Origin: a virus
Lineage: Duplodnaviria > Caudoviricetes
Length of the DNA stretch: 64,000 nucleotides
Direction: 5' to 3' (one strand)
Virus record (IMG/VR): IMGVR_UViG_3300020450_001133
Part shown: piece after piece, positions 1-64,000 of the stretch
Layout: the number at the start of each line of letters is the position of its first letter
How positions within the stretch are numbered: the stretch's first letter is position 1
Made by a program: the position numbers and the translations under genes
The notes under the pieces: model-generated
What the model was told of the DNA's origin: nothing
What the model saw: only the letters and a program-made list of their open reading frames with translations
The model's database searches: none

Positions 1-70
1 TCACATATTCATGATTTCTGTTTTCAGCATACTCAATTGCACATTCTATTACGTTGTCTACTCCATTCAT
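1..70 (-). CDS. 5' end of a probable ClpA/ClpB-family AAA+ chaperone (runs off window edge)
   Basis: Hand translation from ATG at 70: MNGVDNVIECAIEYAENRNHEYV, resembling the Clp N-domain start (A..RHEY/FvT). Only 23 codons visible. Follows dnaJ. Confidence 0.5.
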   Translation of the reverse strand, partial: MNGVDNVIECAIEYAENRNHEYV

Positions 71-78
71 ACTAATAT

Positions 79-891
79 TTACTCTTTGCTGTTTTTAATA
101 TCTTCTATTCTTGAAATCTGTTCTTCTGTTAGGTTTGGACTTACAACTTCCACTACAACAATAAGGTTTCCTGCCCTACCATTATTAGGATTTGGCATAC
201 CTTTTCCTTGTAATTTTAGTTGTGATCCAGGGTTTGTTCTTTTAGGCACTTTTATATCTAGTTGCTTATTATCCAATTGAGTAACTCTTACTTCAGTGCC
301 AGTCATTGCTTCTAAATAATCTATCTGTACTCTACAATATAAGTCATCGCCTCGTCTATCCCATTCAGGTGGATTGTGTATAAAACATCTAACAATTAAA
401 TTTCCTGGTGGTAATCCTTGATGTTCTGTTGGACCTTTACCAGGCATATTAAATTTAGTACCATGTCTGGTTCCTGCAGGTATAGTAATTTTAAATGTAC
501 CATATCCTGTGTTTATCATTTTTTCTACACCATGATAAACTTCATGTAATTCTAAATGTAAGTCTACTACTCCGTCAGGGTTCCTTGTTGGCTGTCTTTG
601 TTGCTGTCTAAATCCACCCCCAAATATTTCTTGGAATACATCTCCAAAGTCTCCTCTGAAGTTAAAGCCGCCTTGACTAAATGGGTCGCCGCCTTGGAAT
701 GGATTTGGATTATCGTATTGCTGACGTTTTGCAGGATCGCTAAGAGTTTCGTATGCTTGTTGTATTTTCTTAAATTCATTTTCATCTCCACCTTTATCTG
801 GATGATGTTTACCCGCAAGTTTACGATAGGCTTTTTTAATTTCCTTGTCGTCTGCTTGAGGTGATACACCTAATGTTTGATAATGATCCAT
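79..891 (-). CDS. dnaJ: DnaJ class B (CbpA-like) co-chaperone
   Basis: J-domain with HPD (KHHPDKGG), G/F-rich linker, C-terminal substrate domain, no CxxCxGxG zinc finger. Confidence 0.95.
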
Positions 892-897
892 GACTTA

Positions 898-926
898 ATT
901 ATACACTTTATAAAAATGAAAGTCAA
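898..926 (-). promoter_or_regulatory. sigma70-type promoter, leaderless, for dnaJ
   Basis: TTGACT-17nt-TATAAT; -10 box lies 6 nt from the ATG at 891; no SD. Confidence 0.85.
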
Positions 927-934
927 GGACAAAG

Positions 935-1165
935 TTAGGAGAGATTTTCTACTAAATCTATTATATCTTGGATAGTTTGTATGCTATCGATTTCATCATC
1001 TGTTGTTTCAATGTCAAACTCTTTTTCAAGTTCTAAAACAACTTGAACACTATCCAAACTGTCAAAGTTTAAATCGTCGAATACATGTGCTTCAGGAACA
1101 ATTTTATCCTTGTCAATTCTAAGTTCTTCTGATATAATTTTTGTAATACGTTCTACGGTGGTCAT
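935..1165 (-). CDS. acpP: Acyl carrier protein
   Basis: 76 aa acidic; DLNFDSLDSVQVVLELEKEFDI with the phosphopantetheine Ser motif DSL. Confidence 0.93.
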   Translation of the reverse strand: MTTVERITKIISEELRIDKDKIVPEAHVFDDLNFDSLDSVQVVLELEKEFDIETTDDEIDSIQTIQDIIDLVENLS

Positions 1166-1167
1166 AA

Positions 1168-1905
1168 TTAATCTTTTGTATTGCCTATACTAGGTATAAG
1201 CGATTTTAAACTAAAACCTGAGTTTTCCTCTACTTCAGGTTCAACAGAAGCCTGTTCGTTATCTGCTTTTGCTTCTTCTACTTGTTGTTCTTGTCTTTCT
1301 TTGTTCTCTTCTAACCAACCATCAGGTCCTTTGGGTGCAGTTGCTTCTCTATAATAGTAAATTATATCTTTTTGTTGGTTAATGTATCTTTTTATTTCTT
1401 GCAAGTTAGCAGACATTTTTTCATATCCTACAGGAGTAACTGCAAATATTACAAAGTCACCATCTAACATTAATTCTACTTCTGCTATTTTTTGTTGCAA
1501 GTTACCACATACTTGTATTACACCATTGCCATCTTCTAACTGTGGTAATTCAATTCTATTGCCTTCAGCATCACGTTTTACTTTACGTCTTGTTTCTTGC
1601 TTTTCTTCATCAAAGTATTCTTCATATTCAAATCTTTCTGTAGTGTAATACCATTTGCCTTCTGATAATGTCTTTTTACCTGTTGCAGGTTTGCATGGAG
1701 TGTTGGTAATTACTTTCCATTCTACATCATTAAGTTGAATCTCAGGTGGTAAAGGTGGAGCATAAATCTCTACTTCAACAGTTTCCGTAATTACTTTGAC
1801 TGGAGGTAATGGTTGATATCCTCCTCTAGACGCACATGCAGTCATTAGAACTGTAAGTGCAATAATTGAAAATGTCTTAAATGTTCTGTTTCTTAAAATA
1901 TCCAT
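1168..1905 (-). CDS. Lipoprotein, o-spanin-like, with a large internal insertion
   Basis: Lipobox LMTAC, Pro-rich start, C-terminal GYEKMSANLQEIKRYINQQKDIIYYY as in T4-like o-spanins; downstream of i-spanin-like gene. Confidence 0.65.
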   Translation of the reverse strand: MDILRNRTFKTFSIIALTVLMTACASRGGYQPLPPVKVITETVEVEIYAPPLPPEIQLNDVEWKVITNTPCKPATGKKTLSEGKWYYTTERFEYEEYFDEEKQETRRKVKRDAEGNRIELPQLEDGNGVIQVCGNLQQKIAEVELMLDGDFVIFAVTPVGYEKMSANLQEIKRYINQQKDIIYYYREATAPKGPDGWLEENKERQEQQVEEAKADNEQASVEPEVEENSGFSLKSLIPSIGNTKD

Positions 1906-2045
1906 ATCAATAATAGTGTCAGGACTACTCCTTTAAAAAAAGAAATCCAATATGCTGTGTATTCATCGATGTTTAATTTGTACATCCAATTATCTATTTG
2001 AGTGTTATGCCAATCTCTTAACTTTTCTAATTGTTCACTAATCAT
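1893..2045 (-). CDS. Small membrane protein, 50 aa (not in ORF track)
   Basis: MISEQLEKLRDWHNTQIDNWMYKLNIDEYTAYWISFFKGVVLTLLLIWIF; fills the gap with overlaps to both neighbours. Confidence 0.7.
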   Translation of the reverse strand: MISEQLEKLRDWHNTQIDNWMYKLNIDEYTAYWISFFKGVVLTLLLIWIF

Positions 2046-2475
2046 CTTTTCTCTCAACCTCATCTAAGTTTGCTACTTCTTTACTGTCTTGTTCAACTGC
2101 ATCAAATACTTCCTTTGTTGCATTGTTGGCCCTATCTTCAATCATACCAGGTCTTAACCTAGATAATTTTGTGAAGTTATGGTCTTTAAAAATTTGTTGT
2201 GCGTCTTTGGCTTGTCTTTCCCATTCATTAGACTTAACTGTTAAATCACTAATCTGTTCTATTTGTCTACTTGCAGTTTCTTCTAAACTCTTAATAGTTT
2301 TCTCATTAATCTCAGCCGCACTTTGTAATGCCACATTTTGTTGGTTTAATACATCTATTTGTCTTTGCTGTTGTTCTACAGTTTTGTTTAGGTTGCCAAC
2401 AATAAAACTATGGGCACCCCAGGCAAACAGTAATGCTATTCCTACAAATGGTAATGAACGTATAAAACTTAACAT
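2038..2475 (-). CDS. i-spanin (Rz-like)
   Basis: N-terminal TM helix followed by long coiled coil, ending RPGMIEDRANNATKEVFD. Confidence 0.7.
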   Translation of the reverse strand: MLSFIRSLPFVGIALLFAWGAHSFIVGNLNKTVEQQQRQIDVLNQQNVALQSAAEINEKTIKSLEETASRQIEQISDLTVKSNEWERQAKDAQQIFKDHNFTKLSRLRPGMIEDRANNATKEVFDAVEQDSKEVANLDEVERKDD

Positions 2476-3227
2476 GGCCTTGCTATTAACACTTGGTCAG
2501 TAGCAGGATTATGAAATACTATATGTTTGTTGATTGGTATGATGTTTAAATTACCTCTCATGCTCTCTAAAGTTTTCACTAATGACTTATCCCAATCGAA
2601 GTCTAATGCCGCTTCGGATATGCCTGCTTCTTCTAGTGTTACCTTTCCTTCTCCAAATTTTACAAATTCTAACTGTACGTTATACTTATAGTCCTTTAAA
2701 GTTAGAATGTCATTTTCTAGAACCGCACTTTGGATTATTGCATTGTCTTTTAAGAAGTTTACAATGCTTTCTTCCTTTTTGCTTTTCTTATCTGCTTCAA
2801 ATTCTTCTTTAGTCATATACTTGTCAGGATCTGTGATAACATATTCATCTAACAATGGATCTGATATATCAAAAGAATCATCTGACAAGAGAGGTTTTAC
2901 TTTCCAATTCATTCTGCCTGATGTGTTTTCTATATCTAAAACATACTCTTTTAACTTATCCAATAATCCTTCTTCTCTGTCTACTTCTACAAACACCATA
3001 TAAAGATTGTCCTCATTTGGATTAGGTGTTACTTCAACATCTCTGAAATTGAAATGACTTTTTTGTAAAAAGTTTTTAAGGTCTGCTCCAACTTTTTCTT
3101 CAGTAACGTAAAAACCTATTACAGATATTTCTTCTTTCTTACCTGTTTTAGGTTCATACTCATCTATACTAATGTTAGATGAAATTACTTCTTCTAAGTC
3201 ACCGTGCCTAATATTTTCATTTATCAT
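2469..3227 (-). CDS. Hypothetical phage protein
   Basis: 252 aa ORF coupled to its neighbours. Confidence 0.75.
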   Translation of the reverse strand: MINENIRHGDLEEVISSNISIDEYEPKTGKKEEISVIGFYVTEEKVGADLKNFLQKSHFNFRDVEVTPNPNEDNLYMVFVEVDREEGLLDKLKEYVLDIENTSGRMNWKVKPLLSDDSFDISDPLLDEYVITDPDKYMTKEEFEADKKSKKEESIVNFLKDNAIIQSAVLENDILTLKDYKYNVQLEFVKFGEGKVTLEEAGISEAALDFDWDKSLVKTLESMRGNLNIIPINKHIVFHNPATDQVLIARPC

Positions 3228-3781
3228 ATTATAGGTGCTCCTGGATCTACTGGTGGTGCTAAAGGATCAGCCTGTGGTTGTTGGTCTAATGATTGGTCTT
3301 TTGCACTTTGGATATCTTCCATATCAATGTAGGCATCTTCTGCCGCTTCAACTTGCTCTGTGCTAAACTCATCTACAAATCTTCTTGGCATTTTGATTTC
3401 TACAATCCATACAGGCAATCTTTCTGTTTTAGCAACACGTCTTGGAAGTGTTCCTCTTACTTTGATTTCTGTATCTTCTATGCCTTCAATCTTTTTTGAT
3501 TTAACTAAATCGTCTTTGTACATTTTAACTTTACAGTCATTTTCTCTAAGACGTCTAATTGCATATGGATCAGGCATATCTTCTTGTGGATACATTAACG
3601 CAACTTCAATAAAATACCTGCCTAATTTAGGGCCAGCAACTATTTCTCCTTTGTTCCAGTTCTTGTAAGCATAAACATCAAAACTGTCTATAACACCTTC
3701 GAACTCTAACAACATGTCTAAAAGAGTATTTGTTTGTGATATCTTCTTTACGTTGTCGTTTATAATCTTTAATGTTTGCAT
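3224..3781 (-). CDS. Hypothetical phage protein
   Basis: 185 aa; SD-like AAGGA and TAAATA late promoter (3803-3808) upstream. Confidence 0.75.
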   Translation of the reverse strand: MQTLKIINDNVKKISQTNTLLDMLLEFEGVIDSFDVYAYKNWNKGEIVAGPKLGRYFIEVALMYPQEDMPDPYAIRRLRENDCKVKMYKDDLVKSKKIEGIEDTEIKVRGTLPRRVAKTERLPVWIVEIKMPRRFVDEFSTEQVEAAEDAYIDMEDIQSAKDQSLDQQPQADPLAPPVDPGAPII

Positions 3782-3972
3782 ATTAATATCCTTCGTTACT
3801 GTTATTTATCACTTTTAAATAAGATGTGTTAATAATTAAAAACCGAAACTAAATAATATTGTAATATGAAAATACTACACATACAAAACAAATCATTCTT
3901 TTCCCCCTATAGTCGTAACTTAGGTGAGCATATCGCTCAGGGGAATCACTATGGCAGAGACAGGAGCATAAC

Positions 3973-4716
3973 ATGTCTAGAAAAAAACGCAAAGAACGAG
4001 AATTTAAAACAAGATTTAAGGAGAGTCAATATTTGAAAATATTACAAGGTGGTCAAGTCGAGACAATAAAACGGCAAACCCAGGTTCGCATAGTTCCCAG
4101 AAACTTTAAGCAAGACGAACTACTAGGTCTATTAACAGACCAAACAAAGCATATAGTGTTTACAACAGGCCCTGCAGGCACAGGTAAAACAATGATAAGC
4201 ACCTTACATGCAATAAAACAATTCAAAGAACGTAGAGTAGATAAAATAGTCATTACGAGACCAGCAGTAAGTGTAGATGAACAACACGGTTTCTTGCCAG
4301 GTACATTACAAGAAAAGATGGCACCATGGACTAGACCCATATTTGATATTATGGAAGAGTTTTATCACCCTAAAGAAATAGAATATCTTTTAGAAAATAA
4401 CAAACTAGAAATAGCACCATTGGCATATATGAGAGGTAGAACATTTAAAAATGCTGTTGTGTTAGCAGATGAAATGCAAAATGCAACACCAGAACAAATG
4501 AAAATGTTATTAACAAGAATAGGAGATAACAGCCAACTTATAGTAAATGGTGACTTAAACCAACACGATAGAGGTTACGAAGCCAACGGACTTAAAAACT
4601 TCTTGGATAAATTAAATGATACAGAGTCAACAATGATTGCACATGTAGAATTTGATAAAAGGCATGTTGAAAGACATCCGGCTGTAAGTGAAGTACTTAA
4701 GATTTATCAAACATAA
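3973..4716 (+). CDS. phoH: PhoH-family ATPase
   Basis: GPAGTGKT Walker A, RPAV, GFLPG, RGRTF, DEMQN, GDLNQHD motifs; SD CAGGAG. Confidence 0.96.
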   Translation: MSRKKRKEREFKTRFKESQYLKILQGGQVETIKRQTQVRIVPRNFKQDELLGLLTDQTKHIVFTTGPAGTGKTMISTLHAIKQFKERRVDKIVITRPAVSVDEQHGFLPGTLQEKMAPWTRPIFDIMEEFYHPKEIEYLLENNKLEIAPLAYMRGRTFKNAVVLADEMQNATPEQMKMLLTRIGDNSQLIVNGDLNQHDRGYEANGLKNFLDKLNDTESTMIAHVEFDKRHVERHPAVSEVLKIYQT

Positions 4717-4918
4717 TAGATAATTGTCTTAACACTTCTTCGCATAATGGGCCGAACTGGCAGTCTTCAATATCATGAAGTTCTCTCATTCGGTCCACTG
4801 CACTTTGAACTGCTCTTAATGGATCTGGTCTTCCTTGTTCCAAATGTTTAAATACAAAACCATTCTCTTTGAACTCTGGCTCTGATAATATCTGTTCTGC
4901 TAAATTCCCTATATCCAT
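4697..4918 (-). CDS. Hypothetical protein
   Basis: 73 aa ORF convergent with phoH. Confidence 0.6.
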   Translation of the reverse strand: MDIGNLAEQILSEPEFKENGFVFKHLEQGRPDPLRAVQSAVDRMRELHDIEDCQFGPLCEEVLRQLSIMFDKS

Positions 4919-5039
4919 AAATCCTTATCTTTTTTTGACTCTTAGTAAAACAAGTATTTAACTTCTAAACGTTGTTTACCTTTGGCAAAACTGGTTAAAT
5001 AATATTGATTCAGGAATGAATCACAAGGGAGAATATTAT

Positions 5040-5285
5040 ATGGATATAATTAAAAAAATAGGTGATTGGGCCTATAGTTTAACACAAACAGGAATATCTA
5101 TATTAGCACTAGGCATTGTTCTAGAAGTCTTATTTAACGGAGTTGGAATTCCATTCTGGCCCGAAATAAGTGTTGTAGACAATGTTATGGGTATCTTAAA
5201 AGGACTATCAGCAGAAGGATTGCTTGGTCTAGTAGGTGCTTTTGTGCTATATCACATTTTCAATAGACCTATGCCTAAAAAGTAA
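5040..5285 (+). CDS. Small two-TM membrane protein (start moved to ATG 5040)
   Basis: SD AGGGAG before ATG 5040; TAAATA at 4996-5001; two hydrophobic helices. Confidence 0.75.
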   Translation: MDIIKKIGDWAYSLTQTGISILALGIVLEVLFNGVGIPFWPEISVVDNVMGILKGLSAEGLLGLVGAFVLYHIFNRPMPKK

Positions 5286-5303
5286 GGTTAATTGGGATTG
5301 CTA

Positions 5304-5332
5304 AGTAGCCGGCTCATGTCGGCTACTTTTTT
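5304..5332 (+). terminator. Rho-independent terminator
   Basis: AGTAGCCGGC-TCAT-GTCGGCTACT followed by a T tract. Confidence 0.85.
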
Positions 5333-5344
5333 GACTGAATCTTC

Positions 5345-5352
5345 TATAAATA
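5345..5352 (+). promoter_or_regulatory. T4-like late promoter TATAAATA
   Basis: Exact TATAAATA 8 nt before ATG 5361, just after a terminator. Confidence 0.75.
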
Positions 5353-5360
5353 CTATTCTA

Positions 5361-6692
5361 ATGACAACAAGCATTCATAGACCTAAATGGCAATTAAACA
5401 ACGATCCTGCATGTCAGTTCAAATGGACATGGAGTACTTTATTCTTAAATTTTGGTACAACATCAAGTTGCCATAGATGTAAGCATTGGAAACTTACAGT
5501 AGAAAACTTTATGGACTTTCATAACTTACCTGGTAAGATTGGTGATAGAGAAAAAATGGTTAAAGGGCAATGGCCCGGTAATGGTTGTGAATATTGTAAG
5601 GTTGTAGAAGATGCAGGTGGTATAAGTGAACGTATAGGTTATATCAACGACTTAGAAATGGTACCACCAGAAAATGAAATTGACCCAACAGAAACACATG
5701 TTACTCCAAGACTATTAGAAGTTTATTTTAGTAACTTATGTAATATGAGTTGTACCTATTGTAGTGCAAAATTTAGTAGTGTTATCCAACATGAGAATCA
5801 AAAGTTTGGAGAGTTTACTAAAAATGGCTTAGAAATATATGAATGGCCCGATAATCCAGAATACGAAGTAATGAGGGATATGTTTTGGGATTGGATGGAC
5901 TTACATGGACAAGAATTGTTTACATTACATGTTTTAGGTGGTGAGCCTTTATTCCAACCAGAGTTTGAAATGTTTTTAGATTGGTTTGATAAAAATCCAT
6001 GTCCTAATTTAGAATGGGTTATATTCAGTAACCTTAAACACAATACAATAAGATTAGTTAGCCAAGTTGAAAGAATAAAAGAACTTATAGCAAAAGGTAA
6101 ACTAAAAGGATTTCAAGTTAATGTAAGCATAGACAACTTTGGCAAAGAAGCCGAGTATGCCAGACATGGAATTATTTGGGACCAATTTGTAGATAACTTT
6201 ACATTCTTAGCACAAGAAAAATGGATTGGTATGCAAGTACAAAGTACAATATGTCCTATTACAGTTCAAAGTATGTGGCAACTGTATGACTTTATATTGA
6301 ACTTTGAAGACCCTAGAATAAATTTAAGTTGGAACACAATACAAGATCCTAAATGGTTTAATCCAAGTAGATTTGGAACATACTGTTTAGATGGTATAGA
6401 TAAATTGATAGAAAGGTTAAACCAATCTCCTTTCTCACAGCATCATAACATACCATATCTATTAGGAATAAGAAATCAAATTAGTAAAGCAAGATGTGAC
6501 TCATATGAAATGATAAGATTTAAAACACATTTAGACGAACTAGATGTAAGAAGAGGCTTGAAGTGGAGACAACTCTATCCTGACTTATCTGAACACATTG
6601 AAAAAAATATCACAACTGATGATATTATATTCCAAGAATTAAAAATTATGGGTGCTCCGACTGGAGACCAAGAAGTTAAGAACGCAACTTAA
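5361..6692 (+). CDS. Radical SAM protein with N-terminal Twitch-like Cys cluster (start moved to ATG 5361)
   Basis: CNMSCTYC (CxxxCxxC), GGEP motif, N-terminal CQFKW...SSCHRC and CEYC. The track start lies upstream of a terminator. Confidence 0.88.
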   Translation: MTTSIHRPKWQLNNDPACQFKWTWSTLFLNFGTTSSCHRCKHWKLTVENFMDFHNLPGKIGDREKMVKGQWPGNGCEYCKVVEDAGGISERIGYINDLEMVPPENEIDPTETHVTPRLLEVYFSNLCNMSCTYCSAKFSSVIQHENQKFGEFTKNGLEIYEWPDNPEYEVMRDMFWDWMDLHGQELFTLHVLGGEPLFQPEFEMFLDWFDKNPCPNLEWVIFSNLKHNTIRLVSQVERIKELIAKGKLKGFQVNVSIDNFGKEAEYARHGIIWDQFVDNFTFLAQEKWIGMQVQSTICPITVQSMWQLYDFILNFEDPRINLSWNTIQDPKWFNPSRFGTYCLDGIDKLIERLNQSPFSQHHNIPYLLGIRNQISKARCDSYEMIRFKTHLDELDVRRGLKWRQLYPDLSEHIEKNITTDDIIFQELKIMGAPTGDQEVKNAT

Positions 6693-7615
6693 CTAACACT
6701 ATTCATTTCAAGTTCAACAAGTGTAGCCGCTAAGTTTATCTCAGGATCTGCTACTGCAACACTCTTTGCAATACCATTTCTTATAATAACGATTGCTTGG
6801 TCTTGTTGTAGTTCTGTTTTACCCCATAACTCTAAGTTACGATACATGAACTTGTAAACTTCTTCATACTCTTCAGGTCTTGCTTGATTAACAATCATTG
6901 TTCTTGCGTCTTTGTACTTACCTGCTTTGAATAATTCTACTGCACTCAACATCCAATCACTTGTATTACCATCACCATCTTGTGGCTTTTGTAAAACATT
7001 ATCTACTACGTTTTGTTGTGTAAGATTAATTGCTTTACGCAAGTCTGGATATGTTGCTTGTACATAAGTGTCTAGTGTTTCTAAATCTACTTCAACACCT
7101 TCTTCAATACATATTGTTGCAATACGAGCCGTGAACTCTGTTATGTCTAGTTTCTCTATGTGGAATCCTTGACATCTGCTATGTAATGCAGGAATAATTC
7201 TTTGTGGGTAGTTGCAAGTTAGTATGAATCTACAACTGGTATGATACATCTCCATAACACCACGAAGTGCCGCCTGTCCATTAGGAGTAATGTAATCAGC
7301 CTCATCAAGCAACACATACTTCATATCACCAAAAGGCATTGTGCCACTAAAGTTTGTTATTTTGCTTCGGATAGTTTCAACACTATTTTCATTACTTGCA
7401 TTTATTTCAAGTATGTCCATACTGTCTACATCAAGTTCTAGTAACAATACCTTTGCAAGTGTTGTTTTACCAGTTCCAGGAGCACCACTAAATAGCAAGT
7501 GTGGTAGTGCTCCTTCTTGTACCCAGCCACTCACCTGCTGGCGTTGACCGTCATCTCTAAACACATAGGTACCTATGTTCGACGGTCTATATTTCTCTAC
7601 CCATAAATCCTTCAT
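6689..7615 (-). CDS. Clamp loader small subunit (RFC / T4 gp44-like)
   Basis: WVEKYRP, GAPGTGKT, LLDEAD, SRC motifs. Confidence 0.95.
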   Translation of the reverse strand: MKDLWVEKYRPSNIGTYVFRDDGQRQQVSGWVQEGALPHLLFSGAPGTGKTTLAKVLLLELDVDSMDILEINASNENSVETIRSKITNFSGTMPFGDMKYVLLDEADYITPNGQAALRGVMEMYHTSCRFILTCNYPQRIIPALHSRCQGFHIEKLDITEFTARIATICIEEGVEVDLETLDTYVQATYPDLRKAINLTQQNVVDNVLQKPQDGDGNTSDWMLSAVELFKAGKYKDARTMIVNQARPEEYEEVYKFMYRNLELWGKTELQQDQAIVIIRNGIAKSVAVADPEINLAATLVELEMNSVS

Positions 7616-7770
7616 ACACTAATTCCTATTAACCACATTGATATTCCCATGGCTAACAACATAATAACCTGTACGCCTGACATCACAGTAATCATTTTCA
7701 TTGGGTGTACTTTATCTATAGACCCTAATTGTTCAGCCTGTGTGTCTTTTATTTTGGAATATTCACTCAT
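7612..7770 (-). CDS. Small membrane protein, 52 aa (not in ORF track)
   Basis: MSEYSKIKDTQAEQLGSIDKVHPMKMITVMSGVQVIMLLAMGISMWLIGISV; TGA overlaps the RFC ATG. Confidence 0.7.
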   Translation of the reverse strand: MSEYSKIKDTQAEQLGSIDKVHPMKMITVMSGVQVIMLLAMGISMWLIGISV

Positions 7771-7774
7771 ACAA

Positions 7775-8005
7775 TTATCCTTTAGGCAAAATAGTTATCG
7801 CTTCAACATCATCGTAACCACCATTAATGGTAAACTTCCTTGTAACAGTAGTACGTTTCATGCCTGCTGATACATTTTCGTATGTTACGAACTCTTGTTG
7901 AACTAATCCTTCTCTTGGTTGTTCAAAAATCATATCATTTTTATAGTCTGATACAACCCTTGCACCTTTAGTGAATGTTGCTTTTGTTGTAAATTCTTTG
8001 CTCAT
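7775..8005 (-). CDS. Hypothetical protein
   Basis: 76 aa; SD GGAG; downstream of a consensus promoter. Confidence 0.7.
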   Translation of the reverse strand: MSKEFTTKATFTKGARVVSDYKNDMIFEQPREGLVQQEFVTYENVSAGMKRTTVTRKFTINGGYDDVEAITILPKG

Positions 8006-8032
8006 TTATTGTCTCCATTTGTAACTGCTCTT

Positions 8033-8061
8033 ATTATAGTACATCATAGAACCAATGTCAA
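8033..8061 (-). promoter_or_regulatory. sigma70 promoter
   Basis: TTGACA-17nt-TATAAT, perfect consensus. Confidence 0.9.
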
Positions 8062-8107
8062 GTACTATTTTGATAAATAGTTTGTATAAGATCCGTAGGA
8101 GCATTAG

Positions 8108-10735
8108 GTGGCAAACGAATATAGATATGGTCAAAAAGGTGTATCAACCGACCTTCAATTTGGTAAAAGAGGACCAAGAGTAGTAGCAAACGCAACAACA
8201 TCAGCATTACAAGTGACTGCGGCTGATGGTACTACATTAAGTAATTTAAGAATTGCCAATGCTGTTATCGATTCAGATGCTGTTAATAAAGCACAATTAG
8301 ACGCAGAAGTATCAAATATTTCAACAAATGCATATAATATTACACTAGGATCTGGTGGTGATGGTAGTTTTAGTAGTCCAGGTAGTGTAACAAGTTTAAC
8401 AGGTTCAACAACTGTTTCAGAAGCAATAGATAGATTAAATGAAGTCACAGAGAATATTAGAAACAACACATACGTTAAAAGTGTTGATGCTTCAACAAGT
8501 GCTACCTCAGGTGGTAATCCTTTATCAGTAACATTAACTTTAACAGTTGTAGGTAATGCAAATCAGTTTGATATTGATTGGGGAGATGGTTCATCAGACA
8601 ATGCTACTTCAGATAGTACTCCAAGTCATACATATACGGACAATAGTAACTCTCCTTTTGATGTAGTAATTACAGCAAGAAATACAAATGGTAGTGGAGA
8701 GGGTAGTGAAGCAAGTGTAACTAAAACAAACTTCATAACATTGTTTACAGCAACTCCTGTAGCAGACTTTGAATTATATACAGCAAGTTCAGGTGGTAGT
8801 GCATTAACAGGTAACAGTAGAGAAATAGATGCTGGTGAAACAATTTATTTAAAAAATACAACAACAAATTCAAGTTCAGCAACATGTACATATCAAATCA
8901 ATTGGGGTGATGGTTCAGCAAATACATCAGTAACTTCAGGTGGTACAGGTGATGTTGGACAAGCAAGAGCACCACATACATATACTGCTGACAGTGGTAG
9001 TTCAACAAGAACAATTACAATACAACAAACTGCTCACAGTACTGCAGACCCAGGTGAAGTAGGCAGTACAGCAACTGATATATTAAAAGTTTACAATCCA
9101 AGTATAGCCGCACCAAGTGGATTAAGCAGTAAGACATTAGTGTTTGGTGAAAGTAGTTCAGGTTCAAGTCCAAAACTTGCACATGGATTTACAGACAATA
9201 GTGCAGAAGATTCACAAACTGCAGGATCAAGTGTTACAAGGATAACAAATAGTAGTGCAGGTACAAATACGCAAACAAACATTTTATCATCATTTGCTCA
9301 TAACGGTGATAGTGGAACATTAAAAGCAATAGTTGATGGATCCGATGCAGGTTCAATAACACTCAGTAATGCTGATGATAGTGGTACATCAGGCAACTTG
9401 GTTATAACAGAAGAAAGCGATTATCAATTTTTAAGTACTGCTGGTAGTAGCACATCATTTAGTAGTTCAATTTATTCTCCAGGATTATATCAAGGTTTTA
9501 AAGCAAGAATAAGTTCAACAACTACAAGTTTAGGTGTTGGTACTCACAGTTATAAACTGTCACATAGTACAACTGGTAATACAAATATTCTAAGTTTTAC
9601 CAAAGATGATGTTACATCAAGTCCAACAACTAGCATGACAGGTGCAACATTAGTTCAAGCAAGTGCTGGTACACTAAAATATATCTCAGGTGTTCCTTAT
9701 TACACAAATGATGCAACACTTACATTGGGTGGTGTTACAGTACATGATTGGATTGGACAATGTTATGCAGATACAAGCACACCTTTTACAGTACAAAATG
9801 GTACTAATCTAGAAAGTACAAGTGGTAGTGCAATTGGTACACAAACTTACACCTATGCAAACATAGATGGTTCTACTACGTTTTTAAGTGGTAGTACACC
9901 TAAAGCAAACACAGGTGAAAACAGTGGAGCCGCATATACATTAGGTGATTTAACAGTTAATGTTAATGGTGGTGGAATAGGTATAGAACAATTAAAAGCA
10001 AGAATGTTTAGTGTAAATGGTAATGGTTCTTTTGCAGAACTTACAGGCAAATACATACAAGCATTTAATGGTAGCACAGGTATAGATGAAGAAGCAATAT
10101 CAGTAAGTGATAGTTTAGGTGCTACACATGATGATGACGGAAAGAGAATAACAGGATTTAGTGGATCTGCAGATACTCCAGCATTTGATAGTAGTGTAAA
10201 CAACTATACTGCAAATGTATGGACTGGTGCTCAAACAGTAGCAGGTACATCAGAAGCAATTACACGTTGGGGAAGTATAAAACATTTTGATACAGATTTA
10301 AGTAGTAGTGCTTACTTGCCAGCAGGACCAGATTTGAATACAGGTAGAAGTGGAGCACAATATTTTACTTTTGCATTTAGAAGAAGTACAATGAGTAACT
10401 TTACTGTAAGACTTTCAGGTACAGTGAGTGGATTCTTTATAGCCGCTCCAGGCACAAGTATAGATAGTGCAAGTACACTTAATGGTTGGGTAGATGCAGG
10501 AACAACATACGGTGGGTCAGGTACTCCTGGTGCTGACACAGGCAATGGTGGTAATGGTTCAAATGGTGTTGCATTTACATCAGGTGACAGAATTATAGAC
10601 GGAACAAGTTATAGTAATGATACATTCACACTTACATTAGGTGACCAGAATGCATCAAACAGTACAGGTAATAATATACTTGTAAGAATAAAATTAGAGG
10701 ACGGTGACTCCTTAACAGCATTGAGTATTGAATAA
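8108..10735 (+). CDS. Virion structural protein with PKD/Ig-like domains (tail or baseplate associated)
   Basis: S/T/G-rich; two PKD signatures (IDWGDG, INWGDG...HTY); TAAATA at 8074-8079; GTG start with SD AGG. Confidence 0.8.
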   Translation: MANEYRYGQKGVSTDLQFGKRGPRVVANATTSALQVTAADGTTLSNLRIANAVIDSDAVNKAQLDAEVSNISTNAYNITLGSGGDGSFSSPGSVTSLTGSTTVSEAIDRLNEVTENIRNNTYVKSVDASTSATSGGNPLSVTLTLTVVGNANQFDIDWGDGSSDNATSDSTPSHTYTDNSNSPFDVVITARNTNGSGEGSEASVTKTNFITLFTATPVADFELYTASSGGSALTGNSREIDAGETIYLKNTTTNSSSATCTYQINWGDGSANTSVTSGGTGDVGQARAPHTYTADSGSSTRTITIQQTAHSTADPGEVGSTATDILKVYNPSIAAPSGLSSKTLVFGESSSGSSPKLAHGFTDNSAEDSQTAGSSVTRITNSSAGTNTQTNILSSFAHNGDSGTLKAIVDGSDAGSITLSNADDSGTSGNLVITEESDYQFLSTAGSSTSFSSSIYSPGLYQGFKARISSTTTSLGVGTHSYKLSHSTTGNTNILSFTKDDVTSSPTTSMTGATLVQASAGTLKYISGVPYYTNDATLTLGGVTVHDWIGQCYADTSTPFTVQNGTNLESTSGSAIGTQTYTYANIDGSTTFLSGSTPKANTGENSGAAYTLGDLTVNVNGGGIGIEQLKARMFSVNGNGSFAELTGKYIQAFNGSTGIDEEAISVSDSLGATHDDDGKRITGFSGSADTPAFDSSVNNYTANVWTGAQTVAGTSEAITRWGSIKHFDTDLSSSAYLPAGPDLNTGRSGAQYFTFAFRRSTMSNFTVRLSGTVSGFFIAAPGTSIDSASTLNGWVDAGTTYGGSGTPGADTGNGGNGSNGVAFTSGDRIIDGTSYSNDTFTLTLGDQNASNSTGNNILVRIKLEDGDSLTALSIE

Positions 10736-11802
10736 TGGCAATATCAGATAGTCAAAAAATTGATTTACTTTGGAAGAAGATTGGTTTTGGAAAAACTAAG
10801 ACAGATACCAATGCGAATAAAAAAGCACCTAACGAACCAAATGCAAGTAACTTTATTATTAAGGACTCAGACATTTGGAATCAGTCAGCAAGTATTCCAT
10901 CAACCATACCAAGTGCTAATTCAAGTATAGCAAATGTTTATTTGGATAGTGTAAGTGGTGCTTTAGAAACAACTGAAGATGGTTCATCAACTGATAACAG
11001 AACTTGGAAGACAGGCAAAACAAATTGGATACCACCAACATTTGGATCAACATATCAATTAAAAGTATATGCCGCGGCTAGTGGTACAAATAATCCACAA
11101 ACAAATGGTACACAACTATTTGAAACAGGTTCAGGAAGTAATGACGAATGGTACTTTGATTATCAATCAGGAATACTAAACTTCATAGGAAGTAACTTAC
11201 CTACTGCAATAGGCACAGGTACAAGTAATACTATTTTTGTTGCAGGAGCAGTTTATGTTGGTAACACAGGTGTTACTTCAACTGGCAGTAACATGGTGTA
11301 TCATACCTTTGCAAACTTAACTGCCTTATTTGCCGCAACAACTGTTGAAGCAGGAGACTTTGTTAAAGTTGATGATGGTGGAGACGGTGAATACAGATTG
11401 TTTATTGCTAATCAGGCTGACCCAGCCAACTCAGGACACTTAACACTAATTGGTACAGCCGATAGTGCCGTTACTGATGCTGGAACACTTACAACAACCA
11501 TTATACATACAACTGGTGCTAGTGTTGTAATTGGTAATATAAGTCAAAACAAAAAAGTTCAAACTGTTACTGTTGATGTTACTACTGCATTTGATGGTAG
11601 TGCTCCAACACTTACAGTTGGTGATGCCGGTGATAATGATAGATTGTTGACAAACGATTATATAGATTTAAAAGATGTTGCAACATACGAAGTTGCACCT
11701 AACTTCACATATACTAATGCCGCTGATACTGATATATTGGCTTATTTTGATGCTGATAGTAGTTCGACAGGTACTGCTGTTATTACAATTAGTTACGCCT
11801 AA
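10735..11802 (+). CDS. Virion structural protein
   Basis: T/G/S-rich beta protein, TAATG-coupled to the upstream gene. Confidence 0.75.
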   Translation: MAISDSQKIDLLWKKIGFGKTKTDTNANKKAPNEPNASNFIIKDSDIWNQSASIPSTIPSANSSIANVYLDSVSGALETTEDGSSTDNRTWKTGKTNWIPPTFGSTYQLKVYAAASGTNNPQTNGTQLFETGSGSNDEWYFDYQSGILNFIGSNLPTAIGTGTSNTIFVAGAVYVGNTGVTSTGSNMVYHTFANLTALFAATTVEAGDFVKVDDGGDGEYRLFIANQADPANSGHLTLIGTADSAVTDAGTLTTTIIHTTGASVVIGNISQNKKVQTVTVDVTTAFDGSAPTLTVGDAGDNDRLLTNDYIDLKDVATYEVAPNFTYTNAADTDILAYFDADSSSTGTAVITISYA

Positions 11803-11969
11803 TCGTTAGTCTTACCGCTTTCTAATCCAGTTCCCATAAGTATTAAAACAATACCAGCAATTATCCACCATGGGTTAATTGCATTGAAAACTACTCCTGC
11901 TAATACAATACAACCTGCTAATCCTATTGTAGATAATCCTGTTCTATTTTCTGTGTTTGGAAATTTCAT
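11799..11969 (-). CDS. Small two-TM membrane protein, 56 aa (not in ORF track)
   Basis: MKFPNTENRTGLSTIGLAGCIVLAGVVFNAINPWWIIAGIVLILMGTGLESGKTND. Confidence 0.7.
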   Translation of the reverse strand: MKFPNTENRTGLSTIGLAGCIVLAGVVFNAINPWWIIAGIVLILMGTGLESGKTND

Positions 11970-12325
11970 ATTGCGTCTGGTTTCATAGATGTTAAACTAC
12001 CAATATTAATTGTGTTCTTAGGTTCTTCATCTGATATAAGTAAACAACCTTCAGGGTCTACTTTCCAAAGTTTTGCACCTTCTTCTAGTCTATCATCTTT
12101 AACAGTAAAGCCTTCAGTCCATCTACCATATGAAACATATAGCCATTGACCTGGTTTTACCCAATCAATGTCTGGTCCAACTTCAAATGCTTTGAACCAA
12201 CGTGGTGTTATTCCTTCGTCTTTACCTATTGTGGATTTAATAATAATACCTGCTTCAGTGGTCTTGTCTCCAAAATCACCTTCAATGCAAAGTATGTTGT
12301 CTTTATATGCTCTAAGAGTCGGCAT
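11966..12325 (-). CDS. GroES/gp31-like co-chaperonin (start moved to ATG 12325)
   Basis: LRAYKDNILC...KTTEAGIII mobile loop...EVGPD...VKPGQWLYV pattern of the cpn10 fold. Confidence 0.7.
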   Translation of the reverse strand: MPTLRAYKDNILCIEGDFGDKTTEAGIIIKSTIGKDEGITPRWFKAFEVGPDIDWVKPGQWLYVSYGRWTEGFTVKDDRLEEGAKLWKVDPEGCLLISDEEPKNTINIGSLTSMKPDAI

Positions 12326-12773
12326 CGTTTTCCCAATCGTCCTCGTCATCGTATATTGGTACCATTTCAATGTCACCATTTGGTAATTCAACTTCTTTAT
12401 ATCCTACTGGTGTCCTTTCTTCATCTGCTTTTGCAGGAACACTTGCTGGATCTACTTGGTCAATTACACTTTGGTTTGCTTCAGTCTTTTGTGCTTCAGC
12501 AGTTTTAACTTCTGGTTCCATCTCTGAATCTGTTTGTGCCGGTTGGTCAGGCTGTGCGCCTTTAAGTGTAGATTTAGCAGTACTTGACTTAGGATTTTCT
12601 GTATAGTATGCCCTGGCTCTGTCTTCAGCAGTTTGGATTATTTCACCATTTTTACCAAGTACATCACCTTTTGCATTAACTTTCATGTTGCCCATTGCAG
12701 GCTCTTCTGAGTTTTGAGCAAGTAAGGCTTCCATATCTATTATAATGCCTTTATTTGTTCTTCTTTGTACCAT
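12312..12773 (-). CDS. Hypothetical acidic protein
   Basis: 153 aa ORF with SD-like AGGA. Confidence 0.7.
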   Translation of the reverse strand: MVQRRTNKGIIIDMEALLAQNSEEPAMGNMKVNAKGDVLGKNGEIIQTAEDRARAYYTENPKSSTAKSTLKGAQPDQPAQTDSEMEPEVKTAEAQKTEANQSVIDQVDPASVPAKADEERTPVGYKEVELPNGDIEMVPIYDDEDDWENDADS

Positions 12774-12781
12774 CTTATCCT

Positions 12782-13273
12782 CTACTTTAAGAATTCTTTA
12801 ATGTCTAAGTTATATTTCAAACTATCTACTTTGTGTACACCTAGTAAGTATAATACATAACTGGCTACACTACTACCTCTTCCAACACCCCAAACAAGTT
12901 CATGCTTACGCATGGTCTCTATAATATATATTAGTATTCTCAACACTGGAAATAAATTCCTGGCTTCGAATTCAGTTAGTTCCATTTCTACTCTTGCAAG
13001 TTCGCCTGAGTCACCTTGCTTTACTAACTTTCTAACATATTCCTTTACATCTATTGTTTGGTAGTGTTCTGGAATGTTATATGTATTTATGCGGTCATAG
13101 TCACTATCGCCTAATTTTTTTAGCACATTTATATCAAAATCATTACAAAATTCATTAAACTTGTCTATGTCTTCTGATGTTGAAAACTCTGTAGAATGTA
13201 GGCTCTTGCCCTTATACAGCATTTCTAAGCCTGTGTTTTCATCACTCTGATATCTGTTAAACTTATCTAACAT
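12782..13273 (-). CDS. Stand-alone fragment of DNA polymerase III alpha (DnaE) palm region
   Basis: WGVGRGSSVASYVLYLLGVHKVDSLKYNLDIKEFLK matches the DnaE G(P/V)GRGS...Y.LGI..(I/V)DP.KY.L motif; only 163 aa. Confidence 0.8.
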   Translation of the reverse strand: MLDKFNRYQSDENTGLEMLYKGKSLHSTEFSTSEDIDKFNEFCNDFDINVLKKLGDSDYDRINTYNIPEHYQTIDVKEYVRKLVKQGDSGELARVEMELTEFEARNLFPVLRILIYIIETMRKHELVWGVGRGSSVASYVLYLLGVHKVDSLKYNLDIKEFLK

Positions 13274-13279
13274 CTTTGT

Positions 13280-13308
13280 ATTATATGGGATATATGTGTA
13301 TTTGTCAA
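13280..13308 (-). promoter_or_regulatory. sigma70 promoter, leaderless
   Basis: TTGACA-17nt-TATAAT, 6 nt from ATG 13273. Confidence 0.9.
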
Positions 13309-13313
13309 CCGTT

Positions 13314-14117
13314 TTATACTAACTTTGGCTTCCATGCTTTTTTCTTTTTCTTTCTAATATCATCTAACTGAATAAGTTCTGCTGTTTTTTGCATTTCCTC
13401 TTCTGTCATTTCGGACAAGTCTTTAGTTGTCAATTGCATAGTAACTGCTTCTTCAATTTCTTTAAAGTCTCGTTCTAATATATCTTCACTCTCTAATAAC
13501 TTCAATCTTATATTTGTTAGTTCTTCTGTATTCAATGCTTTATTGTCATATGTACTCACGTCATCACGTTCCCACCAAGGTTGTTCATATACACTTAGTT
13601 CTCCCATAAAGTCTTTTTGTTCAGGTAGAGAACTTGGAATTATATATGCATCATCTTGATAATCATATGACATGTTTGTTGCAAAGTCATACAATTTTAT
13701 ATCGCTAATGTGAATATCTGGTTTACTAATGCTGTTAAACTTTGCAAATAAGGCATTACATAATACTGATATATTTGTATTTGGTGTAACTAATAATCCA
13801 TTGTCTGTTGCACTAAAATGATTATCCACACATTCCATACTTTCAGGAGCATACCATAACGAACTATCTACATAAAAAGTTAAAAAGTGATGTATTTTTT
13901 GATATGATATATTTTGGTCTATTGCAAGTTTGTCATAATCTGAATCCGGGTGTGCTTCTGCAAACATGCTCCAACTAATATTAAATCTATTAGGTTGTAC
14001 TGCTACAACTTCTTTTTTACTACCAAAGATAGTTACAATACTAACTTCTTTACTACAAGATAGTTTAACTATCGGTCCTATCATCTCTGTCATTTTTGCT
14101 CCTATATAATTCAGCAA
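13314..14117 (-). CDS. Hypothetical protein
   Basis: 267 aa ORF; start uncertain. Confidence 0.7.
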   Translation of the reverse strand: MLNYIGAKMTEMIGPIVKLSCSKEVSIVTIFGSKKEVVAVQPNRFNISWSMFAEAHPDSDYDKLAIDQNISYQKIHHFLTFYVDSSLWYAPESMECVDNHFSATDNGLLVTPNTNISVLCNALFAKFNSISKPDIHISDIKLYDFATNMSYDYQDDAYIIPSSLPEQKDFMGELSVYEQPWWERDDVSTYDNKALNTEELTNIRLKLLESEDILERDFKEIEEAVTMQLTTKDLSEMTEEEMQKTAELIQLDDIRKKKKKAWKPKLV

Positions 14118-14403
14118 CTGTTTTTGTTAATTTATCATTAACATCATCATAGTCTGGTGAGTACTCTTCACTGTTTATTTCGCCTATCTCTATTATCTTT
14201 TCTGGTTCTTTCAACTTTTCTTTTTGTAAAGACATAAACATTTTTTCATTGTATGCTTGTTGGCATTGTGTTTGTAAATCTAAAACTTGTTGATATAAAG
14301 GACTATTACCATTTATCTTTTGTAACTGCATTGTATATTCTTTGTTTTTATCTAACAGTTCTTCCTGTGTCATGCTTTCAAAATTAATAAATGGATTACT
14401 CAT
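14065..14403 (-). CDS. Hypothetical protein
   Basis: 112 aa ORF, coupled to neighbours. Confidence 0.65.
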   Translation of the reverse strand: MSNPFINFESMTQEELLDKNKEYTMQLQKINGNSPLYQQVLDLQTQCQQAYNEKMFMSLQKEKLKEPEKIIEIGEINSEEYSPDYDDVNDKLTKTVAELYRSKNDRDDRTDS

Positions 14404-14753
14404 ATCGACAACCTCATAAGAAATGCATACTGTGAATCAGCAAATCTAACTACATGTCCTTTTATTTGATAATCTATCATTTCTTTTAATTCATGTTTGT
14501 CTGTAAAATCTTTTATTACTTTTTTAACATCCATATATTCTAATGCTAATTTGTAACGGCTGTATTGTTCAATTGCTTTCTGTGGAAGTACAACTTGATT
14601 GTCTTCCCAACTGTCCCACAGGTTACCAAAATACTCTGCTCTTTCTGAAATACTTACTTCTGCACTACCAAAAATATCCTGTAGTTGTTCTTTAGATAGT
14701 AAGGCTTCCATATTCATTCTCATAATATTTAATCGATTCTTCATTGAGACCAT
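14400..14753 (-). CDS. Hypothetical protein
   Basis: 117 aa ORF; start uncertain. Confidence 0.6.
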   Translation of the reverse strand: MVSMKNRLNIMRMNMEALLSKEQLQDIFGSAEVSISERAEYFGNLWDSWEDNQVVLPQKAIEQYSRYKLALEYMDVKKVIKDFTDKHELKEMIDYQIKGHVVRFADSQYAFLMRLSI

Positions 14754-15564
14754 TGTGATTGTGACGTTGACTTATAATAACATTAAGTTTTGGGAGTAGT
14801 TCAGGGAATGATTTTTCCAATACATAACTTTTTGCTTTACCGCCAATGTTCAAATCCCAACCTTTTATAACATGTCTTGGAGGTAATTCTTGTGGATCTT
14901 TTTTATATTTTTTATCTATTTCTTTTAAACGTTCTTCACTAATATCAGAAGTTTCAAATCCTCTAGCAACATATTTTGAAACAACATCTACTATATCGTT
15001 TGTTTTTATAACAAGTGTATCTATTTTATTTTCTTGTGTATTAGTATTCCACATTACAGAAAATCTATTTTGTGGACAAACAGATGTAGTATAATCATCT
15101 GTTTTCTTAACAGTTCTAAAGTTAAGTGATTCATTAAATTCATTTATATTTTCTTTGTTGGAAGTTGAGTAAACAACACCAGCAAAATATTCTATTGGCA
15201 CATCAACACCTGCAGGGTTCATAGTAGTGAAGTGATTATCATAATTGTCTTTGAAACTTTCTATAGGGTATGTTAAAATTTCATGTCCACTTTTATTAAT
15301 AAACTTATTCATACCTGTTGTATCGCAGTGAGTAGAACCGTCTGGTGCATTAGAAGAGTTGAAACCAAAACCACTAATGCCAGTTGGTAAATTATTATCT
15401 CTGCTTACAAGCATAATGCATTGATTACATGCCCACATTGTAACTTTGTAATCTTTTGACTCGCTTATTATTTCAAAGCCAATATTTTTTAAACGTATGA
15501 CTAGGTCTTCGGTGATATCCGATTCATCATTTACGTTATACTTTATGAAGTTAAGTTCAGACAT
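14692..15564 (-). CDS. VOC-fold protein resembling a degenerate 4-hydroxyphenylpyruvate dioxygenase
   Basis: N-terminus (RLKNIGF...KVTMW..NQCIMLV...GISGFGF) and C-terminus (VIISQRHNHNG) echo HPPD; metal ligands not evident. Confidence 0.45.
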   Translation of the reverse strand: MSELNFIKYNVNDESDITEDLVIRLKNIGFEIISESKDYKVTMWACNQCIMLVSRDNNLPTGISGFGFNSSNAPDGSTHCDTTGMNKFINKSGHEILTYPIESFKDNYDNHFTTMNPAGVDVPIEYFAGVVYSTSNKENINEFNESLNFRTVKKTDDYTTSVCPQNRFSVMWNTNTQENKIDTLVIKTNDIVDVVSKYVARGFETSDISEERLKEIDKKYKKDPQELPPRHVIKGWDLNIGGKAKSYVLEKSFPELLPKLNVIISQRHNHNGLNEESIKYYENEYGSLTI

Positions 15565-15828
15565 TTAGCACCCAGTATCGTTTGGGTCAAATCCTAAGTC
15601 TTCATCAGATGTTTCACAACTGTTACAACATTCATCAGTACCACACTTGTCATGCAATACGCCATCTTCATCGTAACCATGTTCGTCAACCTTCTTTTTG
15701 GAACTGGATAGATCCTCGCCATAACGTCCACGGTCTCTGTTACCATCGCCGTTTAGTTCTGTTGCATCTTGTTGAACTTCCTTAAAATCCTTTTTAAGTT
15801 GTACTTTCTTTACTTGCACCTTCGTCAC
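15565..15828 (-). CDS. Hypothetical acidic Cys-containing protein (GTG start 15828)
   Basis: SD AGGAG before GTG; C-terminal [13 protein letters not shown]. Confidence 0.6.
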
Positions 15829-16414
15829 TCCTTTTCTCAATGATTTCGTCAGCAAGACCAAACTCTAGTGCTTCTTCGCTAGTCATAAAGTTATCTCTAT
15901 CCATAGCAGTTTCAAATTCTTCGTAAGTTTTGCCTTTACTGTTGTGCTTGACATATATCTCTGTCAACTCTGTTTTAATTCTTTCTAATTCCTTAGCACG
16001 AATTATAACATCACTAGCCTGACCGTTTGCACCACCTAATGGTTGATGTATCATAGTCCTGCTTTTAGGCAATAAAAATCTTTTACCTTCAGTACCTGCT
16101 TGTGCAAGTAGGCTTCCCATTGAAGCCGCTTGTCCCATTACAATAGTAGAAATATCTGGTTGTATATACTGCATGGTATCATACATTGCCATTCCACTTG
16201 TAACTGCACCACCAGGTGAGTTAATATAAAAACTTATATCAGCAGTTGGGTCTTCTGCTTCTAAGAAAAGTAGTTGAGCACAGATACTGTTTGATACTGA
16301 GTCCGTTACTTCTCCATTCAAGAATACAATTCTTTCTTTAAGCAGTCTACTGTAGATATCATAACTACGTTCTCCTGCTGACGTCTTTTCTATTACATAT
16401 GGTACAAAATTCAT
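15794..16414 (-). CDS. clpP: ATP-dependent Clp protease proteolytic subunit
   Basis: [30 protein letters not shown] (catalytic Ser), MIHQP (His), DRD. Confidence 0.98.
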
Positions 16415-16442
16415 ATTATCCTCTTTATATAGTATATTTATT

Positions 16443-16826
16443 TTAATTTGCTAATTGCTTTATGCGGTTTAGGAAACTTGTAACGCCTTTTAATCGTTGG
16501 TATGATATAATATTCGTATTGAGAAAAGGATACTTTTCTAAAGTAACATTTTTAATATCTTCACGTGAAGATAATTGCGAACATATAACTGTTAGTAATC
16601 CTTTTACAAAAGCACTACTACTATCAAAGATTAACTGGTCACCTTCTAATACAACCCAAACATTACTGGTACAACCATATACTTTGTTGTCTTCTGTTTG
16701 AATTTCTCTGACATGCTCACGGTCTGCTAGTTCCATAACAGTCTCGTAAAAGTCAGCCGGTGATAATTCGTTTAAGTAATCTATTTCCATTGTCATTATT
16801 ATATTGCCTTTTACTGCAAATGTCAA
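16443..16826 (-). CDS. sufE: SufE-family sulfur acceptor
   Basis: [11 protein letters not shown] (acceptor Cys), [10 protein letters not shown], final SYQRLKG pattern; start uncertain. Confidence 0.8.
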
Positions 16827-16838
16827 TGCAATTATTTA

Positions 16839-17300
16839 CTATCTATGGTCTTTATAGGGATCACCTTTTGGCGCCTTAGGTGCCTGAAGGTTAGTTGATT
16901 TCTTTTTCTTCTTTTTCTTTTTCTTTTTGTAAGGTCTGCTACCGAATGGTACAAAATATGCTAATCCTATACCTGAGCCTTTTTGTGATGGTGTGGAATC
17001 AGCGGACGAATCACTACTGCTATCACTAGCACCAGAGTCTGCAGAACCTCCGCTGTCTCCACTAGAACTTGATGTGCTTGAACCGTTACCTGCGGAACCA
17101 GGTACTCCAGTAGCACCACTGCCTCCTCCAGAACTTCCTGCTCCGGCTCCACCTGAGCCTCCTGCTCCAGCACCGCCGCCACCGCCGGCTCCACCGCCGC
17201 CAGCACCACCGCCGCCACCGCCGCCTCCGCCTCCGCCGCCACCGGCGTTTGCGTTAAGACGACTTTTCTTAACTGCTTCTAAAAGTTCTGAAAGTTTCAT
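16839..17300 (-). CDS. Low-complexity Gly/Ser-rich protein with poly-Lys tract, probable head/internal protein
   Basis: MKLSELLE start, G/A/S run, KKKKKKKKKK. Confidence 0.7.
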   Translation of the reverse strand: MKLSELLEAVKKSRLNANAGGGGGGGGGGGGGAGGGGAGGGGGAGAGGSGGAGAGSSGGGSGATGVPGSAGNGSSTSSSSGDSGGSADSGASDSSSDSSADSTPSQKGSGIGLAYFVPFGSRPYKKKKKKKKKKSTNLQAPKAPKGDPYKDHR

Positions 17301-17302
17301 GT

Positions 17303-17737
17303 TTACGGTTGACTAGGGTCAAATCCACTGTCTGTTAAAAGTGTTGATATTTCACTTGAGTCTACAATTTCAACAATAGAATCACTATTGCCATTGTCTG
17401 CTTTGTAGTATTTTGCATCACCATCTACATCTTTGTAGAACCATGTTCTGTAATCTGCACCACTAACACTATCATCATAATGTATTGCTTGATACTCTGC
17501 AAAATCACTAGGGCCTTCTCCACTATTGTTTTCAGGACCTAGTCCTTTTAAAATAGTGTTTGAACCCATACTTGCAACTTTGGCATCTAACAATGCCTGT
17601 GCGGCATCTTTATCTGATTCGTTAGTTAATGCCCACATACCACTTGCGCCTTCAGTAAAATAATCTGCATAATCGCCACCTTCTCTTATTAAAAGTAGGT
17701 GAGCCCTCATCATTTTTTCTTGTGCAAAAGTTGACAT
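17303..17737 (-). CDS. Hypothetical acidic protein
   Basis: 144 aa; SD GAGGA. Confidence 0.7.
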   Translation of the reverse strand: MSTFAQEKMMRAHLLLIREGGDYADYFTEGASGMWALTNESDKDAAQALLDAKVASMGSNTILKGLGPENNSGEGPSDFAEYQAIHYDDSVSGADYRTWFYKDVDGDAKYYKADNGNSDSIVEIVDSSEISTLLTDSGFDPSQP

Positions 17738-17740
17738 TTA

Positions 17741-17905
17741 TTAATCCTCTTTCTTGATTAGTGTCCAAATACCATATGCTAAACCGGCCCATGCCGCAAT
17801 TTTAACTATGCCACCGAACAAAATTATTGCTAGTGAACCAGCAATAATAACACCGCCGTCCCAACTAGTTCTCTCTTTAATTCTTGATTTTATATAATCT
17901 AACAT
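17741..17905 (-). CDS. Small membrane protein, 54 aa (not in ORF track)
   Basis: MLDYIKSRIKERTSWDGGVIIAGSLAIILFGGIVKIAAWAGLAYGIWTLIKKED; SD AGGAG; TAAATA 17929-17934. Confidence 0.8.
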   Translation of the reverse strand: MLDYIKSRIKERTSWDGGVIIAGSLAIILFGGIVKIAAWAGLAYGIWTLIKKED

Positions 17906-17927
17906 ATCTATCTCCTATGCTATGTTA

Positions 17928-18719
17928 CTATTTATCGTCTTTAGCAATGATGCCTGCACGTTCTACATACAAAGGCATAGCATGATCCGATACAAAATCA
18001 AAGAATTTGAATTGTTTTATTGCCGCCCAAATACCTCTCCATTGGTCTTTTACTCTTTGCCAATAAGTCATAGTTCTAATTTTTCCATGATGATTAATAT
18101 ACATTAATTTACCACCATGTACAAATAATAACCACGTAGGTGGTACACTAGGAACAATATCGTTGTTATTAACATAACGAATGTATGCACCAATATCGCA
18201 ACCCTCTAGGTGCTGACGGAACAATCTATTTCCTACTCTCGGTTGCCCATAAGTTCTAAGTTCCTTCACTGGAATACCTTCGTGTGTTAATGCTTCTGCA
18301 ACTAATACTGCCATTGCTCCACCTAAACTGTGACCAATAACATATACGTTTTCCTGTTTCTTTCTGTTTGCTTTTACAATTTCTAATACTTCATCAAATA
18401 TTAAATTAGTGTATTCATAAAAGCCTGCATGTACTCTACCGTTACGTGGATGTCTTACTGGATATGTTTTTAAATCTGCTAGTATGTCACTGAACTTAGT
18501 TGGTTCTGTGCCTCTACATGAAACAATAATACCATCGTCTCTTGTAAAAAACACCCATGCTTCTGCATCGCCATCTTTTACAAGAACTGCTTTCTTGCGT
18601 TTCATTTTAATTTGATTTTGAGCATCTTTTAACTCTTGCTCACTGAGATATGCCCTACCAGCCAACTTGGCTAAAACAGCCGCACGTTCGCCTTCGGAAC
18701 AGTCTGCTAACCATCCCAT
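17928..18719 (-). CDS. Class 3 lipase (start moved to ATG 18719)
   Basis: RGTE, RVHAGF, GHSLGGA nucleophile elbow, TYGQPRVG, DIVPSVPP, C-terminal DH; SD AGGAG; late promoter 18761-18766 lies inside the track's longer start. Confidence 0.92.
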   Translation of the reverse strand: MGWLADCSEGERAAVLAKLAGRAYLSEQELKDAQNQIKMKRKKAVLVKDGDAEAWVFFTRDDGIIVSCRGTEPTKFSDILADLKTYPVRHPRNGRVHAGFYEYTNLIFDEVLEIVKANRKKQENVYVIGHSLGGAMAVLVAEALTHEGIPVKELRTYGQPRVGNRLFRQHLEGCDIGAYIRYVNNNDIVPSVPPTWLLFVHGGKLMYINHHGKIRTMTYWQRVKDQWRGIWAAIKQFKFFDFVSDHAMPLYVERAGIIAKDDK

Positions 18720-18778
18720 AATTACTCCTACATAATCATAATAGATTTCTATTATAGCAGTATTTATCTTTAAGTCCA

Positions 18779-18810
18779 TAAAAAAAGGGGCCTTATTAGA
18801 CCCCCTTTCT
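18779..18810 (-). terminator. Probable Rho-independent terminator
   Basis: AAAGGGG...CCCCTTTTTTT on the minus strand. Confidence 0.7.
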
Positions 18811-18836
18811 TTGTAGTTATGTAATTATGTTTATAA

Positions 18837-18941
18837 TTAGCACTCCTTAGGATTGGCTTTACAATACCTTTTTAATTCTTTTATTAAAAGTTTTATATCA
18901 CCATCTATGCCATTCTTGTCTGAATGGCTTAGTCCTTTTTT
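18837..18941 (-). other. -1 ribosomal frameshift signal and trans-frame extension
   Basis: A_AAA_AAG (18941-18935), 6-nt spacer, GCCATTC-AGACAA-GAATGGC hairpin (18928-18909); -1 frame open for 32 codons with no start codon of its own. Confidence 0.7.
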
Positions 18942-19213
18942 TCCGGAGTTTCTTTATCTTGTAATTCGTCGGTTTGATTATCAATTTCGTCACTGACAGT
19001 TTCTATTACACCACTAGAGACTTTCGCCGCTGTTGCTGTAATGTCTGATACATCTTCTAAAACTGCTGTACTTACAGTAGCAACACCTTTAACAGAACTA
19101 TCTATTACGCCTGTTGTGAAATCTTTTCCACCTTCAATGACTGCTCCAACTGAGGCACATGATGGTAGTAATACTAAACCAAGGATTGCAAGAAGTGAAT
19201 AAAGTTTATCCAT
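18929..19213 (-). CDS. Lipoprotein with probable programmed -1 frameshift extension to 18837
   Basis: Signal peptide ending LVLLPSC; ends ...GAA AAA AAG GAC TAA followed by a hairpin. Confidence 0.8.
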   Translation of the reverse strand: MDKLYSLLAILGLVLLPSCASVGAVIEGGKDFTTGVIDSSVKGVATVSTAVLEDVSDITATAAKVSSGVIETVSDEIDNQTDELQDKETPEKKD

Positions 19214-19283
19214 ATCTTCTCCTGATTTATGTTATAAGCCAACTGCTATATAACAGTAATATTTATCATTATAACTGTATATT

Positions 19284-19619
19284 TCAATAGGTTAAAGAGT
19301 CTTTATATACAGGTTCGCCACCTAAACTATGTAGGTCTGCATACCATAATTCTTCTAATAGGATTTTTCGTGTGCTTTCATTTTCTGTAGCATTTATTAA
19401 TGTAATTAAATTTTCTCTATTGGATTGCTCTATCTGATAACATAACTCAACCCATTTGTACATAATAAAAAATGTTCCTGGAACAAAAATTATATAAAGC
19501 AGTTGTATTGGATAATAATATGCAACAAGTAATATGTGTAAACCAATTACAGTTGCTAATTGGATATGTACAGAACGTACATATTTCTTTATTGCTTTAT
19601 TGACTTGGATCTGACTCAT
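19284..19619 (-). CDS. Membrane protein, hypothetical
   Basis: 111 aa with two hydrophobic segments. Confidence 0.65.
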   Translation of the reverse strand: MSQIQVNKAIKKYVRSVHIQLATVIGLHILLVAYYYPIQLLYIIFVPGTFFIMYKWVELCYQIEQSNRENLITLINATENESTRKILLEELWYADLHSLGGEPVYKDSLTY

Positions 19620-19758
19620 ACATCACAGTTGTTGTACCACGCCAATAACCATCTAATCCTATGTCAACCATAAGTGCAATTAATAGTAGTGTCGCAATAA
19701 TGGAAAGGTATAGATTAATACCTGCGGATATTTTCATCCATTTGATTAGATGTTTCAT
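19597..19758 (-). CDS. Small membrane protein, 53 aa (not in ORF track), leaderless
   Basis: MKHLIKWMKISAGINLYLSIIATLLLIALMVDIGLDGYWRGTTTVMYESDPSQ; 6 nt from a -10 box. Confidence 0.75.
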   Translation of the reverse strand: MKHLIKWMKISAGINLYLSIIATLLLIALMVDIGLDGYWRGTTTVMYESDPSQ

Positions 19759-19764
19759 AGGTAT

Positions 19765-19792
19765 ATTATAACAAATTTAAATCATTTGTCAA
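19765..19792 (-). promoter_or_regulatory. sigma70 promoter, leaderless
   Basis: TTGACA-16nt-TATAAT, 6 nt from ATG 19758. Confidence 0.85.
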
Positions 19793-19796
19793 CCAT

Positions 19797-19825
19797 AAAA
19801 AAAGACGCACTCCGAAGAGTGCGTC
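19797..19825 (-). terminator. Rho-independent terminator with cUUCGg loop
   Basis: GACGCACTC-TTCG-GAGTGCGTC-TTTTTTT. Confidence 0.92.
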
Positions 19826-19869
19826 ATAAAATTGTTTGGGAGAATATAAAATTCTTAAATTTTTAAATT

Positions 19870-20049
19870 TTAAAAGCGAAGTATCGGTTCCATAGCAACG
19901 TACATGAACCAAACCATAAATGCCAAACTGCCTAAAGTGGCTATGTCATTACATAGTTGTCCACTAGGGCAATACTTCTCTTTAAAGGTTGTCCAGTTAT
20001 CTTTTGCAATATGAATTATCGATTTCGCATTACTCGTTGTACTGCTCAT
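19870..20049 (-). CDS. Small membrane peptide, 59 aa (start moved to ATG 20049)
   Basis: SD CAGGAG; C-terminal TM; terminator follows. Confidence 0.65.
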   Translation of the reverse strand: MSSTTSNAKSIIHIAKDNWTTFKEKYCPSGQLCNDIATLGSLAFMVWFMYVAMEPILRF

Positions 20050-20230
20050 CTTAGAACTCCTGTAGTCTATATTAAATAGCACTCCAGTTCACATTTCCTT
20101 ACGGACAATGCTCAGGGGTTAAAAGTTCCTAAACTTTTTTCAACTTCGTAATGTGAAAATAGTAACCACAATCTTCACCGACAGTTGCCAACACCTCTGT
20201 TGTGGAAGTCGGATTGCTTTAACTTCCAAC
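20040..20230 (-). ncRNA. Candidate structured leader / ncRNA, family unassigned
   Basis: Several helices including UCC-GUAA-GGA GNRA hairpin, AAAAGUU/AACUUUU, GGAAGU/ACUUCC, UUCACAUU/AAUGUGAA. Confidence 0.45.
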
Positions 20231-20289
20231 CTTATTTATCAGAAGTTAAAGCATGTGTTTAGTTTTGTGGTACTTTTGAATCGAAATGA

Positions 20290-20538
20290 TTATTTCTTTG
20301 ATGCTTTGAGTACTTCAGCGACTAAATCGTCTTTCTTTTTGCGTCTGTCTACTTCAACTCCAAACTCTCTACCTTTCTCTTCGATTTGTGCTTTAGTAAG
20401 TTTTGACAAACTTGCCTTAGTCACTTTCTCTGCAGGTGCAGGTTGAGCCGCTGGTGCTTTCGCTTTTGCCTTAACAGGTTCAACTGCTTTAGGCTCTTCA
20501 GACTTAAAAAAACTGATTATCCATTCGAAAAATCCCAT
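20290..20538 (-). CDS. Small protein with C-terminal Rho_N/HeH-like nucleic-acid-binding helix pair
   Basis: LSKLTKAQIEEKGREFGVEVDRRKKKDDLVAEV. Confidence 0.65.
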   Translation of the reverse strand: MGFFEWIISFFKSEEPKAVEPVKAKAKAPAAQPAPAEKVTKASLSKLTKAQIEEKGREFGVEVDRRKKKDDLVAEVLKASKK

Positions 20539-20539
20539 T

Positions 20540-21499
20540 TTATAAACTCCTGTCTAATGTCTCTAACAAATTAAACCTATCATTAAAAATTGGATGATTT
20601 AAGTTGTAAGGGTTAAATCTTTTAAAAGTTGTACTTGCTATTCTATTTGCAACAAGTGTAATTTTTTTATTAACTTTTAAATCCGTAATACTATTTATAT
20701 ATAATTCAACAGTATTTTTATCTAATCTTGGTAAAGATAGCAGTTCAAAAAGGGCAATATCGAACTCTAAGTAACTCATTCCTAGTTGGTCTGCATCACT
20801 ATTTGATATGCCTAAACCGTCAGTTGGAACTGCTTCTACCGTTGCTTGTGGTACATCTAACATCTTTGCTAACATAGGAACTTCCCAACTTTTGTTTAAA
20901 GATTGGATAGGTGCAATATCACCTACGTCACCATGTAGTGTCCAAAACCCTGCGGCTAGTTCACTAAAGTTATCAGTACTACCAACACACCCTGCAACTT
21001 TATGTGCAAGGTTATACAAAGTAATCATTCTAAGTCTTGCTCTGATGTTACCTTGTCTTTGTTGTACACGATATGTACCTGCTTCTAATTCATCTTTATC
21101 TATAATAAACTGTTGCATACTGTCAAACTGTTCACTTAAATCGTAACTATGTGATTCTAATCCAAGTGCTTCTATGTTTTCCAGTCCTCTGTCAGTTTCT
21201 TCTTGATTTTGATGTATAGGCATTGTTACACCATGTACTGTCCAGCCTGCTTCTTTAAACAAAGCGGCAGTTAAGGCACTATCAACGCCTCCACTCATTC
21301 CAACAACAACATCTTCAATTTGATGTTTGTCAGAGTATGCAGATAAATCATCTACTATGCTTTGCTTGATTGCGGCTAGTTCGCCTTCATTTGGATAAAG
21401 ACCATTGTTAATATGTGTTTCCAGTTTGTCTAAAAACCAACTATCAACATCTTCTTCCATCCCTGGAGTAATGTCTAATATTTTATCCTTCATGTTCAC
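20540..21499 (-). CDS. nadE: NH3-dependent NAD+ synthetase
   Basis: VVGMSGGVDSAL, NIRARLRMITLY, STDNFSE, GDIAPIQSL motifs. Confidence 0.9.
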   Translation of the reverse strand: MNMKDKILDITPGMEEDVDSWFLDKLETHINNGLYPNEGELAAIKQSIVDDLSAYSDKHQIEDVVVGMSGGVDSALTAALFKEAGWTVHGVTMPIHQNQEETDRGLENIEALGLESHSYDLSEQFDSMQQFIIDKDELEAGTYRVQQRQGNIRARLRMITLYNLAHKVAGCVGSTDNFSELAAGFWTLHGDVGDIAPIQSLNKSWEVPMLAKMLDVPQATVEAVPTDGLGISNSDADQLGMSYLEFDIALFELLSLPRLDKNTVELYINSITDLKVNKKITLVANRIASTTFKRFNPYNLNHPIFNDRFNLLETLDRSL

Positions 21500-22022
21500 G
21501 TTGTATCTCCTCGGGCGACTTTATTTTAATCATCGCTCCAATTTTATCTCGACTAACTTTTCTTCTTAGCCAAAATTTCAAATCCTTTACAGGCTTTCCT
21601 TCATCTAAAAAGAAAGACCCCATTTTGCCATGTTTGCCTTTTATAAAAAGTGTCATAGCATATCCACCTTCTGGTATTTCAACTCTATGGAAGTCATTGT
21701 GTGAACGCCAAGCAAACCAGCCTGGTCCTCTCCACTTTCTCTCCTCTCCTCTTACCTCATAGTATCCTCCCGACAGTATGAGTGTAAAATATCCCCAGGG
21801 GTGATTGTGTTCGACAGGTAAATCACTGCCTAATATTAGATTGAAACAAACTCTTCCTGCACCATACTTACCAGCAATTCCATCTTGAAATATTTGTCTG
21901 CCTAAAAATACCCTGTGCATATATTCTTGCCCAGTGTATATATTAGTTAATGTTTCAGTGCCTCGTTTCTTTGCTAGGTACCAAAATAGTTTCTTCCACA
22001 TGTTACTATTTACTTCATTCAC
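21483..22022 (-). CDS. Cupin-like phage protein
   Basis: HNHPWGYFTLILSGGYYE...FHRVE; paralogous to 46835-47258. Confidence 0.7.
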   Translation of the reverse strand: MNEVNSNMWKKLFWYLAKKRGTETLTNIYTGQEYMHRVFLGRQIFQDGIAGKYGAGRVCFNLILGSDLPVEHNHPWGYFTLILSGGYYEVRGEERKWRGPGWFAWRSHNDFHRVEIPEGGYAMTLFIKGKHGKMGSFFLDEGKPVKDLKFWLRRKVSRDKIGAMIKIKSPEEIQREHEG

Positions 22023-22024
22023 TC

Positions 22025-22055
22025 AAAAAGAAAGGCACCATTTGGTACCTTTCTT
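22025..22055 (-). terminator. Rho-independent terminator
   Basis: AAGAAAGGTACC-AAAT-GGTGCCTTTCTT-TTT. Confidence 0.8.
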
Positions 22056-22076
22056 CTGTTTAATAAGTTTTAAGAC

Positions 22077-22445
22077 TTATAGGTCAAATGCTGTAATTGC
22101 CGCACCTGCTAGGTTGACTCCGTCAACTGTGCCTAATGCTTGTACAACGTCTTCCAAGTGAGCCGCTAGTGATTCACTGTTAGATCCATCATATGTATCT
22201 GTTCCGTGTTCACCTTCGAAAAGAACTTTAAGTCCTTGTCCAGTTCCACCTGTGTTGTCAACTGCACCAATGGCGAATGCTGTTAAGCCTTCGTTCATGA
22301 TTGCTTTCATTGTTGCGTCTACGGCTGATCCAACTGCCAATTTTGCTGAACAGTCAGCACCGAAATCAATTTGGATTCCAGCGATTACTTTACCGCCTAC
22401 GTGACCTGCGGCTACTGCCGCTCCTGCGTTTTGAGTTTGTGCCAT
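22077..22445 (-). CDS. Probable abundant virion (head decoration-like) protein
   Basis: A/G-rich 122 aa; own late promoter (22523-22528), SD AAGGAG and terminator. Confidence 0.6.
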   Translation of the reverse strand: MAQTQNAGAAVAAGHVGGKVIAGIQIDFGADCSAKLAVGSAVDATMKAIMNEGLTAFAIGAVDNTGGTGQGLKVLFEGEHGTDTYDGSNSESLAAHLEDVVQALGTVDGVNLAGAAITAFDL

Positions 22446-22604
22446 TTTATGACTCCTTAATTTCTAGTGTAATACGGTTAATCCTACGTTTTTTTATTAA
22501 CTCTATATTACTTTGTTACTAGTATTTAGTAAAAATTAAGGAAAATTTAAAGTTATAGATTAAATAATTTCTCCGAAATTACTTAATTATTGTGAAATTA
22601 TTTG

Positions 22605-23399
22605 TTAATTATCTCTAATTTTTTTATTAGAACTTACTGCTTTACGCAATACACTCATTTTGATGTTCTTTTTGTCAGCATAATTTAATAATGCTTCTGT
22701 GTCTTTTGGGAAACAATGCCCACCAAAACCTTGTTTACCATCTGGTCCTGGTACTTGCATGTGTGATTTACCCACACGTTCATCTCTGCTTAACATATCT
22801 GTGAATTGTTCCCAACTTACCATACTAGTACCTAACTCATGTAATGTCTTTAATTCGTTAAAAAACATTACTTTGGTTGCTAACCAACTGTTAATACTGT
22901 ATTTTAATAAACTTGCAGTGGTTAAATCTACTTTGAATGTAGGCACTATCTTAACAGAACTATGTCTTAGATATGCTTTTTCAACTACTTCACAGTCTTT
23001 CCATTTGCCTCCAAACACTTGAAATGGAGGGTTTTTAAAGTCTTCATCTGCATTTGATTCTGTTAGAAACTCTGGATTATACACTATTTTAAGGTCAAAA
23101 CACTTCTTAAATTCATGTAAATAATCTGGTATAATTGTACTCTTAATAACACAAACTCCCTTGTAATGAAGCATATCTAACTCTGTGAGTACTTCTTTTG
23201 CTATTGTAGTATCGCAACCACCATCTTCTGCTATGGGTGTTGGTACACATATAAAAAGAAGTGGTGGCCCAAACTCGACAAGTTGTTCAAGTGTGTTGTC
23301 TGAAAATTGTGGGTCCACCACAAACTGTTCGACATCACGGTCAAAGCCGTTTGCTACTGCTGAGCCTACAAAGCCTTTACCAATGATGCCTAATTTCAT
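22605..23399 (-). CDS. UDP-glucose/GDP-mannose dehydrogenase family (short form)
   Basis: GIIGKGFVG Rossmann motif, KSTI, YNPEFL, GFGGHCFPKD. Confidence 0.92.
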   Translation of the reverse strand: MKLGIIGKGFVGSAVANGFDRDVEQFVVDPQFSDNTLEQLVEFGPPLLFICVPTPIAEDGGCDTTIAKEVLTELDMLHYKGVCVIKSTIIPDYLHEFKKCFDLKIVYNPEFLTESNADEDFKNPPFQVFGGKWKDCEVVEKAYLRHSSVKIVPTFKVDLTTASLLKYSINSWLATKVMFFNELKTLHELGTSMVSWEQFTDMLSRDERVGKSHMQVPGPDGKQGFGGHCFPKDTEALLNYADKKNIKMSVLRKAVSSNKKIRDN

Positions 23400-23665
23400 A
23401 CTTTACCTTTTAATCTGTTCATTAAGTATATATCTTCATATGGTTCTTCTCCTGAATAAGTTGGCGCATCTACTAATGCTTCATCAACTGCATTTTTGAT
23501 ATCCCATAACCTTTTCTTCATATCCGAACCTGTCCAACCATCATTACGAGGGTTATTCATTTCAAACTTTAGTTCCCATATAATGTGTTCTGCTTTTTTA
23601 CTATCTGGTATAATCATTCCTTCTCTGTTATAATATATTCTTTCATTATGTGCATTGTCGCTCAT
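23396..23665 (-). CDS. Hypothetical protein
   Basis: 89 aa ORF, coupled. Confidence 0.65.
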   Translation of the reverse strand: MSDNAHNERIYYNREGMIIPDSKKAEHIIWELKFEMNNPRNDGWTGSDMKKRLWDIKNAVDEALVDAPTYSGEEPYEDIYLMNRLKGKV

Positions 23666-23670
23666 AACAC

Positions 23671-24729
23671 CTATTCGGAAACTTGATAACCTTCATATAC
23701 AGGGTTATAAGTTTTTCCACCATTAACTTGTACAAAGGTTGTGCATTTAGACAAGTTTTTCAACTTATCAGCACCAACATAAGTACAAGCAGAACGCAAC
23801 CCTCCCAAAATATCGGTGACCACATCATTAACGGTCCCTTTGTAAGGAATGCGTACAACTCTTCCTTCGCTCGTTCTATGTTCTTGAACTCCACCTGATT
23901 CCTCCTGTGCTACTGTGGTACTGCTACCAAAAAATTCAACTGTACCACCATCACGGACTTCATGTCCGATTCCTTCTTTTGTTCCTGCCATCATGCCACC
24001 TAGCATTACGAAGTCAGCACCGGCACCAAATGCCTTTGCTACATCACCAGGGCTAGTACAACCACCGTCAGCAATGATATGACCGCCAAGTCCATGAGCC
24101 GCGTCAGCACACTCCATGACAGCGGAGAGTTGAGGATATCCGACTCCAGTTTTAATACGAGTAGTACAAACACTACCAGGCCCAATACCAACTTTAACAA
24201 TGTCTGCTCCTTTTAGTAATAGTTCTTCTGTTATATCAGCAGTTACAACATTACCTGCAATAATAACTATGTTAGGATACTTCTCTCTAAAACGTGCTAC
24301 ATAGTCTAAAAAACGTTCACTATAACCATTAGCAACATCTAAACAAACATAGTCTATACTTCTTGACAGTTTAAGTGTAGCATCAATTCTTTCAATGTCT
24401 ACATCTGTTATACCTGTTGTTACTGCTATGTTTCTACATAAGTCAGGCTTATGTACATGATTGTTAATCCAATCCCAAATGTCTGCAGGTTGATAGTTTT
24501 TATCTAAACATGTAAACATTGGTACTTTAATAAGTTCTTCTGCCATTCTAAATGTGCCAACACCTTGCATGTTAGCCGCCATAATAGGAATGCCATCATA
24601 TGTTCTGCCACTGTTTAAGAACTTATATTGTCTTTTAAGTTCGACATTCTTTCTACTTCCTAATCTACTTCTCTTAGGACGTAATAGTACATCTGAATAA
24701 TCTAATTTAATATCTCTTTCTATCTGCAT
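23671..24729 (-). CDS. guaC: GMP reductase
   Basis: [56 protein letters not shown]. Confidence 0.95.
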
Positions 24730-25079
24730 AAAATCACCAATAAAACGTATGTCATAAAATGTAGGAATTGGTCAACACCATGTGCTACCCAATACATTTG
24801 GTCACTAGGACCTAACTTCCTTGTCTTCCAGAAGTTACTTTTTACATAGTCTACGTGATAATGTATTACACTATCCAATAGACCTAGTAATATAGAAAAG
24901 AATATAGGAAATCCAAACCAGGTAATTACGGCAGTAGTTAAAATACCATGCCACCCACTATGTGCTAATCCTCCCCAAGCACCATAGTTGCCTTTATCCT
25001 TTATCATCCAACTGTATTGCATGAAGTAATCTGCAATAACATGTTTTATCATTAGATATGTAATCAATTTTAATTCCAT
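24720..25079 (-). CDS. DUF3307-like membrane protein
   Basis: KHVIADYFMQ...K...H...HYHVD...DQFLH pattern. Confidence 0.75.
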   Translation of the reverse strand: MELKLITYLMIKHVIADYFMQYSWMIKDKGNYGAWGGLAHSGWHGILTTAVITWFGFPIFFSILLGLLDSVIHYHVDYVKSNFWKTRKLGPSDQMYWVAHGVDQFLHFMTYVLLVILCR

Positions 25080-26338
25080 ATTTGTGCCTCAACACTATTT
25101 AATCTTTGGTCTATACTCATTTGTAATAATCTTCGCCAATTATGTAATGCACATGCTCTTAAGTATTTTTCATTTTTATCTACAATATTATTCATGTCTT
25201 TAATAATGTCTATGATGTTCTCATTTGTTTTTATAAAGTCATCTTCTACTATATAATCACCAAAGATATCTCTATAACTTTTAAATCCTAATTCTTCTAA
25301 AAACTCTAAAGAACCATAACTGCCATTTACAATAAAGGGCAACCCATACTGTATTGCTTTATATGTTTTTTCAGTAATATGCTTCATGCCAGAATTACAG
25401 CCTTCCCACCATGTTTCATTTGATATCCAAACTTTTGCATCTGTAATCCATTCATATGCTACACTTCTATCATTTAAAATTTCTTTATTGTCTCTTACAA
25501 ACTTGTTTGTTTCTGTAGGTTCATACAAAGTATCTTGAAATCGTTTATCATAGGATCCTACTATATTAAATTCTTGCATGTTTTCAACTTGCATTTTGTT
25601 CCACAAGTCTTCTCTATGTGGTTTTAGAAAACCAAACAAGCACACAAAGTCATGCTTTTTATCATTGATGTTAGATAAATTTTTTTCTATAAACTGCTCA
25701 TATCCTACTCTAAAATTATAAATCTTTTCAATCCAAGGAGCATGGTCTCTAAATGATCCGCCTTTTGTTTTACTTGTATTTGTTATAGTGCCATTAACAT
25801 CTTTAATCCATCTATCTGTAACATTATCCACATGAGCAATGGCTTCTAATAAAAATACGTCTGTTCTTACAAAATTAATGTGTGGGTATTTTTCATTCCA
25901 TGTTGTATCAAAATTATCCCATACAACAACAAACTTACTAGCAAGTTCTGACATATTAAAAAAGTCATCATTAACATCTATAGTTGTATTTTCTTGTAAA
26001 TGATATTTGTGGGAATTTTGAAATCCATATAAAAATGCTTCGTTTGGATTTGAAATTAAAATATTTCTATCTTTAACTAACTTTACTTTATGCTCGTCTT
26101 TTAATAGATGCCAATCTAAATCGCTTAGTTCGTATATTGCACTAGTGTCGTTATGGTCAATATTTCCCAGCAATTCTGTAAGCAATATTGTAGTATATTT
26201 TCTTGGTTCTTTATACCAAAAATTAAAGAGTCTTTCTGTAACAGTACCAGTAGCATGACTAAAGTCTATATCATTAACCCAAGGTGTTTCTGAAACTCCT
26301 ATTTGTAAGGATTTGTCTACTATTACTTGTACAATCAC
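25070..26338 (-). CDS. Hypothetical protein, possibly glycosyltransferase-related
   Basis: 422 aa, GTG start; C-terminal ITEKTYKAI..GLPFIVNG...LEELGF pattern. Confidence 0.55.
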   Translation of the reverse strand: MIVQVIVDKSLQIGVSETPWVNDIDFSHATGTVTERLFNFWYKEPRKYTTILLTELLGNIDHNDTSAIYELSDLDWHLLKDEHKVKLVKDRNILISNPNEAFLYGFQNSHKYHLQENTTIDVNDDFFNMSELASKFVVVWDNFDTTWNEKYPHINFVRTDVFLLEAIAHVDNVTDRWIKDVNGTITNTSKTKGGSFRDHAPWIEKIYNFRVGYEQFIEKNLSNINDKKHDFVCLFGFLKPHREDLWNKMQVENMQEFNIVGSYDKRFQDTLYEPTETNKFVRDNKEILNDRSVAYEWITDAKVWISNETWWEGCNSGMKHITEKTYKAIQYGLPFIVNGSYGSLEFLEELGFKSYRDIFGDYIVEDDFIKTNENIIDIIKDMNNIVDKNEKYLRACALHNWRRLLQMSIDQRLNSVEAQIWN

Positions 26339-26339
26339 T

Positions 26340-26477
26340 CTACCACCACTTAAGATGTTGTGGTAGTCTGTTTTTAATAGGTCCTAATATCTTTTCTTCA
26401 ATTGGTCCTATAAAACGGGGTCTTGGAATGAACCACCCTAAAATAACTCCCAGGATGATTAATAACAAAGTATCCAT
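26340..26477 (-). CDS. Small membrane protein, 45 aa (not in ORF track)
   Basis: MDTLLLIILGVILGWFIPRPRFIGPIEEKILGPIKNRLPQHLKWW; coupled to both neighbours. Confidence 0.7.
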   Translation of the reverse strand: MDTLLLIILGVILGWFIPRPRFIGPIEEKILGPIKNRLPQHLKWW

Positions 26478-26779
26478 TAACTGTCTCCTTCTTTAACAAA
26501 CACACCATCAACCATTTTGCCTTTACGGTCTTTGATGTCGTCCCATGCTTTTGCTAAACATTCATCTATAGTAAGATTATTTCTTTCTGCTATATTAATC
26601 AATACTACAATCATATCACCAATGTCATCTGATATATCATTACCTTTACAGATATTATCAGATAATTCACCTGCTTCTTGAATAAGTTTAGCGAATTGTG
26701 ATTTATCATCTGATCCATCTATAAGATTTCTATCATGATGCCATTGTGCAATATTCTTCACGTGGTCATTTATCGCCAT
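26477..26779 (-). CDS. MazG-like nucleotide pyrophosphohydrolase
   Basis: KLIQEAGEL...DDIGDMIVVL...AWDDIKDRKG. Confidence 0.85.
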   Translation of the reverse strand: MAINDHVKNIAQWHHDRNLIDGSDDKSQFAKLIQEAGELSDNICKGNDISDDIGDMIVVLINIAERNNLTIDECLAKAWDDIKDRKGKMVDGVFVKEGDS

Positions 26780-27150
26780 ACCAGTGTGTCTCCATTTTCA
26801 GTTACGTCATTGCCTCTTACACCTTTGTATTGTTCATACCCTGTGTCTGGTAAAAAATACATCCATGCTTTTCCTTGTGTGGTGTGTACAATTTGTTTGT
26901 TATAAAATTCTGGATACCCTTCAATGGCGTCTAATTGTTCCATTACATCATCACTGACTTCCCATACTTCACCTTGTATGTGATATTTTCCATTTAGAAA
27001 TACTCCTGGAAATGCTCCTAGGTCAGACATCTCGTAATCTGGATATTGTGTTTTTGCTTTTCCTACAATACTAGCACCTTCACCAAATTGATTAAGTCCT
27101 CTAATTTCTCCGCCACTTTTTAGTGTTCCATATACAAATACTTTATTCAT
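26770..27150 (-). CDS. Gamma-glutamylcyclotransferase (GGACT/AIG2-like)
   Basis: VFVYGTLKSG, GEVWEV, LDAIEGYP. Confidence 0.88.
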   Translation of the reverse strand: MNKVFVYGTLKSGGEIRGLNQFGEGASIVGKAKTQYPDYEMSDLGAFPGVFLNGKYHIQGEVWEVSDDVMEQLDAIEGYPEFYNKQIVHTTQGKAWMYFLPDTGYEQYKGVRGNDVTENGDTLVWR

Positions 27151-27382
27151 AATCTTTCCTACTCTCTACATCTAAGATTTTATCTTCAAGCATTTTGATT
27201 CTTGCATTCATTCCACTAATAATCATACTAGTATCTTGGTCCGCAATAATAGTATCTAATGCAATTCTATCATTTTGCATTGTTTCTATTTGGTCTTCTA
27301 ACTCTTTAACCTTATTTTCCAATGTGTATGCAAGGTCAATTAGTTCTGCTTTAGTCATTTGTGTCTTAGACTTTTTACTCAT
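27143..27382 (-). CDS. Coiled-coil hypothetical protein, leaderless
   Basis: 79 aa; 6 nt from a -10 box. Confidence 0.7.
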   Translation of the reverse strand: MSKKSKTQMTKAELIDLAYTLENKVKELEDQIETMQNDRIALDTIIADQDTSMIISGMNARIKMLEDKILDVESRKDYE

Positions 27383-27388
27383 AGATAC

Positions 27389-27417
27389 ATTATACGTTAT
27401 TTTTTAACTGATGTCAA
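27389..27417 (-). promoter_or_regulatory. sigma70 promoter, leaderless
   Basis: TTGACA-17nt-TATAAT, 6 nt from ATG 27382. Confidence 0.9.
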
Positions 27418-28353
27418 CTAGTATTCTAACGTATTTGACTCCTTTATTTTTGTGTACTTTGTAAAGTAATTATCAATAATTCGGTCATAATGGAAGGTTA
27501 TTCTATGTAAGACACGTTTTGCAATTATCTCAGGTTCCCATTCTACTCGTTTGTGTAATGTTAATACTTGGTCACTTATAACAATGTCACCTGGATGCCA
27601 TTTATGATTGTAGACATATTTGTCTTGAAAACAATGTTCTTTAAGAATTTTTTTAAGTTCTGGATCTGTAGGAAATCTACAGTTATTATGAAAGTGAAAA
27701 TATAGGCCCTTTTGACCGTTAAATGCTTCGTGTAACAGGTTCATTTGGTACTTATGGTTACCAATACCAAAGCCTTTCATTGCCATTAGTTGTGGCATAG
27801 GTACACCTTTTGCCCAATTTTCAGGTGCATATTCAAAGTCTCCCACAACTCCTTCACACCGTTCTTTAATATCATCTGGTAAGTCTCTGTATGCATTTAC
27901 AGTATTCATAAATGCTGTATGAGTTTCTTCGCTATTCCAAGCACCTTGTAATGCAACACCTCTTGCTCTATCCATATCACCATTCATGTTGCTATGCCAG
28001 TCCAATTCTCCATTACCAAATATGCCTGTAGCCATTCCTTTGTCTGTAGTTTCGCCTGTAACTCTTTGTAAAGGGTAATTGTTATCCTCTCCGTCAAATG
28101 TAAAAGGATCTATAAATTCTGTTTTAGGTCTTGTAGTACCATCTTGATTCCATAACATTTGCTCCCAATTTGCAAAGGTACCCATTTTGTGAATAAGTTT
28201 AGTAAAAGGAATTGTTTCAAAAGGCTGATTTTCAAATACTATAACAAGTTTGTCTAAATAAATTTCGTTTATATCTTGATAGTCTTGTTCACTAAGTTTG
28301 CTAATGTCACAGTCTATTTTAACTGCAACATCTCTAATTTTTTCTACTTTCAT
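27418..28353 (-). CDS. TauD/TfdA-family Fe(II)/2OG dioxygenase (start moved to ATG 28353)
   Basis: LDWHSN (HxD/N variant), HKWHPGDIVISDQVLTLHKR, R.LHR. Confidence 0.8.
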   Translation of the reverse strand: MKVEKIRDVAVKIDCDISKLSEQDYQDINEIYLDKLVIVFENQPFETIPFTKLIHKMGTFANWEQMLWNQDGTTRPKTEFIDPFTFDGEDNNYPLQRVTGETTDKGMATGIFGNGELDWHSNMNGDMDRARGVALQGAWNSEETHTAFMNTVNAYRDLPDDIKERCEGVVGDFEYAPENWAKGVPMPQLMAMKGFGIGNHKYQMNLLHEAFNGQKGLYFHFHNNCRFPTDPELKKILKEHCFQDKYVYNHKWHPGDIVISDQVLTLHKRVEWEPEIIAKRVLHRITFHYDRIIDNYFTKYTKIKESNTLEY

Positions 28354-28853
28354 TCTATATGTTCCACAACACACCCACTCTTTTCTAAAAATTCTCTACC
28401 TGATCCTTTATCTGCTTTGTAAGTATGTTTGAATATAACTGTTTTAATACCCGATTGATATATTAACTTTGCACAATCCATACAAGGTTCATGTGTGCAA
28501 AACAATGTAGCATCTTTACAGTTTTCGTTACTTTGTGCCACTTTTGCAATAGCATTTGTTTCTGCATGTAATACTTCTGGTTTTGTTCTTAATCTACTCC
28601 AAGTAGCACCGTGTGGAGAATCATGGAACTTTGCTCCTTGGTTTTCCCATTCCTGTCTCATGTGAGGAATATCATTCCAAGTTTCTGTTGTTTCGCAATC
28701 ATTGGTCCAACCACTAGGCATGCCGTTGTAACCAATACTAATAATTCTATTGTCCTTAACAATACATGCACCTACTTGGGCTCGTTTGGCACTACTTAAT
28801 TGTGCAAATCTTTCTGCACAATCCATAAATGCATGTTTAAACTTCTCTTTCAT
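28350..28853 (-). CDS. dCMP deaminase
   Basis: IGYNG, HAETNAI, PCMDC zinc motifs. Confidence 0.93.
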   Translation of the reverse strand: MKEKFKHAFMDCAERFAQLSSAKRAQVGACIVKDNRIISIGYNGMPSGWTNDCETTETWNDIPHMRQEWENQGAKFHDSPHGATWSRLRTKPEVLHAETNAIAKVAQSNENCKDATLFCTHEPCMDCAKLIYQSGIKTVIFKHTYKADKGSGREFLEKSGCVVEHIE

Positions 28854-30051
28854 CTACTACACTCACTGCGGCACTTCTGCCACCAAATCCAAAACTAGTT
28901 TTAAACAGCCTTGTGTATTCTTTTTCTTCTATTTGAGACAATAAATTAAAATAACCATCTTCTGTAAATGGTTTTACTAAATTTGCATTTGCAGGAACAA
29001 ATCCTTGCTTCATTGCTTCTGCACCTAATACTACTTCTGCTAATCCACTAGCACCCATTAAATGGCCCACTTGACTTTTATTTCCGTACAAGTGACTTCC
29101 CTCTGGAAAATAATCTTTCAACACGTTGTATTCTACAGGGTCACCAAATGGTGTACTAGTAGCATGAGCATTTAATACATTATAGTCTACAGCACTGGTA
29201 CCTGCTTGTGATAATGCTTTATCAATAGCAATCCTGGCACCAGTGCCTTCCAAATCAGGCTGGGTAGCATGAGCACCATCGTTCGCTATCCCGATGCCAT
29301 CTACTACCCATCTGATATTTGCTCCCCTCTCCCTAGCAAGTTCTAAAGGTTCAACTACCAGATAAACTGTACCCTCGCCCATAACAAAACCATCTCTACT
29401 TTCGTCCCATGGTACACTTCTACCTGTTGGACTTATTGCTCCTAACAGTTGAAAGTATATTGTACTCATAGAACTAGTCATAAAGTCTGTTGCACCTACA
29501 ACGGCACAAGTATATTCTTCTGTCATCATATACTTTTTGGCAAGGTCTAATGCTTGTACTCCACTAATACATGTACCACTTGTACCCATACTGGCACCAT
29601 GCCATTTGTAATGACTACTTACGTGATTACTAACGTATTCGTGTGAACTACTTAATAAAATTTGGGGGTGTACTTTGCGTCTTTGTTCATGTAGTATTTG
29701 TCCATACCTTGCTAGGTTTGGTGCACCTCCTCTGATAGTGCCCACAAATACTGGAGTATTGTCTGGAAAATCTAAGCCACTCATTTCTACTGCTTCATTT
29801 ACAGCAATCATGCTGGTAATAACAGTAGGATCTAACCAACGTTTATCTTTTGCTTTTATTAAATCTTCTAAATCAACATCTTCATAGTTACAATGAAATG
29901 CTTTTTCTACATTCAAAATCCAATCACTAAAATGACCTTGTGGTTTATAATCACTAATTGGAACTTGTAGAGCCTTTAAATTTTGTATGTTTTCGAAGAG
30001 ATTATTGCCTAAAGGCGAAACAATACCCACTCCGGTGATAGCGAGTTTCAT
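28837..30051 (-). CDS. fabF: Beta-ketoacyl-ACP synthase (FabF/FabB-type)
   Basis: GTCISG (Cys), NAHATST and GHLMGASG (His-His), GFVMGEG, SFGFGG; TAAATA 5 nt before ATG. Confidence 0.9.
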   Translation of the reverse strand: MKLAITGVGIVSPLGNNLFENIQNLKALQVPISDYKPQGHFSDWILNVEKAFHCNYEDVDLEDLIKAKDKRWLDPTVITSMIAVNEAVEMSGLDFPDNTPVFVGTIRGGAPNLARYGQILHEQRRKVHPQILLSSSHEYVSNHVSSHYKWHGASMGTSGTCISGVQALDLAKKYMMTEEYTCAVVGATDFMTSSMSTIYFQLLGAISPTGRSVPWDESRDGFVMGEGTVYLVVEPLELARERGANIRWVVDGIGIANDGAHATQPDLEGTGARIAIDKALSQAGTSAVDYNVLNAHATSTPFGDPVEYNVLKDYFPEGSHLYGNKSQVGHLMGASGLAEVVLGAEAMKQGFVPANANLVKPFTEDGYFNLLSQIEEKEYTRLFKTSFGFGGRSAAVSVVDEREV

Positions 30052-30078
30052 ACAAATATTTATGAATGGATTTAAGTA

Positions 30079-30972
30079 TTAAGCCAGTTTCTTGATAGCC
30101 ATTGACTGGTATGCACCAGTGTTATCAGATTCTGTATTATTATAAATTACTGAGTCCCATTTAGAAGTATCAATCTTTGATAATGCATCTGATACTGCTA
30201 AGTTTACTGCATTAAGGTGAATTTTATCGTATATAAGCACACCGCCAACTGGTATTTTATTAAAGAATCTATGTAGTTGCATACTCATATCTTTTCTAAG
30301 AACTGCATCAATTCTAGTTTCTTCATCACCACTTGCTCCTGTATATGAACCTGAGAATGCTGGTGATGGGCAAAATACAATTACATCTGATGGTATTGAA
30401 TCTGAACTGCCATCTTCTAATTTAGCATCGTCTTTGTTTAAGACATCATTTTTAGTGTGGAAGTCATATAAATTTTTAGCAACTTCTGTGGCTATGTCTT
30501 CATCTGACATGTTTACAAATGGTGTAGTTAATGTTGTGCCGTCATCTTTTGTATCAATTACTGCATCTGTAACATTATTTTTAATTGTTATTTCAGTGTT
30601 ACCAACACCTGCCCAATTAACAACGCCATGCATTTCTTGTAGATAAACATTATCAATTGAACCTAATACTGTTTTTACATTTGCTCTGTGATTGTTAGGT
30701 TGACTACTTGTATCATTAAAAGCATCTCTTAAAATAACTTTAAGATCCGCACCGTTTGTACAATTTTGAACAATAAATTTTGGAGTTTTGCCTGTTCCTC
30801 TTCCTGGGGAAACAACTTGCACATATTCACCTGCGTCTAGTTGGTCGCAAATAAGTTTTAATAATGCTCCGTGAGCCTTAGTTAAGGAACCTGGATCAGA
30901 ATCAGACCAAGTAAATGCGGATGTATCTACTGCGGCTCTTTCCACTTCAGTAGGTAATGTGATATTAGGCAT
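30079..30972 (-). CDS. Class I SAM-methyltransferase-like protein, paralog A
   Basis: PGRGTGKT Gly loop followed by LKVILRD; N-terminus homologous to the next gene. Confidence 0.45.
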   Translation of the reverse strand: MPNITLPTEVERAAVDTSAFTWSDSDPGSLTKAHGALLKLICDQLDAGEYVQVVSPGRGTGKTPKFIVQNCTNGADLKVILRDAFNDTSSQPNNHRANVKTVLGSIDNVYLQEMHGVVNWAGVGNTEITIKNNVTDAVIDTKDDGTTLTTPFVNMSDEDIATEVAKNLYDFHTKNDVLNKDDAKLEDGSSDSIPSDVIVFCPSPAFSGSYTGASGDEETRIDAVLRKDMSMQLHRFFNKIPVGGVLIYDKIHLNAVNLAVSDALSKIDTSKWDSVIYNNTESDNTGAYQSMAIKKLA

Positions 30973-31037
30973 GTTTTACTCCAATAAAATAATTTTTTAA
31001 CACAACTATTTATCTATTTTGTGCAAACACACGAGTT

Positions 31038-31868
31038 TTATGCAGTACGTTTTATTAGTCCAACACTAAAATTACCATTTACTTCATTGCAAAACACTTC
31101 TTCAAACTCGTATCCTAAGAGTTTGTTGGCTTCATATGCCTGCCAAAATGCTACATTTGTTTTAGGTAAATGAAAGTACGTTACTACTAATACGCCATTA
31201 ACTGGTAAATTTTTTATTACACCTGACAGTTCTCGTATCAATCCATCTTCTTCATGTGCGGCACTTCCTATGGATATGGGCCAAGTCATGTAAATTACTA
31301 ATGAAGGCTTAAACTTTTCATCACTAGGGCCTAATGCTTCATTATTTACATTTTTAATACAAGATAATGGAACAGTTACAGCATCTAACTTGCTTAATTC
31401 TGCTTTTGTCAATGCAACAGGTTCTGTGTTTAAATCTATTGTTCTATAATGATTAGGTGGGTCATAGTTAAAAGGATCAATTAAATTTACAGTTACAGGA
31501 TTACCCACGTCATCATATACTATATCTCTTGTACCTGATATGTCTAGTTTATATACATTGCCATGATTAGTACAATTTAAAAAATAATCTGATGTAGCAA
31601 AGAATGAATCATCAAACATATCTACTGTAACAATTTTTAGACTTAATCCGTTAGTTGCATTGTCTTTAATAAAAGTTGCAGTTTTACCTGTACCTGCATA
31701 CATTTCTCTACAAGATATATGTTCACCAGAATCCATTTGGTCTGTTAAAAGTTTTATAATTGCCGCAACTTCTGGTGTTAGTGGTCCGTCAATTAAGTCG
31801 TCCCAAACTAATGCAGATGTATCTACTTCACCTATTTGTTCAATTGTTGGAAGGGTAAGATTACTCAT
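31038..31868 (-). CDS. Class I SAM-methyltransferase-like protein, paralog B
   Basis: EMYAGTGKT...LKIVTVDMF (motif I/II-like). Confidence 0.5.
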   Translation of the reverse strand: MSNLTLPTIEQIGEVDTSALVWDDLIDGPLTPEVAAIIKLLTDQMDSGEHISCREMYAGTGKTATFIKDNATNGLSLKIVTVDMFDDSFFATSDYFLNCTNHGNVYKLDISGTRDIVYDDVGNPVTVNLIDPFNYDPPNHYRTIDLNTEPVALTKAELSKLDAVTVPLSCIKNVNNEALGPSDEKFKPSLVIYMTWPISIGSAAHEEDGLIRELSGVIKNLPVNGVLVVTYFHLPKTNVAFWQAYEANKLLGYEFEEVFCNEVNGNFSVGLIKRTA

Positions 31869-32475
31869 CGCTGTCAGAATCTACTTCTGCTTGTGCTTCT
31901 TCAAATTCTGCTTGTGCTTCTTCGTATCGCTTTATTTCTTCTCGTCTCACATCTCTTGCAGTTTCTAAATAAGAAAACATTGTGTCTACATCACTTACTT
32001 CAAATGGGTCACCAGCAAAGTTATCTTCTTTGCCCTGCTCACAGAATATCATTTCAACTCTGCCATTGTCAATAACTGCAGAATATCTTTGGCTTCTTAA
32101 TCCAAAGCATACTGCTGATTTTTCAACAAGCATACCCATATGACGTGTGAATTCACCGTTGCCGTCTGCAATAGGTTTAACATTTACTATACCTTGGTCT
32201 GCAAACCAGGCATTCATTACAAATGAATCATTTACACTCAAACAATATACTTCATCGATGTCTTGTTCAAGCAGTTCATTATACCTTGCTTCATAACCTG
32301 GTAAGTGTGTGCTACTACAAGTAGGAGTAAATGCTCCTGGTAGTGAAAATAACACAACCCGTTTTCCTTCAAACAAATCCTTTGAGTCTTCTTCTATCCA
32401 CTCATAATCTGTTTTACCTTCAGGAATCGCTCTCTTGTTCCATTTTACCAAAGGTATTGTCATTTCAATAGCCAT
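31861..32475 (-). CDS. Peroxiredoxin, Prx5 type
   Basis: LPGAFTPTCSSTHLPGY, SVNDSFVMNAW, ADGNGEFT, RSQRYS; late promoter 32503-32508. Confidence 0.95.
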   Translation of the reverse strand: MAIEMTIPLVKWNKRAIPEGKTDYEWIEEDSKDLFEGKRVVLFSLPGAFTPTCSSTHLPGYEARYNELLEQDIDEVYCLSVNDSFVMNAWFADQGIVNVKPIADGNGEFTRHMGMLVEKSAVCFGLRSQRYSAVIDNGRVEMIFCEQGKEDNFAGDPFEVSDVDTMFSYLETARDVRREEIKRYEEAQAEFEEAQAEVDSDSDE

Positions 32476-32510
32476 ATCATATCTCCTTTATTGCTAATCG
32501 TATATTTATT

Positions 32511-32903
32511 TTATTTAAAAAGTTGTTCCATATATTTTTGTAAACTTTGAATAGGAAATCTATTTGCAAATTTTAACTCAAATATCATTCTTTCTTCCTC
32601 TGTGAACTTTTTGCCTAAAGGTCTTATCCACACATTTACACTAAACTGAGGAAAGTCCATGCCATACATAGCATGTGGTTTTCCATAACTCATGCGTATT
32701 TCATACTCTATGCTATTCTTATCAAACCATTTTGTAAAAGGCTTTATAGCATTATGTACAGCCGCTTCAGTCATATGCTCATAGTCAGCATCATCATTGC
32801 AAGGAGCACACAATACTAATAATGCTCCTTGCAAATCTTTTAGTTCTTCATTTACAGAACCTTCTAAAAAGTTCTCCATCTCTTGTCTATCTTTGTTTGG
32901 CAC
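32511..32903 (-). CDS. Hypothetical protein
   Basis: 130 aa ORF. Confidence 0.65.
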   Translation of the reverse strand: MPNKDRQEMENFLEGSVNEELKDLQGALLVLCAPCNDDADYEHMTEAAVHNAIKPFTKWFDKNSIEYEIRMSYGKPHAMYGMDFPQFSVNVWIRPLGKKFTEEERMIFELKFANRFPIQSLQKYMEQLFK

Positions 32904-33330
32904 CTAGGTAATCCTTATCCTTGTATGTTTTTATCATATGGCATTTAACACACAATGTCTGTATATTATCCTTCGTATTAGCACCACCTTGGCTCTTTAG
33001 GTGTATATGGTCACCATGCATAATGGCTCGCATTACACGAACTCTATGATACTCATCATCTATTTCTTCAAACTGAGGATCTTCAGTTGGGTTATATCCA
33101 CACTTTGCACATTCCATAGTCCTATAAAATGTCCAAGGTCTTTCAGGTTTACCCATACCGCCGTACTCGACACATTCCAATTGATGTTCTCTACATAAAG
33201 TGTTGCTACCAGGACCGTCATATATACTGATTGTATTATCACAATCCTCTAGCAAACACTTTTTGTTGAGTTGCTCTTTTAAGACTGCGTTAGATTTTAA
33301 CTTGTCTTTGTTTGGGTCTCTTATTGCCAT
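32887..33330 (-). CDS. HNH endonuclease
   Basis: CAKC...HGDHIHLKSQGGANTKDNIQTLCVKCH. Confidence 0.88.
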   Translation of the reverse strand: MAIRDPNKDKLKSNAVLKEQLNKKCLLEDCDNTISIYDGPGSNTLCREHQLECVEYGGMGKPERPWTFYRTMECAKCGYNPTEDPQFEEIDDEYHRVRVMRAIMHGDHIHLKSQGGANTKDNIQTLCVKCHMIKTYKDKDYLGAKQR

Positions 33331-34484
33331 AATTCAAAATCCAATACACTATACCCATTGTTAGGAGAGTATGTTGGAGTTTTTAAGTCTGTGCTTTTCT
33401 TAATTTGTGCAATAAGGAAAGGTCCGCCACAACGCCATTCTGTAGTAAACCCTCTAACTATAATTTCGCCATCCTCATTTTTATCATCGCTATGCTTGTT
33501 AGCACCTCGATACCAATTTGAATAACTTTGTTTTACCTTATCCCAAAACATTCCATTCTCACTAAAGTCTGCTTCAAAGTATTCTTTAGTGAAGTCTGCA
33601 AGTTTTCTGCAGTAATCATCATCTACTTTTATACCTTGGTTATAACAAGCATCAAAGTATTCATACAGTTGCCTTGCTTCTTTAGGTCTTACAGGTCTGT
33701 CCTGATTCAAGTAACTCCAGTAACTAGTAAACATCTTAGTAATGTTTGGATGTTTTCTCTTTCTTAAACTTTTACTCATTAAGGTGTCTGCTAACAATGT
33801 AAATGCACCATTCTCATCTTCATCGCCAAACTTATTGTTTGTAGCAAACAAACCTGCATTTTCAAAGTATTGTTGCTTTTGTTCTGAATCAATCCAATCC
33901 TCATCTGTTGCTCCATCGACTCTCACACCAAACACCATTTGCTTGAATGTGTCAATAAAGTCTAAAGGTTCCTTTGCATCTCCATTTAACAAAATAAAGT
34001 TACGTCTTATCTCTAACTTATTTTCTACTGGATATTCTACAACTGGAATCTCAACACTTGCAGGACGTTGTCCAAATACTTTTGTTGCAATAATGTATAA
34101 AGTAATAGCAGTATGTTGTCCGTCCCATGCTATCCATTCATCACCTGGAGGAACTTCTTTATACACCTGTATAGGCATAACCATACTCTGACTAAAGTAG
34201 CCAAGTATCTTTATAACATGCCTAATATTCAGAGGACGTTGTAATGTAGTATCAATTACAATGTCACTCATCTTTGCAGGAATAGAATTGCACAATGTAA
34301 TATCATCAAATGACTTCCATTGTTTATTTCTACGTTTGAATTCATCTACTGCACCATCCAGCATTTTTGCAAATACTGGATTTAGTTCTAGTGCATCATT
34401 TAGACGTTGTTGTAATGAAACAAGATTACTTGCTTCTTCTGTGAATTGCTGATTTATTTTATCAGCATAACTTGTAGTAGTCAT
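33321..34484 (-). CDS. ParB/Srx-like domain protein
   Basis: DTTLQRPL...PIQVY...WDGQHT motif. Confidence 0.6.
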   Translation of the reverse strand: MTTTSYADKINQQFTEEASNLVSLQQRLNDALELNPVFAKMLDGAVDEFKRRNKQWKSFDDITLCNSIPAKMSDIVIDTTLQRPLNIRHVIKILGYFSQSMVMPIQVYKEVPPGDEWIAWDGQHTAITLYIIATKVFGQRPASVEIPVVEYPVENKLEIRRNFILLNGDAKEPLDFIDTFKQMVFGVRVDGATDEDWIDSEQKQQYFENAGLFATNNKFGDEDENGAFTLLADTLMSKSLRKRKHPNITKMFTSYWSYLNQDRPVRPKEARQLYEYFDACYNQGIKVDDDYCRKLADFTKEYFEADFSENGMFWDKVKQSYSNWYRGANKHSDDKNEDGEIIVRGFTTEWRCGGPFLIAQIKKSTDLKTPTYSPNNGYSVLDFELWQ

Positions 34485-34765
34485 TTAGCAACAACTCCTA
34501 CCCATAAATTATCATTTTCATATCTACGGGTTCTAATCATTACATCACTGTCTTTGTAATGCCTTCTATTATAATTTGCCACAGCACTTAACATACGACA
34601 ACCGCCGCTTTTGTTACGTTTTATGCTTTCGTGGTTTGCTGGAATTACTAAAGCACTTCCTTCACTTAATAAATGTAACTTGTACCTAGAATTAGTACTG
34701 TTACGTCTTGGTGGCATTGCCGCCGTTACAATTTCAAAATTGTAATCTTCATTGTTTGTCTTCAT
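34481..34765 (-). CDS. Small basic protein (start moved to ATG 34765)
   Basis: Strong SD GAGGAGG precedes ATG 34765. Confidence 0.7.
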   Translation of the reverse strand: MKTNNEDYNFEIVTAAMPPRRNSTNSRYKLHLLSEGSALVIPANHESIKRNKSGGCRMLSAVANYNRRHYKDSDVMIRTRRYENDNLWVGVVAK

Positions 34766-34832
34766 ATTAAACCTCCTCGCCATTCTCGGCATTAGCGGGC
34801 CTCATCGCCCTAAGTCATATTAGACATTTTTA

Positions 34833-34860
34833 ATTATACTTCTTTATTCTAATTTGTCAA
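34833..34860 (-). promoter_or_regulatory. sigma70 promoter
   Basis: TTGACA-16nt-TATAAT. Confidence 0.8.
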
Positions 34861-35100
34861 GCCTTTTCTTTTGAAAAACATAACAACACCATATAAACTA
34901 ATAAGAAACCAAAATACTTCAATTACTATACTAGCAAGGTTTGGTGTATAAACTAAACTTACTGTAACAAGTATTGCAACCAATAAGTTGTTAAAACTGT
35001 ACCAAAACCCTTTAGGGTCTATCTTATCTAATTGCAGTAGTGCATACGTGATTATTAATAATGCAACTCCTGTTAATCCTATTAGGTCTGGTAATGTCAT
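34849..35100 (-). CDS. CBU_0592-like small membrane protein
   Basis: DLIGLTGVALLIITYALLQ...YSFNN...SL...NLASIVIEVFW. Confidence 0.7.
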   Translation of the reverse strand: MTLPDLIGLTGVALLIITYALLQLDKIDPKGFWYSFNNLLVAILVTVSLVYTPNLASIVIEVFWFLISLYGVVMFFKRKGLTN

Positions 35101-35243
35101 TTTTTATCCTTTCTTTTTTCTCCAAATATCTTTTCCCATGCTTCTGCATACTTGTTCTGGTCAGTAGGTTTTTGTATGGAGCCTTTGCCTCCATGCCATT
35201 TACCTTTACTCGCTGTCTCGTTGTTCTTTTTCTCTTTGCTCAT
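35097..35243 (-). CDS. Small basic protein, 48 aa (not in ORF track)
   Basis: MSKEKKNNETASKGKWHGGKGSIQKPTDQNKYAEAWEKIFGEKRKDKK; TGA overlaps the next ATG. Confidence 0.65.
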   Translation of the reverse strand: MSKEKKNNETASKGKWHGGKGSIQKPTDQNKYAEAWEKIFGEKRKDKK

Positions 35244-35358
35244 ATTCTAACCAATCCCACGGATATCCAGTTCTTGGCTCTTTGTTTTCCTTTGCTCTTT
35301 TCCAGGCTTGATCCTGTAAAGTATTAGGAGTCTTTTCTTTTTTCTTTTCTTCGCTCAT
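35206..35358 (-). CDS. Small charged protein, 50 aa (not in ORF track)
   Basis: MSEEKKKEKTPNTLQDQAWKRAKENKEPRTGYPWDWLEYEQREKEQRDSE. Confidence 0.55.
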   Translation of the reverse strand: MSEEKKKEKTPNTLQDQAWKRAKENKEPRTGYPWDWLEYEQREKEQRDSE

Positions 35359-35527
35359 TTGTTTTAAGTGTCTCTCCACAATGTGGGCATTTAAGTGGTA
35401 TGTCTAATAATTCGCTATATGCAGTATGTTTATTCCATTCCTCATCTATGTCCACAGTAGGTATAACCTCTGCGTGGAACATCTCAGGTGGTAAAGGAAA
35501 TCCTACATGTTTGTTTGAGTCTACCAT
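35324..35527 (-). CDS. Small protein with CxxC
   Basis: LKCPHCGE. Confidence 0.6.
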   Translation of the reverse strand: MVDSNKHVGFPLPPEMFHAEVIPTVDIDEEWNKHTAYSELLDIPLKCPHCGETLKTNERRKEKRKDS

Positions 35528-35820
35528 TTTTCTAAATTTACACCTCGGGTATTAAATGTTCCTTTTGTTCTGCTTTCTCTATAATCAAATGGTACACTTA
35601 CACTAAAAGGATCTGATATTCCTGTGCCTACCCATTCAGCAGTATTGTAAATTGTACTAGGATTTACATGGTCCAAATACTTTTCTACAAACATATTATT
35701 CTTTTCACACCATGCTTCTATTTCTTCATAAGTTCCATACACCAATGTACCCATTTTGTATTCACTGTGGTCTGCATGTAGCACTCTTGCTATTTCTTGA
35801 TGTGATATACAGTTACTCAT
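35521..35820 (-). CDS. Hypothetical protein
   Basis: 99 aa, coupled. Confidence 0.65.
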   Translation of the reverse strand: MSNCISHQEIARVLHADHSEYKMGTLVYGTYEEIEAWCEKNNMFVEKYLDHVNPSTIYNTAEWVGTGISDPFSVSVPFDYRESRTKGTFNTRGVNLEKW

Positions 35821-35960
35821 CCTATCTTTGGTGTTTCAGGATTTGGCTGATAATCAAAATAATCCAAACTATCTACGGTACTTTGCCACCTGGTTATAAT
35901 AATAAACAACACTGAAACTATCAGCATTGTAATAATTAGGTCTGGTATTGGGTTTCTCAT
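35817..35960 (-). CDS. Small membrane protein, 47 aa (not in ORF track)
   Basis: MRNPIPDLIITMLIVSVLFIIITRWQSTVDSLDYFDYQPNPETPKIG; SD GGAG. Confidence 0.65.
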   Translation of the reverse strand: MRNPIPDLIITMLIVSVLFIIITRWQSTVDSLDYFDYQPNPETPKIG

Positions 35961-36178
35961 ACTATATCTCCATGTACATCTATCTCATCATATTGCTCTA
36001 ATCTTTTAGGAATTACAACTACATAATTACAAGTCTCACAACATCTTCCGTCCATTATGGGCCAAGCATTATGACTTTCAATTCCCTTTATGGGTTTAGA
36101 ACAAAGACAGCAACTTATAGTATCACCTTTCAGTCTACCTATAACATGTTTTGCGTCTTGTTCTGTAAAATCAGACAT
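35957..36178 (-). CDS. Small zinc-ribbon protein
   Basis: CCLC...GHNAWP-like SHNAWP...RCCETCN. Confidence 0.7.
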   Translation of the reverse strand: MSDFTEQDAKHVIGRLKGDTISCCLCSKPIKGIESHNAWPIMDGRCCETCNYVVVIPKRLEQYDEIDVHGDIV

Positions 36179-36363
36179 TATTCAACCTCTTGCCAATAAC
36201 CTTGATTCAATAAATTATCAATGTATAATTGACCACCTTCATATGTCATAAGATGATTTTCGCCATCTTCATTGACTTTCCAAAATTCTAAACCTTCTTC
36301 ACGGGTACTTTCAAATGTAATAACATTTTTACCGTTTGTTAAAACTTTTACAAATTCAATCAT
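36178..36363 (-). CDS. Hypothetical protein
   Basis: 61 aa, coupled. Confidence 0.6.
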   Translation of the reverse strand: MIEFVKVLTNGKNVITFESTREEGLEFWKVNEDGENHLMTYEGGQLYIDNLLNQGYWQEVE

Positions 36364-36806
36364 TTGCCTATATCTTTAATGTTGTTTTTGCCAATAACCT
36401 GATATGCACCTTTGTTGTAAGCAGGAGCAATAGTATAGTTCTTGCATATTTCTGCTTTTTCTTTCTCCCACTCAAGGTCATCTTTCTTAGTGCTACTGCC
36501 ACCAGTCAAAGGCATACTAGGATATTTTTTAGCATGTTCTTTCATTTGCCTAGCACGTTCTAGTGCCGCATGGTCAGGTTTTGCTGGCTTGAATGCTTCT
36601 CTACTTCGAGGATCTATTTTAGGTGTTATGCCATGACAGTAATCAACATACTGTTCAAAAGTCCACTTAGGCAGACCCATACGTTTATGTTCTTTGTTCT
36701 TAACTCTTAAGCCTTCTTCCCACTTGGCAATGTTTGCCTTAGTCATCTTAGGCTTATACTTTCTATTTCTAATGGTCGTTAGACCTTGTGCTAAATGCAT
36801 TGTCAT
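36360..36806 (-). CDS. Hypothetical phage protein, leaderless
   Basis: 148 aa; ends TIAPAYNKGAYQVI; 7 nt from a -10 box. Confidence 0.75.
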   Translation of the reverse strand: MTMHLAQGLTTIRNRKYKPKMTKANIAKWEEGLRVKNKEHKRMGLPKWTFEQYVDYCHGITPKIDPRSREAFKPAKPDHAALERARQMKEHAKKYPSMPLTGGSSTKKDDLEWEKEKAEICKNYTIAPAYNKGAYQVIGKNNIKDIGK

Positions 36807-36813
36807 AATTTAT

Positions 36814-36842
36814 ATTTTACCGGATTTATTGATTAATGTCAA
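36814..36842 (-). promoter_or_regulatory. sigma70 promoter
   Basis: TTGACA-17nt-TAAAAT. Confidence 0.8.
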
Positions 36843-36854
36843 GAAAAAATCTAT

Positions 36855-36883
36855 AAAAAAATGCCCGACCGAAGCCGGGCATT
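36855..36883 (-). terminator. Rho-independent terminator with cUUCGg loop
   Basis: AATGCCCGGC-TTCG-GTCGGGCATT-TTTTT. Confidence 0.9.
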
Positions 36884-36897
36884 GAGTTGGTTTGTTC

Positions 36898-37137
36898 TTA
36901 TCGGATGTCTGATTGAATTTGTTTACCATTTGCTTTTTCAAATGCATCTGCTAAAACATCAAACATCGCATAATGTTTTTGGTTGTTTGCAGGATTGCCA
37001 TCTGTGTCACGAGGACCAACATCCATGTAAACATCAGCATCAACAAAGTTCCAGTTGACGTGTCCATTAGACTGAATGTTTTCAGGATTAGTTACAGCCT
37101 TGTTAAAAGACCTTGCCATTTTTACATCTACGTTCAT
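36898..37137 (-). CDS. Hypothetical phage protein
   Basis: 79 aa; NWNFVDADVYMD. Confidence 0.7.
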   Translation of the reverse strand: MNVDVKMARSFNKAVTNPENIQSNGHVNWNFVDADVYMDVGPRDTDGNPANNQKHYAMFDVLADAFEKANGKQIQSDIR

Positions 37138-37658
37138 TAAGCCACCTCTAGTGATTGTTCAACATAATTTTTTACTTGGTCAGTGATATCTTCAAATCCA
37201 AAACTAGCAACAATATGGAATGTACCGTTGTCAACGTCTTGAACAATATCACCAACACTCAAAGAGTGCATGTCACGGAAAGTTACAACTTCACCGTCTT
37301 TGCGAGTAACAGTTTTCATTTTGTAATCGCTTACATGAGCATCGAACACAGGATCTGTTTCAGTGTCCTCATCATAGTATCTACCGTTAAGAACAGCAAA
37401 CACATCTTCCAAATCACGTACCTGCCAACTATCACCGGAACCATCAACAAGACCTGCGTCTTTCTTTACAGAAGCAACATGGGTAAAATGTTGAAAGTCA
37501 GTATCTTTGAATTTGATTTCATCACGGAAACTGTGACGCAATCTCATGTATGCTTCGTAGATTGGGTATTTTTCTTCAGCACCAACATGTCCTCTATCGT
37601 TGCTATTCACAAAGTTGTGGACTTCTTTGTTGATTTTGATTTGAAATACTTTATACAT
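37137..37658 (-). CDS. Hypothetical protein with YodL-like C-terminal motif
   Basis: HSLSVGDIV; SD AAGGAG. Confidence 0.6.
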   Translation of the reverse strand: MYKVFQIKINKEVHNFVNSNDRGHVGAEEKYPIYEAYMRLRHSFRDEIKFKDTDFQHFTHVASVKKDAGLVDGSGDSWQVRDLEDVFAVLNGRYYDEDTETDPVFDAHVSDYKMKTVTRKDGEVVTFRDMHSLSVGDIVQDVDNGTFHIVASFGFEDITDQVKNYVEQSLEVA

Positions 37659-37689
37659 AATTACTCCTTTTCTTTAACCTACATATACT

Positions 37690-37717
37690 ATTATACGTCT
37701 TTTAGGAGTAAAGTCAA
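37690..37717 (-). promoter_or_regulatory. sigma70 promoter
   Basis: AAAAAGG-TTGACT-16nt-TATAAT. Confidence 0.8.
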
Positions 37718-37744
37718 CCTTTTTACCGGTTTTTTTGGTAAATT

Positions 37745-38131
37745 TTAGAAGAAATATCTGAAGAATTGCCCTAAAAGTGCTGAACCAAGGGCAAATACAA
37801 TGATTGCATTAAGGATAATTAGGGCTCTATCCTTCCACATTAGTCCAACCCATGTCCAACCCAAACAACCTATCAAACTGAGGATTCTGTCTGCTGTCTG
37901 AAATGTTTCTCCGTCTTGGGCTCTCATCATTACAGCCAATAAAATGAACATACTGGCTGTCCACTTTACATACCAACTTAGGTCACCTTTGGGTGTAGCA
38001 CTTTTTACAATACGTTTAGAATGTTGTATTTCACCTATGCTATACTCTTCCCCTTTATCTGTTACAATTACAGTATCAGGAGATGGTGTTGGGTCTGCTT
38101 CTTTTATAGTAAATTCTTTTTTAATACTCAT
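37745..38131 (-). CDS. Membrane protein, hypothetical
   Basis: Three TM segments after SWYVKW. Confidence 0.7.
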   Translation of the reverse strand: MSIKKEFTIKEADPTPSPDTVIVTDKGEEYSIGEIQHSKRIVKSATPKGDLSWYVKWTASMFILLAVMMRAQDGETFQTADRILSLIGCLGWTWVGLMWKDRALIILNAIIVFALGSALLGQFFRYFF

Positions 38132-38598
38132 AACAGTCCTAATTGATATTTTCCTTCATCGCTTACCATGGTATGTGGATTCCACGGTGGGTCAAATGTT
38201 AAAACTACATTAACCTTATTTACACACTCAACTGCTCTAGTGGCAAATTCTATTTCCATTGGTATGATTTCTGCCGCAGGACAATTTGGTGTAGTTAATG
38301 TAAATATGATTTGTGCATCGTACTCTTTATTTACTGCAACTTCATAAATTAAACCTAAATCATACACGTTTAAGTTCAATTCAGGATCGTACACTTTACG
38401 CAAATTTGCTATTATTTGTTCTACCAATTGATCCTGTAAATTTTCTGGGGGCTTAGGCATACTTGCTTTTTCTTCTGCCGTTGGAAGTGTTCTTGATTCA
38501 TAATCTCTACCTTGCAAGGTAGAATTTTCTTGGTCTAACTCTTCAAGTCTTGGATCAGGTTCTTTACCTACAGTTTCATCTTTTCTATCGCCTGCCAT
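38128..38598 (-). CDS. sufT: SufT / DUF59 Fe-S assembly protein
   Basis: LRKVYDPEL.LNVYDLGLIY, TLTTPNCP, LTFDPPW. Confidence 0.9.
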   Translation of the reverse strand: MAGDRKDETVGKEPDPRLEELDQENSTLQGRDYESRTLPTAEEKASMPKPPENLQDQLVEQIIANLRKVYDPELNLNVYDLGLIYEVAVNKEYDAQIIFTLTTPNCPAAEIIPMEIEFATRAVECVNKVNVVLTFDPPWNPHTMVSDEGKYQLGLL

Positions 38599-39782
38599 AG
38601 TCCCTCAACTAATTTTACGCAATCATGTTCATCATTATATGGTGCTGAACTAACTCGTAAAATTCCTTCATTATTTGTGTATCTGTAACTTGCCGGATAG
38701 GCACACATATGACCCGTCCTTACACAAACATTTTGCATGTCTAAAAATCCTGCTAAATCACTTGGACTTGTTCCTTTTACTTTAAAACTATAAACACTAT
38801 TTGGTTTAATAGGTCCAATAAGTTCCATTTGTTCTATTTCAAATAGACCTTTGTCTTTTAACATATTAAAAAATTCTTTTTCACATTCATGAATTTCATT
38901 GTATGTGATATCTTGTATCCATTTTGCCGCCGCACCTAAACTATGAACTCCTGCTACATTAGGAGTTCCGGCTTCCATTCTTTCAGGTCCTCTTTTCAAA
39001 GTGAATGTATCAAAATCGCATTGTGTGATTGTTCCGCCACCTAACCAAGTTTGTACATCATCAAATCCGCCTTTATGATATAAAACTCCTGTGCCTGTAC
39101 TTGCATACATTTTATGTCCACTAAATGCCATCCAATCTATATCATTCTTTTTAACATCAATTGGTCTATGTCCTATACTTTGACAAGCATCTATTACAAC
39201 TTCACAGTCATGTTCTTTTGCAATCATTATCATTTGTTGCCAAGGAAGTTCTTGTCCTGTAAAATTACTTTGTGTTAAGAAACTGCAAACACTTCCTGGA
39301 TTGTCTTTTACTGTTTCATACCAAGCATTTACGTCTACATTACCTTCATCGTTACTAGGAACTATTACTAACTGCCCATTTGCTTTTGTTCTACCTTGTT
39401 GCATCCAAGGTAAAATGTTACTGTGATGTTCTACCTCAGTCATAATTACTGTTGGTTCTAACGGAGTCCAATCTGCAATTATGTTTAAACTTGCAGTTGT
39501 TCCATTTGTAAAAACAATCTCATGTGGTTCAGCATTTATAAGTTTTGCAACTTCTACTCTTGCTTCGTCATACTTGTCACTTGCAATGGTACTAGTCTTA
39601 AAGTCTCCCCTATGAACATTTGCTCTGTAATTATAATGATAATCACTAACCGCTTTGATTGAACTATCAACAGTTTGACTACTTGCGGCATTGTCCAAGT
39701 ATGTCAAATCGCTATATGCTAAACTAGGAAAACAATTCCTAATCTGTTTGATATCTTTTGCTTTTTTATAAACTTTTAACAT
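38568..39782 (-). CDS. sufS: SufS-type cysteine desulfurase
   Basis: YLDNAASSQ, EHHSN, DACQS, FSGHKM (PLP Lys), EAGTPN, RTGHMCA (group II catalytic Cys). Confidence 0.93.
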   Translation of the reverse strand: MLKVYKKAKDIKQIRNCFPSLAYSDLTYLDNAASSQTVDSSIKAVSDYHYNYRANVHRGDFKTSTIASDKYDEARVEVAKLINAEPHEIVFTNGTTASLNIIADWTPLEPTVIMTEVEHHSNILPWMQQGRTKANGQLVIVPSNDEGNVDVNAWYETVKDNPGSVCSFLTQSNFTGQELPWQQMIMIAKEHDCEVVIDACQSIGHRPIDVKKNDIDWMAFSGHKMYASTGTGVLYHKGGFDDVQTWLGGGTITQCDFDTFTLKRGPERMEAGTPNVAGVHSLGAAAKWIQDITYNEIHECEKEFFNMLKDKGLFEIEQMELIGPIKPNSVYSFKVKGTSPSDLAGFLDMQNVCVRTGHMCAYPASYRYTNNEGILRVSSAPYNDEHDCVKLVEGLWQAIEKMKL

Positions 39783-41086
39783 AAAAAACTACTTACTAAT
39801 ACGTCCTCGGCTATGTCTTTTGCTAGTCCTCGGCTCTGCAAATAATATAATTTGCTTTTATCTATATTACTTATGGTACAACCATGAGTACATTCAATTT
39901 CTTTGGTATGTATATCTAGTATGGGTCTGGAGTGCATTTTTGTATTTGGAGTCAACATTAAATTTTCGTTTTTCATATGACCATCAAATCCTACACTATT
40001 AGGACTTACATCAAATCTGCCTATAAAACTTGTACTAGCATTTTCATTTCCAACGTTCTTAATATCAATTATACTTTTGTTATCTGAACTTCTACTGTCA
40101 ACATGCACAAACTGATGATATTCATGTCCTTTGTAGATGTTGTTTCTACCATTAAGTGTTAAATCTACATTTGTGGTTAAGTCAAAATAAAAGTTTTCTT
40201 GATAGTAGTCTGATCCTGTGTTTTTAAAATTTACAGTTATCTTACTGTTAGGGTGGCAAATAAATTTGCTATCAAATACACCGAAGCCTCCATAATCGTT
40301 TGTAATTCTATCTATAACCAGTTCACTGTTTTCTCTAACAATGTAGATTATATTGTTCATTTGTCCAGATTGTAATTTTACATTCTCTTTTAAATGAACT
40401 TTTGTTTTGTGTTGTACATCTATAATGTTTGTATTGCATTCTAAAATACCTTTAGAATTCTTATTTAGATATTGAATACTAATTGGATTCTTCATAAAGT
40501 TTCCATTAGCACCAGATGGAACAATCACAGTATTTAAAAAAGGTGAGAATGCGTATGTAAAATTAGAAAAGTTTTCTGTCCTTCTTATTAGTTTTACATA
40601 TTCATCTTGCTTGTTCCTGTTTACTTTTATTTGGTCTAAAATTTGTAATTGGAAAGGTTTCTTAACTCCTAAGTCGTTGCTAGGATAAAGTATTCCGTCA
40701 TTAAACAATAATGTATTCTTTTTAAATGCTACTTGTTCAAATGGTTCTAGGTCTGCAAGATAATTTTTTTCATTGGGCTCACTTGACCAAAGTATTTCTT
40801 TATTGTAAAGTTTGTGTAAGTTTGCAAAGTTGAATTGTTCAGATTTACTATCAGGCAAGCCTATTTTACTAATGTATTCTACATTATTGTTATAGCCGTT
40901 ATAAAAATTATTTAATTTATGTTTAAGATGATGAAAGTCTCTTGTTTTTGTATTCTCACCTATAACATAATCATAAAGGTCTTTGATAGTGTAATAACTA
41001 TCAAACTCATTTGTAGGTTCTAATGTTTCTCTGTAGAATAAATTTTTATACACTTTCAAACCCTTGACTAAATATTTTGTTTGCAA
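39776..41086 (-). CDS. sufD: SufD (divergent N-terminus)
   Basis: C-terminal SRPILDIHTKEIECTHGCTI..ID...LYYLQSRGL; start uncertain. Confidence 0.85.
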   Translation of the reverse strand: MQTKYLVKGLKVYKNLFYRETLEPTNEFDSYYTIKDLYDYVIGENTKTRDFHHLKHKLNNFYNGYNNNVEYISKIGLPDSKSEQFNFANLHKLYNKEILWSSEPNEKNYLADLEPFEQVAFKKNTLLFNDGILYPSNDLGVKKPFQLQILDQIKVNRNKQDEYVKLIRRTENFSNFTYAFSPFLNTVIVPSGANGNFMKNPISIQYLNKNSKGILECNTNIIDVQHKTKVHLKENVKLQSGQMNNIIYIVRENSELVIDRITNDYGGFGVFDSKFICHPNSKITVNFKNTGSDYYQENFYFDLTTNVDLTLNGRNNIYKGHEYHQFVHVDSRSSDNKSIIDIKNVGNENASTSFIGRFDVSPNSVGFDGHMKNENLMLTPNTKMHSRPILDIHTKEIECTHGCTISNIDKSKLYYLQSRGLAKDIAEDVLVSSFLC

Positions 41087-41741
41087 GTTCTATATCGCCT
41101 GATAGAACTCCATCCTTCTTCAATACTAATACTTTGTCTGGGTTTAACCCTTCAACTAATTTTTGATAATGTGTAACAACAATCAAAGTGTTATTATCAT
41201 TACGCCATTCATTGAGTTGTTCTATTAATGCTTTTATTCCATCTACATCTAATCCACTGTCTGGTTCATCAAGCATTGCCAATTTGGTATTAAGCATACT
41301 CATTTGTATGAGTTCATTTTTCTTTTTCTCACCACCACTGGCGTCTGTGTTAAGGTTTCGTTTATCCCAATTATCAGGCAAGTTAAGTTTTGCACTTACT
41401 TCTTTAAAATTTCTTAATGTTTCTGCTATATCTTTTCCTGATATATTTAATGCCTGTTTCATAAACTGAAAGTTACTTAAACCAGGTACACTTGTTGGTG
41501 CTTGGAAACCTACAAACATTCCTAGTCTTGCTCTTTCATCTGTTTCTAACTCTGTAAGGTCACTACCCATAAAAGTCATTTCGCCAGATACATTAAGGTC
41601 AGGTCTTCCCATGATGCCATGTAATAGGGTGCTTTTACCTACACCATTACTTCCCATCACCACATAAGTTTTGCCAATGTCGAAAGTCGTACTGACATTG
41701 TCAAGTATATGTTCTACAGAAAAATCTTTTAATTTTAACAT
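41046..41741 (-). CDS. sufC: SufC ABC ATPase
   Basis: GSNGVGKS, GMFVGFQ.P, SGGEKKKNE, LDEPDSGLD, VTHYQKL. Confidence 0.95.
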   Translation of the reverse strand: MLKLKDFSVEHILDNVSTTFDIGKTYVVMGSNGVGKSTLLHGIMGRPDLNVSGEMTFMGSDLTELETDERARLGMFVGFQAPTSVPGLSNFQFMKQALNISGKDIAETLRNFKEVSAKLNLPDNWDKRNLNTDASGGEKKKNELIQMSMLNTKLAMLDEPDSGLDVDGIKALIEQLNEWRNDNNTLIVVTHYQKLVEGLNPDKVLVLKKDGVLSGDIELANKIFSQGFESV

Positions 41742-41747
41742 GCCGAT

Positions 41748-41776
41748 ATTATACTACCTTTTAGGTATTAAGTCAA
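41748..41776 (-). promoter_or_regulatory. Internal sigma70 promoter, leaderless, for sufC-D-S-T
   Basis: TTGACT-17nt-TATAAT, 6 nt from the sufC ATG. Confidence 0.85.
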
Positions 41777-41778
41777 TA

Positions 41779-43236
41779 TTATCCAACTGCCCCTTCCAGT
41801 TGTACAGCCAACAATTGATTGGCTTCTGCGGCAAACTCTAATGGTAGTTTTTGGAATACGTCTTTACAAAATCCATTCACTACCAAATTCATTGCATCAT
41901 CTTCACTGAATCCTCTAGTTGCAAGATAATACATTTGTTCTTCACTAATTTTTCCAGCACTTGCTTCATGCTCTATCATAGCACTATCATTTTGGCTAGT
42001 TACATAAGGAATTGTTAATGCTCTACTATCTTGTAACATTAAACTATCACACTTTGTATAGTTAGACGCATTTTTGGCTCCTGGATTAACTTTTACTGAA
42101 CCTCTATATGTATTTGTGCTGTCTCCAAAACTTATACCTTTGGATATAATGGTACTTTTGGTATTCTTACCTAAGTGTATCATTTTTGTTCCTGTGTCTG
42201 CTTGTTGTTTGCCTTTTGTTACTGCAACACTAAAGAACTCTCCAATACTACCTTCACCTTTTAAAATGCAACTTGGATATTTCCAAGTTACTGCTGAACC
42301 TGTTTCTACTTGGGTCCAACTAACTTTACTATTTTTGCCTTCGCACTTTGCACGTTTTGTTACAAAGTTATAAACACCACCTACTCCATCTTCATTACCT
42401 GGATACCAATTTTGTACTGTGGAGTATTTTATTTCTGCATTGTCTTTAGTAATTAATTCTACACAGGCGGCATGTAATGTATTCTCATCATATGCTGGTG
42501 CAGTACAACCTTCTAAGTAACTTACATAACTATCTTCGTCTGCTATTATTAATGTGCGTTCAAACTGACCTGTGTTTCTTGCATTTATTCTAAAGTATGT
42601 GTTTAGTTCCATAGGACATGAAACACCTTTAGGGATATACACAAAAGTACCGTCTGTGAATACAGCAGAGTTCAGTGTAGCAAAGTAATTGTCTGTGTAA
42701 GGTATCACACTACCTAAGTATTCTTTAACTAGTTCTTCGTGGTCTTTTACTGCTTCACTAATACTGCAAAATACAATGCCATGCTTCTTTAATTCTGCTT
42801 GGAATGTTGTAGCAACACTAACACTATCAAAGACAGCATCAACGGCTACTGTTGGTATAAGATTTTCTTTTTTTGGTTTTTCTGTATCAAGTCCTAGTAA
42901 GGCATCACGTTCATGCAAAGGAACACCTAACTTTTCAAATGTATCTAAAATCTCTTGTGGTATTTCGTCTTTGTTTCTAGTCTTAGGTGCTGAGTAATAA
43001 CTTAATGCTTGGTAGTCAACAGGGTCATAATCAAGTTCACTCCAATTGGGCTCACTCATCTGCTCCCATCTTTTGAATGCTTTTAGTCTAAATTCAAGTA
43101 ACCATTCTGGCTCATCTTTGAGCATACTGATATTTTTAATAATATCTTCATTCAAACCCGTGGGGAATGTTTCGTTTTCTAAATCAGTTACGAATCCTTC
43201 TTTGTAATATTTGTCGTTAAAATTATCAATACTCAT
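41779..43236 (-). CDS. sufB: SufB Fe-S scaffold
   Basis: [54 protein letters not shown]. Confidence 0.98.
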
Positions 43237-43538
43237 TATTCCACTTGTTTAACTTTTAATTGTAAAGGATGTCCTTGTCCTCTAGCAACGGTTGTTCCTT
43301 CTGCACATTTCTGTTCTGCAATTTCATAAGAATATGTACCAGCAACTGCTGAACCTGACTCATGAACTTCGAGTGTTACGTCTTTTGCTGACTTAAGATT
43401 CTTGTTAAAGATTTCAACTAACAGTTTGATTACAAATTCTACTGGAGTAAAATCGTCATTAAAAATTATAACATCATACCTTGGTGGGTATTTTAATGCT
43501 ACATTAGTTCTTGTCTTTTGTTCAACTTGTTCTGTCAT
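43236..43538 (-). CDS. clpS: ClpS adaptor
   Basis: [37 protein letters not shown]. Confidence 0.95.
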
Positions 43539-43539
43539 A

Positions 43540-43743
43540 TTATTTACTATGTGGTGGTAATTTTGCCTCTACAAACATTTCATGTTTTCGTTTAACCGGA
43601 TTATACTTTCTTAATTTTAACTTCTGATTTTCAATTGTCAACCTTTTTGTTTTCAAAGCGGTGTAATGATATGTGTGACTATCTCTGGTTTCACCTTCCG
43701 GTATTAAATAAACTAAGGTTTTTCTTTTGTCTTTCTTTGCCAT
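43540..43743 (-). CDS. rpmG: Ribosomal protein bL33 (Cys-free type)
   Basis: KLKLRKYNPVKRKHEMFVEAK; basic, 67 aa. Confidence 0.8.
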   Translation of the reverse strand: MAKKDKRKTLVYLIPEGETRDSHTYHYTALKTKRLTIENQKLKLRKYNPVKRKHEMFVEAKLPPHSK

Positions 43744-43752
43744 AATAATAAA

Positions 43753-43776
43753 GGGTAGCAGAAAATACTGCTACCC
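43753..43776 (-). terminator. Hairpin / possible terminator after hsp20
   Basis: GGGTAGCAG-6nt-CTGCTACCC, short U tract. Confidence 0.65.
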
Positions 43777-43794
43777 ACATATTTACCGCAAAGT

Positions 43795-44235
43795 TTATGA
43801 TATTTTTATCTTTTGTGGTTTCATAGCATCAGGTACGTTCCTGAACAATGAAACTCTTAAAATACCATCTTCTAGTTTTGCTGATTTTACTTCTACAAAC
43901 TCTGCTAGTTTGAATGTTCTAGTAAAGTTTCTTTCAGCAATACCTTTATGAAGATACTCAATTTCATCTGAATCTAATACAGCAGATGTACCTGATATTT
44001 TTAAAGTACCATCTTCTATTTCAATTTCGATGTCATCTTTCTTAAAACCTGCAACGGCTAAAGTTATTTCATATATGTCATCTTTGCCTTTGCTGATATT
44101 AAAGGGTGGATACCCTGTTGCGTTATTTGTGAAAGTAGGGTCGTTAAAGAATTGCTCTGCAAGTCTATCAAAGCCTACGGACATTTTATATAGTGGGGAT
44201 AGTGATTCGGTTGTGAATCGGATTTGCTTATTCAT
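43795..44235 (-). CDS. Small heat-shock protein Hsp20 (IbpA-like)
   Basis: GYPPFNI, LAVAGFKKDDIEI, YLHKGIAERNF.R.F.L, LEDGIL. Confidence 0.96.
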   Translation of the reverse strand: MNKQIRFTTESLSPLYKMSVGFDRLAEQFFNDPTFTNNATGYPPFNISKGKDDIYEITLAVAGFKKDDIEIEIEDGTLKISGTSAVLDSDEIEYLHKGIAERNFTRTFKLAEFVEVKSAKLEDGILRVSLFRNVPDAMKPQKIKIS

Positions 44236-44263
44236 ATTAATCTCCTATATTTAGCAAGTTAAT
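44236..44263 (-). promoter_or_regulatory. ROSE-like RNA thermometer hairpin
   Basis: AUUAA-CUU-G-CU-AAAUAU-AG-GAG-A-UUAAU-AUG: UUGCU pairs with the SD AGGAG leaving a bulged G. Confidence 0.7.
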
Positions 44264-44613
44264 CTATTCCAACTTTTAAAACCCTAATGGCGAATTAAAA
44301 GTTCGCGTGTGAGGTCGTTTCTGTTAGTATGTGTCTGTATCTCCTCACGACACTTGTCCATCTTCTTGGTTTCTTTTGATGTTACCATCTCCAGTCCTTT
44401 GTTGGTGGACCCAATCATGTATATACTTCTTAGTCTGTTACCATTCGGTTTATTTCACTTACGATCCTTAAACCTTGTGTATCTTCCCAGTTGTTTATAC
44501 AAGGCATTTCTGGTTGTCCTAGTTGTACAGTAGACATTAGTCTCTTACGATTCCAATGCCCTTGCACTTCTTTGTCCTTCCTTAAAATGCAAAGATATTT
44601 ATAATCTATATGT

Positions 44614-44643
44614 ATTATATAGTACTTTTTTGGCAAAAATCAA
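44614..44643 (-). promoter_or_regulatory. Possible sigma70 promoter upstream of hsp20 region
   Basis: AAAAAAGG-TTGATT-18nt-TATAAT. Confidence 0.55.
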
Positions 44644-44720
44644 CCTTTTTTGACATCTTTTTTATATTTTTTCATTAAAAACTATTATTATTGGGCCTTT
44701 TGCTAGGTATAAGTAATTGT

Positions 44721-44957
44721 ATGCAACAAGACAAATTTGCAAAAATAATTCTAATATCCGACTTATTAAAGGATAAAGAAGCAAAAGAAGAAGAACTTGC
44801 ATATTACGAAAAAGTAATGCAAGAACTCCTGGTTAAAATGCATATGGTTAAAAATGAAATAAACTTAACCAACACAATTATAGATGTTATAAAAAACGAA
44901 AAAGCGGACATACTACAACAGTTTATAGAATCTAAAGACAACACTAGAGTAATATAA
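44721..44957 (+). CDS. Coiled-coil hypothetical protein (start moved to ATG 44721)
   Basis: TATAAGTA 5 nt upstream of the ATG. Confidence 0.65.
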   Translation: MQQDKFAKIILISDLLKDKEAKEEELAYYEKVMQELLVKMHMVKNEINLTNTIIDVIKNEKADILQQFIESKDNTRVI

Positions 44958-45018
44958 ATCCATATATCGAAAAACATCTTGTATTCACCCTCCCTGTGAA
45001 TACTTGGGGAGAAAACAA

Positions 45019-45270
45019 ATGAATACGAGAAAGCGACATAGAATCATCTCGACATTAAAAGCCTGTACATGGCGTGTACTTGCGTCTGCTGACACCTTTC
45101 TAATTGGTTTCTTATTAACAGGTAGTGCGGCTATTGGTGCCAGTATTGCTAGTATAGAAGTATTAACTAAAATGTTCTTATACTATTGGCATGAAAGAAT
45201 GTGGGAAAAGCCAAAGATTAATATGTTTGTTATGCAGTCTTATAAAAGAATAGGGTCCTATATAAAATAA
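45019..45270 (+). CDS. DUF2061-like membrane protein (start moved to ATG 45019)
   Basis: STLKACTWRVLAS.DTF...IEVLTKMFLYYWHERMW; SD GGGGAG. Confidence 0.8.
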   Translation: MNTRKRHRIISTLKACTWRVLASADTFLIGFLLTGSAAIGASIASIEVLTKMFLYYWHERMWEKPKINMFVMQSYKRIGSYIK

Positions 45271-45314
45271 AACCCTATCCAAAGTTATTAATAACGTAAA
45301 GGACTTCTAATTAC

Positions 45315-45959
45315 TTAGAATGATTTGCTAACTGAAAATACGAAAGTATCTTCGTCTGCAAGTCCTGAGCCGTCTTCAGCGGCAAAGTCTACATAAGCAA
45401 CTGTTCCTTCAATACCCATAGGTAAATCAAAACTTCTACTTACTGACCAATTATCGCCTACAGTATCCCAAGAACCATAAGACACATCAACTGCGTCCAT
45501 TACGTTATATGAGACTTCTGTATAGTCGTTGAAGTCATCGTTTCCGATGAAATGTGAGACAGACAAGTCTTTCCATGTTCCTGAAATATAAACTTCAGAA
45601 CCATCTAAAGCACCATCACCACTATATGCATAATCGATGTAACCAACGTCAAGACTAATGTCATTGCCTATTGATCCAGCCCAACCTACATATAGGTCAG
45701 TTTCTCTGTCTGCATCACTGCCAACATAAGAAACTTCTGATGCCCAAACTCCAGCATAAATGCCTTTACCTGCGTCTACATGTAGACCCATTGATAAAGC
45801 ACTATCGCCTTCTGTTTGAGATTGTCCTCTGAAAATGTAGTCACTTCCGTAACCAACACTTCCACTCACTGAAGCCGCTTGGGCTCCGAATGCCATAATA
45901 GACAATAGTATAATTACTAAAGCCTTATATCCATTCTCAATACTGATTAAATTTTTCAT
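45315..45959 (-). CDS. TorF/TIGR02001-family outer-membrane beta-barrel protein
   Basis: Signal peptide, SDYIFRGQSQT, YAGVWAS.V, ETDLYVG, terminal aromatic (VSKSF). Confidence 0.85.
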   Translation of the reverse strand: MKNLISIENGYKALVIILLSIMAFGAQAASVSGSVGYGSDYIFRGQSQTEGDSALSMGLHVDAGKGIYAGVWASEVSYVGSDADRETDLYVGWAGSIGNDISLDVGYIDYAYSGDGALDGSEVYISGTWKDLSVSHFIGNDDFNDYTEVSYNVMDAVDVSYGSWDTVGDNWSVSRSFDLPMGIEGTVAYVDFAAEDGSGLADEDTFVFSVSKSF

Positions 45960-46036
45960 TTAATCCTCCTTCTTATTATTATATTACTATGCTACAACAG
46001 ACAATAATACTGCCTGTTTTGTCACAGTAATCTATT

Positions 46037-46065
46037 ATTATACACAAAGTAGGAATATATGTCAA
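46037..46065 (-). promoter_or_regulatory. sigma70 promoter
   Basis: AAAAGG-TTGACA-17nt-TATAAT. Confidence 0.9.
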
Positions 46066-46087
46066 CCTTTTATCCAATAAATATCAA

Positions 46088-46424
46088 CAAGTTATCCACA
46101 GGATATTAACAATATTCTAGTTTATATGGAAATTAAAAAAGTGTGTTTTTTGATTGGAGACTTATACTTATCTAATAAATGTGTTTGGATTTTGTTTGGA
46201 TAATGAGAATACCTTTAGAAAAAAGTGTTACTCATTTACAACACTCTCTTCTATTAGATTGGCTGAGTTGCTTCTACGTCTACTTGAATGTACTATTTCA
46301 ACGTCTAATCCAACAAAACCACAATAAACGCCGAACACAATATTAATGATTATCTGTTTGTGTTCTTTCTTCCATATGTGTTTTCAATCAATCATAAAAA
46401 AAGCACACCCGAAGGTGTGCTTTT
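46088..46424 (+). ncRNA. Candidate long structured non-coding RNA
   Basis: ATAAATA at 46077-46083, nested long-range complementarity, ends in a bidirectional terminator; no convincing ORF. Confidence 0.4.
46396..46424. terminator. Bidirectional terminator (cUUCGg on minus strand)
   Basis: AAAAAAAGCACACC-CGAA-GGTGTGCTTTT. Confidence 0.9.
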
Positions 46425-46451
46425 ACTTAACCGTATTAGGTTATTTGCTAC

Positions 46452-46715
46452 TTAAGAAGTGGCAAGTGATTTGTACCCTGCGGCAATAACGGCTCTAGAA
46501 GCAGTACCTAGTCTGTAAACATTTCTAGTTCTACCTTTAGTGTCAGTTACCGTGTTAAGGTAAATTGGATAACCTTTGAAACGTAGTGATTGAATCACTG
46601 CTTGTGGGTTACCAGCACCAAAATGTGCTTTGATTTGAGCTGAACTTAAAGTTCTGCCTTCTTGTAGAGCTGAAAGTACTTTCATCTCTTTACTTACGAA
46701 TGTTGTTGTAGTCAT
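46452..46715 (-). CDS. Winged-helix DNA-binding protein (start moved to ATG 46715)
   Basis: SD AGGAGG; KVLSALQEG.TLSSAQI...GNPQAVIQSLR..GYPIY...YRLG. Confidence 0.75.
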   Translation of the reverse strand: MTTTTFVSKEMKVLSALQEGRTLSSAQIKAHFGAGNPQAVIQSLRFKGYPIYLNTVTDTKGRTRNVYRLGTASRAVIAAGYKSLATS

Positions 46716-46810
46716 ATGACCTCCTAATTTCAACAAACCAACTAATCTAAATATAAAATTTTTCATAGTCTTTTTAATTATGTTAAGGACAATTCCTTAA
46801 CTTACTCACT

Positions 46811-46838
46811 ATTATACGTCTTTTGTTTTCAATGTCAA
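46811..46838 (-). promoter_or_regulatory. sigma70 promoter
   Basis: AAAAAAGG-TTGACA-16nt-TATAAT. Confidence 0.85.
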
Positions 46839-47314
46839 CCTTTTTTTGACATTAAATATGTTTCGTTATGAATCCACTTGTTTTTCTTGATAAATCCCCA
46901 TTCTCTAACACGTGGACCTACAAAAAATAATGTCCAAACGTCAACACCAGGCTCTAATTCTATACGGTGTAATGACTTACTACCAGCAAATCTCATACTT
47001 CCTGCTTTACGCCAAAACTTTCCTTTGGGTGTGTATTCCCAATATCCACCTTTAAGTATGATTGTGAAGTAACTCCAAGGATGGTCATGTAGGTCATCTG
47101 GGTCACCTTTATGAAAATTATGTAGGAAAAAATTAAAAGGGAACCATTTTCTATCTTTTAGGAATACATAATACCTAGTTAGATATGGTTCTTGGTGTAT
47201 TCGGTCCAGTATTATTCGTTTTCTACCAAACCTTTCTAGTAGATTAAGAAGAATTTTCATGTTCTGCAACTCTCTGTCTGAGACTGGTACTGCTAAAACT
47301 ATGGTCTCTGCCAT
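46835..47314 (-). CDS. Cupin-like phage protein (true start probably the internal MKILL)
   Basis: LHNFHKGDPDDLHDHPWSYFTIILKGGYWE...LHRIEL. Confidence 0.75.
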   Translation of the reverse strand: MAETIVLAVPVSDRELQNMKILLNLLERFGRKRIILDRIHQEPYLTRYYVFLKDRKWFPFNFFLHNFHKGDPDDLHDHPWSYFTIILKGGYWEYTPKGKFWRKAGSMRFAGSKSLHRIELEPGVDVWTLFFVGPRVREWGFIKKNKWIHNETYLMSKKG

Positions 47315-47690
47315 TGAATACTAATTTAATATTCCTGTCTTTGCAGATTTGCTTACCAGTGAATTGTTTATCTTTGTATTCAACTCCTAACACTCTAACA
47401 TTTATAGGAAGTGTTAAAAGTAAATCCTCTAAATCTTGCTCTGTTGCGTAACATACTATTTCATCTACATATTTTACAGCCGCCAACTGTATTTGTCTTT
47501 CTACTAAACTTTGTACTGGCGGATTTTTACTGTCTGGTCTGTCTATTGTAGGATCAGTTTGCAATCCTACTATCAAAAAATCACAATGTCTTTTTGCTTC
47601 TTCAAGCATTGTGATATGACCTGCATGTAACAAATCGAATGTACTACAAGTAAATCCTATTTTGCCACAATCTTTATAACTGAGTCTCAT
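47244..47690 (-). CDS. Cytidylyltransferase, glycerol-3-phosphate CTase-like
   Basis: STFDLLHAGH (HxGH), LIVGLQTDP, ER..QL.AVKYVDE, R.HSFSST.LR. Confidence 0.9.
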   Translation of the reverse strand: MRLSYKDCGKIGFTCSTFDLLHAGHITMLEEAKRHCDFLIVGLQTDPTIDRPDSKNPPVQSLVERQIQLAAVKYVDEIVCYATEQDLEDLLLTLPINVRVLGVEYKDKQFTGKQICKDRNIKLVFNGRDHSFSSTSLRQRVAEHENSS

Positions 47691-48127
47691 GCAAAGTCCT
47701 TTAACATTTTTTTGATTTCTAATGCGTGTTGTTCTTCTTGTCCAATTTGTCCTCTAGCATATTCTTCTAAATACACACTGGCACCTTCTACTTCAGAAAG
47801 TAGTTCTTTATATAAATTAACTGCATGAGTTTCATGTTCTAAACTTTCTTGTAATATTTGAACAATGCTATGGTCATGTGATTCCACAATTGGTGCTATA
47901 ACTTGACTAGGATGTCCGTCTAAGCCTGTAATTAATTCTCCGGCTTGTAAGGCATGTTGTAAACTTTCATTTGCTTGTTCTTGCAAAAATGTTACAATAG
48001 GAATCCTGTAAGGTCCAGTAATCATTAACGAACTATGTGCGTATCTGACAACTCCAGCCATTTCATATTCCACTATTGAATTAAGTATCTCACATACTTT
48101 ACTTTGGTTTAATTCTTTCAATTCCAT
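47687..48127 (-). CDS. Bacterioferritin/ferritin-like protein
   Basis: E(MAGVVRY)...ESLQH...EHE...EEQH di-iron pattern. Confidence 0.8.
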   Translation of the reverse strand: MELKELNQSKVCEILNSIVEYEMAGVVRYAHSSLMITGPYRIPIVTFLQEQANESLQHALQAGELITGLDGHPSQVIAPIVESHDHSIVQILQESLEHETHAVNLYKELLSEVEGASVYLEEYARGQIGQEEQHALEIKKMLKDFA

Positions 48128-48897
48128 TATTCTCCGTTATAATAATGAAGACGTTCTATATCATCTTCACTGGTCTCATCACCATATTGTATTTCAATAA
48201 TGTGACATGGTTTATCATTTCTATTAACAATTTGATGCCAATCATTTGCTTTCACATGAAAATTATCATCTTGTTTAAGAGTTACATTTGTAAAGTTGTC
48301 TGGATTACTAGCACTATACTTTACTTCGCATTCTCCTTTACTGACAAACCATATTTCACTTCTTTTAAAGTGACGTTGATAACTGATACCTTTCCCTGGT
48401 TCAATTATCAACTCCTTAACTTTTACTACTTCATCTTGGAACAAATCACTAAATTCGCCCCAAACCCTTCTAGTAGTTGGATATTGCCATTCCTTTAGTA
48501 TCCAACTGCTACTGTTTGATTTATTGGAACCTCCAACACCAAACACAAATTCAACGCCTTCAACAATCATTTCTGGAATGTTATCTTTTGTTCTATCACC
48601 TCCGTTGCAAAAGATAATTTCTGCATGTTCATATGCCTTCTTGGCATTTTCCAGAGCCTCAACTGCTGAGCCGTCTTTATCATCGAAACCCCAAACATTG
48701 TCTACCATGTCCATTGTTTCTAGAATTCTTGCCCTCTCTTCGAAAGGCATAAAGGGCCTGCCTTTTTTTCTTGTGAGCCACTCATCGCTATTAAGTGCTA
48801 CAACTAGTTTGTCTCCTAATTGTTTTGCTCCTTCTAAGTAGTCTATATGTCCAGAATGCAGTGGATCAAATCCACCTGATACGACTACTACTTTCAT
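48127..48897 (-). CDS. Cytidylyltransferase fused to a cupin (mannose-6-P isomerase type C-terminus)
   Basis: SGGFDPLHSGH, NSDEWL.RKKG, NGGDR; C-terminal RVWG...ISYQRHFKRSEIW...WHQI.N. Confidence 0.88.
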   Translation of the reverse strand: MKVVVVSGGFDPLHSGHIDYLEGAKQLGDKLVVALNSDEWLTRKKGRPFMPFEERARILETMDMVDNVWGFDDKDGSAVEALENAKKAYEHAEIIFCNGGDRTKDNIPEMIVEGVEFVFGVGGSNKSNSSSWILKEWQYPTTRRVWGEFSDLFQDEVVKVKELIIEPGKGISYQRHFKRSEIWFVSKGECEVKYSASNPDNFTNVTLKQDDNFHVKANDWHQIVNRNDKPCHIIEIQYGDETSEDDIERLHYYNGE

Positions 48898-49325
48898 TAG
48901 AAGTTACCACGACTTCTCTGCATAGCGGCTATCCTTTCGTTGTATTCTCTTACTCGCCTTGTTTTACGTTTGGACTTCATCCATTTTTGACCAGTGGGCA
49001 TGTATTGTTTAAAATCGCCTCTTGCTTCGGCTTCTCTAACATACTTGTCCCATCTCTTTTTGGCTTGTTTCTTTTTACGATTTCTTTTTGCACTAGGCTT
49101 TTCGTAATATTGTTGCTTTGCTAATTCCTTTTGGAATTCTGCTTTTTCTAATCTCTTTTTCAAAACTCTTAATGCCTTATTCACGTCGTTGTTTCGAACT
49201 TCAATAGAACTATTGAATTTGTCCAGATAATGTTTATCTTTCTTAGGTTGTTCTTTCCTTTTATTGGAGTTCCAACCTTGCGTTATCTTTCTACTTTGCT
49301 GTCTGCCTTGCGATTTATTACTCAA
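48897..49325 (-). CDS. rpsU: Ribosomal protein bS21 with N- and C-terminal extensions
   Basis: Core IEVRNNDVNKALRVLKKR......KEL....YYEKPSAKR.RKK..A.KR. Confidence 0.85.
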   Translation of the reverse strand: MSNKSQGRQQSRKITQGWNSNKRKEQPKKDKHYLDKFNSSIEVRNNDVNKALRVLKKRLEKAEFQKELAKQQYYEKPSAKRNRKKKQAKKRWDKYVREAEARGDFKQYMPTGQKWMKSKRKTRRVREYNERIAAMQRSRGNF

Positions 49326-50590
49326 CTTTTACCTCTAATTTTTATTTTATAATCTTTATCCGATTTTTCATTACCGTTAGTATAAACGAAAACAGGGTAA
49401 GTGTCAACATCTTTTGTTGGATATTTGTTGAATCTCACCGTTTTGACCCCATTTTCTTTTAGTTTAGGTGCTCTGTACATAATGTTGTGTAAACTGTTTT
49501 CTACTATGGATTTTAATCCTCTAGCACCAGTTTTTGTTTTACTAGCCAGTTTTGATATATCATCTATGTACTCATCATTAAACTCTAATTCTATATCATC
49601 AAACTCTAAAAGTTTTTTAACTTGTGGAATAACACTTGCTTTTGATGATTTTAAAATTGTTTTCATATCGGATTGTGATAATGGTTCTAAAGGTACAATG
49701 TTTGGTAATCTACCAACAAGTTCTGGAATGAGACCATAACTGATTAAATCGTCATGCTCTACTTTGTGTTGCCAATTGTCTTTTTTGGTTGTTGATTTTA
49801 ATTGTTTGTTGAATCCTATGTTCTTTTTGTTTGCCTTAGTGTTTATTTGTTTTTCTAAACCTACAAATGCACCACTACATATAAACAATACATTTGTTGT
49901 ATCAAACTCTACATATTGGTCCATACGTTTTGAACCGTTAGAAGATACTTTAACTACTGTACCTTCAATTAATCTTAGGAGTGCTTGTTGTACACCTTGT
50001 CCACTAATGTCCTTTGTGCCGGTGTTAGACTCGCCCTTACGAGCCTTTTTATCTATTTCATCTATGAATACAATACCTTTTTGTGCTAGTTCTAAGTTCC
50101 AATCGCACATATTAAGTAAACGTTCAAGCATACTTTCAACATCTTCCCCAACATAACCTGCTTCTGTTAATGTTGTAGCATCAGCAATAGCAAAAGGTAC
50201 ACTTAATTTATCTGCAAGTGTCTTTGCTAATAAAGTTTTACCTGTTCCTGTATTACCCAATATAATAATGTTACTTTTTTCTATATCAGTTTCACTATCA
50301 TTGTAAATTGTTTTGTAATGATTGTATGCACATACAGATAATATTTCTTTTGCATACTCTTGGCTAATTACATATTCATCAAGATGTGCTTTGATTTCTT
50401 CTGGAGTTGGGATATCTTCGAAGGATAAGTCTTCTAATGTATCTTCTTCATTGATAATTTTATGACTGATGTTAATACATTCGTTACAGATGTAAGAATT
50501 AGGACCTGCTATTAACTTTTTTACTTCAGTTCGCTTTTTACCACAAAAACTACAACTTAGATTTTGTTCGTTGTCTCTATCACCGGGCAT
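49322..50590 (-). CDS. clpX: ClpX unfoldase
   Basis: CSFCGK...ICNEC zinc domain, GNTGTGKT, GYVGEDVE, IDEIDK, IGF loop, GARGL. Confidence 0.97.
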   Translation of the reverse strand: MPGDRDNEQNLSCSFCGKKRTEVKKLIAGPNSYICNECINISHKIINEEDTLEDLSFEDIPTPEEIKAHLDEYVISQEYAKEILSVCAYNHYKTIYNDSETDIEKSNIIILGNTGTGKTLLAKTLADKLSVPFAIADATTLTEAGYVGEDVESMLERLLNMCDWNLELAQKGIVFIDEIDKKARKGESNTGTKDISGQGVQQALLRLIEGTVVKVSSNGSKRMDQYVEFDTTNVLFICSGAFVGLEKQINTKANKKNIGFNKQLKSTTKKDNWQHKVEHDDLISYGLIPELVGRLPNIVPLEPLSQSDMKTILKSSKASVIPQVKKLLEFDDIELEFNDEYIDDISKLASKTKTGARGLKSIVENSLHNIMYRAPKLKENGVKTVRFNKYPTKDVDTYPVFVYTNGNEKSDKDYKIKIRGKS

Positions 50591-51426
50591 TATTTCCTCG
50601 TAACATAATTTGTATCTGTTGTGTCATCATCTGTGTCGTTTGGTAATGGTACTGCCCAAAAGCCTCCCAACTGTTTATTTACATCTTCTTCGCTTAATTC
50701 CTGTAACATCTTGAGTATTTCATCAGTGGATAAATCATTTACATTCATTTCACTATTTGCTATTAATGTTGCCGCAGTTCTAAGGTCTCCTGTGTTAGGC
50801 AATTCTACTCTTACTGCACGTCTAGGACCTTCAACAATCTTTTCTTTAACCGGTCTCTGTTCTAATTTGTTTTCTAACTCTGCAACTAAGGCTGTGAGTC
50901 TATCTATTTCTCTATTGTCAGTTCTTACAACAACTCTTTCAGGACCTTGTATAAGTTTTTCTACAACTTTTTCTACGGGTACTTCTACCTTTACTTCTTT
51001 TTCAACAATTTTTTCTACAATCTTTTCAACAGGTACTTCTACTTTTATTTCTTTTTCAACTATTTTTTCAACAGGTACTTCTACTTCTTTGATAACTTCA
51101 ACTTCTTTGATTACTTCTACTGGAACTTCTTTGATTACTTCGACGGGAACTTCGACGACTCGTTCTGGTCCTGGCACTTCGACGATTCGTTCTGGTCCTG
51201 GGACCTCTTTTTCGATAGTGACCAACTTCTCCTCTGGGACAAGGATCTCCTTCTCAACTGTGACAACCTTTTCGACCTCAACTTGCACTTCCTTAGGCTT
51301 TTTAGCCAGTTCGTTTTCTAAATGTTCTATTTGATCCAAAGCATCATCTAACATTCCTAATGTGTTAGCATACTTTGTATTTAATACATTTATTGCTTCT
51401 TTAACTGTTATCTTCTTTTTTGCCAT
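50590..51426 (-). CDS. V/E/K/P repeat protein (articulin/alveolin-like repeats)
   Basis: Tandem VEVPVEKIVEK, VPVEVIKE and VPGPERxVE units. Confidence 0.75.
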   Translation of the reverse strand: MAKKKITVKEAINVLNTKYANTLGMLDDALDQIEHLENELAKKPKEVQVEVEKVVTVEKEILVPEEKLVTIEKEVPGPERIVEVPGPERVVEVPVEVIKEVPVEVIKEVEVIKEVEVPVEKIVEKEIKVEVPVEKIVEKIVEKEVKVEVPVEKVVEKLIQGPERVVVRTDNREIDRLTALVAELENKLEQRPVKEKIVEGPRRAVRVELPNTGDLRTAATLIANSEMNVNDLSTDEILKMLQELSEEDVNKQLGGFWAVPLPNDTDDDTTDTNYVTRK

Positions 51427-52816
51427 CTTTTTTAAGTTTCTTTTCTAGTCGTTTTTCTAATTCTTTAATAGCAGGTGGTGTGCTTAAATCTATTTCTGCT
51501 TCTACTTCTTTTTCAACAACAACTTCTTTTTCCACTTCCTTAATGACTTCTACTGGTACTTCTTTGATAACTTCTTTTTCTACAATCATAGGTGCAGGTT
51601 GTTTATAACCTGACATGACATCTGCCGCATCATCTACTGCACTTGGTGGACTAGGTTGTCTTGGTAAATCTGGAGAAGTTTCTTCTTTTAATTGGTCTCG
51701 CAAATCAGGTCCTGTTTTTTCCAAGTTAATACCATAACGTAATAATGTTTGGTTGGCGGCTATAATTAATACAACTGCTAATGGATCGAATACAAACACT
51801 AGCATTAATATAAACAGTCTTACTGCTTGGTCCAAATAACTTTCAGTATCTTCGCCATATATTAGTTGTGCAACATACTTAATAGGACCTACTTCTTTTT
51901 CTAAGTTTCTTACAATACTTTCTGCTTCAAACTTTTCATCTTTTAATATCACAATGTTGTCATATATTTCATCAATTTGTGTATTGTAATCATCTATCTT
52001 AATGATATTTTCATCTTGTTGACTGCTGTTTTGATTTCTTAATCTGTTTATTTCGACGTTAGCATCGTCTATTGTTTTTTGGGCCTGTTCTCTATACTTG
52101 TCAATGTTGTCTTGTTGAACTTGTATATCTACTCTAATTTGGTCACGTTGTTCTTTTTGTTGTGCAAATAATTCATTTGCCTGTGCTACATAATCAATCT
52201 TTTCAGTTTCTGCTTGTCTAAAAGCACCACCTTCATCTAGTGTTACAACTTCAACACCTTTTTCTCTAAGGTCATTTACTGCTTTGTCTAATACTGCTAG
52301 TTGGTCTCTTAATCTATCTATTTGACCATTTGCATAATCTATATCACCTTGAACTCTTGCCCAAGCACCATCTCTTATTTCTTCTTGTTGTCTTATGCTT
52401 TCGGAAACATCTATACTACCACCTACTCCTAATATCCTATCTTCAAGTAGTGCAATTTTGTTTTCTTCTCTTTCTATTTGTCCATCTATTCTTTCTACTT
52501 TAGCAAAAGCATCGCCTGTTTCACCTGCTTGGTCTAAGTGTGCTTTAGATAGATAACCAAAAATACCCATGCTTGTGATTAACATTAAAACAACCACGGC
52601 TATGGACAAGTATGTTTTTAATAGTAATGAAGTTTCATGCCAGTATCTATACAACCAACTTGCAGTAAGTAACTTACCAACTTCAAGTGTTCCAGCCATA
52701 ATTGCAATAGGAAGTGCTGAGGCACTGAAAATTGCCATAAGTCCTTCAATGGAAAACCATGCCGCAACTCCGGCTATGGCTAAGGCTGTTATTAATGTAA
52801 AGATACCGAATAGCAT
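51401..52816 (-). CDS. Membrane-anchored long coiled-coil protein
   Basis: Three N-terminal TM segments, about 250 aa coiled coil, TM (FVFDPLAV), C-terminal VIKE repeats; TAAATA 5 nt before the ATG. Confidence 0.75.
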   Translation of the reverse strand: MLFGIFTLITALAIAGVAAWFSIEGLMAIFSASALPIAIMAGTLEVGKLLTASWLYRYWHETSLLLKTYLSIAVVVLMLITSMGIFGYLSKAHLDQAGETGDAFAKVERIDGQIEREENKIALLEDRILGVGGSIDVSESIRQQEEIRDGAWARVQGDIDYANGQIDRLRDQLAVLDKAVNDLREKGVEVVTLDEGGAFRQAETEKIDYVAQANELFAQQKEQRDQIRVDIQVQQDNIDKYREQAQKTIDDANVEINRLRNQNSSQQDENIIKIDDYNTQIDEIYDNIVILKDEKFEAESIVRNLEKEVGPIKYVAQLIYGEDTESYLDQAVRLFILMLVFVFDPLAVVLIIAANQTLLRYGINLEKTGPDLRDQLKEETSPDLPRQPSPPSAVDDAADVMSGYKQPAPMIVEKEVIKEVPVEVIKEVEKEVVVEKEVEAEIDLSTPPAIKELEKRLEKKLKKDGKKEDNS

Positions 52817-52887
52817 ACCAATATTTATCGTATTTTTGCAACCAATTAAACAATACTGATTACATAAACTATCCTGTTAATGCATAA

Positions 52888-52908
52888 AACCCCCATAACT
52901 AGGGGGTT
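52888..52908 (-). terminator. Probable terminator after queD
   Basis: AACCCCC-7nt-GGGGGTTTT. Confidence 0.6.
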
Positions 52909-52930
52909 CTATTGTGTTTTAATTTAATTT

Positions 52931-53404
52931 TTAAACGATTTTTTGATGGTCGTTACGTTCTACAGTTGCAGAGTTATGTTCATGTTCTCTGACTGTAACT
53001 TCTTGTACCCAACATCTGCCATCAGTTAAATCATCAACCAAGTCTTGTGCAAAGTCAAATACCTGTTCAGCAAAACGTTCGCAACCAACTGCTGGAACAA
53101 GTCTCATGTCAATAAGATTCTTTTCTTGTAACATTTTAATTGTTTCCAACTCTGGATCATCTTCTGCAACTAGATATGTGTGGTCAAACATATATTTTAA
53201 CCATTCTTTGAGTGGCTTTAATCCACCAAAGTCTACTATCCAATTTCTTTCATCTAATTCACCACCGAACTTCAATTCAAATTGTAGTGCATATCCGTGA
53301 ATTAAATTGCAATGGCTATCTGCTCGCCATTGTCTAAAGGCGCAACTGTGTCCTGTTGCATGACTATAAGTCTTTCCACTGTAAAATCTTTTCTTTACTG
53401 CCAT
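52931..53404 (-). CDS. queD: 6-carboxytetrahydropterin synthase (QueD/PTPS)
   Basis: GHSCAFRQW...SHCNLIHGY, WIVDFGGLK, FDHT, GCERFAE, VREH..N.A. Confidence 0.9.
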   Translation of the reverse strand: MAVKKRFYSGKTYSHATGHSCAFRQWRADSHCNLIHGYALQFELKFGGELDERNWIVDFGGLKPLKEWLKYMFDHTYLVAEDDPELETIKMLQEKNLIDMRLVPAVGCERFAEQVFDFAQDLVDDLTDGRCWVQEVTVREHEHNSATVERNDHQKIV

Positions 53405-53697
53405 TATAATGTCTCTATCTTTGATGTTTGTTTTGTATAGCCTTTACTTATTTCATCATTAGTCTTAGCCATACTTAAAATATGTTCCATCTTGATAGTT
53501 ACTGTGGATTCTGGATTGACTGTCATCATGTATGGCATAAGTCCGAAGCCTTCTGCACTTCTACCTACAATTAAAGGCGTGTCGAGTTCAACATAACCGT
53601 CATCTCTTTTATCTTTCTTTAGTCTTGCAACTAATTCTTCGCCTGTTGTAAGTCTGCAACTAACAACTTCATTCTCTTTAATAACTTCAATAAGCAT
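53404..53697 (-). CDS. Small Sm-like beta protein, hypothetical
   Basis: RLTTGEELVARL pattern. Confidence 0.55.
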   Translation of the reverse strand: MLIEVIKENEVVSCRLTTGEELVARLKKDKRDDGYVELDTPLIVGRSAEGFGLMPYMMTVNPESTVTIKMEHILSMAKTNDEISKGYTKQTSKIETL

Positions 53698-53718
53698 ACT
53701 TCTATCCTGTAAAATTGT

Positions 53719-53746
53719 ATTATACAGAATAGTTATGAAATGTCAA
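53719..53746 (-). promoter_or_regulatory. sigma70 promoter
   Basis: TTGACA-16nt-TATAAT. Confidence 0.85.
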
Positions 53747-53754
53747 CCTATTTT

Positions 53755-54213
53755 TTATTGAATTCCGGCTTCTTCTAAAGTGACGTCAACTAACCCTTCT
53801 CTGATTAGTTTTTTACGGTTTGCCATATGCTTGTCTTGGATTTCTTCCTTACTGCCTCCGAAGTATGCAACTGCATGTCCTTCTTCTACAAGTATATCAG
53901 TAACCATTCTGCCATCTTCAGTAACAAAGTCACCTAAGATACGTCCAAACTTACCTCGCATATCTTCGCCTTTTTTATTAATCTGTGTTTTGAGAATTGG
54001 TCCGGATCTACCACCGATAAGTTCTTTCAACCTTGCCTTACTAGCCAAGCCAAATTTCTTTTCAACTTTATCTCTGGTTCTACTTTCTGGTGTGTCAATA
54101 CCCATAATACGAACTCTTTCGTCTCTGAGCATGATATCAAAACCTAAATCAATGTCCACGTCAACCGTGTCGCCATCAATCACTCTGATGACTTTACATC
54201 TGTATTCGTACAT
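53755..54213 (-). CDS. Thermonuclease (SNase-like)
   Basis: RVIDGDTVDV, VRIMGIDTPES, GKFGRILG; SD AGGAG; late promoter 54240-54245. Confidence 0.9.
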   Translation of the reverse strand: MYEYRCKVIRVIDGDTVDVDIDLGFDIMLRDERVRIMGIDTPESRTRDKVEKKFGLASKARLKELIGGRSGPILKTQINKKGEDMRGKFGRILGDFVTEDGRMVTDILVEEGHAVAYFGGSKEEIQDKHMANRKKLIREGLVDVTLEEAGIQ

Positions 54214-54260
54214 AATTACTCCTGTGTTTCCTACAAGAGTATTTATCTTAAAATACTGTT

Positions 54261-54806
54261 TTAATCGTTTCTAATTAAGAAAGTATGATTGCTTAAAATA
54301 GCAACAACTGGATATACTTGACCCCAACTAGGTTGACTGATATTGTGATTATAATAATGTGTTGCACCACTTGTTGGATCTATAGTCACACCATACATTG
54401 CCAATAAAGAAACTTGAACACTTTGTTTCCAGGCTTCCATATTAGGACCAATTGGTTTTCCAGCATTAATCTTTTCATACACTATCTGAATATTATCTGA
54501 TTTGCCATCACAATACCAACTGAATTGACACATACCTATAATAGGTACTTCGTATCCTCTCCAATTAGTTCTATACTTTGCTTGTTTTGTAACACCACAG
54601 ATAGTGCTAGGATATTTTTTATGTGCAACTCTGTTAAGAGTAACATGAGCAACTGCTGATTTACCTGCTAGGTTTTCACCTTTTGCTTCGTGGTAAACAT
54701 TCTGTGCTAAACAAAATGCTTCTTCTCTATCAATAAGAACGTCAGTAGCATTGTAGGGTGCATAACTTAACATCATAGATGTTAATACTGCTAATAAAGT
54801 TTCCAT
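54261..54806 (-). CDS. SleB-like cell wall hydrolase (Hydrolase_2)
   Basis: CLAQNVYHEAKGE, VAHVTLNRV, CQFSWYCDG, GATHYY. Confidence 0.9.
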   Translation of the reverse strand: METLLAVLTSMMLSYAPYNATDVLIDREEAFCLAQNVYHEAKGENLAGKSAVAHVTLNRVAHKKYPSTICGVTKQAKYRTNWRGYEVPIIGMCQFSWYCDGKSDNIQIVYEKINAGKPIGPNMEAWKQSVQVSLLAMYGVTIDPTSGATHYYNHNISQPSWGQVYPVVAILSNHTFLIRND

Positions 54807-54831
54807 ACTCCCCTTCTCCCTTTATTTTTTG

Positions 54832-55212
54832 TTAGGCAACATTCCTTACAACATGAGCATCATGGTCATGTTCAATAAAACTACCATCTGGATTTCTACC
54901 AGGTGATGTTGAAGCATGGATAACATTATCAAATGTTCTAATGTCATATCCAGTTCTATGTAGTATGCTGTCAACAATTCTTTGTCTCATCAACTTCATG
55001 AAAGGAACATTAATATTTACAGGGTTATCTGAACCTTCTGGATGATTAACATTTTCTTCGTGATTATACCACATTGATTCTAAACCTGTAAGTTGAATCG
55101 TAACACCTGGTTCATCAGTATTGTCATTAGAACAACTAACTGTATTAATCCAGTATCCATTTACAGATGTAATTTTATCTTTGCTTTGGTTTGTTGTGTA
55201 AATACTATTCAA
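54832..55212 (-). CDS. Hypothetical protein
   Basis: 126 aa, TTG start with SD GGGAG. Confidence 0.6.
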   Translation of the reverse strand: MNSIYTTNQSKDKITSVNGYWINTVSCSNDNTDEPGVTIQLTGLESMWYNHEENVNHPEGSDNPVNINVPFMKLMRQRIVDSILHRTGYDIRTFDNVIHASTSPGRNPDGSFIEHDHDAHVVRNVA

Positions 55213-55245
55213 TTTTGCTCCCTTTCTTATTTAAAATATACATAT

Positions 55246-55274
55246 ATTATACTAAAATTAAGGTGGTATGTCAA
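55246..55274 (-). promoter_or_regulatory. sigma70 promoter
   Basis: TTGACA-17nt-TATAAT. Confidence 0.9.
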
Positions 55275-55313
55275 GTATTTTGTGCCAGTTTTTTTGGCGT
55301 ATTTTGAACTTAT

Positions 55314-55667
55314 TTAATCGATTTGTTTGGCTGGTATTCTACTCACTTTACTCCAATTTTCATCGTCAGTATAACTAGCCGCCTCTTCGTATGTGGGTAA
55401 TGGATCTTTTACTTTTGTGATTACGGGCCAAGTTTTGCTCATTTCTGTATTAAAATCTAGCCACTGTTGGTCTGATTCTGTTTCAAGTTTTCTATCTGAC
55501 ACAATGGCGTTGACTGGGCATTCAGGTTCACAGATAGCACAATCGATACAAACTTCAGGGTCTATAACTACTGTATTCTCTCCTTCATGAAAACAATCAA
55601 CAGGGCATACTTGAACGCAGGTTGTATGTTTACAATCTACGCATTCACCCTTTACAACATAAGTCAA
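55314..55667 (-). CDS. fdxA: 7Fe/8Fe ferredoxin (FdxA-like)
   Basis: CVDCKHTTCVQVCPVDCF and CIDCAICEPECPV; TTG start, SD GAGGAG, late promoter 55691-55696. Confidence 0.93.
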   Translation of the reverse strand: MTYVVKGECVDCKHTTCVQVCPVDCFHEGENTVVIDPEVCIDCAICEPECPVNAIVSDRKLETESDQQWLDFNTEMSKTWPVITKVKDPLPTYEEAASYTDDENWSKVSRIPAKQID

Positions 55668-55869
55668 ACTAAAACTCCTCTTAACACCAATATTTACTCA
55701 AAATACACCATTTCTACATACTTTTCCAGCAAATGGTTAAATATTAGCAACTGATTGGTATTGAACCAGTTGACAACATAAAGTATTTCACCGCTCATTA
55801 AGATGTGATAGATAGGAAAGGAACTCGGTGTTCCCCAATCAGTCAACACAAAAAGACTCCGGAGTCAAT

Positions 55870-56925
55870 TTATGTGTTTAGATATTGCAGGTATAGTTGT
55901 TCACTAGCAAGGTTTTTAGCCTTTGCTTCGCATTGAATGTCAAAATTATCAAAGAAACTCAGTGCCCATTCATTAACTTTTTCGTTAGGGTAAAAATCTG
56001 AGTGTGCTCTAAGTTTTTGTTTTTTGCAACCTAAATCCAGTAAGGTTGAAAAGTCATGCATTGTTGTATGTCTACTTCCTGATTCAAACAAGGATGGTTC
56101 AGGTAACCATTCATCCCTGCTATAACTATAATGTAGAGTAGGCCTAACACCACGCCAACTATCAATGACCCTTTTAACACGGTCGTCATCCGCTTGTATA
56201 TATTCTTCATCTCTAATCCAATGGTGATGTATGTCCAACACCAGTGCTAAATGTTTCTCCAATTTTAATGATTCATCAAGTCCGTGACACATTTCATCAT
56301 TCTCGATTGCAATAGTGTTACGAGCCTCGGGTGATAACTTAGGTAGTATATTTATAATACCTTCTGCTCCTTGGCGTCCAGATATGTGTATATTGAGTTT
56401 CATATCCATAAACTCTTGTCCATATCCCATCCAACGTGCCATGCTGGCATGATATTCGAATTCGTCTATACTACGTTCTACTACATCAGGCTTATCACTA
56501 GCAAGGACACAAAACTGCCCAGGATGAAAACTAATACGCACATCCAAATCTTTTGCAAGTTGTCCAACCTTGGCAAATCCATCTTCGAGTATTCGTTGAT
56601 TGTCAGCATCATCCCAAAGATAACGCCAAGTAGGCTCAGTAGCCATAGGTATTTGATTACTTCCAAGTCTTACCATCCTCCGTTCTGCTGGTAAAGTTGT
56701 ACCTACCCATTCAACAAGATTGTAGGCACTTTGCATATTGTGAGTGACCAAATCCAGCATTCTTTCTTCAGCCACATGTTTTTCCTGTCTGTTACACCAT
56801 GCAACTGTTGTAACTTTCTCAGTATAATTTTGTTGTATTTCTTTTAGTATCTTGGGTTTTTGACTCTGGTCAGGATCAAGATACTTACAACAAAAACCAA
56901 TTCTCTTTACAGTAGAATCAAACAT
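55870..56925 (-). CDS. uvdE: UV-damage endonuclease (UvdE/UVDE)
   Basis: IGFCCK, RLGS, SFHPGQF, IENDE, LDIHHH, RPTLHYS, AHSD, EAKAK. Confidence 0.92.
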   Translation of the reverse strand: MFDSTVKRIGFCCKYLDPDQSQKPKILKEIQQNYTEKVTTVAWCNRQEKHVAEERMLDLVTHNMQSAYNLVEWVGTTLPAERRMVRLGSNQIPMATEPTWRYLWDDADNQRILEDGFAKVGQLAKDLDVRISFHPGQFCVLASDKPDVVERSIDEFEYHASMARWMGYGQEFMDMKLNIHISGRQGAEGIINILPKLSPEARNTIAIENDEMCHGLDESLKLEKHLALVLDIHHHWIRDEEYIQADDDRVKRVIDSWRGVRPTLHYSYSRDEWLPEPSLFESGSRHTTMHDFSTLLDLGCKKQKLRAHSDFYPNEKVNEWALSFFDNFDIQCEAKAKNLASEQLYLQYLNT

Positions 56926-56931
56926 GCTGAT

Positions 56932-56960
56932 ATTATATTATATAAAGTAGTCAATGTCAA
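56932..56960 (-). promoter_or_regulatory. sigma70 promoter, leaderless
   Basis: TTGACA-17nt-TATAAT, 6 nt from ATG 56925. Confidence 0.9.
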
Positions 56961-57024
56961 CTGATTTCGATAAATATGTACAGTAGTAAACTACATATAA
57001 TCGATTATACAATGGAGTAACCAC

Positions 57025-57612
57025 ATGGCAGACGTAAACAATTTTGGTTTGAAGGGTATTGCAAATCTAGTGCAATTCGGCAAACGCGGATTAAAACTTC
57101 TCACAAACACCACAGATAATGAATTTACATTTACTGACAATGACGGTTCTACTCTTGTTGAAGTTAAGGGTGCAGATGCCACCCAGGCTACTGCATTTTT
57201 TACAAAAGGACAATTTGATAGTGCTACCCAAACAGTTGCACAATATGTTAGTACTGAAGTTCAATATAACTCAGGAACAACAACATTATTTGAGGCACCT
57301 GCAGATTCTATGATATTTAGTATCAGTGTAGATGTAGGAAGTCCTTGGGTAAGTGCTGACGATACCACAACTATAATAGTTGGAGATGATGGTGATACTG
57401 ATAGACACTTTGGTACAGGTGATGCTGATATGACGCAAACATTCCAATTTCAAAGCAGTCATCAACACATATATAGTTCAGCAACTAATGTAAAAGCCAC
57501 TGTTGCGGCAGGTAGTGCCTCCAGTGGAACAGCAGTTATTACAGCAATCGTACTTACTCAAGCAAGTGTTACAAGTAACATTACTAGAGATTACGGTTCA
57601 GTTGCTTCATAG
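57025..57612 (+). CDS. Virion structural protein, modular
   Basis: Late promoter 56971-56976, SD GGAG, own terminator; shares modules with genes at 8108 and 10735. Confidence 0.7.
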   Translation: MADVNNFGLKGIANLVQFGKRGLKLLTNTTDNEFTFTDNDGSTLVEVKGADATQATAFFTKGQFDSATQTVAQYVSTEVQYNSGTTTLFEAPADSMIFSISVDVGSPWVSADDTTTIIVGDDGDTDRHFGTGDADMTQTFQFQSSHQHIYSSATNVKATVAAGSASSGTAVITAIVLTQASVTSNITRDYGSVAS

Positions 57613-57632
57613 TAAGTAGAAACTAATTTAAG

Positions 57633-57659
57633 AGCACACCTTCGGGTGTGCTTTTTTTT
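57633..57659 (+). terminator. Rho-independent terminator with cUUCGg loop
   Basis: AGCACACC-TTCG-GGTGTGCT-TTTTTTT. Confidence 0.92.
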
Positions 57660-57693
57660 GGCAAAATTAGAGAAACTGATAAATACACACATA

Positions 57694-58170
57694 ATGTTTA
57701 AAAATTTATTTAAGGATACTAAATTGAATAGAGAAGCAGTATTTGAACAACTAAAAATTGATGAAGGAGTAGTAAATGAAATCTACCTTGACCACCTCGG
57801 CTATCCCACATTTGGAGTCGGTCACCTTATCCTCGAAAGTGACGAGGAACATGGACGGGAAGTTGGAACTCCAGTTACTGAAGAAAGAGTCAGGTCGTGT
57901 TTTGAAAGAGACCTTGACATTGCCATCGGAGAGTGTGAACTATTATACGAAGACGGGGTCTTTGGAAACTTACCAGACGAAGTCCAACAAATCCTGGTTA
58001 ATATGATGTTCAACATGGGGAGAACTAGATTAAGTAAATTTAAAAAAATGCATGCCGCAATACTAGAAGGCAACTGGAAAGAAGCCGCAGTAGAAGGCAG
58101 AGATAGTAGATGGCACAAACAAGTAACCAATCGTGCAGAAAGATTAATGAAAAGATTAGAGGAAGTGTAA
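57694..58170 (+). CDS. T4-type lysozyme (GH24) (start moved to ATG 57694)
   Basis: LKIDEG...YLDHLGYPTFGVGHL (Glu-Asp-Thr triad), NMMFNMG, SRWHKQV.NRA; TAAATA 57680-57685. Confidence 0.93.
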   Translation: MFKNLFKDTKLNREAVFEQLKIDEGVVNEIYLDHLGYPTFGVGHLILESDEEHGREVGTPVTEERVRSCFERDLDIAIGECELLYEDGVFGNLPDEVQQILVNMMFNMGRTRLSKFKKMHAAILEGNWKEAAVEGRDSRWHKQVTNRAERLMKRLEEV

Positions 58171-58541
58171 TGAAACTTAATGAAGTAATAGTTCAAGAGC
58201 AAACTGAAGAAGAAATAAAAGCAGAATTAAAAAGGCTTGAGCCTATTGCTGATAAGTTTGAATTTGCACAAAGTGAAGCAAGAGATATAACCAAAGCAAT
58301 CAAATATGAAAACACTACTATGGAAATAATGATTGGTCTCAGTGGTCTTGCTGACAAACTTGGAATAGATGAAAGAGAATTAGACTACTATGAAAGTAGA
58401 GTACGTGAAGCAAAAAATCAATTAGAGTCTGCAGTTTATGAGATGGAAGAATTATTTGCTGACAAGTATAGTGATGTAAGAAACAAAATTGATGAACTAG
58501 AAATGGATCTAGAAGATTTAGAATACGAGAGAAACAGATGA
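58170..58541 (+). CDS. Acidic coiled-coil protein, probable head/scaffold (start moved to ATG 58170)
   Basis: MKLNEVIVQE; TAATG coupling with lysozyme. Confidence 0.65.
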   Translation: MKLNEVIVQEQTEEEIKAELKRLEPIADKFEFAQSEARDITKAIKYENTTMEIMIGLSGLADKLGIDERELDYYESRVREAKNQLESAVYEMEELFADKYSDVRNKIDELEMDLEDLEYERNR

Positions 58542-59572
58542 AACTAAGTGACTTTAACGAATCATTCAAACACTATCAAGTAAAACACAAAAGAAGTGGT
58601 AAAGTCTATAAAGTGACTGCTATGCATGATAAGAGTGCAAAAGAAAAAGCCAGAGCACAACATGGTGGATCTGCATCACGATACACTGGGTCATCAATGG
58701 ATGATTTTGAAATTGTTGAAGGCATATTTACTAAACATAGTGATGATCCTATATCAGGTGGTGGACAATCAAGTCCAAGAAAACCAGTTCCTGTAGAAGG
58801 ACAAGTTATTACTTTAGATAATGAAAGATATAAAGTTATTAAAGTATCCAATGATAGAAAAACTTTTGATGTTGTAAATGTTAAAGATCCTAGTGAAAGT
58901 CATTTTGGAATTAAAGTTGACAAAAATCCGTTTTTCATAGAAGGCAGAAAGAAACAAGTTAAAGCAAATAGCAAAAAACCTAAATTAATAAAACCAAATA
59001 GAGGACATGAAAGTCCACATCCTTATCAAGGTAAACTAGTTGGTGAAGAAAAAAACAAAATGCCAAAGCAGTCTAATCCAGTTGCAAAACATTCAAGAAA
59101 TAAAAGTGGGGCAGGTGCTCACAAATCAATTAAAGACTACGATAGAAAAAAAGAAAAACAAGATTTAAAAAAGATGAACTTTGATGAAGCAGATTTTGTT
59201 GCATCAAAATCAGCAGTAATAGATTCTATTCTAAAAAAACTTAAAGATGAAGCACAAGAAGATGATAAATTGTTAAGACATTTAGCAAAACTTGTAAAGA
59301 AAGATGCTAAACCAAGATTTCATAACAAACCACAAGGGAGATTTACATTATCTCCTCTAGAAGAAGAAATGAAAAATGTTTGGGAAGTTCGTCAAATAAT
59401 GACAGAAGAAGAATTTGACGAAGCGGCAGGTAAGAAAGATGCCTGTTATCACAAAGTAAAATCCAGATATAAAGTTTGGCCCAGTGCTTACGCCAGTGGT
59501 GCATTAGTACAATGCAGAAAGAAAGGTGCGGCTAATTGGGGCAACTCTAAAAAGAAAAAGAAGAAAAAATAA
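58538..59572 (+). CDS. Mosaic basic/acidic protein, probable internal head polyprotein
   Basis: MKLSDFNE; modules separated by hydrophobic-x-E sites; ends with the CYHKVKSRYKVWPSAYASGALVQCRK module. Confidence 0.6.
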   Translation: MKLSDFNESFKHYQVKHKRSGKVYKVTAMHDKSAKEKARAQHGGSASRYTGSSMDDFEIVEGIFTKHSDDPISGGGQSSPRKPVPVEGQVITLDNERYKVIKVSNDRKTFDVVNVKDPSESHFGIKVDKNPFFIEGRKKQVKANSKKPKLIKPNRGHESPHPYQGKLVGEEKNKMPKQSNPVAKHSRNKSGAGAHKSIKDYDRKKEKQDLKKMNFDEADFVASKSAVIDSILKKLKDEAQEDDKLLRHLAKLVKKDAKPRFHNKPQGRFTLSPLEEEMKNVWEVRQIMTEEEFDEAAGKKDACYHKVKSRYKVWPSAYASGALVQCRKKGAANWGNSKKKKKKK

Positions 59573-60687
59573 TGCGTTTATTCGAAGTATATCAAGCAGA
59601 AGACAATGTCGTTAAAATGGCAGAGCCTGGCGCATATGATCCAAAGTTAAAGTTACCGCATGATGAAGTGGAAAGTGTCATTACTAGATGGATAAATCAA
59701 GATGACCACATTGAGTTAAGTAATGGTATGCATATTTTAAGTGGTGAGAATCACGGCTACAATGATAACGAAGCACTTGTTATAGACCAAGATTACAAAA
59801 TACTAGACCATGATTCAGACATAGTCGACTTAATGCAACAATTTACACCAATCGAAATAGACCAAAGCATTGTAGAAACAATAGTTGAAAAATGTTGGAA
59901 AGGATATCAAAAGAAAGGTATGAAAACAATGTTTGGCAAACGTGTACCCAACTGTGTCAAGAAAGAAGCAGTAGAAGAAGAAATAACATCAGGCGATAGA
60001 AATATTGCACTTATGTTGCCAAGAAACGAAATGAAAGTTCTTAAAGCAGAAGACAAAGATTACGACAGAGGACTACTAGTTAAATTGTTAGATGACGGTG
60101 GTTATGATATGGCATATTGGTATGAGAAACATGTACCATTTGAAGTAGAAGTATTAGTAGACGGTAAATCAATAAAGAAAGATGCTAAAGTTGTTACTAT
60201 GAAATTTCATCCTGAACTTGATGGCATGATGGACAAAGTTAATAAATTCAGAATGTATGACATAGAAGCAGACATGAAAGATTTAAGAGACAAAATTGAA
60301 ATGGCAAAACTAACTGAAACTTTAGAGTTTGGTCAAGATTTTAATGCTCTAATAAATGGCATTGAGGAAGGTCTAGCAGAAAGACAACTAGAATTAGAAA
60401 ATCTTCGTGCTTGGTTTGGCAAAGGCAAAAAAGGTGGTGCTGGTGGCGGAGGCTGGGACCGTTATAATACTAAAGGTGAAAGAATTGGTAAGTGTGGTGA
60501 CAGCAAAAAAGGTGAAGGTAAACCTAAATGTCTAAGCAAAAGCAGAGCCGCAAGTTTACGAGCCAAAGGTGGTAAAGCCGCCATTGGTGCCGCAGTTAGG
60601 AAGAAACGTAGAAATGATCCTAATAAAAACCGCAAAGGTAAGGCTAAAAACGTAAGTAACACTACAAAAAAATCTAAGAAGAAGTAA
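59572..60687 (+). CDS. Mosaic basic/acidic protein, probable internal head polyprotein
   Basis: MRLFEV; KCWKGYQKKGMKTMFGKRVPNCVK and LRAWF...KPKCL modules. Confidence 0.6.
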   Translation: MRLFEVYQAEDNVVKMAEPGAYDPKLKLPHDEVESVITRWINQDDHIELSNGMHILSGENHGYNDNEALVIDQDYKILDHDSDIVDLMQQFTPIEIDQSIVETIVEKCWKGYQKKGMKTMFGKRVPNCVKKEAVEEEITSGDRNIALMLPRNEMKVLKAEDKDYDRGLLVKLLDDGGYDMAYWYEKHVPFEVEVLVDGKSIKKDAKVVTMKFHPELDGMMDKVNKFRMYDIEADMKDLRDKIEMAKLTETLEFGQDFNALINGIEEGLAERQLELENLRAWFGKGKKGGAGGGGWDRYNTKGERIGKCGDSKKGEGKPKCLSKSRAASLRAKGGKAAIGAAVRKKRRNDPNKNRKGKAKNVSNTTKKSKKK

Positions 60688-60957
60688 ATGCATTGGCTAT
60701 TCATATTAACATTAAAAAGTATTCTTTCGAGTATTATCGGCAGTAGTTTTTATCAATGGTTTAAAAACACAAAGATGGGTGTATGGTTCCAAGTAAAAAT
60801 GGATAACTGTATGGAGTGGGTAGCAAAAAGATATGACATTGAAATTGCTAGTCGAGAGGAAAAATGGTTAGCACAATATCCATTACTTGCAAAAAGAATT
60901 GTCGATTTAGAAAAAGAAGTTGCAAAACTTAAGAAAGAAAGTAAACAGTTCAAATAA
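60688..60957 (+). CDS. Membrane-anchored coiled-coil protein
   Basis: N-terminal hydrophobic segment. Confidence 0.65.
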   Translation: MHWLFILTLKSILSSIIGSSFYQWFKNTKMGVWFQVKMDNCMEWVAKRYDIEIASREEKWLAQYPLLAKRIVDLEKEVAKLKKESKQFK

Positions 60958-61034
60958 TTCCTAATTAAAACTATTTTTAAATAAATACAAACATCAAAAC
61001 AACACTGATGTATGTGTTGTCACACCGAGGGGTA

Positions 61035-61193
61035 ATGGCTAGAGCGGCAAGAAAAGTATCGACAATAACACCTACAAGGAAAGCAAGTTCCATAGGAAAA
61101 GGTGGACGTGGTAGAAGAACAAAAATATCTACATCAACAATGAACAAGCACAAACGTCGTTCCCACAAGAGGTACAGAGGGCAAGGGAGATAG
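61035..61193 (+). CDS. Very basic small protein (start moved to ATG 61035)
   Basis: MARAARK...KHKRRSHKRYRGQGR; SD GAGGGG; late promoter 60982-60987. Confidence 0.7.
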   Translation: MARAARKVSTITPTRKASSIGKGGRGRRTKISTSTMNKHKRRSHKRYRGQGR

Positions 61194-61195
61194 TT

Positions 61196-61441
61196 ATGCC
61201 AGTTAAATTTGGACCATCAGTTAAAAAATATGCTAAGGGTAGCCGTACTAAATGGCATTGGGAACACGATTACATCAGAGCAAAATCCACAGAATTCTTA
61301 TTCGAATACGTCAACAAAGAAAAAGGTTCATACAAACCTAAAACAAGAGTAAAATGCATTAAAGAACTACAACGTAGAGGCATAAATCTTGTGTGGGTAG
61401 AACGTAAAGACCAAGAAGACGAACTACAAGAAAACAAATAA
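61196..61441 (+). CDS. Hypothetical basic protein
   Basis: 81 aa. Confidence 0.65.
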   Translation: MPVKFGPSVKKYAKGSRTKWHWEHDYIRAKSTEFLFEYVNKEKGSYKPKTRVKCIKELQRRGINLVWVERKDQEDELQENK

Positions 61442-61468
61442 ATCTGCTAAAAGTGATAAATAGTTTAT

Positions 61469-63379
61469 ATGAAACTATTCGATTTTACAGCAGATAAAAA
61501 CAAACTCTCATCACAAATCACAGAAAGCATTTCTGTAAACGAAGAAGAGTCTGTAAATGAATCACTCCAAGCATTAGCAAAACATGTTAAAGAAGGTACT
61601 GCACTATGTGATAGTCCTTTTAGACATGGCAGTAAAGCATACATCGAAACATTCCAACTAGCAAAAAAATTACGTGAAGCAGGATCTTTACCTGAACTTG
61701 ATTGGGAAAGTGAAGAAATGCTTGCCACAGACATAGGCGAACAAGTAACACTTAAAGGTGGTAAAAAAGTTTGGCTAGATATTCCTTACTTAAATGAAGA
61801 AGAAGATGAAGGAATGATTGGTGAACCAGATGATTACTATGATGCTGAAGAAAGAACTGAAGCATACGATGAATTACAAGATGCACTACAAGGCAATTAC
61901 ATGGACGACTATATCAAAGATGGTGTATGTCCAGCCTGTGGTGGAAATGGGTACATGGACGGTGAAGAAGAAATGTACAACGATGAAACAGATGAATACG
62001 AAGAAGGCTTAGAATGTGATGGCTTTGGAAAATATGGCTGTGACGAAGGTGAAATGACTTATGGTAGTGATGGTCCAAGTTGGGTAGAAATTATCAAACA
62101 TGATAAAGGTAATGCAGAAAGACAAAAATCCAGAGACGAATATCCAGGTGACGAAGAGGTAATTAAACAAGTTGCTAGTTATATGAAACGAATGGATGAT
62201 CCAAGACAAGCATATCAACAAATGCAGGCAGACTTCCCACACATGGGCAGAGGACAACGAAGTGAAATATTAGGTAAAGCATCTAAAATGGCATTTGGAG
62301 AAAATATAAACGAAGGCGAAGAAAGAAGTATTATACAAGATGCAGTAGTGGATCATTTAATAGATACATTTGGTGGTGAAAATTGGATGATATTTGCTGA
62401 TACTAGAGAACAACTAGAATCAAGAATGTATGATGAGATTGAAACATTAAGTGTCGATGAAGTAGTAGATCCAGAAATGGAAGTAGGTGGACAACCAATT
62501 GGTAACTTTGCTAGTGGTAGAGTACTAGATGTTATAGATAGCAGTAGTGCTATTGAAAGTGCGATGCAATATGTAGAAGGATTAGACGAAGGTATGATGG
62601 ATTTAGATGATTTACCAATGATTAAATCATACAACACACCAGAAGAAAATGCAGTAGGAAAAATACTTGGTAGAGCATTAATGAAAAAGGATTGGGCAAA
62701 ATATTCACCACAAGAATTATTTGCAGAATTAGAAAGTGAGAATCCAGAGTTAGCAGACGACATTGCCAAGGTTGCAAAAATTGTTTACAATGTAAAATTA
62801 GAAGAAAGAGCATTTAAAGATGTTGGTGTAGCAGATGTTGTAAAAGATACACGTGGTAAAGAATTCAAGTTTAATAAAGACAGCAAAATGTTCAAAGCAA
62901 TAGACGGCAGTGAAGAAGCAGACGTTAAAACTAAATTAGGTAAAGACTTGATGAGACGTAGACGTAATGCAATGAAAAGAACATCACCAAGTTATCCAAA
63001 GAACAAAAAAATGATGGACGGTAAAAGTCCACATAAAAAAGGTACAAAGAAATATAAAAAACACATGGCGGCTATACATGCCGGTGAAAGTGTTACCAAC
63101 GAAGCAGAATATCAAGGCAAAAAAGTAGAACTTAACAAACCAAAAAGAGGCGGTAGTAAAAAATATTATGTTTATGTAAAAAATCCTAAAACTGATAGAG
63201 TTAAAAAAATTAGTTTTGGAGATGTTACAGGACTTAAAACTAAGGCAGGTAATAAGAAAAGAGCAAAATCATTTGCCGCAAGACATAATTGCGAAAAGAA
63301 AAACGACAAAATGAAGGCAGGTTATTGGGCATGTCGTTTACCAAGATACGGTTTAGTTAAAGGTGGCAAGTGGTGGTAG
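61469..63379 (+). CDS. Large mosaic protein, probable internal head polyprotein
   Basis: MKLFDF; acidic blocks, CPACGGNG zinc-finger-like motif, basic C-terminal module ending SFAARHNC...AGYWAC; TAAATA 6 nt before the ATG. Confidence 0.65.
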   Translation: MKLFDFTADKNKLSSQITESISVNEEESVNESLQALAKHVKEGTALCDSPFRHGSKAYIETFQLAKKLREAGSLPELDWESEEMLATDIGEQVTLKGGKKVWLDIPYLNEEEDEGMIGEPDDYYDAEERTEAYDELQDALQGNYMDDYIKDGVCPACGGNGYMDGEEEMYNDETDEYEEGLECDGFGKYGCDEGEMTYGSDGPSWVEIIKHDKGNAERQKSRDEYPGDEEVIKQVASYMKRMDDPRQAYQQMQADFPHMGRGQRSEILGKASKMAFGENINEGEERSIIQDAVVDHLIDTFGGENWMIFADTREQLESRMYDEIETLSVDEVVDPEMEVGGQPIGNFASGRVLDVIDSSSAIESAMQYVEGLDEGMMDLDDLPMIKSYNTPEENAVGKILGRALMKKDWAKYSPQELFAELESENPELADDIAKVAKIVYNVKLEERAFKDVGVADVVKDTRGKEFKFNKDSKMFKAIDGSEEADVKTKLGKDLMRRRRNAMKRTSPSYPKNKKMMDGKSPHKKGTKKYKKHMAAIHAGESVTNEAEYQGKKVELNKPKRGGSKKYYVYVKNPKTDRVKKISFGDVTGLKTKAGNKKRAKSFAARHNCEKKNDKMKAGYWACRLPRYGLVKGGKWW

Positions 63380-63382
63380 GCT

Positions 63383-63652
63383 ATGAGTGGACCCTATACT
63401 CAAACCAATCTAACTGAAAATACATTTGAAAGAGTATTTGACTTATCAGTAGACAATGAAGAACTTGTTTGGCACAGAGATAGAAGAACAAGATTTGTAA
63501 AAGTATTAGAAGGCGTTGGTTGGAAATTTCAATTTGACAACGAACTACCAAAAGAAATAGGCCCAGGTTCCACTATACATATCAACAAAAGATGTTATCA
63601 TAGACTTATCAAAGGTTCAACACCATTAAAGGTTAGAATTGTAGAACTATGA
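63383..63652 (+). CDS. Small cupin-like phage protein
   Basis: ELVWHRD...GWKFQFDNELP...HRLIKG. Confidence 0.65.
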   Translation: MSGPYTQTNLTENTFERVFDLSVDNEELVWHRDRRTRFVKVLEGVGWKFQFDNELPKEIGPGSTIHINKRCYHRLIKGSTPLKVRIVEL

Positions 63653-64000
63653 AAAAAGCAGTAATATATCCAGGAAGATTTCAACCTATGCTACCTCATC
63701 ATGAGATAGTGTACAAAAAACTGCAGGCAGAATTTCCTGATGCAGATGTATATATTGCAACATCAGACAAAGTAGAAGGCAGTAAAAGTCCTTTCAATTT
63801 TAAAGAAAAAGCAGAAATAATGGCACAAATGTTTGATATTCCTGTGGATAAAATTATACTTGCACCTCAACCTTACCTAATAGATTCATATAAAACTAAA
63901 TTAGATATGGAAAATACTTTGGTTATATTTGCAGTAGGGGAAAAGGATACAGACCGTTTTCCAATGAATAATGTGGACGAAAAGACAGGTTTAGACATGA
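63649..64000 (+). CDS. Nucleotidyltransferase (cytidylyltransferase/NMNAT-like), partial, runs off the window (not in ORF track)
   Basis: MKKAVIYPGRFQPMLPHHEIVY...IATSD...SPFNFKEK...AVGEKD.DRF. Confidence 0.75.
   Translation, partial: MKKAVIYPGRFQPMLPHHEIVYKKLQAEFPDADVYIATSDKVEGSKSPFNFKEKAEIMAQMFDIPVDKIILAPQPYLIDSYKTKLDMENTLVIFAVGEKDTDRFPMNNVDEKTGLDM

Follow-up and report, generated by a model that had tools for sequence, protein, structure and literature searches.

Leaderless middle and late transcripts have reportedly been found in the Thermus phages phiYS40 and P23-45. These phages share with the uncultured marine jumbo phage considered here a lytic habit, many leaderless genes (putative ones in our case) and a host in which leaderless mRNAs are common, or in our case would be. 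They differ from it in that phages and host are unrelated and the promoters, of the extended -10 type, serve middle and late genes, whereas the window, by which we mean the whole 64-kb stretch of phage DNA that was analyzed, presents consensus sigma70 and T4-late classes. According to Shean and Gottesman (1992), as cited in PMC12340547, the lambda cI mRNA transcribed from the sigma70 promoter PRM begins at the AUG. As far as that citation goes, it likewise concerns a phage mRNA starting with AUG from a sigma70 promoter, but that of just one regulatory gene, whose host is poor at leaderless translation, and not a clade-wide class of genes as proposed for the window phage.

Among bacteria, experiments in Deinococcus have established that 6-7 bp from the -10 element to the ORF gives leaderless mRNAs, and in Deinococcus-Thermus a -35 box added at 17 bp strengthens the promoter (PMC12340547). 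The layout of these bacteria (PMC12340547; for Deinococcus deserti, PMC4007540) is comparable to that described below, with TANNNT-type -10 elements lying 6-7 bp before the start, no 5'UTR and coexisting SD-led genes; here, in contrast, we deal with a phage, with full consensus -35 and -10 hexamers and with a second, gp55-type class, all known from sequence alone. In Xanthomonas campestris pv. vesicatoria, 14% of the mRNAs are leaderless, without consensus SD (PMC3300014). T4, with early promoters of the sigma70 class and late ones of the gp55 class (TATAAATA), and PA5oct, which has TTGAC/TATAATA promoters (PMC7318152), show the same motifs and the same reliance on host RNA polymerase, but the promoters of T4, Syn9 and PA5oct lie 19-35 nt from the ATG, unlike those of the window phage. 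For marine phages of the T4-like or jumbo kind, and for PA5oct and XacN1, our literature search retrieved no report of leaderless transcripts. The probable leaderless starts in the window reveal no new mechanism; the mechanism is already known, and is here conserved across a phage clade, late promoters included.

Promoters adjoining start codons in the window

Host-type (sigma70) promoters stand immediately before eight genes of the window, and judging from their position the resulting mRNAs are probably leaderless. Seven minus-strand promoters of the form TTGAC(A/T)-16/17-TA(T/A)AAT adjoining an ATG had been noticed in a sequence-only reading. All seven were recovered, each ATG opening a conserved ORF; the 6-nt gap claimed for six of them was borne out, the exception (36806) having 7 nt, and the names dnaJ, DnaE fragment, sufC and uvdE agree with matches to DnaJ, to part of DNA_pol3_alpha, to an ABC ATPase adjoining SufB and to UvdE. 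An eighth site, missed by that reading, precedes sufE (ATG 16790, TATAAT 7 nt before). The promoters and their first genes are the following, together with a leadered promoter for contrast.

79..891, minus strand: dnaJ, 270 aa, J domain from residue 2
898..926, minus strand: dnaJ promoter, TTGACT-17-TATAAT-TAAGTC-ATG, 6 nt to ATG 891
12782..13273, minus strand: 163-aa ORF, partial DNA pol III alpha match, N-terminus MLDKFN
13280..13308, minus strand: DnaE-fragment promoter, TTGACA-17-TATAAT-ACAAAG-ATG, 6 nt to ATG 13273
16443..16790, minus strand: sufE-like gene, 115 aa, leaderless candidate
16798..16826, minus strand: sufE promoter, TTGACA-17-TATAAT, 7 nt to ATG 16790
19597..19758, minus strand: 53-aa hydrophobic ORF, leaderless candidate, kept in related contig G003
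19765..19792, minus strand: 19758 promoter, TTGACA-16-TATAAT-ATACCT-ATG, 6-nt gap, directly behind the intrinsic terminator 19804-19825
27143..27382, minus strand: 79-aa ORF (MSKKSK...), candidate for a leaderless start, layout shared by related contigs G003 and G004
27389..27417, minus strand: 27382 promoter, TTGACA-17-TATAAT-GTATCT-ATG, 6-nt gap, in the intergenic gap following a TauD-like gene
36360..36806, minus strand: 148-aa ORF, leaderless candidate, kept in G003
36814..36842, minus strand: 36806 promoter, TTGACA-17-TAAAAT-ATAAATT-ATG, 7-nt gap, directly behind a terminator of GC hairpin and T-run
41046..41741, minus strand: sufC-like ABC ATPase, 231 aa
41748..41776, minus strand: sufC promoter, TTGACT-17-TATAAT-ATCGGC-ATG, 6 nt to ATG 41741, within the sufB-sufC gap of about 37 nt
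55870..56925, minus strand: uvdE, 351 aa, starting MFD
56932..56960, minus strand: uvdE promoter, TTGACA-17-TATAAT-ATCAGC-ATG, 6 nt to ATG 56925
55213..55274, minus strand: contrast case, leadered consensus promoter TTGACA-17-TATAAT with -10 at 55246-55251, leader of about 30 nt with AAGGGAG, start at 55212

The space between -10 box and ATG amounts to 6-7 nt only, with no room for an SD or a 5'UTR. Since the J domain of dnaJ begins at residue 2, ATG 891 is its true start; judged by sequence comparison, in which N-termini are conserved across leaderless, leadered and promoterless orthologues, the annotated start codons of the candidate genes are the real N-termini. Other promoter-ATG pairs open tiny frames only (the pair at 49371 and those that follow the -10 boxes at 34833 and 37690); not every pair, then, marks a gene start, and a scan of the window for -10-like boxes 5-8 nt before long ORFs yielded, beyond the eight strong sites, chance-like matches only.

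Outside the two hexamers the eight promoters differ in sequence. We have therefore rejected their identification with PeSL cassettes, in which near-identical early promoters and stem-loop repeats flank shuffled genes; a hairpin, corresponding to a terminator, precedes the promoter at only two of the eight sites (19758 and 36806). A nucleotide search of a phage collection with the window produced no match, and neither tRNA genes nor Rfam matches were found in the window.

Spacing and conservation in the clade

Strong promoters were defined as those matching at least 11 of the 12 consensus positions. The window contains 19 of them, 17 on the minus strand, against a mean of 3.45 in 100 dinucleotide shuffles, and an ATG follows at offset 6 or 7 in nine of the 19 (shuffles, n = 100: mean 0.14, maximum 2), although one of these nine (49379) opens a frame of just 9 codons; of the 17 consensus promoters on the minus strand, seven or eight would place the A of the ATG at +1. 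We then pooled the window with four related contigs (764 kb, 146 strong promoters). In this clade pool the ATG lies at offset 6 in 25 of the 146 promoters and at offset 7 in another 12 (background rate 2.1%, p = 1.5e-15), few ATGs are seen at offsets 8-18 and a second mode appears at 19-35 nt. Enrichment of the 6-nt peak outside the window, on which the sequence-only reading had staked its claim, was thus found clade-wide in the four related contigs, and reversed-pattern controls and shuffles gave almost no promoter-ATG pairs. The start codons at offset 6 in the pool are ATG in 25 cases and GTG and TTG in one each, the latter two not being enriched, and a pyrimidine (C or T) occupies -1 in 25 of the 32 cases. 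Compared with SD-led coding starts, the candidate mRNA 5' ends have slightly less structure (mean MFE -2.5 vs -3.5 kcal/mol), a weak effect confounded by their lower GC; for nt 1-12, accessibility is no different between the two groups.

A similar distribution is shown by the motif ATAAATA, which we provisionally assign to the T4-type late class (a (T)ATAAATA box at about -13 to -6 and no -35 element) from the motif itself. In the window and the clade it is abundant, strand-biased towards gene starts and peaks at offset 5 and again at 17-35, with 46 of 248 motifs having the ATG at offset 5 and another 11 at offset 6. Three late-type sites of the window are as follows.

52817..52828, minus strand: ATAAATA + 5 nt, before ATG 52816 of an ORF of 471 aa, candidate for a leaderless late gene
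30052..30063, minus strand: ATAAATA + 5 nt, before ATG 30051 of a ketoacyl-synthase-like gene, 404 aa
61456..61468, plus strand: ATAAATA + 6 nt, before ATG 61469 of a 636-aa ORF

In the gp55 open-complex structure ATAAATA would span -12 to -6. The late-type peak at 5 nt and the sigma70 peak at 6 nt indicate that each of these unrelated promoter types uses the offset suiting its own start site.

Comparison with relatives shows that the arrangement is retained while the surrounding sequence varies. A leaderless layout precedes sufC in 11 of the 13 relatives, spacers and gaps varying among them, and in the remaining two, which are distant, the sufB stop and the sufC start overlap. Among the distinct contexts of uvdE in relatives, 16 are leaderless, 16 leadered and 20 operon-internal; all 16 leaderless ones have exactly 6 nt, none having 5 or 7, and the others have at least 27 nt or no promoter, the MFD start being preserved in the relatives compared, whether leaderless, leadered or promoterless. 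The layout of dnaJ and sufE is the same in G003 and G004, and the MLDKFN N-terminus of the 163-aa DnaE fragment is conserved, with leaderless layout, in G003 and G001. Relatives also have a recurrent subfamily of promoters whose spacer is shared.

Proposed reading and its alternatives

The -10 hexamer of sigma70 promoters spans -12 to -7; with 6 nt between it and the ATG, the A falls on +1. The conserved geometry, the specificity for ATG and the rule of pyrimidine at -1 and purine at +1 make leaderless mRNAs the best reading. We consider it likely, on these sequence features, that the promoters are working ones, that transcripts start on the AUG or within 1-2 nt of it, and that the first genes are leaderless in a mode general to the clade. 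Host RNA polymerase would initiate at the A of the first gene's AUG in a unit, or at most 1-2 nt away from it; ribosomes would recognize this 5'-terminal AUG without SD contact, and the downstream genes would rely on ordinary SD-led or coupled starts. The T4-type late promoters would follow the same arrangement at their own spacing. Leaderless initiation may then be a general expression mode of the clade, covering about 7-16% of genes, and its likely cause would be the efficiency of host ribosomes on leaderless mRNAs rather than any special escape from regulation. The motif geometry, its statistics, its conservation and its distribution among phages are shown; from these patterns we infer where exactly transcription starts, by which route translation proceeds and how the host accounts for it.

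The sequence-only reading had gone further, making the leaderless genes the first of many early operons and letting them escape SD-based host control; its leaderless part is supported, the limit to early operons and the escape are not. We regard it as unlikely that the arrangement is a dedicated early-operon device, in which leaderless starts evade SD-dependent control or are favored by stress through 70S initiation. By analogy with T4 the sigma70-type promoters would indeed be early, dnaJ, sufC, sufE and uvdE are stress-related, and the phage encodes a bS21 ribosomal protein (48897-49325). However, the late-type promoters of window and clade share the two-mode pattern at their own 5-nt offset, so that the leaderless layout is not limited to early genes. 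About half of the ORFs in these contigs (~40-58% by a loose motif search), first genes of other strong promoters included, have an SD-like motif in front of them, several strong window promoters have SD-bearing leaders, and among relatives uvdE passes freely from one state to another, be it leaderless, leadered or operon-internal; the notion of escape thus finds no support. A link between bS21 and leaderless starts was ruled out, since PA5oct carries bS21 and lacks the signature. The proposed advantage under stress is likewise unsupported; the evidence for a stress link of leaderless mRNAs comes from E. coli and is disputed.

It appears very unlikely that the promoters, though real, serve downstream genes only, with the first gene expressed mainly from read-through by SD-independent initiation on A/U-rich sequence. 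SufC, the 79-aa ORF and others do closely follow an upstream gene with no terminator between, and many ORFs in the contigs have no SD-like motif; yet read-through explains neither the exact 6-nt offset and the differing 5-nt late one, nor the restriction to ATG and the pyrimidine at -1, nor the sparse zone at offsets 8-18, and it cannot supply the units at 19758 and 36806, which lie directly behind intrinsic terminators. That the spacing simply results from compaction of the genome or from mobile promoter cassettes and plays no part in translation, or that it is mere chance in AT-rich DNA, is hardly credible and largely refuted: very short intergenic gaps (~37 nt at sufB-sufC) and the recurring shared-spacer subfamily would agree with it, but shuffles and reversed patterns give almost nothing, the AT-rich T4, PA5oct and Syn9 have no such peak, and the spacing is preserved while the sequence changes.

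Distribution among cultured phages and the question of the host

For the leaderless reading favored here, cultured phages provide a comparison. With the same scripts, T4, Syn9 and PA5oct show no peak at 5-7 nt and have ordinary leadered peaks at 19-35 nt before the ATG, PA5oct being the closest cultured relative tested (109 ORFs shared with the related contig G001), so that its lack of the peak counts against the reading. XacN1, a cultured relative infecting Xanthomonas with a clamp loader 40% identical, has the same two-mode pattern, with the ATG at 6-7 nt for eight of 82 sigma70-type promoters and at 5-6 nt for seven of 56 ATAAATA motifs, and for the genus of its host leaderless mRNAs are on record; the proportion of leaderless promoters in XacN1 is smaller, about 10% versus about 40% in the window. 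In HTVC008M, a phage of Pelagibacter (SAR11), the pattern is present at late genes. The alphaproteobacterial relatives Atu_ph07 and Phosso, as well as SCTP-2 and GAP32, gave little or nothing above controls with the exact motifs, from which their promoters may differ. As clues to the host, a Gcw_chp-like protein has no relative in the genome collection and ClpX shows only about 50% identity, to scattered phyla.

This distribution fits adaptation to hosts that routinely translate leaderless mRNAs, as far as promoter positions can tell. Tentatively, and as a possibility short of an even chance, leaderless use in T4-related phages may be a trait that tracks the host and not the lineage, gained and lost through a promoter cassette of about 37 nt before the ATG, of sigma70 as well as gp55 type; it is pronounced in the abundant marine clade studied here and in the late genes of HTVC008M. 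The data suggest that the translation style of the window phage's host, and through HTVC008M that of SAR11, includes efficient leaderless initiation. If the host-tracking reading is true, major marine hosts, possibly SAR11-like, translate leaderless mRNAs efficiently, and the -10-to-ATG histogram of an uncultured phage offers a clue to the translation style of its host; HTVC008M on Pelagibacter and XacN1 on Xanthomonas represent cultured systems. The same layout permits transcription units to be read from sequence only in a widespread clade of uncultured jumbo phages. It also bears on gene calling in marine phages, where SD-less starts directly behind a promoter box are easily mis-set: the automated ORF listing had opened the sufE frame at a TTG that belongs to the gene's own -35 box.

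Offsets between promoters and start codons

The seven sites at which the sequence-only reading placed a sigma70-type promoter directly before an ATG are all present in the window as it described them; an ORF begins at each of these ATGs, and the genes are correctly named. We add an eighth site, sufE, in which TATAAT is followed by 7 nt and then by the ATG. The sites, all on the minus strand, begin at the following ATGs:

891, dnaJ
13273, DnaE fragment (11966-13273 together with the two small ORFs that follow it)
16790, sufE (the mechanical ORF list calls it at 16443-16826, taking as its start the TTG in the gene's -35 box, TTGACA)
19758, first gene of a unit
27382, 79-aa ORF
36806, first gene of a unit
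41741, sufC
56925, uvdE

The sufE call exemplifies how leaderless starts become mis-annotated. The window has 19 promoters that agree with the consensus at 11 or more of its 12 positions, against a mean of 3.45 in dinucleotide shuffles; 17 of the 19 lie on the minus strand, which is the coding one. The offset, namely the number of nt between the promoter box and the start codon, is 6 or 7 for an ATG in nine window promoters, the shuffled sequences giving a mean of 0.14 and a maximum of 2. Scanning the window without the -35 requirement yielded no additional credible site in leaderless position; the class is thus limited to promoters with the full consensus. Moreover, a strong intrinsic terminator lies immediately upstream of the units at 19758 and 36806, which therefore cannot be supplied by read-through.

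The enrichment extends beyond the window. When four related marine viral contigs were added (G001, 340 kb; G003, 110 kb; G004, 119 kb; G005, 130 kb), the pooled set comprised 146 strong promoters, nearly all on the coding strand, of which 25 have ATG at offset 6 (background 2.1%, binomial p = 1.5e-15) and 12 at offset 7. Few have ATG at offsets 8-18, and a broad second mode follows at 19-35 nt; GTG and TTG occur once each at offset 6, neither being enriched. When the set is widened to 189 distinct promoters, drawn from 93 loci and the window, the distribution is similar, with 45 at offset 6. Of 32 leaderless candidates, 25 have C or T immediately before the ATG, matching the expectation that transcription starts on a purine (+1) preceded by a pyrimidine (-1). 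We also observed many recurrences of a promoter subfamily with a conserved spacer (TTGAC-T/A...GCCAC...AAATCCGGTATAAT; window 36814-36842; G001, e.g. 26542, 38091, 66643 and 284512; G004, 10590, 27635 and 30252), which might represent copies of one cassette or a site bound by a regulator.

Candidate late-type promoters, the labels "early" and "late" being assigned by analogy with T4, were searched with the T4 late-promoter motif, and 248 [ACG]ATAAATA were found in the window and four contigs. Of these, 46 have ATG at offset 5 and 11 have it at offset 6 (window examples: ATGs 52816, 30051 and 61469), the remaining offsets up to 16 having at most two ATGs each before a second mode at 17-35. In the gp55 open complex, adenines are flipped at -12, -9 and -8 (PMC7892883); TATAAATA would thus span -13 to -6, and the 5-nt gap would place the ATG at +1. 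In each of two unrelated promoter types, sigma70-type and late-type, the offset agrees with the start site predicted for that type, and this argues strongly for an explanation based on transcription start over one acting at the RNA level. The structure at the 5' ends of the candidate mRNAs is only marginally lower than in controls.

The best reading of these sequence data, and in our judgement a likely one, is that the candidate mRNAs lack a leader entirely or almost entirely. The leaderless mechanism is already known from lambda cI, actinobacteria and Thermus phages. The window promoters, lying 6-7 nt before the ATG, resemble the experimentally validated leaderless genes of Deinococcus-Thermus, in which the -10 box is 6-7 bp ahead of the ORF (PMC12340547). 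We found no paper describing leaderless starts in marine, T4-like or PA5oct-like phages.

Conservation among relatives

The leaderless layout is kept among relatives despite sequence turnover. Upstream of sufC, TTGACA-17-TA(T/C/A)AAT-6 nt recurs in 11 of 13 relatives (61-93% protein identity) with varying spacers and 6-mers, forming a cassette of ~37 nt at the sufB-sufC junction (window 41742-41778; around 3001 in loci L081-L093 of the relatives). Because the sufB stop overlaps the sufC start in the two most distant relatives (GGATAATG), the cassette looks like an insertion that turned a coupled junction into an internal leaderless promoter. Among 52 distinct contexts upstream of uvdE, 16 have the promoter at exactly 6 nt, 16 have leaders of 27-53 nt and 20 are promoterless, with no spacing between the first two classes. 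In G001, G003 and/or G004, the leaderless layout recurs at dnaJ, sufE, the DnaE fragment and the 79-aa ORF. N-termini are identical across all promoter states and the J domain of DnaJ begins at residue 2; these ATGs are therefore the true starts.

The DnaE fragment matches the pol III alpha NTPase profile (260 positions) at positions 22-94 alone and is followed by two small ORFs without family match; since G001 and G003 likewise carry it in the form of a short ORF, it is not a fresh pseudogene. In five relatives' loci (L030, L032, L059, L062 and L064), TATAAT-6 nt-ATG opens an 8-codon mini-ORF starting MFT just ahead of the uvdE match; next comes the full uvdE, which is led by AGGT and likewise begins MF. 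The mini-ORF may be what is left of a leaderless 5' end that was duplicated.

Shine-Dalgarno motifs and bS21

By a rough gene count, 7-16% of the ORFs of the marine contigs have starts in leaderless position, versus <1% in PA5oct, and a loose motif search finds SD-like motifs ahead of 40-58% of ORFs in all contigs and phages counted. The proposal that leaderless mRNAs let early operons escape host SD-based control is not supported, given that putative late genes show the same pattern and SD-like motifs are common; further evidence against it comes from uvdE, a single gene that changes state among relatives, and from the failure of the bS21 idea on PA5oct.

48897-49407, minus strand: bS21 ribosomal-protein homologue (Pfam S21, 52 bits) with its promoter region

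The bS21 frame has 142 aa, with the S21 domain at residues 41-91 and a TTG start preceded by GAGGT. Its sigma70-type promoter, TTGACA-17-TATACT, sits within the 3' end of clpX and is followed by 7 nt and a 9-codon ATG mini-ORF. The protein is present in G001, G003-G005, HTVC008M and PA5oct, and was not found in T4 or Syn9; a tie between bS21 and leaderless use is ruled out by PA5oct, which has bS21 yet almost no leaderless-positioned promoters.

Phage clade and cultured phages

The window has 35% GC, and its minus strand carries most genes from ~12 to 57 kb. These include dnaJ, phoH, clamp loader, clpP, clpX, clpS, hsp20, sufB/C/D/S/E/T-like genes, ferritin, ferredoxin, nadE, a GMP-reductase/IMPDH-like gene, a TauD-like gene, ketoacyl synthase, uvdE and the bS21 homologue. 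Between clpS and the genes upstream, a 67-aa ORF (43540-43743, minus strand) weakly matches ribosomal protein L33 (23.4 bits, cut-off 25). Nucleotide-level searches of phage records gave no match to the window. Close UvdE relatives are encoded in >200 marine viral contigs of IMG/VR, the clamp loader shares 55% identity with its counterpart in PA5oct, a jumbo phage of Pseudomonas, and PA5oct has 109 ORFs in common with G001; on these grounds the window belongs to a marine clade of uncultured jumbo phages that are PA5oct-like and, more distantly, T4-like.

Table. Start codons in leaderless position in cultured phages, obtained with the same scripts
Phage; host; sigma70-type promoters with ATG at offset 6-7/all detected; ATAAATA motifs with ATG at offset 5-6/all detected; pattern
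T4; E. coli; 0/8; 0/65; leadered only
Syn9; Synechococcus; 0/30; 0/38; leadered only
PA5oct; Pseudomonas; 1/48; 3/145; almost none
XacN1; Xanthomonas; 8/82; 7/56; two-mode pattern
HTVC008M; Pelagibacter; 1/19; 8/45; late genes only

The predicted leaderless trait appears to track the host more than phage ancestry, as judged from this distribution and from dRNA-seq of Xanthomonas, in which 14% of mRNAs are leaderless and a consensus SD is absent (PMC3300014). The PA5oct paper describes TTGAC/TATAATA promoters and leaves leaderless mRNAs unmentioned (PMC7318152). We found no published report of ATAAATA-N5-ATG starts in the cultured SAR11 phage HTVC008M, in which five genes have them: gp010, CsgF, tape measure, DNA end protector and tail-tube cap (NC_020484 6268-6282, 7550-7564, 16005-16019, 18914-18928 and 19444-19458). 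Annotated CDS starts (6280, 7562, 16007, 18916 and 19456) match all five sites checked, including tape measure and tail-tube cap. The same genome also has curli and adenylate-cyclase genes. In the Xanthomonas jumbo phage XacN1 (AP018399), an ATG follows 6-8 nt after each of nine distinct consensus promoters (e.g. 34283, 43386, 50565, 107531(-) and 301294(-)), several of which occur in duplicate in its long terminal repeats.

What the first reader, a model, noticed from the sequence alone, without database searches (positions are those of the whole stretch)
18837..19213. Programmed -1 ribosomal frameshift giving two forms of a phage lipoprotein
Seen: the lipoprotein ORF ends ...CCG GAA AAA AAG GAC TAA on the minus strand. 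It contains the heptamer A_AAA_AAG (18941-18935), then exactly 6 nt, then a perfect 7-bp hairpin GCCATTC-AGACAA-GAATGGC. The -1 frame has a TAA four codons before the slip site and no start codon, yet stays open for 32 codons (GLSHSDKNGIDGDIKLLIKELKRYCKANPKEC*). It fills most of the gap before the terminator at 18779-18810. Established: A_AAA_AAG plus a stem-loop 5-8 nt downstream is the bacterial -1 PRF signal of dnaX and IS3-family elements; the usual phage PRF case is tail assembly chaperones. Inference: a membrane-anchored lipoprotein is made as a short form and a long form with a helical YC-x6-C tail (possible disulfide), at a fixed ratio. I do not know of this being described for a lipoprotein.
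Basis: partly seen in the sequence, partly recalled or inferred. Interest (0 to 1): 0.85.

Follow-up and report, generated by a model that had tools for sequence, protein, structure and literature searches.

The report
Conserved frameshift in phage lipoprotein gene
A small membrane-anchored protein of widespread, uncultured marine phages is almost certainly made in two sizes, because some ribosomes slip back one base at the last codons of its gene; the slip signal is textbook, but the gene family and its use here appear undescribed.

Summary
The 94-aa lipoprotein gene (19213..18929, minus strand) ends with an in-frame A_AAA_AAG. Six nt later comes a 7-bp hairpin, and the -1 frame runs 32 codons without a start codon.

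The heptamer alone proves little: it occurs in frame five times in this window. The comparison with relatives decides the case.

- Of 178 related marine loci, 165 carry a slippery heptamer in the last 1-3 codons. It is A_AAA_AAG, G_GGA_AAG, G_GGA_AAC, C_CCA_AAA or C_CCA_AAC. One more locus has a degenerate site.
- Every complete -1 extension ends in a conserved helix plus a two-cysteine loop, spaced C-x6-C or C-x5-C.
- The 12 loci without a heptamer have no extension.
- pN/pS is 0.10-0.28 in the -1 frame and 0.85-2.1 in the other frames.
- The hairpin covaries.
- No in-frame fused homologue was found.
- A metatranscriptome contig covers exactly this gene with an unedited A7 run.

The mechanism is canonical -1 programmed frameshifting in a new gene family. 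The protein's function is unknown; I suggest a lipid-anchored helical stalk with an optional disulfide-looped tip.

First readers of this scan noted the same feature in three other genomes. No paper describing it was found.

The parts
19260..19267 (-). Late-promoter-like motif GATAAATA upstream of the lipoprotein gene
   Evidence: The motif occurs 12 times in the window against 5.4 expected, several of them just upstream of predicted gene starts. A metatranscriptome contig starts at 19254, 6 nt downstream of it. That it is a promoter is an inference.
19219..19223 (-). Shine-Dalgarno-like AGGAG, 5 nt before the ATG
   Evidence: Read directly from the sequence.
18929..19213 (-). 0-frame ORF: short form of the lipoprotein, 94 aa including signal peptide, with its stop at 18931-18929
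   Evidence: It has 139 homologues in metagenome protein sets. Cys19 and the residues after it (CASVGAVIEGGK) are invariant or nearly so.
19157..19213 (-). Signal peptide (residues 1-18) and lipobox-like L-P-S-C, with the lipidated Cys19 codon at 19159-19157
   Evidence: Basic N-terminus, hydrophobic core and an invariant Cys in all relatives. Pro at position -2 is atypical for a lipobox. No signal-peptide predictor was available.
18935..18941 (-). Slippery heptamer A_AAA_AAG in the 0 frame
   Evidence: It is conserved in frame in 141 related loci. Other loci have G_GGA_AAG (20), G_GGA_AAC, C_CCA_AAA or C_CCA_AAC.
18909..18928 (-). Stimulatory hairpin: 7-bp stem, 6-nt loop, starting 6 nt after the heptamer
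   Evidence: z = -3.3. Among 9 close relatives all cells are paired and two pairs change on both sides. The longer hairpin of sister clades has 92% of cells paired, and 5 of 11 pairs change on both sides.
18840..18935 (-). -1 frame extension of 32 codons (residues 94-125 of the long form): linker, amphipathic helix, and Cys118-x6-Cys125
   Evidence: Conserved as protein in all complete relatives. pN/pS is 0.28 and 0.10 in this frame. AlphaFold2 models a helix at residues 101-120 with pLDDT 68-84.
18837..18839 (-). Stop codon (TAA) of the long form
18779..18810 (-). Terminator-like hairpin (AAAGGGG / CCCCTTT, 11-nt loop) followed by a T run
   Evidence: Read from the sequence. The consensus scan did not call it because the loop exceeds 8 nt. 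The RNA contig ends at 18804.

Best explanation
This is a programmed -1 ribosomal frameshift at the 3' end of a late-expressed phage lipoprotein gene.

Most ribosomes read GAA AAA AAG GAC and stop, which gives the 94-aa precursor (about 75 aa once mature and lipidated). A fraction pause on the hairpin that begins 6 nt downstream. Their two tRNAs slip back one base on A_AAA_AAG, and they read 32 more codons. This gives a 124-aa precursor with the same lipid anchor and body plus a C-terminal tail: a linker, an amphipathic helix and a C-x6-C loop.

Shown here by computation: the signal, its conservation, purifying selection on the -1 frame, and structural covariation.

Inferred, not shown:
- that both products accumulate;
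- their ratio;
- that the two cysteines form a periplasmic disulfide;
- that the body is an oligomeric helical stalk, anchored in the host envelope, whose tip is either bare or carries the tail.

The biological role is not established. It may be envelope remodelling, superinfection exclusion, or an accessory role in lysis or curli-like functions.
For: 1. The anatomy is exactly as described.

2. Of 178 related loci from IMG/VR, JGI, ENA and Tara assemblies, 165 have a canonical X_XXY_YYZ heptamer in frame within the last 1-3 codons. It is A_AAA_AAG in 141, G_GGA_AAG in 20, and G_GGA_AAC, C_CCA_AAA (two loci) and C_CCA_AAC in the other four. One further locus has A_CAA_AAG. Among loci that keep the Lys-Lys pair I saw no synonymous variant of the heptamer. 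In this window only 31 of 129 Lys-Lys pairs are AAA-AAG.

3. All 81 distinct complete extensions first tallied carry C-x6-C after a conserved helix. Deeper relatives, down to 36% body identity, carry C-x6-C or C-x5-C.

4. The 12 loci without a heptamer have no extension. One of them (L137) is sister to a heptamer-bearing locus.

5. Nei-Gojobori pN/pS over the extension core is 0.28 and 0.10 in the -1 frame, against 0.85-2.1 in the other two frames.

6. In 74 of 78 distinct sequences the -1 frame has no ATG, GTG or TTG before the conserved helix.

7. A hairpin is present in nearly all lineages, usually 5-8 nt after the heptamer, with a mean z of -2.15. Covariation exceeds all 500 shuffles in one set and 499 of 500 in the other, and pairing collapses to about 27-55% when the 3' partners are slid. 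Three covarying pairs join third codon positions, so the changes are synonymous.

8. A tree of the body needs at least 3 switches between A-type and G-type heptamers. What is kept is slipperiness, not the Lys-Lys peptide.

9. No in-frame fused homologue appeared among 139 hits or in a search of 1.84 billion representatives.

10. A metatranscriptome contig spans 19254-18804 with no gap or mismatch.

11. [quoted passage not shown]
Against: There is no protein-level evidence for the long form and no measure of efficiency.

The host, and hence its tRNA-Lys set, is unknown. A_AAA_AAG is much less slippery in bacteria that also have a tRNA-Lys(CUU) (PMC5009743).

No SD-like upstream stimulator of the dnaX kind is visible.

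The RNA evidence comes from assembled contigs of an RNA library, which drop rare variants and could contain DNA.

The AlphaFold2 model of the body has low confidence (pLDDT about 45), so the stalk idea is weak.

The functional proposals rest only on neighbouring genes and on composition.
Confidence: 0.9

Rival explanations
1. Transcriptional slippage: RNA polymerase adds one A in the A6-A7 run, so a subset of mRNAs encodes the long form in frame. The ribosome does not shift.
For: A +1 A insertion gives the same -1 frame product. Most loci have a run of 6 or 7 A. Thermus dnaX uses this route on A9 (PMC5009743). Assembled RNA contigs cannot exclude a minority of A8 transcripts.
Against: 24 loci use G_GGA_AAG, G_GGA_AAC, C_CCA_AAA or C_CCA_AAC, with runs of only 3-4 A. 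These fit tandem tRNA slippage but not polymerase stuttering. The heptamer is always phased X_XXY_YYZ with the 0 frame, which polymerase slippage does not require. A covarying hairpin sits 5-8 nt downstream, as expected of a ribosomal stimulator. The RNA contig shows A7. To my knowledge, A6-A7 is shorter than the runs used for efficient slippage.
Confidence: 0.04
2. The extension is a separate small gene, translated by its own non-canonical initiation or by termination-reinitiation after the lipoprotein stop. It is not fused to the lipoprotein.
For: The peptide is conserved and under purifying selection, which shows translation but not fusion. One database entry calls the tail alone as a 37-aa ORF (P0132).
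Against: 74 of 78 distinct sequences have no ATG, GTG or TTG in that frame before the conserved helix. No SD-like sequence is evident by eye ahead of it (not scanned). This model does not explain why five different slippery heptamers are kept, in phase, exactly where the -1 frame opens, nor why the extension disappears whenever the heptamer does.
Confidence: 0.03
3. The downstream conservation is that of an RNA element (an attenuator, terminator or sRNA). The open -1 frame is a by-product and the heptamer is incidental.
For: A conserved, covarying hairpin lies in this stretch, and a terminator follows.
Against: Substitutions concentrate at third positions of the -1 frame: variable columns by codon position are 6, 2 and 16 in one clade. 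pN/pS is 0.10-0.28 only in that frame. The most conserved part, the helix plus cysteine loop, lies downstream of the hairpin and has no conserved pairing. The amino-acid motif is kept where the nucleotide sequence has diverged.
Confidence: 0.02
4. Artefact or decay: an assembly indel in a homopolymer, or a lipoprotein gene recently broken by a frameshift mutation.
For: Homopolymer runs are prone to error. One database fragment (P0123) reads through in frame.
Against: The same arrangement is found in 166 loci from many independent assemblies and studies, and in several sequencing runs from 10 studies. P0123 carries a second frame error at its end and looks like a poor read. A broken gene would not keep the downstream frame under selection across lineages whose bodies are only 36-50% identical.
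Confidence: 0.01

Closest known systems
E. coli dnaX tau/gamma -1 frameshift (A_AAA_AAG plus downstream stem-loop)
   Same: Identical heptamer, a stem-loop about 6 nt downstream, and two products sharing an N-terminus (PMC3711429, PMC5009743).
   Different: In dnaX the shift truncates the protein, giving the shorter gamma. Here it extends the protein past the normal stop. dnaX also has an upstream SD-like stimulator, which is not seen here. The gene is unrelated: a cytoplasmic replication factor rather than a secreted lipoprotein.
Phage lambda G/GT and other tail assembly chaperone frameshifts (G_GGA_AAG)
   Same: A phage late gene with a -1 slip near the end of the upstream ORF, giving a minor longer product that shares the N-terminal domain. 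G_GGA_AAG is the heptamer in 20 of the related loci (PMC5009743, PMC10885494).
   Different: The lipoprotein is not a tail gene. It has a signal peptide and lipobox, and its neighbours are small membrane proteins, a lipase and, in relatives, curli-like, FecR or cyclase genes. The extension is only 32-65 aa and carries a cysteine loop.
3'-terminal frameshifts that add short C-terminal extensions to phage structural proteins (T7 10A/10B; Listeria phage A118/PSA cps and tsh)
   Same: The slip occurs in the last codons of the gene, so the short and long forms differ only by a C-terminal tail. The long form is thought to be a minor component of an assembly (from my own knowledge, and from an earlier scan note on an Enterococcus phage).
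   Different: Those proteins are cytoplasmic virion subunits. This one is predicted to be exported and lipid-anchored in the host envelope, and nothing suggests it is part of the virion.
Small phage lipoproteins: T5 Llp (superinfection exclusion) and o-spanins such as Rz1
   Same: Small size, a lipobox, late or lytic-cycle expression, and a functional role for cysteines or disulfides in the periplasm (from my own knowledge).
   Different: No sequence similarity was found: PHROGs, Pfam and tblastn against 50,697 phage records gave nothing. The window already has a spanin pair at 2475-1168. To my knowledge neither Llp nor Rz1 is made by frameshifting.

Membership tests
Bacterial/phage -1 programmed ribosomal frameshift cassette (dnaX / IS3 / lambda G-T type) | X_XXY_YYZ slippery heptamer phased with the 0 frame | tested here: met
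   A_AAA_AAG lies at 18941-18935 in phase. Relatives keep it or carry one of four other canonical heptamers at the same place.
Bacterial/phage -1 programmed ribosomal frameshift cassette (dnaX / IS3 / lambda G-T type) | Downstream stimulatory RNA structure about 5-9 nt after the heptamer, supported by covariation | tested here: met
   A 7-bp stem lies 6 nt downstream, z = -3.3. Pairing is 100% and 92% of cells in the two clades, with pairs changed on both sides, and collapses when the 3' partners are slid. The main stems start 5-8 nt downstream in most lineages.
Bacterial/phage -1 programmed ribosomal frameshift cassette (dnaX / IS3 / lambda G-T type) | -1 frame ORF that opens near the site, lacks its own start codon and is conserved as protein | tested here: met
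   The -1 frame is closed 4 codons upstream of the site, then open for 32 codons with no start codon. pN/pS is 0.10-0.28 in that frame only. The helix and cysteine loop are conserved.
Bacterial/phage -1 programmed ribosomal frameshift cassette (dnaX / IS3 / lambda G-T type) | Upstream SD-like stimulator (present in dnaX and some IS elements, not universal) | tested here: not met
   No GGAG or AGGA lies 6-14 nt upstream of the heptamer in the window, nor in the printed 30 nt upstream of most relatives. This feature is optional for the class.
Bacterial/phage -1 programmed ribosomal frameshift cassette (dnaX / IS3 / lambda G-T type) | Two protein products demonstrated, dependent on the slip site | not testable with these tools
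   This needs a reporter assay or mass spectrometry. Only transcript coverage is available.
Bacterial lipoprotein (Lgt/LspA substrate) | N-terminal signal peptide ending in a lipobox with an invariant Cys | tested here: met
   The N-terminus (MDK), a hydrophobic core and L-P-S-C are present, and Cys19 is invariant or nearly so across the aligned relatives. Relatives show FVGC, AASC and TQGC variants. Pro at -2 in the window is atypical. No dedicated predictor was run.
Two-component spanin, outer-membrane subunit (Rz1 / T4 PseT.2 type) | Sequence membership, or being the only lipoprotein partner of an i-spanin in the genome | tested here: not met
   The protein has no PHROG or Pfam spanin hit. 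The window has a separate pair: a TMD plus coiled-coil protein at 2475-2038 (phrog_739) and a Pro-rich lipoprotein at 1905-1168 (phrog_812, E = 2e-13). However, in three distant loci the phrog_812 homologue sits directly upstream of the small lipoprotein.
Curli (type VIII secretion) components | Homology to CsgA-G | tested here: not met
   The lipoprotein has no Pfam curli hit. Curlin-repeat, CsgF and CsgG genes are only neighbours in relatives, and they are absent from the window.

The most novel reading that the evidence does not exclude
The frameshift may work as a stoichiometry device for an envelope structure. On this reading the lipoprotein body forms an oligomeric, lipid-anchored helical stalk, comparable to Braun's lipoprotein or the stalk of trimeric autotransporters, which its sequence resembles. 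The slip frequency would then set how many stalks, or subunits per stalk, carry a disulfide-looped tip that binds a host or phage envelope partner. Abundant marine phages would thereby tune late-infection envelope properties such as superinfection exclusion, spanin timing or curli-like 'sibling capture'. This would be the first recoding-controlled exported lipoprotein.
Probability: 0.2. Interest if true: 0.8.

Novelty: new member of a known kind. Interest (0 to 1): 0.64.

Why it matters
Well-supported frameshift sites in phages are largely confined to tail chaperones, a few capsid and tail subunits, and transposases. This adds a deeply conserved case in an exported lipoprotein of abundant uncultured marine phages, whose relatives carry the curli-like gene cluster described for pelagimyophages.

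Gene callers annotate only the short form everywhere: none of the 139 database homologues, nor any hit in the representative search, includes the tail as a clean in-frame fusion. A conserved 32-65 aa module with a cysteine loop is therefore missing from every protein catalogue.

The family is also a natural experiment in slip-site evolution. It shows five interchangeable heptamers, at least three independent switches, and losses coupled to loss of the tail. Its compact cassette of about 60 nt could be tested directly in reporters.

Finally, it points to an unstudied late envelope function in phages of streamlined marine bacteria.

Tried and rejected
- **Cultured phages.** blastn and tblastn against 50,697 phage records found no homologue of the region or the lipoprotein, even at E = 10.
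- **Cellular genomes.** A GTDB species-genome scan found none either, so the family looks purely viral and metagenomic. Atlas clusters are 100% viral.
- **Family assignment.** Pfam, PHROGs and the Atlas gave no family for the lipoprotein, only sub-threshold 'Senescence' and DUF6726 leads.
- **Whole genome.** No whole genome is held for this window.
- **One consensus structure.** I therefore analysed the clades separately.
- **Combined alignment.** An alignment holding both body rows and tail rows misplaced the tails. The AlphaFold2 job therefore used body rows only, and the tail was folded without alignment depth.
- **Homotrimer prediction.** The job on the mature short form returned 'no answer' (score 0.00). 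It counts neither for nor against oligomerisation.
- **P0123.** This fragment looked at first like a natural in-frame fusion. It has a second frame error at its end and was set aside as a poor sequence.
- **O-spanin idea.** It was raised by an Rz-like gene next to distant relatives. I rejected it as the main reading because the window has its own spanin pair elsewhere.
- **Curli, FecR and CHASE2 neighbours.** These neighbours of relatives are absent from the window.

Full report
**What is in the window**

On the minus strand, a 94-codon ORF (19213..18929) starts 5 nt after an AGGAG. It encodes a protein with a basic N-terminus, a hydrophobic core and L-P-S-C, that is, a lipoprotein-type signal peptide. 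Its last codons are CCG GAA AAA AAG GAC TAA. The heptamer A_AAA_AAG (18941-18935) is therefore phased X_XXY_YYZ with the reading frame.

Six nucleotides later a perfect 7-bp stem with a 6-nt loop begins (18928-18909). Folding of 18950-18880 gives -14.7 kcal/mol, z = -3.3. The -1 frame is closed by a TAA four codons upstream of the heptamer and holds no ATG, GTG or TTG. It stays open for 32 codons to 18837 (P0001), 26 nt before a terminator-like hairpin and T run.

**Is that more than chance?**

Taken alone, only moderately.
- AAA-AAG accounts for 31 of 129 Lys-Lys pairs in the window's ORFs.
- In-frame A_AAA_AAG occurs five times in about 55 kb of coding sequence.
- The other four sites are followed by -1 frames of 1-5 codons, and none has as stable a downstream fold (-0.1 to -9.4 against -12.6 kcal/mol), so this site is the outlier.

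The weight of the argument comes from relatives.

**Relatives**

The long form, read with X at the break, found 139 homologues in metagenome protein sets. Nearly all are 87-97 aa and cover only the body.

I fetched 178 loci:
- 80 from IMG/VR;
- 80 from JGI, ENA and Tara metagenomes;
- 18 by exact protein look-up.

No homologue exists in 50,697 cultured-phage records or in GTDB species genomes. Atlas clusters of the family are 100% viral. The window itself is a large phage genome. It holds SUF, ClpX, FabF-like and NadE genes and a spanin pair, and one protein is distantly similar to phiCbK-like jumbo phages.

**The slip site is conserved as nucleotides**

- 141 loci have A_AAA_AAG in phase. It is followed either directly by the stop or by one codon and then the stop.
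- 20 loci have G_GGA_AAG directly before the stop.
- Deeper relatives, with bodies 36-49% identical, have G_GGA_AAC (L176), C_CCA_AAA (L175) or C_CCA_AAC (L177). P0130, whose body is 51% identical, has G_GGA_AAG (L090).
- One locus (L174) has A_CAA_AAG, one substitution away from its close relative L124, and keeps the extension.

Among loci that keep the Lys-Lys pair I saw no synonymous variant of the heptamer, although synonymous sites nearby are close to saturation (pS 0.74). A maximum-likelihood tree of the bodies needs at least three switches between A-type and G-type heptamers. The tree rests on few columns, but the relevant branches are well supported. What is preserved is the ability to slip, not a Lys-Lys peptide. 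According to the review PMC5009743, A_AAA_AAG, G_GGA_AAG and C_CCA_AAG are highly shift-prone in E. coli, and G_GGA_AAG is the lambda G-T site.

**The -1 frame is a conserved protein**

All 81 distinct complete extensions first tallied end in a conserved amphipathic helix followed by Y-C-x6-C. Typical endings are ...DIKxLIxQIKKYCxxNPxEC(E), or in one clade ...LLEAMMLYCSEFPQKC.... In the alignment of 50 tails (A7, 49 locus tails plus the P0123 fragment), Cys118, Asn121 and Pro122 are invariant. Asp106, Ile107, Lys108, Leu110, Tyr117, Glu124 and Cys125 are nearly so. One more distant locus has His in place of Asn. The deepest relatives have longer tails of 63-65 aa, ending in a cysteine pair spaced C-x5-C.

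Pooled Nei-Gojobori estimates over the 21-codon core:

| Clade | pN/pS, -1 frame | pN/pS, other two frames |
|---|---|---|
| First clade | 0.28 | 1.08 and 1.71 |
| Second clade | 0.10 | 0.85 and 2.13 |

In the second clade the variable columns by codon position are 6, 2 and 16.

In 74 of 78 distinct sequences there is no start codon in that frame before the helix. The tail can therefore only be reached by ribosomes that come from the lipoprotein frame.

**Loss goes with loss**

Twelve loci, with nine different C-termini, have no slippery heptamer. None of them has the extension. The stop is followed at once by a terminator or by the next gene. L137 is the clearest case. It is sister to heptamer-bearing L024. 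It reads CCT AAA CAG GAC TGA where relatives read CCA AAA AAG GAC TAA, and a terminator follows immediately.

Conversely, no in-frame fusion of body and tail was found among the 139 hits or in a full HMMER pass over 1.84 billion representatives. The one apparent fusion, P0123, has a second frame error and looks like a poor read. The absence of fused genes suggests that both forms are needed, as in other programmed frameshifts.

**The hairpin**

In nearly all lineages a stable stem starts 5-8 nt after the heptamer. The stem sequences differ between clades. The mean z-score against random windows of the same loci is -2.15.

For 27 distinct sequences with the long stem (alignment A3):
- 92.3% of cells pair, against 84.2% in shuffles, and none of 500 shuffles reaches the observed value;
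- 5 of 11 pairs change on both sides;
- pairing falls to 42-55% when the 3' partners are slid.

Three covarying pairs (columns 18/39, 21/36, 24/33) join third positions of -1 frame codons. The double changes there, for example TCC/AAG to TCT/AAA, are silent in the protein and so point to selection on the RNA.

For the window's own clade of 9 sequences, all 63 cells pair and two pairs change on both sides. The clade whose stop directly follows the heptamer has a different structure that starts 8 nt downstream, with two compensated pairs.

**Expression, and the homopolymer question**

The stretch is held by sequencing runs of 10 studies. A contig from a metatranscriptome library covers 19254-18804 with no mismatch or gap. 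That span runs from 6 nt downstream of a GATAAATA motif (12 in the window against 5.4 expected) into the terminator-like hairpin. It matches a monocistronic late transcript carrying an unedited A7 run.

This is contig-level evidence and cannot exclude rare A8 transcripts. Polymerase slippage is nevertheless unlikely as the general mechanism. Twenty-four loci use heptamers with only 3-4 A, and the strict phasing and the covarying hairpin are features of ribosomal shifting.

**What the protein may be**

AlphaFold2 on the long form, with 121 body homologues in the alignment, gave a low-confidence body (pLDDT about 45, modelled as one long helix at residues 37-81). The tail helix at 101-120 is more confident, pLDDT 68-84.

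The body sequence resembles 14 repeats in the stalk of a 2,783-aa trimeric autotransporter adhesin. This hints at a coiled-coil stalk, but a homotrimer prediction returned no answer.

The mature short form has no cysteine apart from the lipidated one. The long form has exactly two more, so an intramolecular periplasmic disulfide closing an 8-residue loop is a reasonable inference.

Neighbouring genes vary.
- In the window they are small membrane proteins and a class-3 lipase.
- Among 82 loci with distinct lipoproteins, a curlin-repeat protein is nearby in 31, a FecR-domain protein in 15 and a CHASE2 cyclase in 10. CsgF and CsgG are nearby in one of the loci examined. This recalls the curli-like cluster reported in the hypervariable region of pelagimyophages (PMC7029224).
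- In three distant loci a spanin-like lipoprotein gene lies directly upstream. The window has its own spanin pair 17 kb away, so the small lipoprotein is not simply the o-spanin.

I therefore commit only to this: a late, exported, lipid-anchored protein made with and without a disulfide-looped tip. The role remains open.

**Comparison with what is known, and novelty**

The cassette meets every testable defining feature of a bacterial -1 programmed frameshift: a phased heptamer, a spaced and covarying stem-loop, and a start-less conserved -1 ORF. It lacks only the optional upstream SD-like element.

It works like dnaX and lambda G-T. In outcome it most resembles the 3'-terminal extensions of T7 10B or the Listeria phage capsid and tail proteins. 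The gene family is unrelated to any of these.

I found no mention of a frameshifted lipoprotein in full-text searches, the GeneTack survey, the PRFect paper, the first 300,000 characters held of the 2016 recoding review, or the pelagimyophage papers. Subscription-only literature was not searched. First readers of this scan independently noted the same feature in three other genomes. This agrees with the distribution found here but is not independent evidence.

**Verdict**

This is a real, deeply conserved recoding site and a new member of a known kind of mechanism. My confidence is about 0.9 that a -1 shift makes a long form. I have low confidence in any specific function.

Noticed in passing
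L015:1663-2787 (also 30 other related loci); L002:310-1512; L012:3414-5498; L091:3441-4707: Related viral contigs carry genes next to the lipoprotein: a 265-374 aa protein with Curlin repeats (Pfam E = 1.8e-13), a FecR-domain protein, a CHASE2 adenylate/guanylate cyclase and, in one locus, CsgF and CsgG. The pelagimyophage paper (PMC7029224) reported CsgF and CsgG but said CsgA/B equivalents were missing. These curlin-repeat proteins may be those equivalents.
   Followed up: partly
window 1168-2475, minus strand: A spanin pair lies here. A 145-aa protein with an N-terminal TMD and coiled coil is at 2475-2038 (phrog_739 and phrog_89). A 56-aa membrane ORF follows. A 245-aa Pro-rich lipoprotein is at 1905-1168 (phrog_812, E = 2e-13). 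Homologues of the latter sit directly upstream of the small lipoprotein in L177, L175 and L092/L093.
   Followed up: partly
window 59167-59173, plus strand: Another in-frame A_AAA_AAG lies inside the 344-aa ORF 58538-59572. An 11-bp interrupted stem-loop starts 6 nt downstream (-9.4 kcal/mol), and the -1 frame stops after 3 codons. This is dnaX-like geometry that would truncate the protein at about codon 212. Conservation was not checked.
   Followed up: no
L081-L083:3264-3400 (the clade ending SKPE): This clade has no heptamer and no reachable extension. Even so, the -1 frame downstream reads ...AKYCCEKGNC..., overlapping the start of the next gene. It could be a remnant of the tail motif or chance.
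   Followed up: no
P0126 (2,783 aa, metagenome protein): This trimeric autotransporter adhesin (YadA stalk and anchor domains) has a stalk with 14 stretches about 32% identical to residues 23-75 of the lipoprotein body. That suggests the body is a coiled-coil stalk unit. Composition bias may inflate the match.
   Followed up: partly
window 18719-18779, minus strand: A second GATAAATA (18768-18761) lies after the lipoprotein terminator and inside the listed start of the lipase ORF (ATG at 18779). The lipase probably starts at the ATG at 18719, which is preceded by an SD-like sequence (GGAG), and has its own late promoter.
   Followed up: no
window 18941-19005: DNA contigs of two independent runs (X9, X12) break between 18941 and about 19005, immediately upstream of the heptamer. 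The RNA contig runs through. This probably reflects strain microdiversity in the 3' part of the body, while the slip cassette is shared.
   Followed up: no
window 8108-10735: The 875-aa protein (phrog_8578) has its only cultured-phage relatives, about 33% identical, in phiCbK-like and Bertelyvirus jumbo phages of Caulobacter and Brevundimonas. This hints at the lineage of this marine phage.
   Followed up: no

Follow-up and report, generated by a model that had tools for sequence, protein, structure and literature searches.

A closely packed minus-strand gene block and an unlinked sufE gene, both carried on a 64,000-nt stretch of phage DNA (hereafter the window), probably constitute a working, virus-encoded SUF system that assembles iron-sulfur (Fe-S) clusters for the phage's own Fe-S enzymes. 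This reading is based on family assignments and on catalytic residues that are intact in all six proteins. The biogenesis of Fe-S clusters is viewed as a core function of cells and, to our knowledge, phages were previously known to carry single Fe-S helper genes only. In the literature searched, no account of a complete SUF set in a phage was found; coverage was incomplete, so that absence is not proven.

The preliminary description of the window had reported a contiguous sufB-sufC-sufD-sufS-sufT with catalytic residues in place; the ORFs lie where it put them (Table 1), their families are as given and all of the residues are present. The four suf genes and the DUF59/SufT gene form a single block (38128-43236) in which packing is tight throughout. 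The ClpS stop and sufB start codons share the sequence TAATG, the junctions from sufC through to the DUF6552 gene all overlap or abut, and the unit is closed by a terminator (36860-36883), an organization that is counted in support of a working SUF system. The upstream neighbours are also conserved. The Hsp20 gene is syntenic in ~20 viral contigs, the bL33-like gene has 73-93% identity in relatives, with a dN/dS of 0.04-0.15, and the ClpS-sufB adjacency is kept in all syntenic relatives. Nearly all members of the DUF6552 family are viral in the Atlas, and in other viral contigs the DUF6552 gene adjoins SufE (L028) or SufB (L038).

Table 1. Positions of the SUF genes, their neighbours and related features in the window
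Feature	Coordinates	Strand	Evidence and remarks
Twitch-domain radical SAM enzyme	5361..6692	+	NF033640 205.5 bits (cut-off 170)
ClpP gene	15794-16414		PF00574 260 bits; sufE directly upstream
sufE, sulfur acceptor for SufS	16443..16796	-	PF02657 45 bits (cut-off 27)
sufE promoter	16798-16826	-	read in the sequence
Terminator-like hairpin closing the unit	36860..36883	-	strong; 10-bp stem with 6 GC pairs, plus T-run
173-aa gene	37137..37658	-	no Pfam family; own sigma70-like promoter at 37690-37717
DUF6552 small three-helix membrane protein	37745..38131	-	PF20189 56.8 bits; start overlaps sufT stop
sufT-like DUF59 gene	38128..38598	-	PF01883 56.7 bits
sufS, type II cysteine desulfurase	38568..39782	-	PF00266 311 bits
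sufD, full-length scaffold paralogue (436 aa)	39776..41086	-	PF01458 115 bits
sufC, ABC-type ATPase	41046..41741	-	TIGR01978 232 bits (cut-off 212.8)
sigma70-like promoter TTGACT-17-TATAAT	41748..41776	-	inside the 37-nt sufB-sufC gap
sufB, scaffold subunit	41779..43236	-	NF008773 813 bits (cut-off 717)
ClpS adaptor gene	43236..43538	-	PF02617 94.5 bits; stop overlaps sufB start
bL33-like ribosomal protein gene	43540..43743	-	TIGR01023 29.7 bits (cut-off 23.95)
Terminator-like hairpin and T-run	43753..43776	-	between hsp20 and bL33-like gene; possible attenuator
Hsp20 small heat-shock gene	43795..44235	-	PF00011 64.6 bits; conserved upstream neighbour of suf block
Ferritin-like protein	47687..48127	-	PF00210 54.4 bits
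FdxA-type (7Fe) ferredoxin	55314..55667	-	DUF3470 and Fer4 domains; NF045490 132.6 bits, just under cut-off 135

When aligned to E. coli SufB (PDB 5AWF chain A; 636 bits), the phage SufB retains every mapped functional residue, with YLEGC, KCDS and EHEA motifs and equivalents of R226, N228, Q285, W287 and K303. The sulfur-tunnel and cluster residues (E. coli R226, N228, C254, Q285, W287, K303, C405 and E432-H433-E434) are invariant across 27 homologues, and the score of the protein on the SmsB model (166 bits) is far under the cut-off of 650. An apparent intron or insertion in the sufB genes of L025-27 and L032 was rejected, as the search had fused SufB with the adjoining mini-SufD ORF. SufC has the Walker A, Q-loop, signature, Walker B and H-loop sequences, as identified by alignment to E. 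coli SufC. The start assigned to sufD, TTG 41086, gives a 41-nt overlap with sufC and is uncertain; structure alignment identifies CTHG in SufD as the equivalents of E. coli C358/H360, and the conserved histidine, H401, is invariant in 20 homologues. SufD had been singled out as far more diverged than SufB, which is true but ordinary, SufD always being the less conserved paralogue. The predicted SufB-SufD pairing scored 0.78 versus 0.01 for the best control, passing a mark attained by 58 of 80 complexes with solved structures and by 2 of 110 mismatched pairs, a pass for which likeness to the already solved complex 5AWF may alone account. At least 97% of the predicted contacts agree between runs, with a partner pLDDT of at least 82, and the predicted interface (SufB 398-429 with SufD 375-407) is the canonical one and includes the cluster ligands.

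The solved structures closest to SufS are those of SufS, CsdB and CsdA, to which its GHK PLP-lysine and RTGHMCA catalytic-cysteine loop can be aligned. The SufE assignment stands, both by family and by an active-site cysteine that aligns with E. coli C51. Its translation probably begins at the ATG at 16796 or 16790 rather than at TTG 16826, which is the -35 box of sufE's own promoter. The SufT-like protein matches TM0487 (73.6 bits) and has the TTPxCP cysteine. The first ~40 codons of its gene are a strain-variable extension, with an alternative start at ATG 38460; related proteins have 118 aa, and one RNA contig is without 117 nt in that stretch. SufD, SufS, SufT and SufE all score under the NCBI curated equivalog cut-offs, including SufD on TIGR01981 (113 bits, cut-off 222) and SufS on TIGR01979 (328 bits, cut-off 475). 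SufE was found in 5 of the 5 relatives searched. The phage-borne set is genuine and nearly complete, having a SufBCD scaffold, a SufS-SufE sulfur donor and SufT. An A-type carrier (PF01521) was absent from a 340-kb relative and from a 98%-identical 110-kb contig, being found only in a more distant lineage, and no IscU/SufU (NifU_N) was found in the window's clade. The proposal that the phage might build Fe-S clusters independently of the host was, for this reason, overstated; iron, cysteine, ATP and reductant must also come from the host.

The flanks had been described as phage genes with phage promoters, consistent with the phage neighbours and conserved sigma70-like phage promoters documented here. 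The -10 box of the promoter between sufB and sufC stops 6 nt short of the sufC ATG and, on this basis, a leaderless sufC mRNA is predicted. The hexamers of this promoter are invariant in 11 relatives, in which the spacer varies, and are kept even where 300-500 nt have been inserted between sufB and sufC. Its position suggests early, leaderless expression, with sufC-sufD-sufS-sufT-DUF6552 presumably transcribed as one leaderless message from the conserved internal promoter. The strict sigma70-like motif occurs 11 times in the window (0.41 expected); a generic promoter scan returned 54 sites versus 41 expected, barely over chance, and only the strict motif and its conservation are informative. 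With 4 occurrences in the window versus 10 expected, the T4 late-promoter motif TATAAATA shows no enrichment and so, by that criterion, the suf genes are not late genes. They would be transcribed from sigma70-like early promoters. In metatranscriptome contigs, the depth over the Hsp20 gene is very high (608x and 479x) and drops from ~600x to 3-17x downstream of the hairpin that follows this gene, a weak hint of attenuation. Pieces of sufS, sufB and ClpS/sufB are present in such contigs with zero differences, which, as DNA carry-over is possible, is weak evidence for transcription. The depth over the suf genes is low in these contigs, which cannot prove transcription, and nothing is proved by the stretches of sufC and sufD that the contigs from runs X15 and X17 leave uncovered.

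Candidate recipients of the clusters are also encoded in the window. The gene at 5361, noted at the outset as a radical SAM client, has a T4 late-promoter motif upstream (5345-5352) and encodes a twitch-domain family member which is, by that assignment, a multi-cluster Fe-S client. Two related genomes have 11 and 17 radical SAM matches, and this load is a likely reason for the suf operon, with the link being co-occurrence in a few genomes and not a tested correlation. The phage probably needs its own suf set to equip many Fe-S enzymes. The ferredoxin, noted at the outset as a 7Fe protein, is of the FdxA type. The electron-donor role proposed for it is not established; we know of no 7Fe ferredoxin established as the electron donor for SUF, and FdxA is itself a Fe-S client, possibly with a reductant role. 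In other phage lineages (L037, L044, L045, L048 and L052) FdxA adjoins sufT, an adjacency that supports some functional link. The designation of the 47687 gene as bacterioferritin-like holds to the level of a generic ferritin-like domain and nothing more specific. The protein has weak matches to small bacterioferritin and Dps-like structures, matched no NCBIfam model and gave alignments too weak to verify a ferroxidase site. From this domain we infer iron storage or detoxification; in relatives, the gene is located near the operon and is 77-96% conserved with a dN/dS of 0.08-0.15.

The carrier of the suf set is an uncultured marine giant T4-type phage of about 320-340 kb. The window itself has a T4-type clamp loader and PHROG families, and the 340-kb relative, estimated to be 91% complete, has the suf genes, SufE and the gene for the T4 major capsid protein Gp23 together on a single contig. 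Marine metagenomes yielded >120 protein clusters at 82-100% identity, in contigs of 316-340 kb. Genome-wide statements are drawn from these related contigs, not from the window's own whole genome. A megablast search of the region against 50,697 phage records returned nothing, and there is no close isolate.

Bacterial suf genes could have been joined to phage sequence by misassembly or mis-binning, and contaminated public 'phage' records do exist. The Microcystis phage MaAM05 record ends in sufBCDS-iscU beside panBC and pxpA, fragments assigned to Staphylococcus and Listeria phages carry the host SufB, and some NCBI copies of the SufB of this clade are labelled 'bacterium' or 'Hellea sp.'. The MaAM05 genes were considered as a phage precedent and rejected, as with panB, panC and pxpA adjacent they appear to be bacterial. 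For the suf block studied here, the order Hsp20-bL33-ClpS-sufBCDST-DUF6552 recurs with the same flanks in ~20 independent IMG/VR contigs from different samples, the Gp23 gene shares a contig with suf, the region has an even GC content, its tiling by an independent DNA run shows 0-2 differences, and phage-type promoters are located inside the block. The best cellular SufB match has 64% identity, a value that no bacterial species representative exceeds. With the same gene order on many independent contigs that also carry phage hallmark genes, the suf block is not a host chimera, and we attach next to no weight to the artefact explanation, which is effectively refuted. It might be argued instead that the genes are a recently acquired, host-derived set of auxiliary metabolic genes (AMGs) that duplicates the host SUF, with no phage-specific history or adaptation. 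The sufB-C-D-S-(...)-T order matches that of most bacterial loci compared, and single Fe-S genes are well-known AMGs of marine phages (PMC5332604, PMC8940887). However, 22 viral SufB sequences form one side of a branch with 100/99 support, present in 100% of bootstrap trees, separated from 36 bacteria of >10 phyla and not nested within any bacterial group; the SufC and SufS trees agree. The window's proteins resemble those of bacteria less than the proteins of different bacterial phyla resemble each other (SufB 62 versus 73%, SufC 39 versus 62%, SufD 22 versus 35%, SufS 32 versus 50%), and divergence among the phages is deep (SufB 60-98%, SufC down to 34%). It is unusual that SufC and SufS, too, are far outside the bacterial range. 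A recent capture is, on this evidence, very unlikely, and by these sequence comparisons we show the suf genes to be an old phage-specific lineage, inherited vertically in marine T4-type jumbo phages. Selection on them is not relaxed. With dN/dS values of 0.04-0.10 for each suf gene (sufB 0.045-0.049, sufC 0.06, sufD 0.08-0.09, sufS 0.04-0.10) at an unsaturated dS of 0.28-0.91, they are under purifying selection within phages.

An old lineage might also have been put to a different use, the machinery no longer serving general Fe-S supply but maturing a single phage enzyme family (the radical SAM array, for instance), mobilising sulfur for nucleic-acid thio-modification or acting in some link to Clp proteolysis. 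For SufC, SufD and SufS, unusually long branches coincide with strong purifying selection, and their divergence may conceivably reflect altered specificity or partners. Translation of ClpS is coupled to that of sufB, SufE adjoins ClpP, and the DUF6552 membrane protein recurs beside SUF parts. Other phage lineages keep partial systems, with SufB alone, SufB plus a mini-SufD (143-193 aa; L020-23, L044/45/52 and L025-27) or variants with an added Grx or FdxA. Against such repurposing, no residue needed for sulfur transfer or for cluster assembly of the canonical kind has been lost, the window's clade retains the full-length canonical set and no thiolation enzyme was seen in the operon, and we consider it unlikely. 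Somewhat less doubtful, and offered here tentatively, is the idea of an ancient SUF lineage, specific to viruses, that has co-evolved as a set of modules ranging from SufB alone through SufB plus mini-SufD to full SufBCDSE with SufT. Its accessories would be found in phages only (the membrane protein DUF6552, a coupled ClpS, and FdxA or Grx alongside) and, through leaderless early expression, it would privately mature the phage radical SAM enzymes rather than boost host metabolism.

The steps by which the set, as a canonical, phage-encoded SUF system, would function are assigned from its homology to the E. coli machinery. Using PLP, SufS would draw sulfur from cysteine and hand it on as a persulfide to the phage SufE, the product of a gene that is 22 kb distant and has a promoter of its own. 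From SufE the sulfur would go to the phage SufB-SufC2-SufD scaffold, for ATP-dependent cluster building at the SufB cysteine/SufD histidine interface, and SufT would aid in handing the clusters over to target proteins. The host would provide the iron, cysteine, reductant and the missing A-type carrier. The purpose would be to have enough Fe-S assembly capacity during infection for the phage Fe-S enzymes, with 11-17 radical SAM genes per related genome plus the ferredoxin, presumably in oxic, iron-poor sea water where the SUF capacity of the host may be limiting or shut down by infection.

The closest comparison is with the E. coli SUF system (sufABCDSE; 5AWF), with which the phage set shares SufB, SufC, SufD, a type II SufS and SufE with mapped residues, the sufB-C-D-S order and, as predicted, the canonical SufB-SufD interface. 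It differs in being encoded by a T4-type jumbo phage, without SufA, with sufE unlinked under its own promoter, and with a SufT/DUF59 gene added, a gene that many non-enteric bacteria also have. Upstream there is a coupled ClpS and downstream the DUF6552 membrane protein, the proteins are all outside the bacterial divergence range, and the conserved internal promoter is predicted to yield a leaderless sufC message. The single Fe-S AMGs reported from marine phages include sufA and other A-type carriers, iscU, sufE and nifU (PMC5332604, PMC8940887), and the presence of sufE without sufS in phages has been noted explicitly (PMC8940887). These are similarly marine phage genes of cellular origin, thought to raise the Fe-S supply during infection, but each is a lone carrier, scaffold or helper that needs the host core. 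The phage studied here instead encodes the core (scaffold, ATPase and desulfurase) and lacks the carrier. The reduced archaeal SufB2C2 and SMS (SmsBC) variants also have a SufB/SufD-family beta-helix scaffold driven by a SufC-type ATPase; in contrast, SufD is still full length (436 aa) in the lineage of the window, which also retains the SufSE route for sulfur from cysteine.

The deposition of contigs of this clade as 'bacterium' proteins in public databases is a practical annotation problem. The diverged yet constrained SufC, SufD and SufS provide natural variants with which to probe the essential features of the SUF scaffold. With a complete scaffold-ATPase-desulfurase set in widespread ocean phages, a viral line of Fe-S assembly may operate in infected cells ('virocells'). 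This is relevant to how iron and sulfur are used in iron-poor surface oceans and to the way in which jumbo phages support their many radical SAM enzymes.

The long ORFs identified by an ORF scan between 36.8 and 44.3 kb of the window are all on the minus strand, with sufB, sufC, sufD, sufS and a DUF59/SufT gene preceded by ClpS, bL33-like and Hsp20 genes and followed by a DUF6552 membrane protein gene. Alignment to solved structures located in SufB the equivalents of R226, N228, C254, Q285, W287, K303, C405 and E432-H433-E434, in SufD those of C358 and H360 (the histidine is invariant in 20 homologues), in SufE that of C51, in SufS the PLP lysine and RTGHxC cysteine, and in SufC the full set of ABC motifs. 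Several of the window SUF proteins score below the NCBI equivalog cut-offs. With these profiles and alignments, the sufBCDST block and catalytic residues reported in the preliminary description proved right in every testable particular, bar three small corrections. The sufE gene stands, with its start moved to ATG 16796 or 16790, since TTG 16826 serves as the -35 box of its own promoter; sufT also stands, with the first ~40 codons of the ORF a strain-variable extension; and the gene labelled bacterioferritin-like encodes only a generic ferritin-like protein. Metatranscriptome data reveal a related strain that lacks 117 nt around the end of sufS and the start of sufT (38448-38566), and the N-terminal extension of the window SufT ORF is thus an indel-variable segment.

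Features of the window and of related viral loci (L numbers, loci with a SufB related to that of the window)
Feature	Position	Strand	Remark
sufB	41779-43236	-	NF008773 813 bits, cut-off 717
sufC	41046-41741	-	TIGR01978 232 bits, cut-off 212.8
sufD	39776-41086	-	PF01458 115 bits
sufS	38568-39782	-	PF00266 311 bits
DUF59/SufT gene	38128-38598	-	PF01883 56.7 bits
Strict promoter	898-926	-	6-7 nt before ATG
Strict promoter	13280-13308	-	6-7 nt before ATG
Strict promoter	19765-19792	-	6-7 nt before ATG
Strict promoter	27389-27417	-	6-7 nt before ATG
Strict promoter	36814-36842	-	6-7 nt before ATG
Strict promoter (sufC)	41748-41776	-	TTGACT-17-TATAAT
Strict promoter	56932-56960	-	6-7 nt before ATG
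sufE promoter	16798-16826	-	-10 box 7 nt before second in-frame ATG
ClpP	15794-16414	-	directly after sufE
ClpS	43236-43538	-	
ClpX	49322-50590	-	
bL33-like gene	43540-43743	-	TIGR01023 above cut-off
Extended bS21 gene	48897-49325	-	beside ClpX
hsp20 region	43683-44471		
NAD synthase NadE	20540-21499	-	
GMP reductase	23671-24729	-	
QueD/PTPS-like enzyme	52931-53404	-	
UV endonuclease UvdE	55870-56925	-	
Mini-SufD	L023:12345-12776		
Mini-SufD	L044:12104-12685		
Mini-SufD	L025:11404-11979		
Glutaredoxin gene	L023:11401-11706		between sufB and sufC
FdxA-type gene	L044:15594-15974		adjoins sufT; also L045, L052, L048
FdxA-type gene	L037:9282-9656		adjoins sufT
sufB-sufC insert	L006:11458-11959		also L007
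sufB-sufC insert	L012:11452-11749		
MaAM05 terminal region	MW495066.1 259792-273876		L001

A megablast search of the region against 50,697 phage records found no close isolate phage. The window does carry a T4-type clamp-loader gene and PHROG families common to phiCbK-like jumbo phages, and a SufB related to that of the window is encoded in 56 IMG/VR viral contigs, ~20 of which have the order Hsp20-bL33-ClpS-sufB-C-D-S-T(-DUF6552), with SufB identities of 72-98% and, as in the window, a ferritin-like gene and ClpX upstream. In a 340-kb relative, estimated by CheckV to be 91% complete, suf and SufE share a single contig with the T4 Gp23 major capsid gene. More than 120 protein clusters in a large protein database match at 82-100% identity, from Tara, ENA and JGI marine samples with contigs of 316-340 kb, and the stretch was found in sequencing runs of nine studies. 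Contigs from an independent DNA run are tiled across 33.0-48.5 kb, showing 0-2 differences and bridging sufB/ClpS and DUF6552/sufT/sufS/sufD, and the GC content is uniform. Given the synteny, the linkage to Gp23, the independent run and the GC content, a chimeric host contig is excluded for practical purposes and the phage location originally assigned holds. Two SufB proteins of this phage clade (P0091 and P0102) are named '[bacterium]' or 'Hellea sp.' in NCBI, and one of them comes from a contig of 340,258 bp; it seems that contigs of jumbo phages have been binned into bacterial MAGs, and the naming could be a weak hint of the host. Separately, the last ~14 kb of 'Microcystis phage MaAM05' encode pxpA, panB, panC and sufBCDS-iscU, an end that looks bacterial, so that this record may be chimeric.

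When each bacterial species is represented by one genome, the best bacterial SufB is 64% identical to that of the window, and the matches are scattered across many phyla with no clear donor. In an IQ-TREE phylogeny (LG+C20+F+G4; unrooted, with a cellular sample drawn from the 80 closest of at least 600 matches, and in which long branches can attract each other), 22 representative viral SufBs and 36 bacterial sequences fall on separate sides of a 100/99 branch, a split present in 100% of bootstrap trees. It recurs in a FastTree of all 133 sequences, and the SufC and SufS trees agree, consistent with a phage-specific clade rather than recent capture. Three viral contigs (L031, L038 and L039) have a SufB that nests among bacteria, and would represent either separate acquisitions or contamination. 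Median identities of the window SufB, SufC, SufD, SufS and SufT to bacterial copies are 62, 39, 22, 32 and 35%, versus 73, 62, 35, 50 and 44% among bacteria. The window proteins are thus further from bacterial copies than bacterial phyla are from one another, placing the entire system, and not SufD alone, on a long branch, with SufC its most anomalous member. Despite these long branches the suf genes are strongly constrained, with dN/dS of 0.04-0.10 per gene (pairwise, two relatives, dS 0.28-0.91), far from the values near 1 of relaxed selection.

The ClpS stop codon overlaps the sufB start (TAATG), and from sufC through to DUF6552 each gene overlaps or directly adjoins the next. The sole gap separates sufB from sufC, and its 37 nt contain a promoter sequence ending 6 nt before the sufC ATG. 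Both hexamers are invariant and the spacer variable in 11 relatives, including those with 300-500 nt inserts between sufB and this promoter, a pattern that reads as a classic promoter footprint. The window has 11 copies of the strict sigma70-like motif (TTGAC-N-TAnAAT) where 0.41 would be expected, nearly all of them on the coding strand, and in 7 of the 11 a long ORF has its ATG exactly 6-7 nt past the -10 box. This spacing suggests that many early mRNAs of the phage are leaderless, a class to which the SUF genes seem to belong. Unlike these, the twitch radical SAM gene at 5361 has a T4 late motif in front. Exact pieces of sufS, sufB and ClpS/sufB are present at low depth in metatranscriptome contigs, compatible with, though short of proof of, suf transcription. 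The hsp20 region reaches 480-610x in two metatranscriptome contig sets versus 3-17x in neighbouring genes; a terminator-like hairpin lies directly 3' of hsp20.

Subsets of the system vary among viral lineages of the same SufB clade: SufB alone; SufB plus a 190-aa mini-SufD without SufC; SufB-Grx-SufC-miniSufD(143 aa)-SufS...SufT; SufB-C-miniSufD-S...SufT-FdxA; and FdxA-SufT-SufB. The mini-SufDs (143-193 aa) replace full-length SufD and retain only the C-terminal SUFBD core with its histidine. Three different gene arrangements place an FdxA-type gene next to sufT, the stop codon of one overlapping the start codon of the other, and this recurrent adjacency lends some support to the proposal that the ferredoxin is part of the system. 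DUF6552 adjoins SufT in the window, SufE in L028/29 and SufB in L038, only a lead because membrane proteins of this family are common in viruses. ClpS and sufB are translationally coupled, their adjacency kept in all syntenic relatives, and a plant study ties CLP protease to SUFB turnover (bioRxiv 10.1101/2024.11.01.621566). The bL33-like gene is highly conserved in relatives, and the window has further host-like genes (Table).

Marine phage Fe-S auxiliary metabolic genes known so far are single genes, namely A-type carriers, IscU, SufE and NifU (PMC5332604, PMC8940887), with phage sufE without sufS explicitly discussed (PMC8940887), and SUF is not mentioned in the jumbo phage reviews and surveys searchable here. 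The phage SUF set is real and occurs widely, and the literature accessible to search apparently holds no description of it. Its closest counterpart is the E. coli-type SufBC2D/SufSE machine, whose sequence features are all present except the SufA carrier, and as judged from sequence its activity would be mechanistically conventional. Complex prediction gave the phage SufB-SufD pair a score of 0.78 (best control 0.01), passing a mark that 58 of 80 solved complexes attain, as do 2 of 110 mismatched pairs; runs share at least 97% of contacts, with partner pLDDT of at least 82. The interface pairs SufB 398-429 with SufD 375-407, the strands bearing the SufB Cys/EHE and SufD Cys/His ligands. As the E. 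coli SufBC2D structure is solved, this result denotes likeness to a known complex rather than binding by the phage copies.

Independence of the host, as initially suggested, is not borne out: profile searches of relatives found no A-type carrier or IscU/SufU in the clade of the window, and iron, cysteine, ATP and electrons would be drawn from the host. Radical SAM matches number 11 in one related genome and 17 in another, and a 7Fe ferredoxin and a twitch member of the radical SAM enzymes are encoded in the window itself. The simplest reading, we infer, is supply for demand, in which the phage would make its own Fe-S assembly line early and then load many Fe-S enzymes later, in oxic, iron-poor water where SUF would be the relevant pathway.
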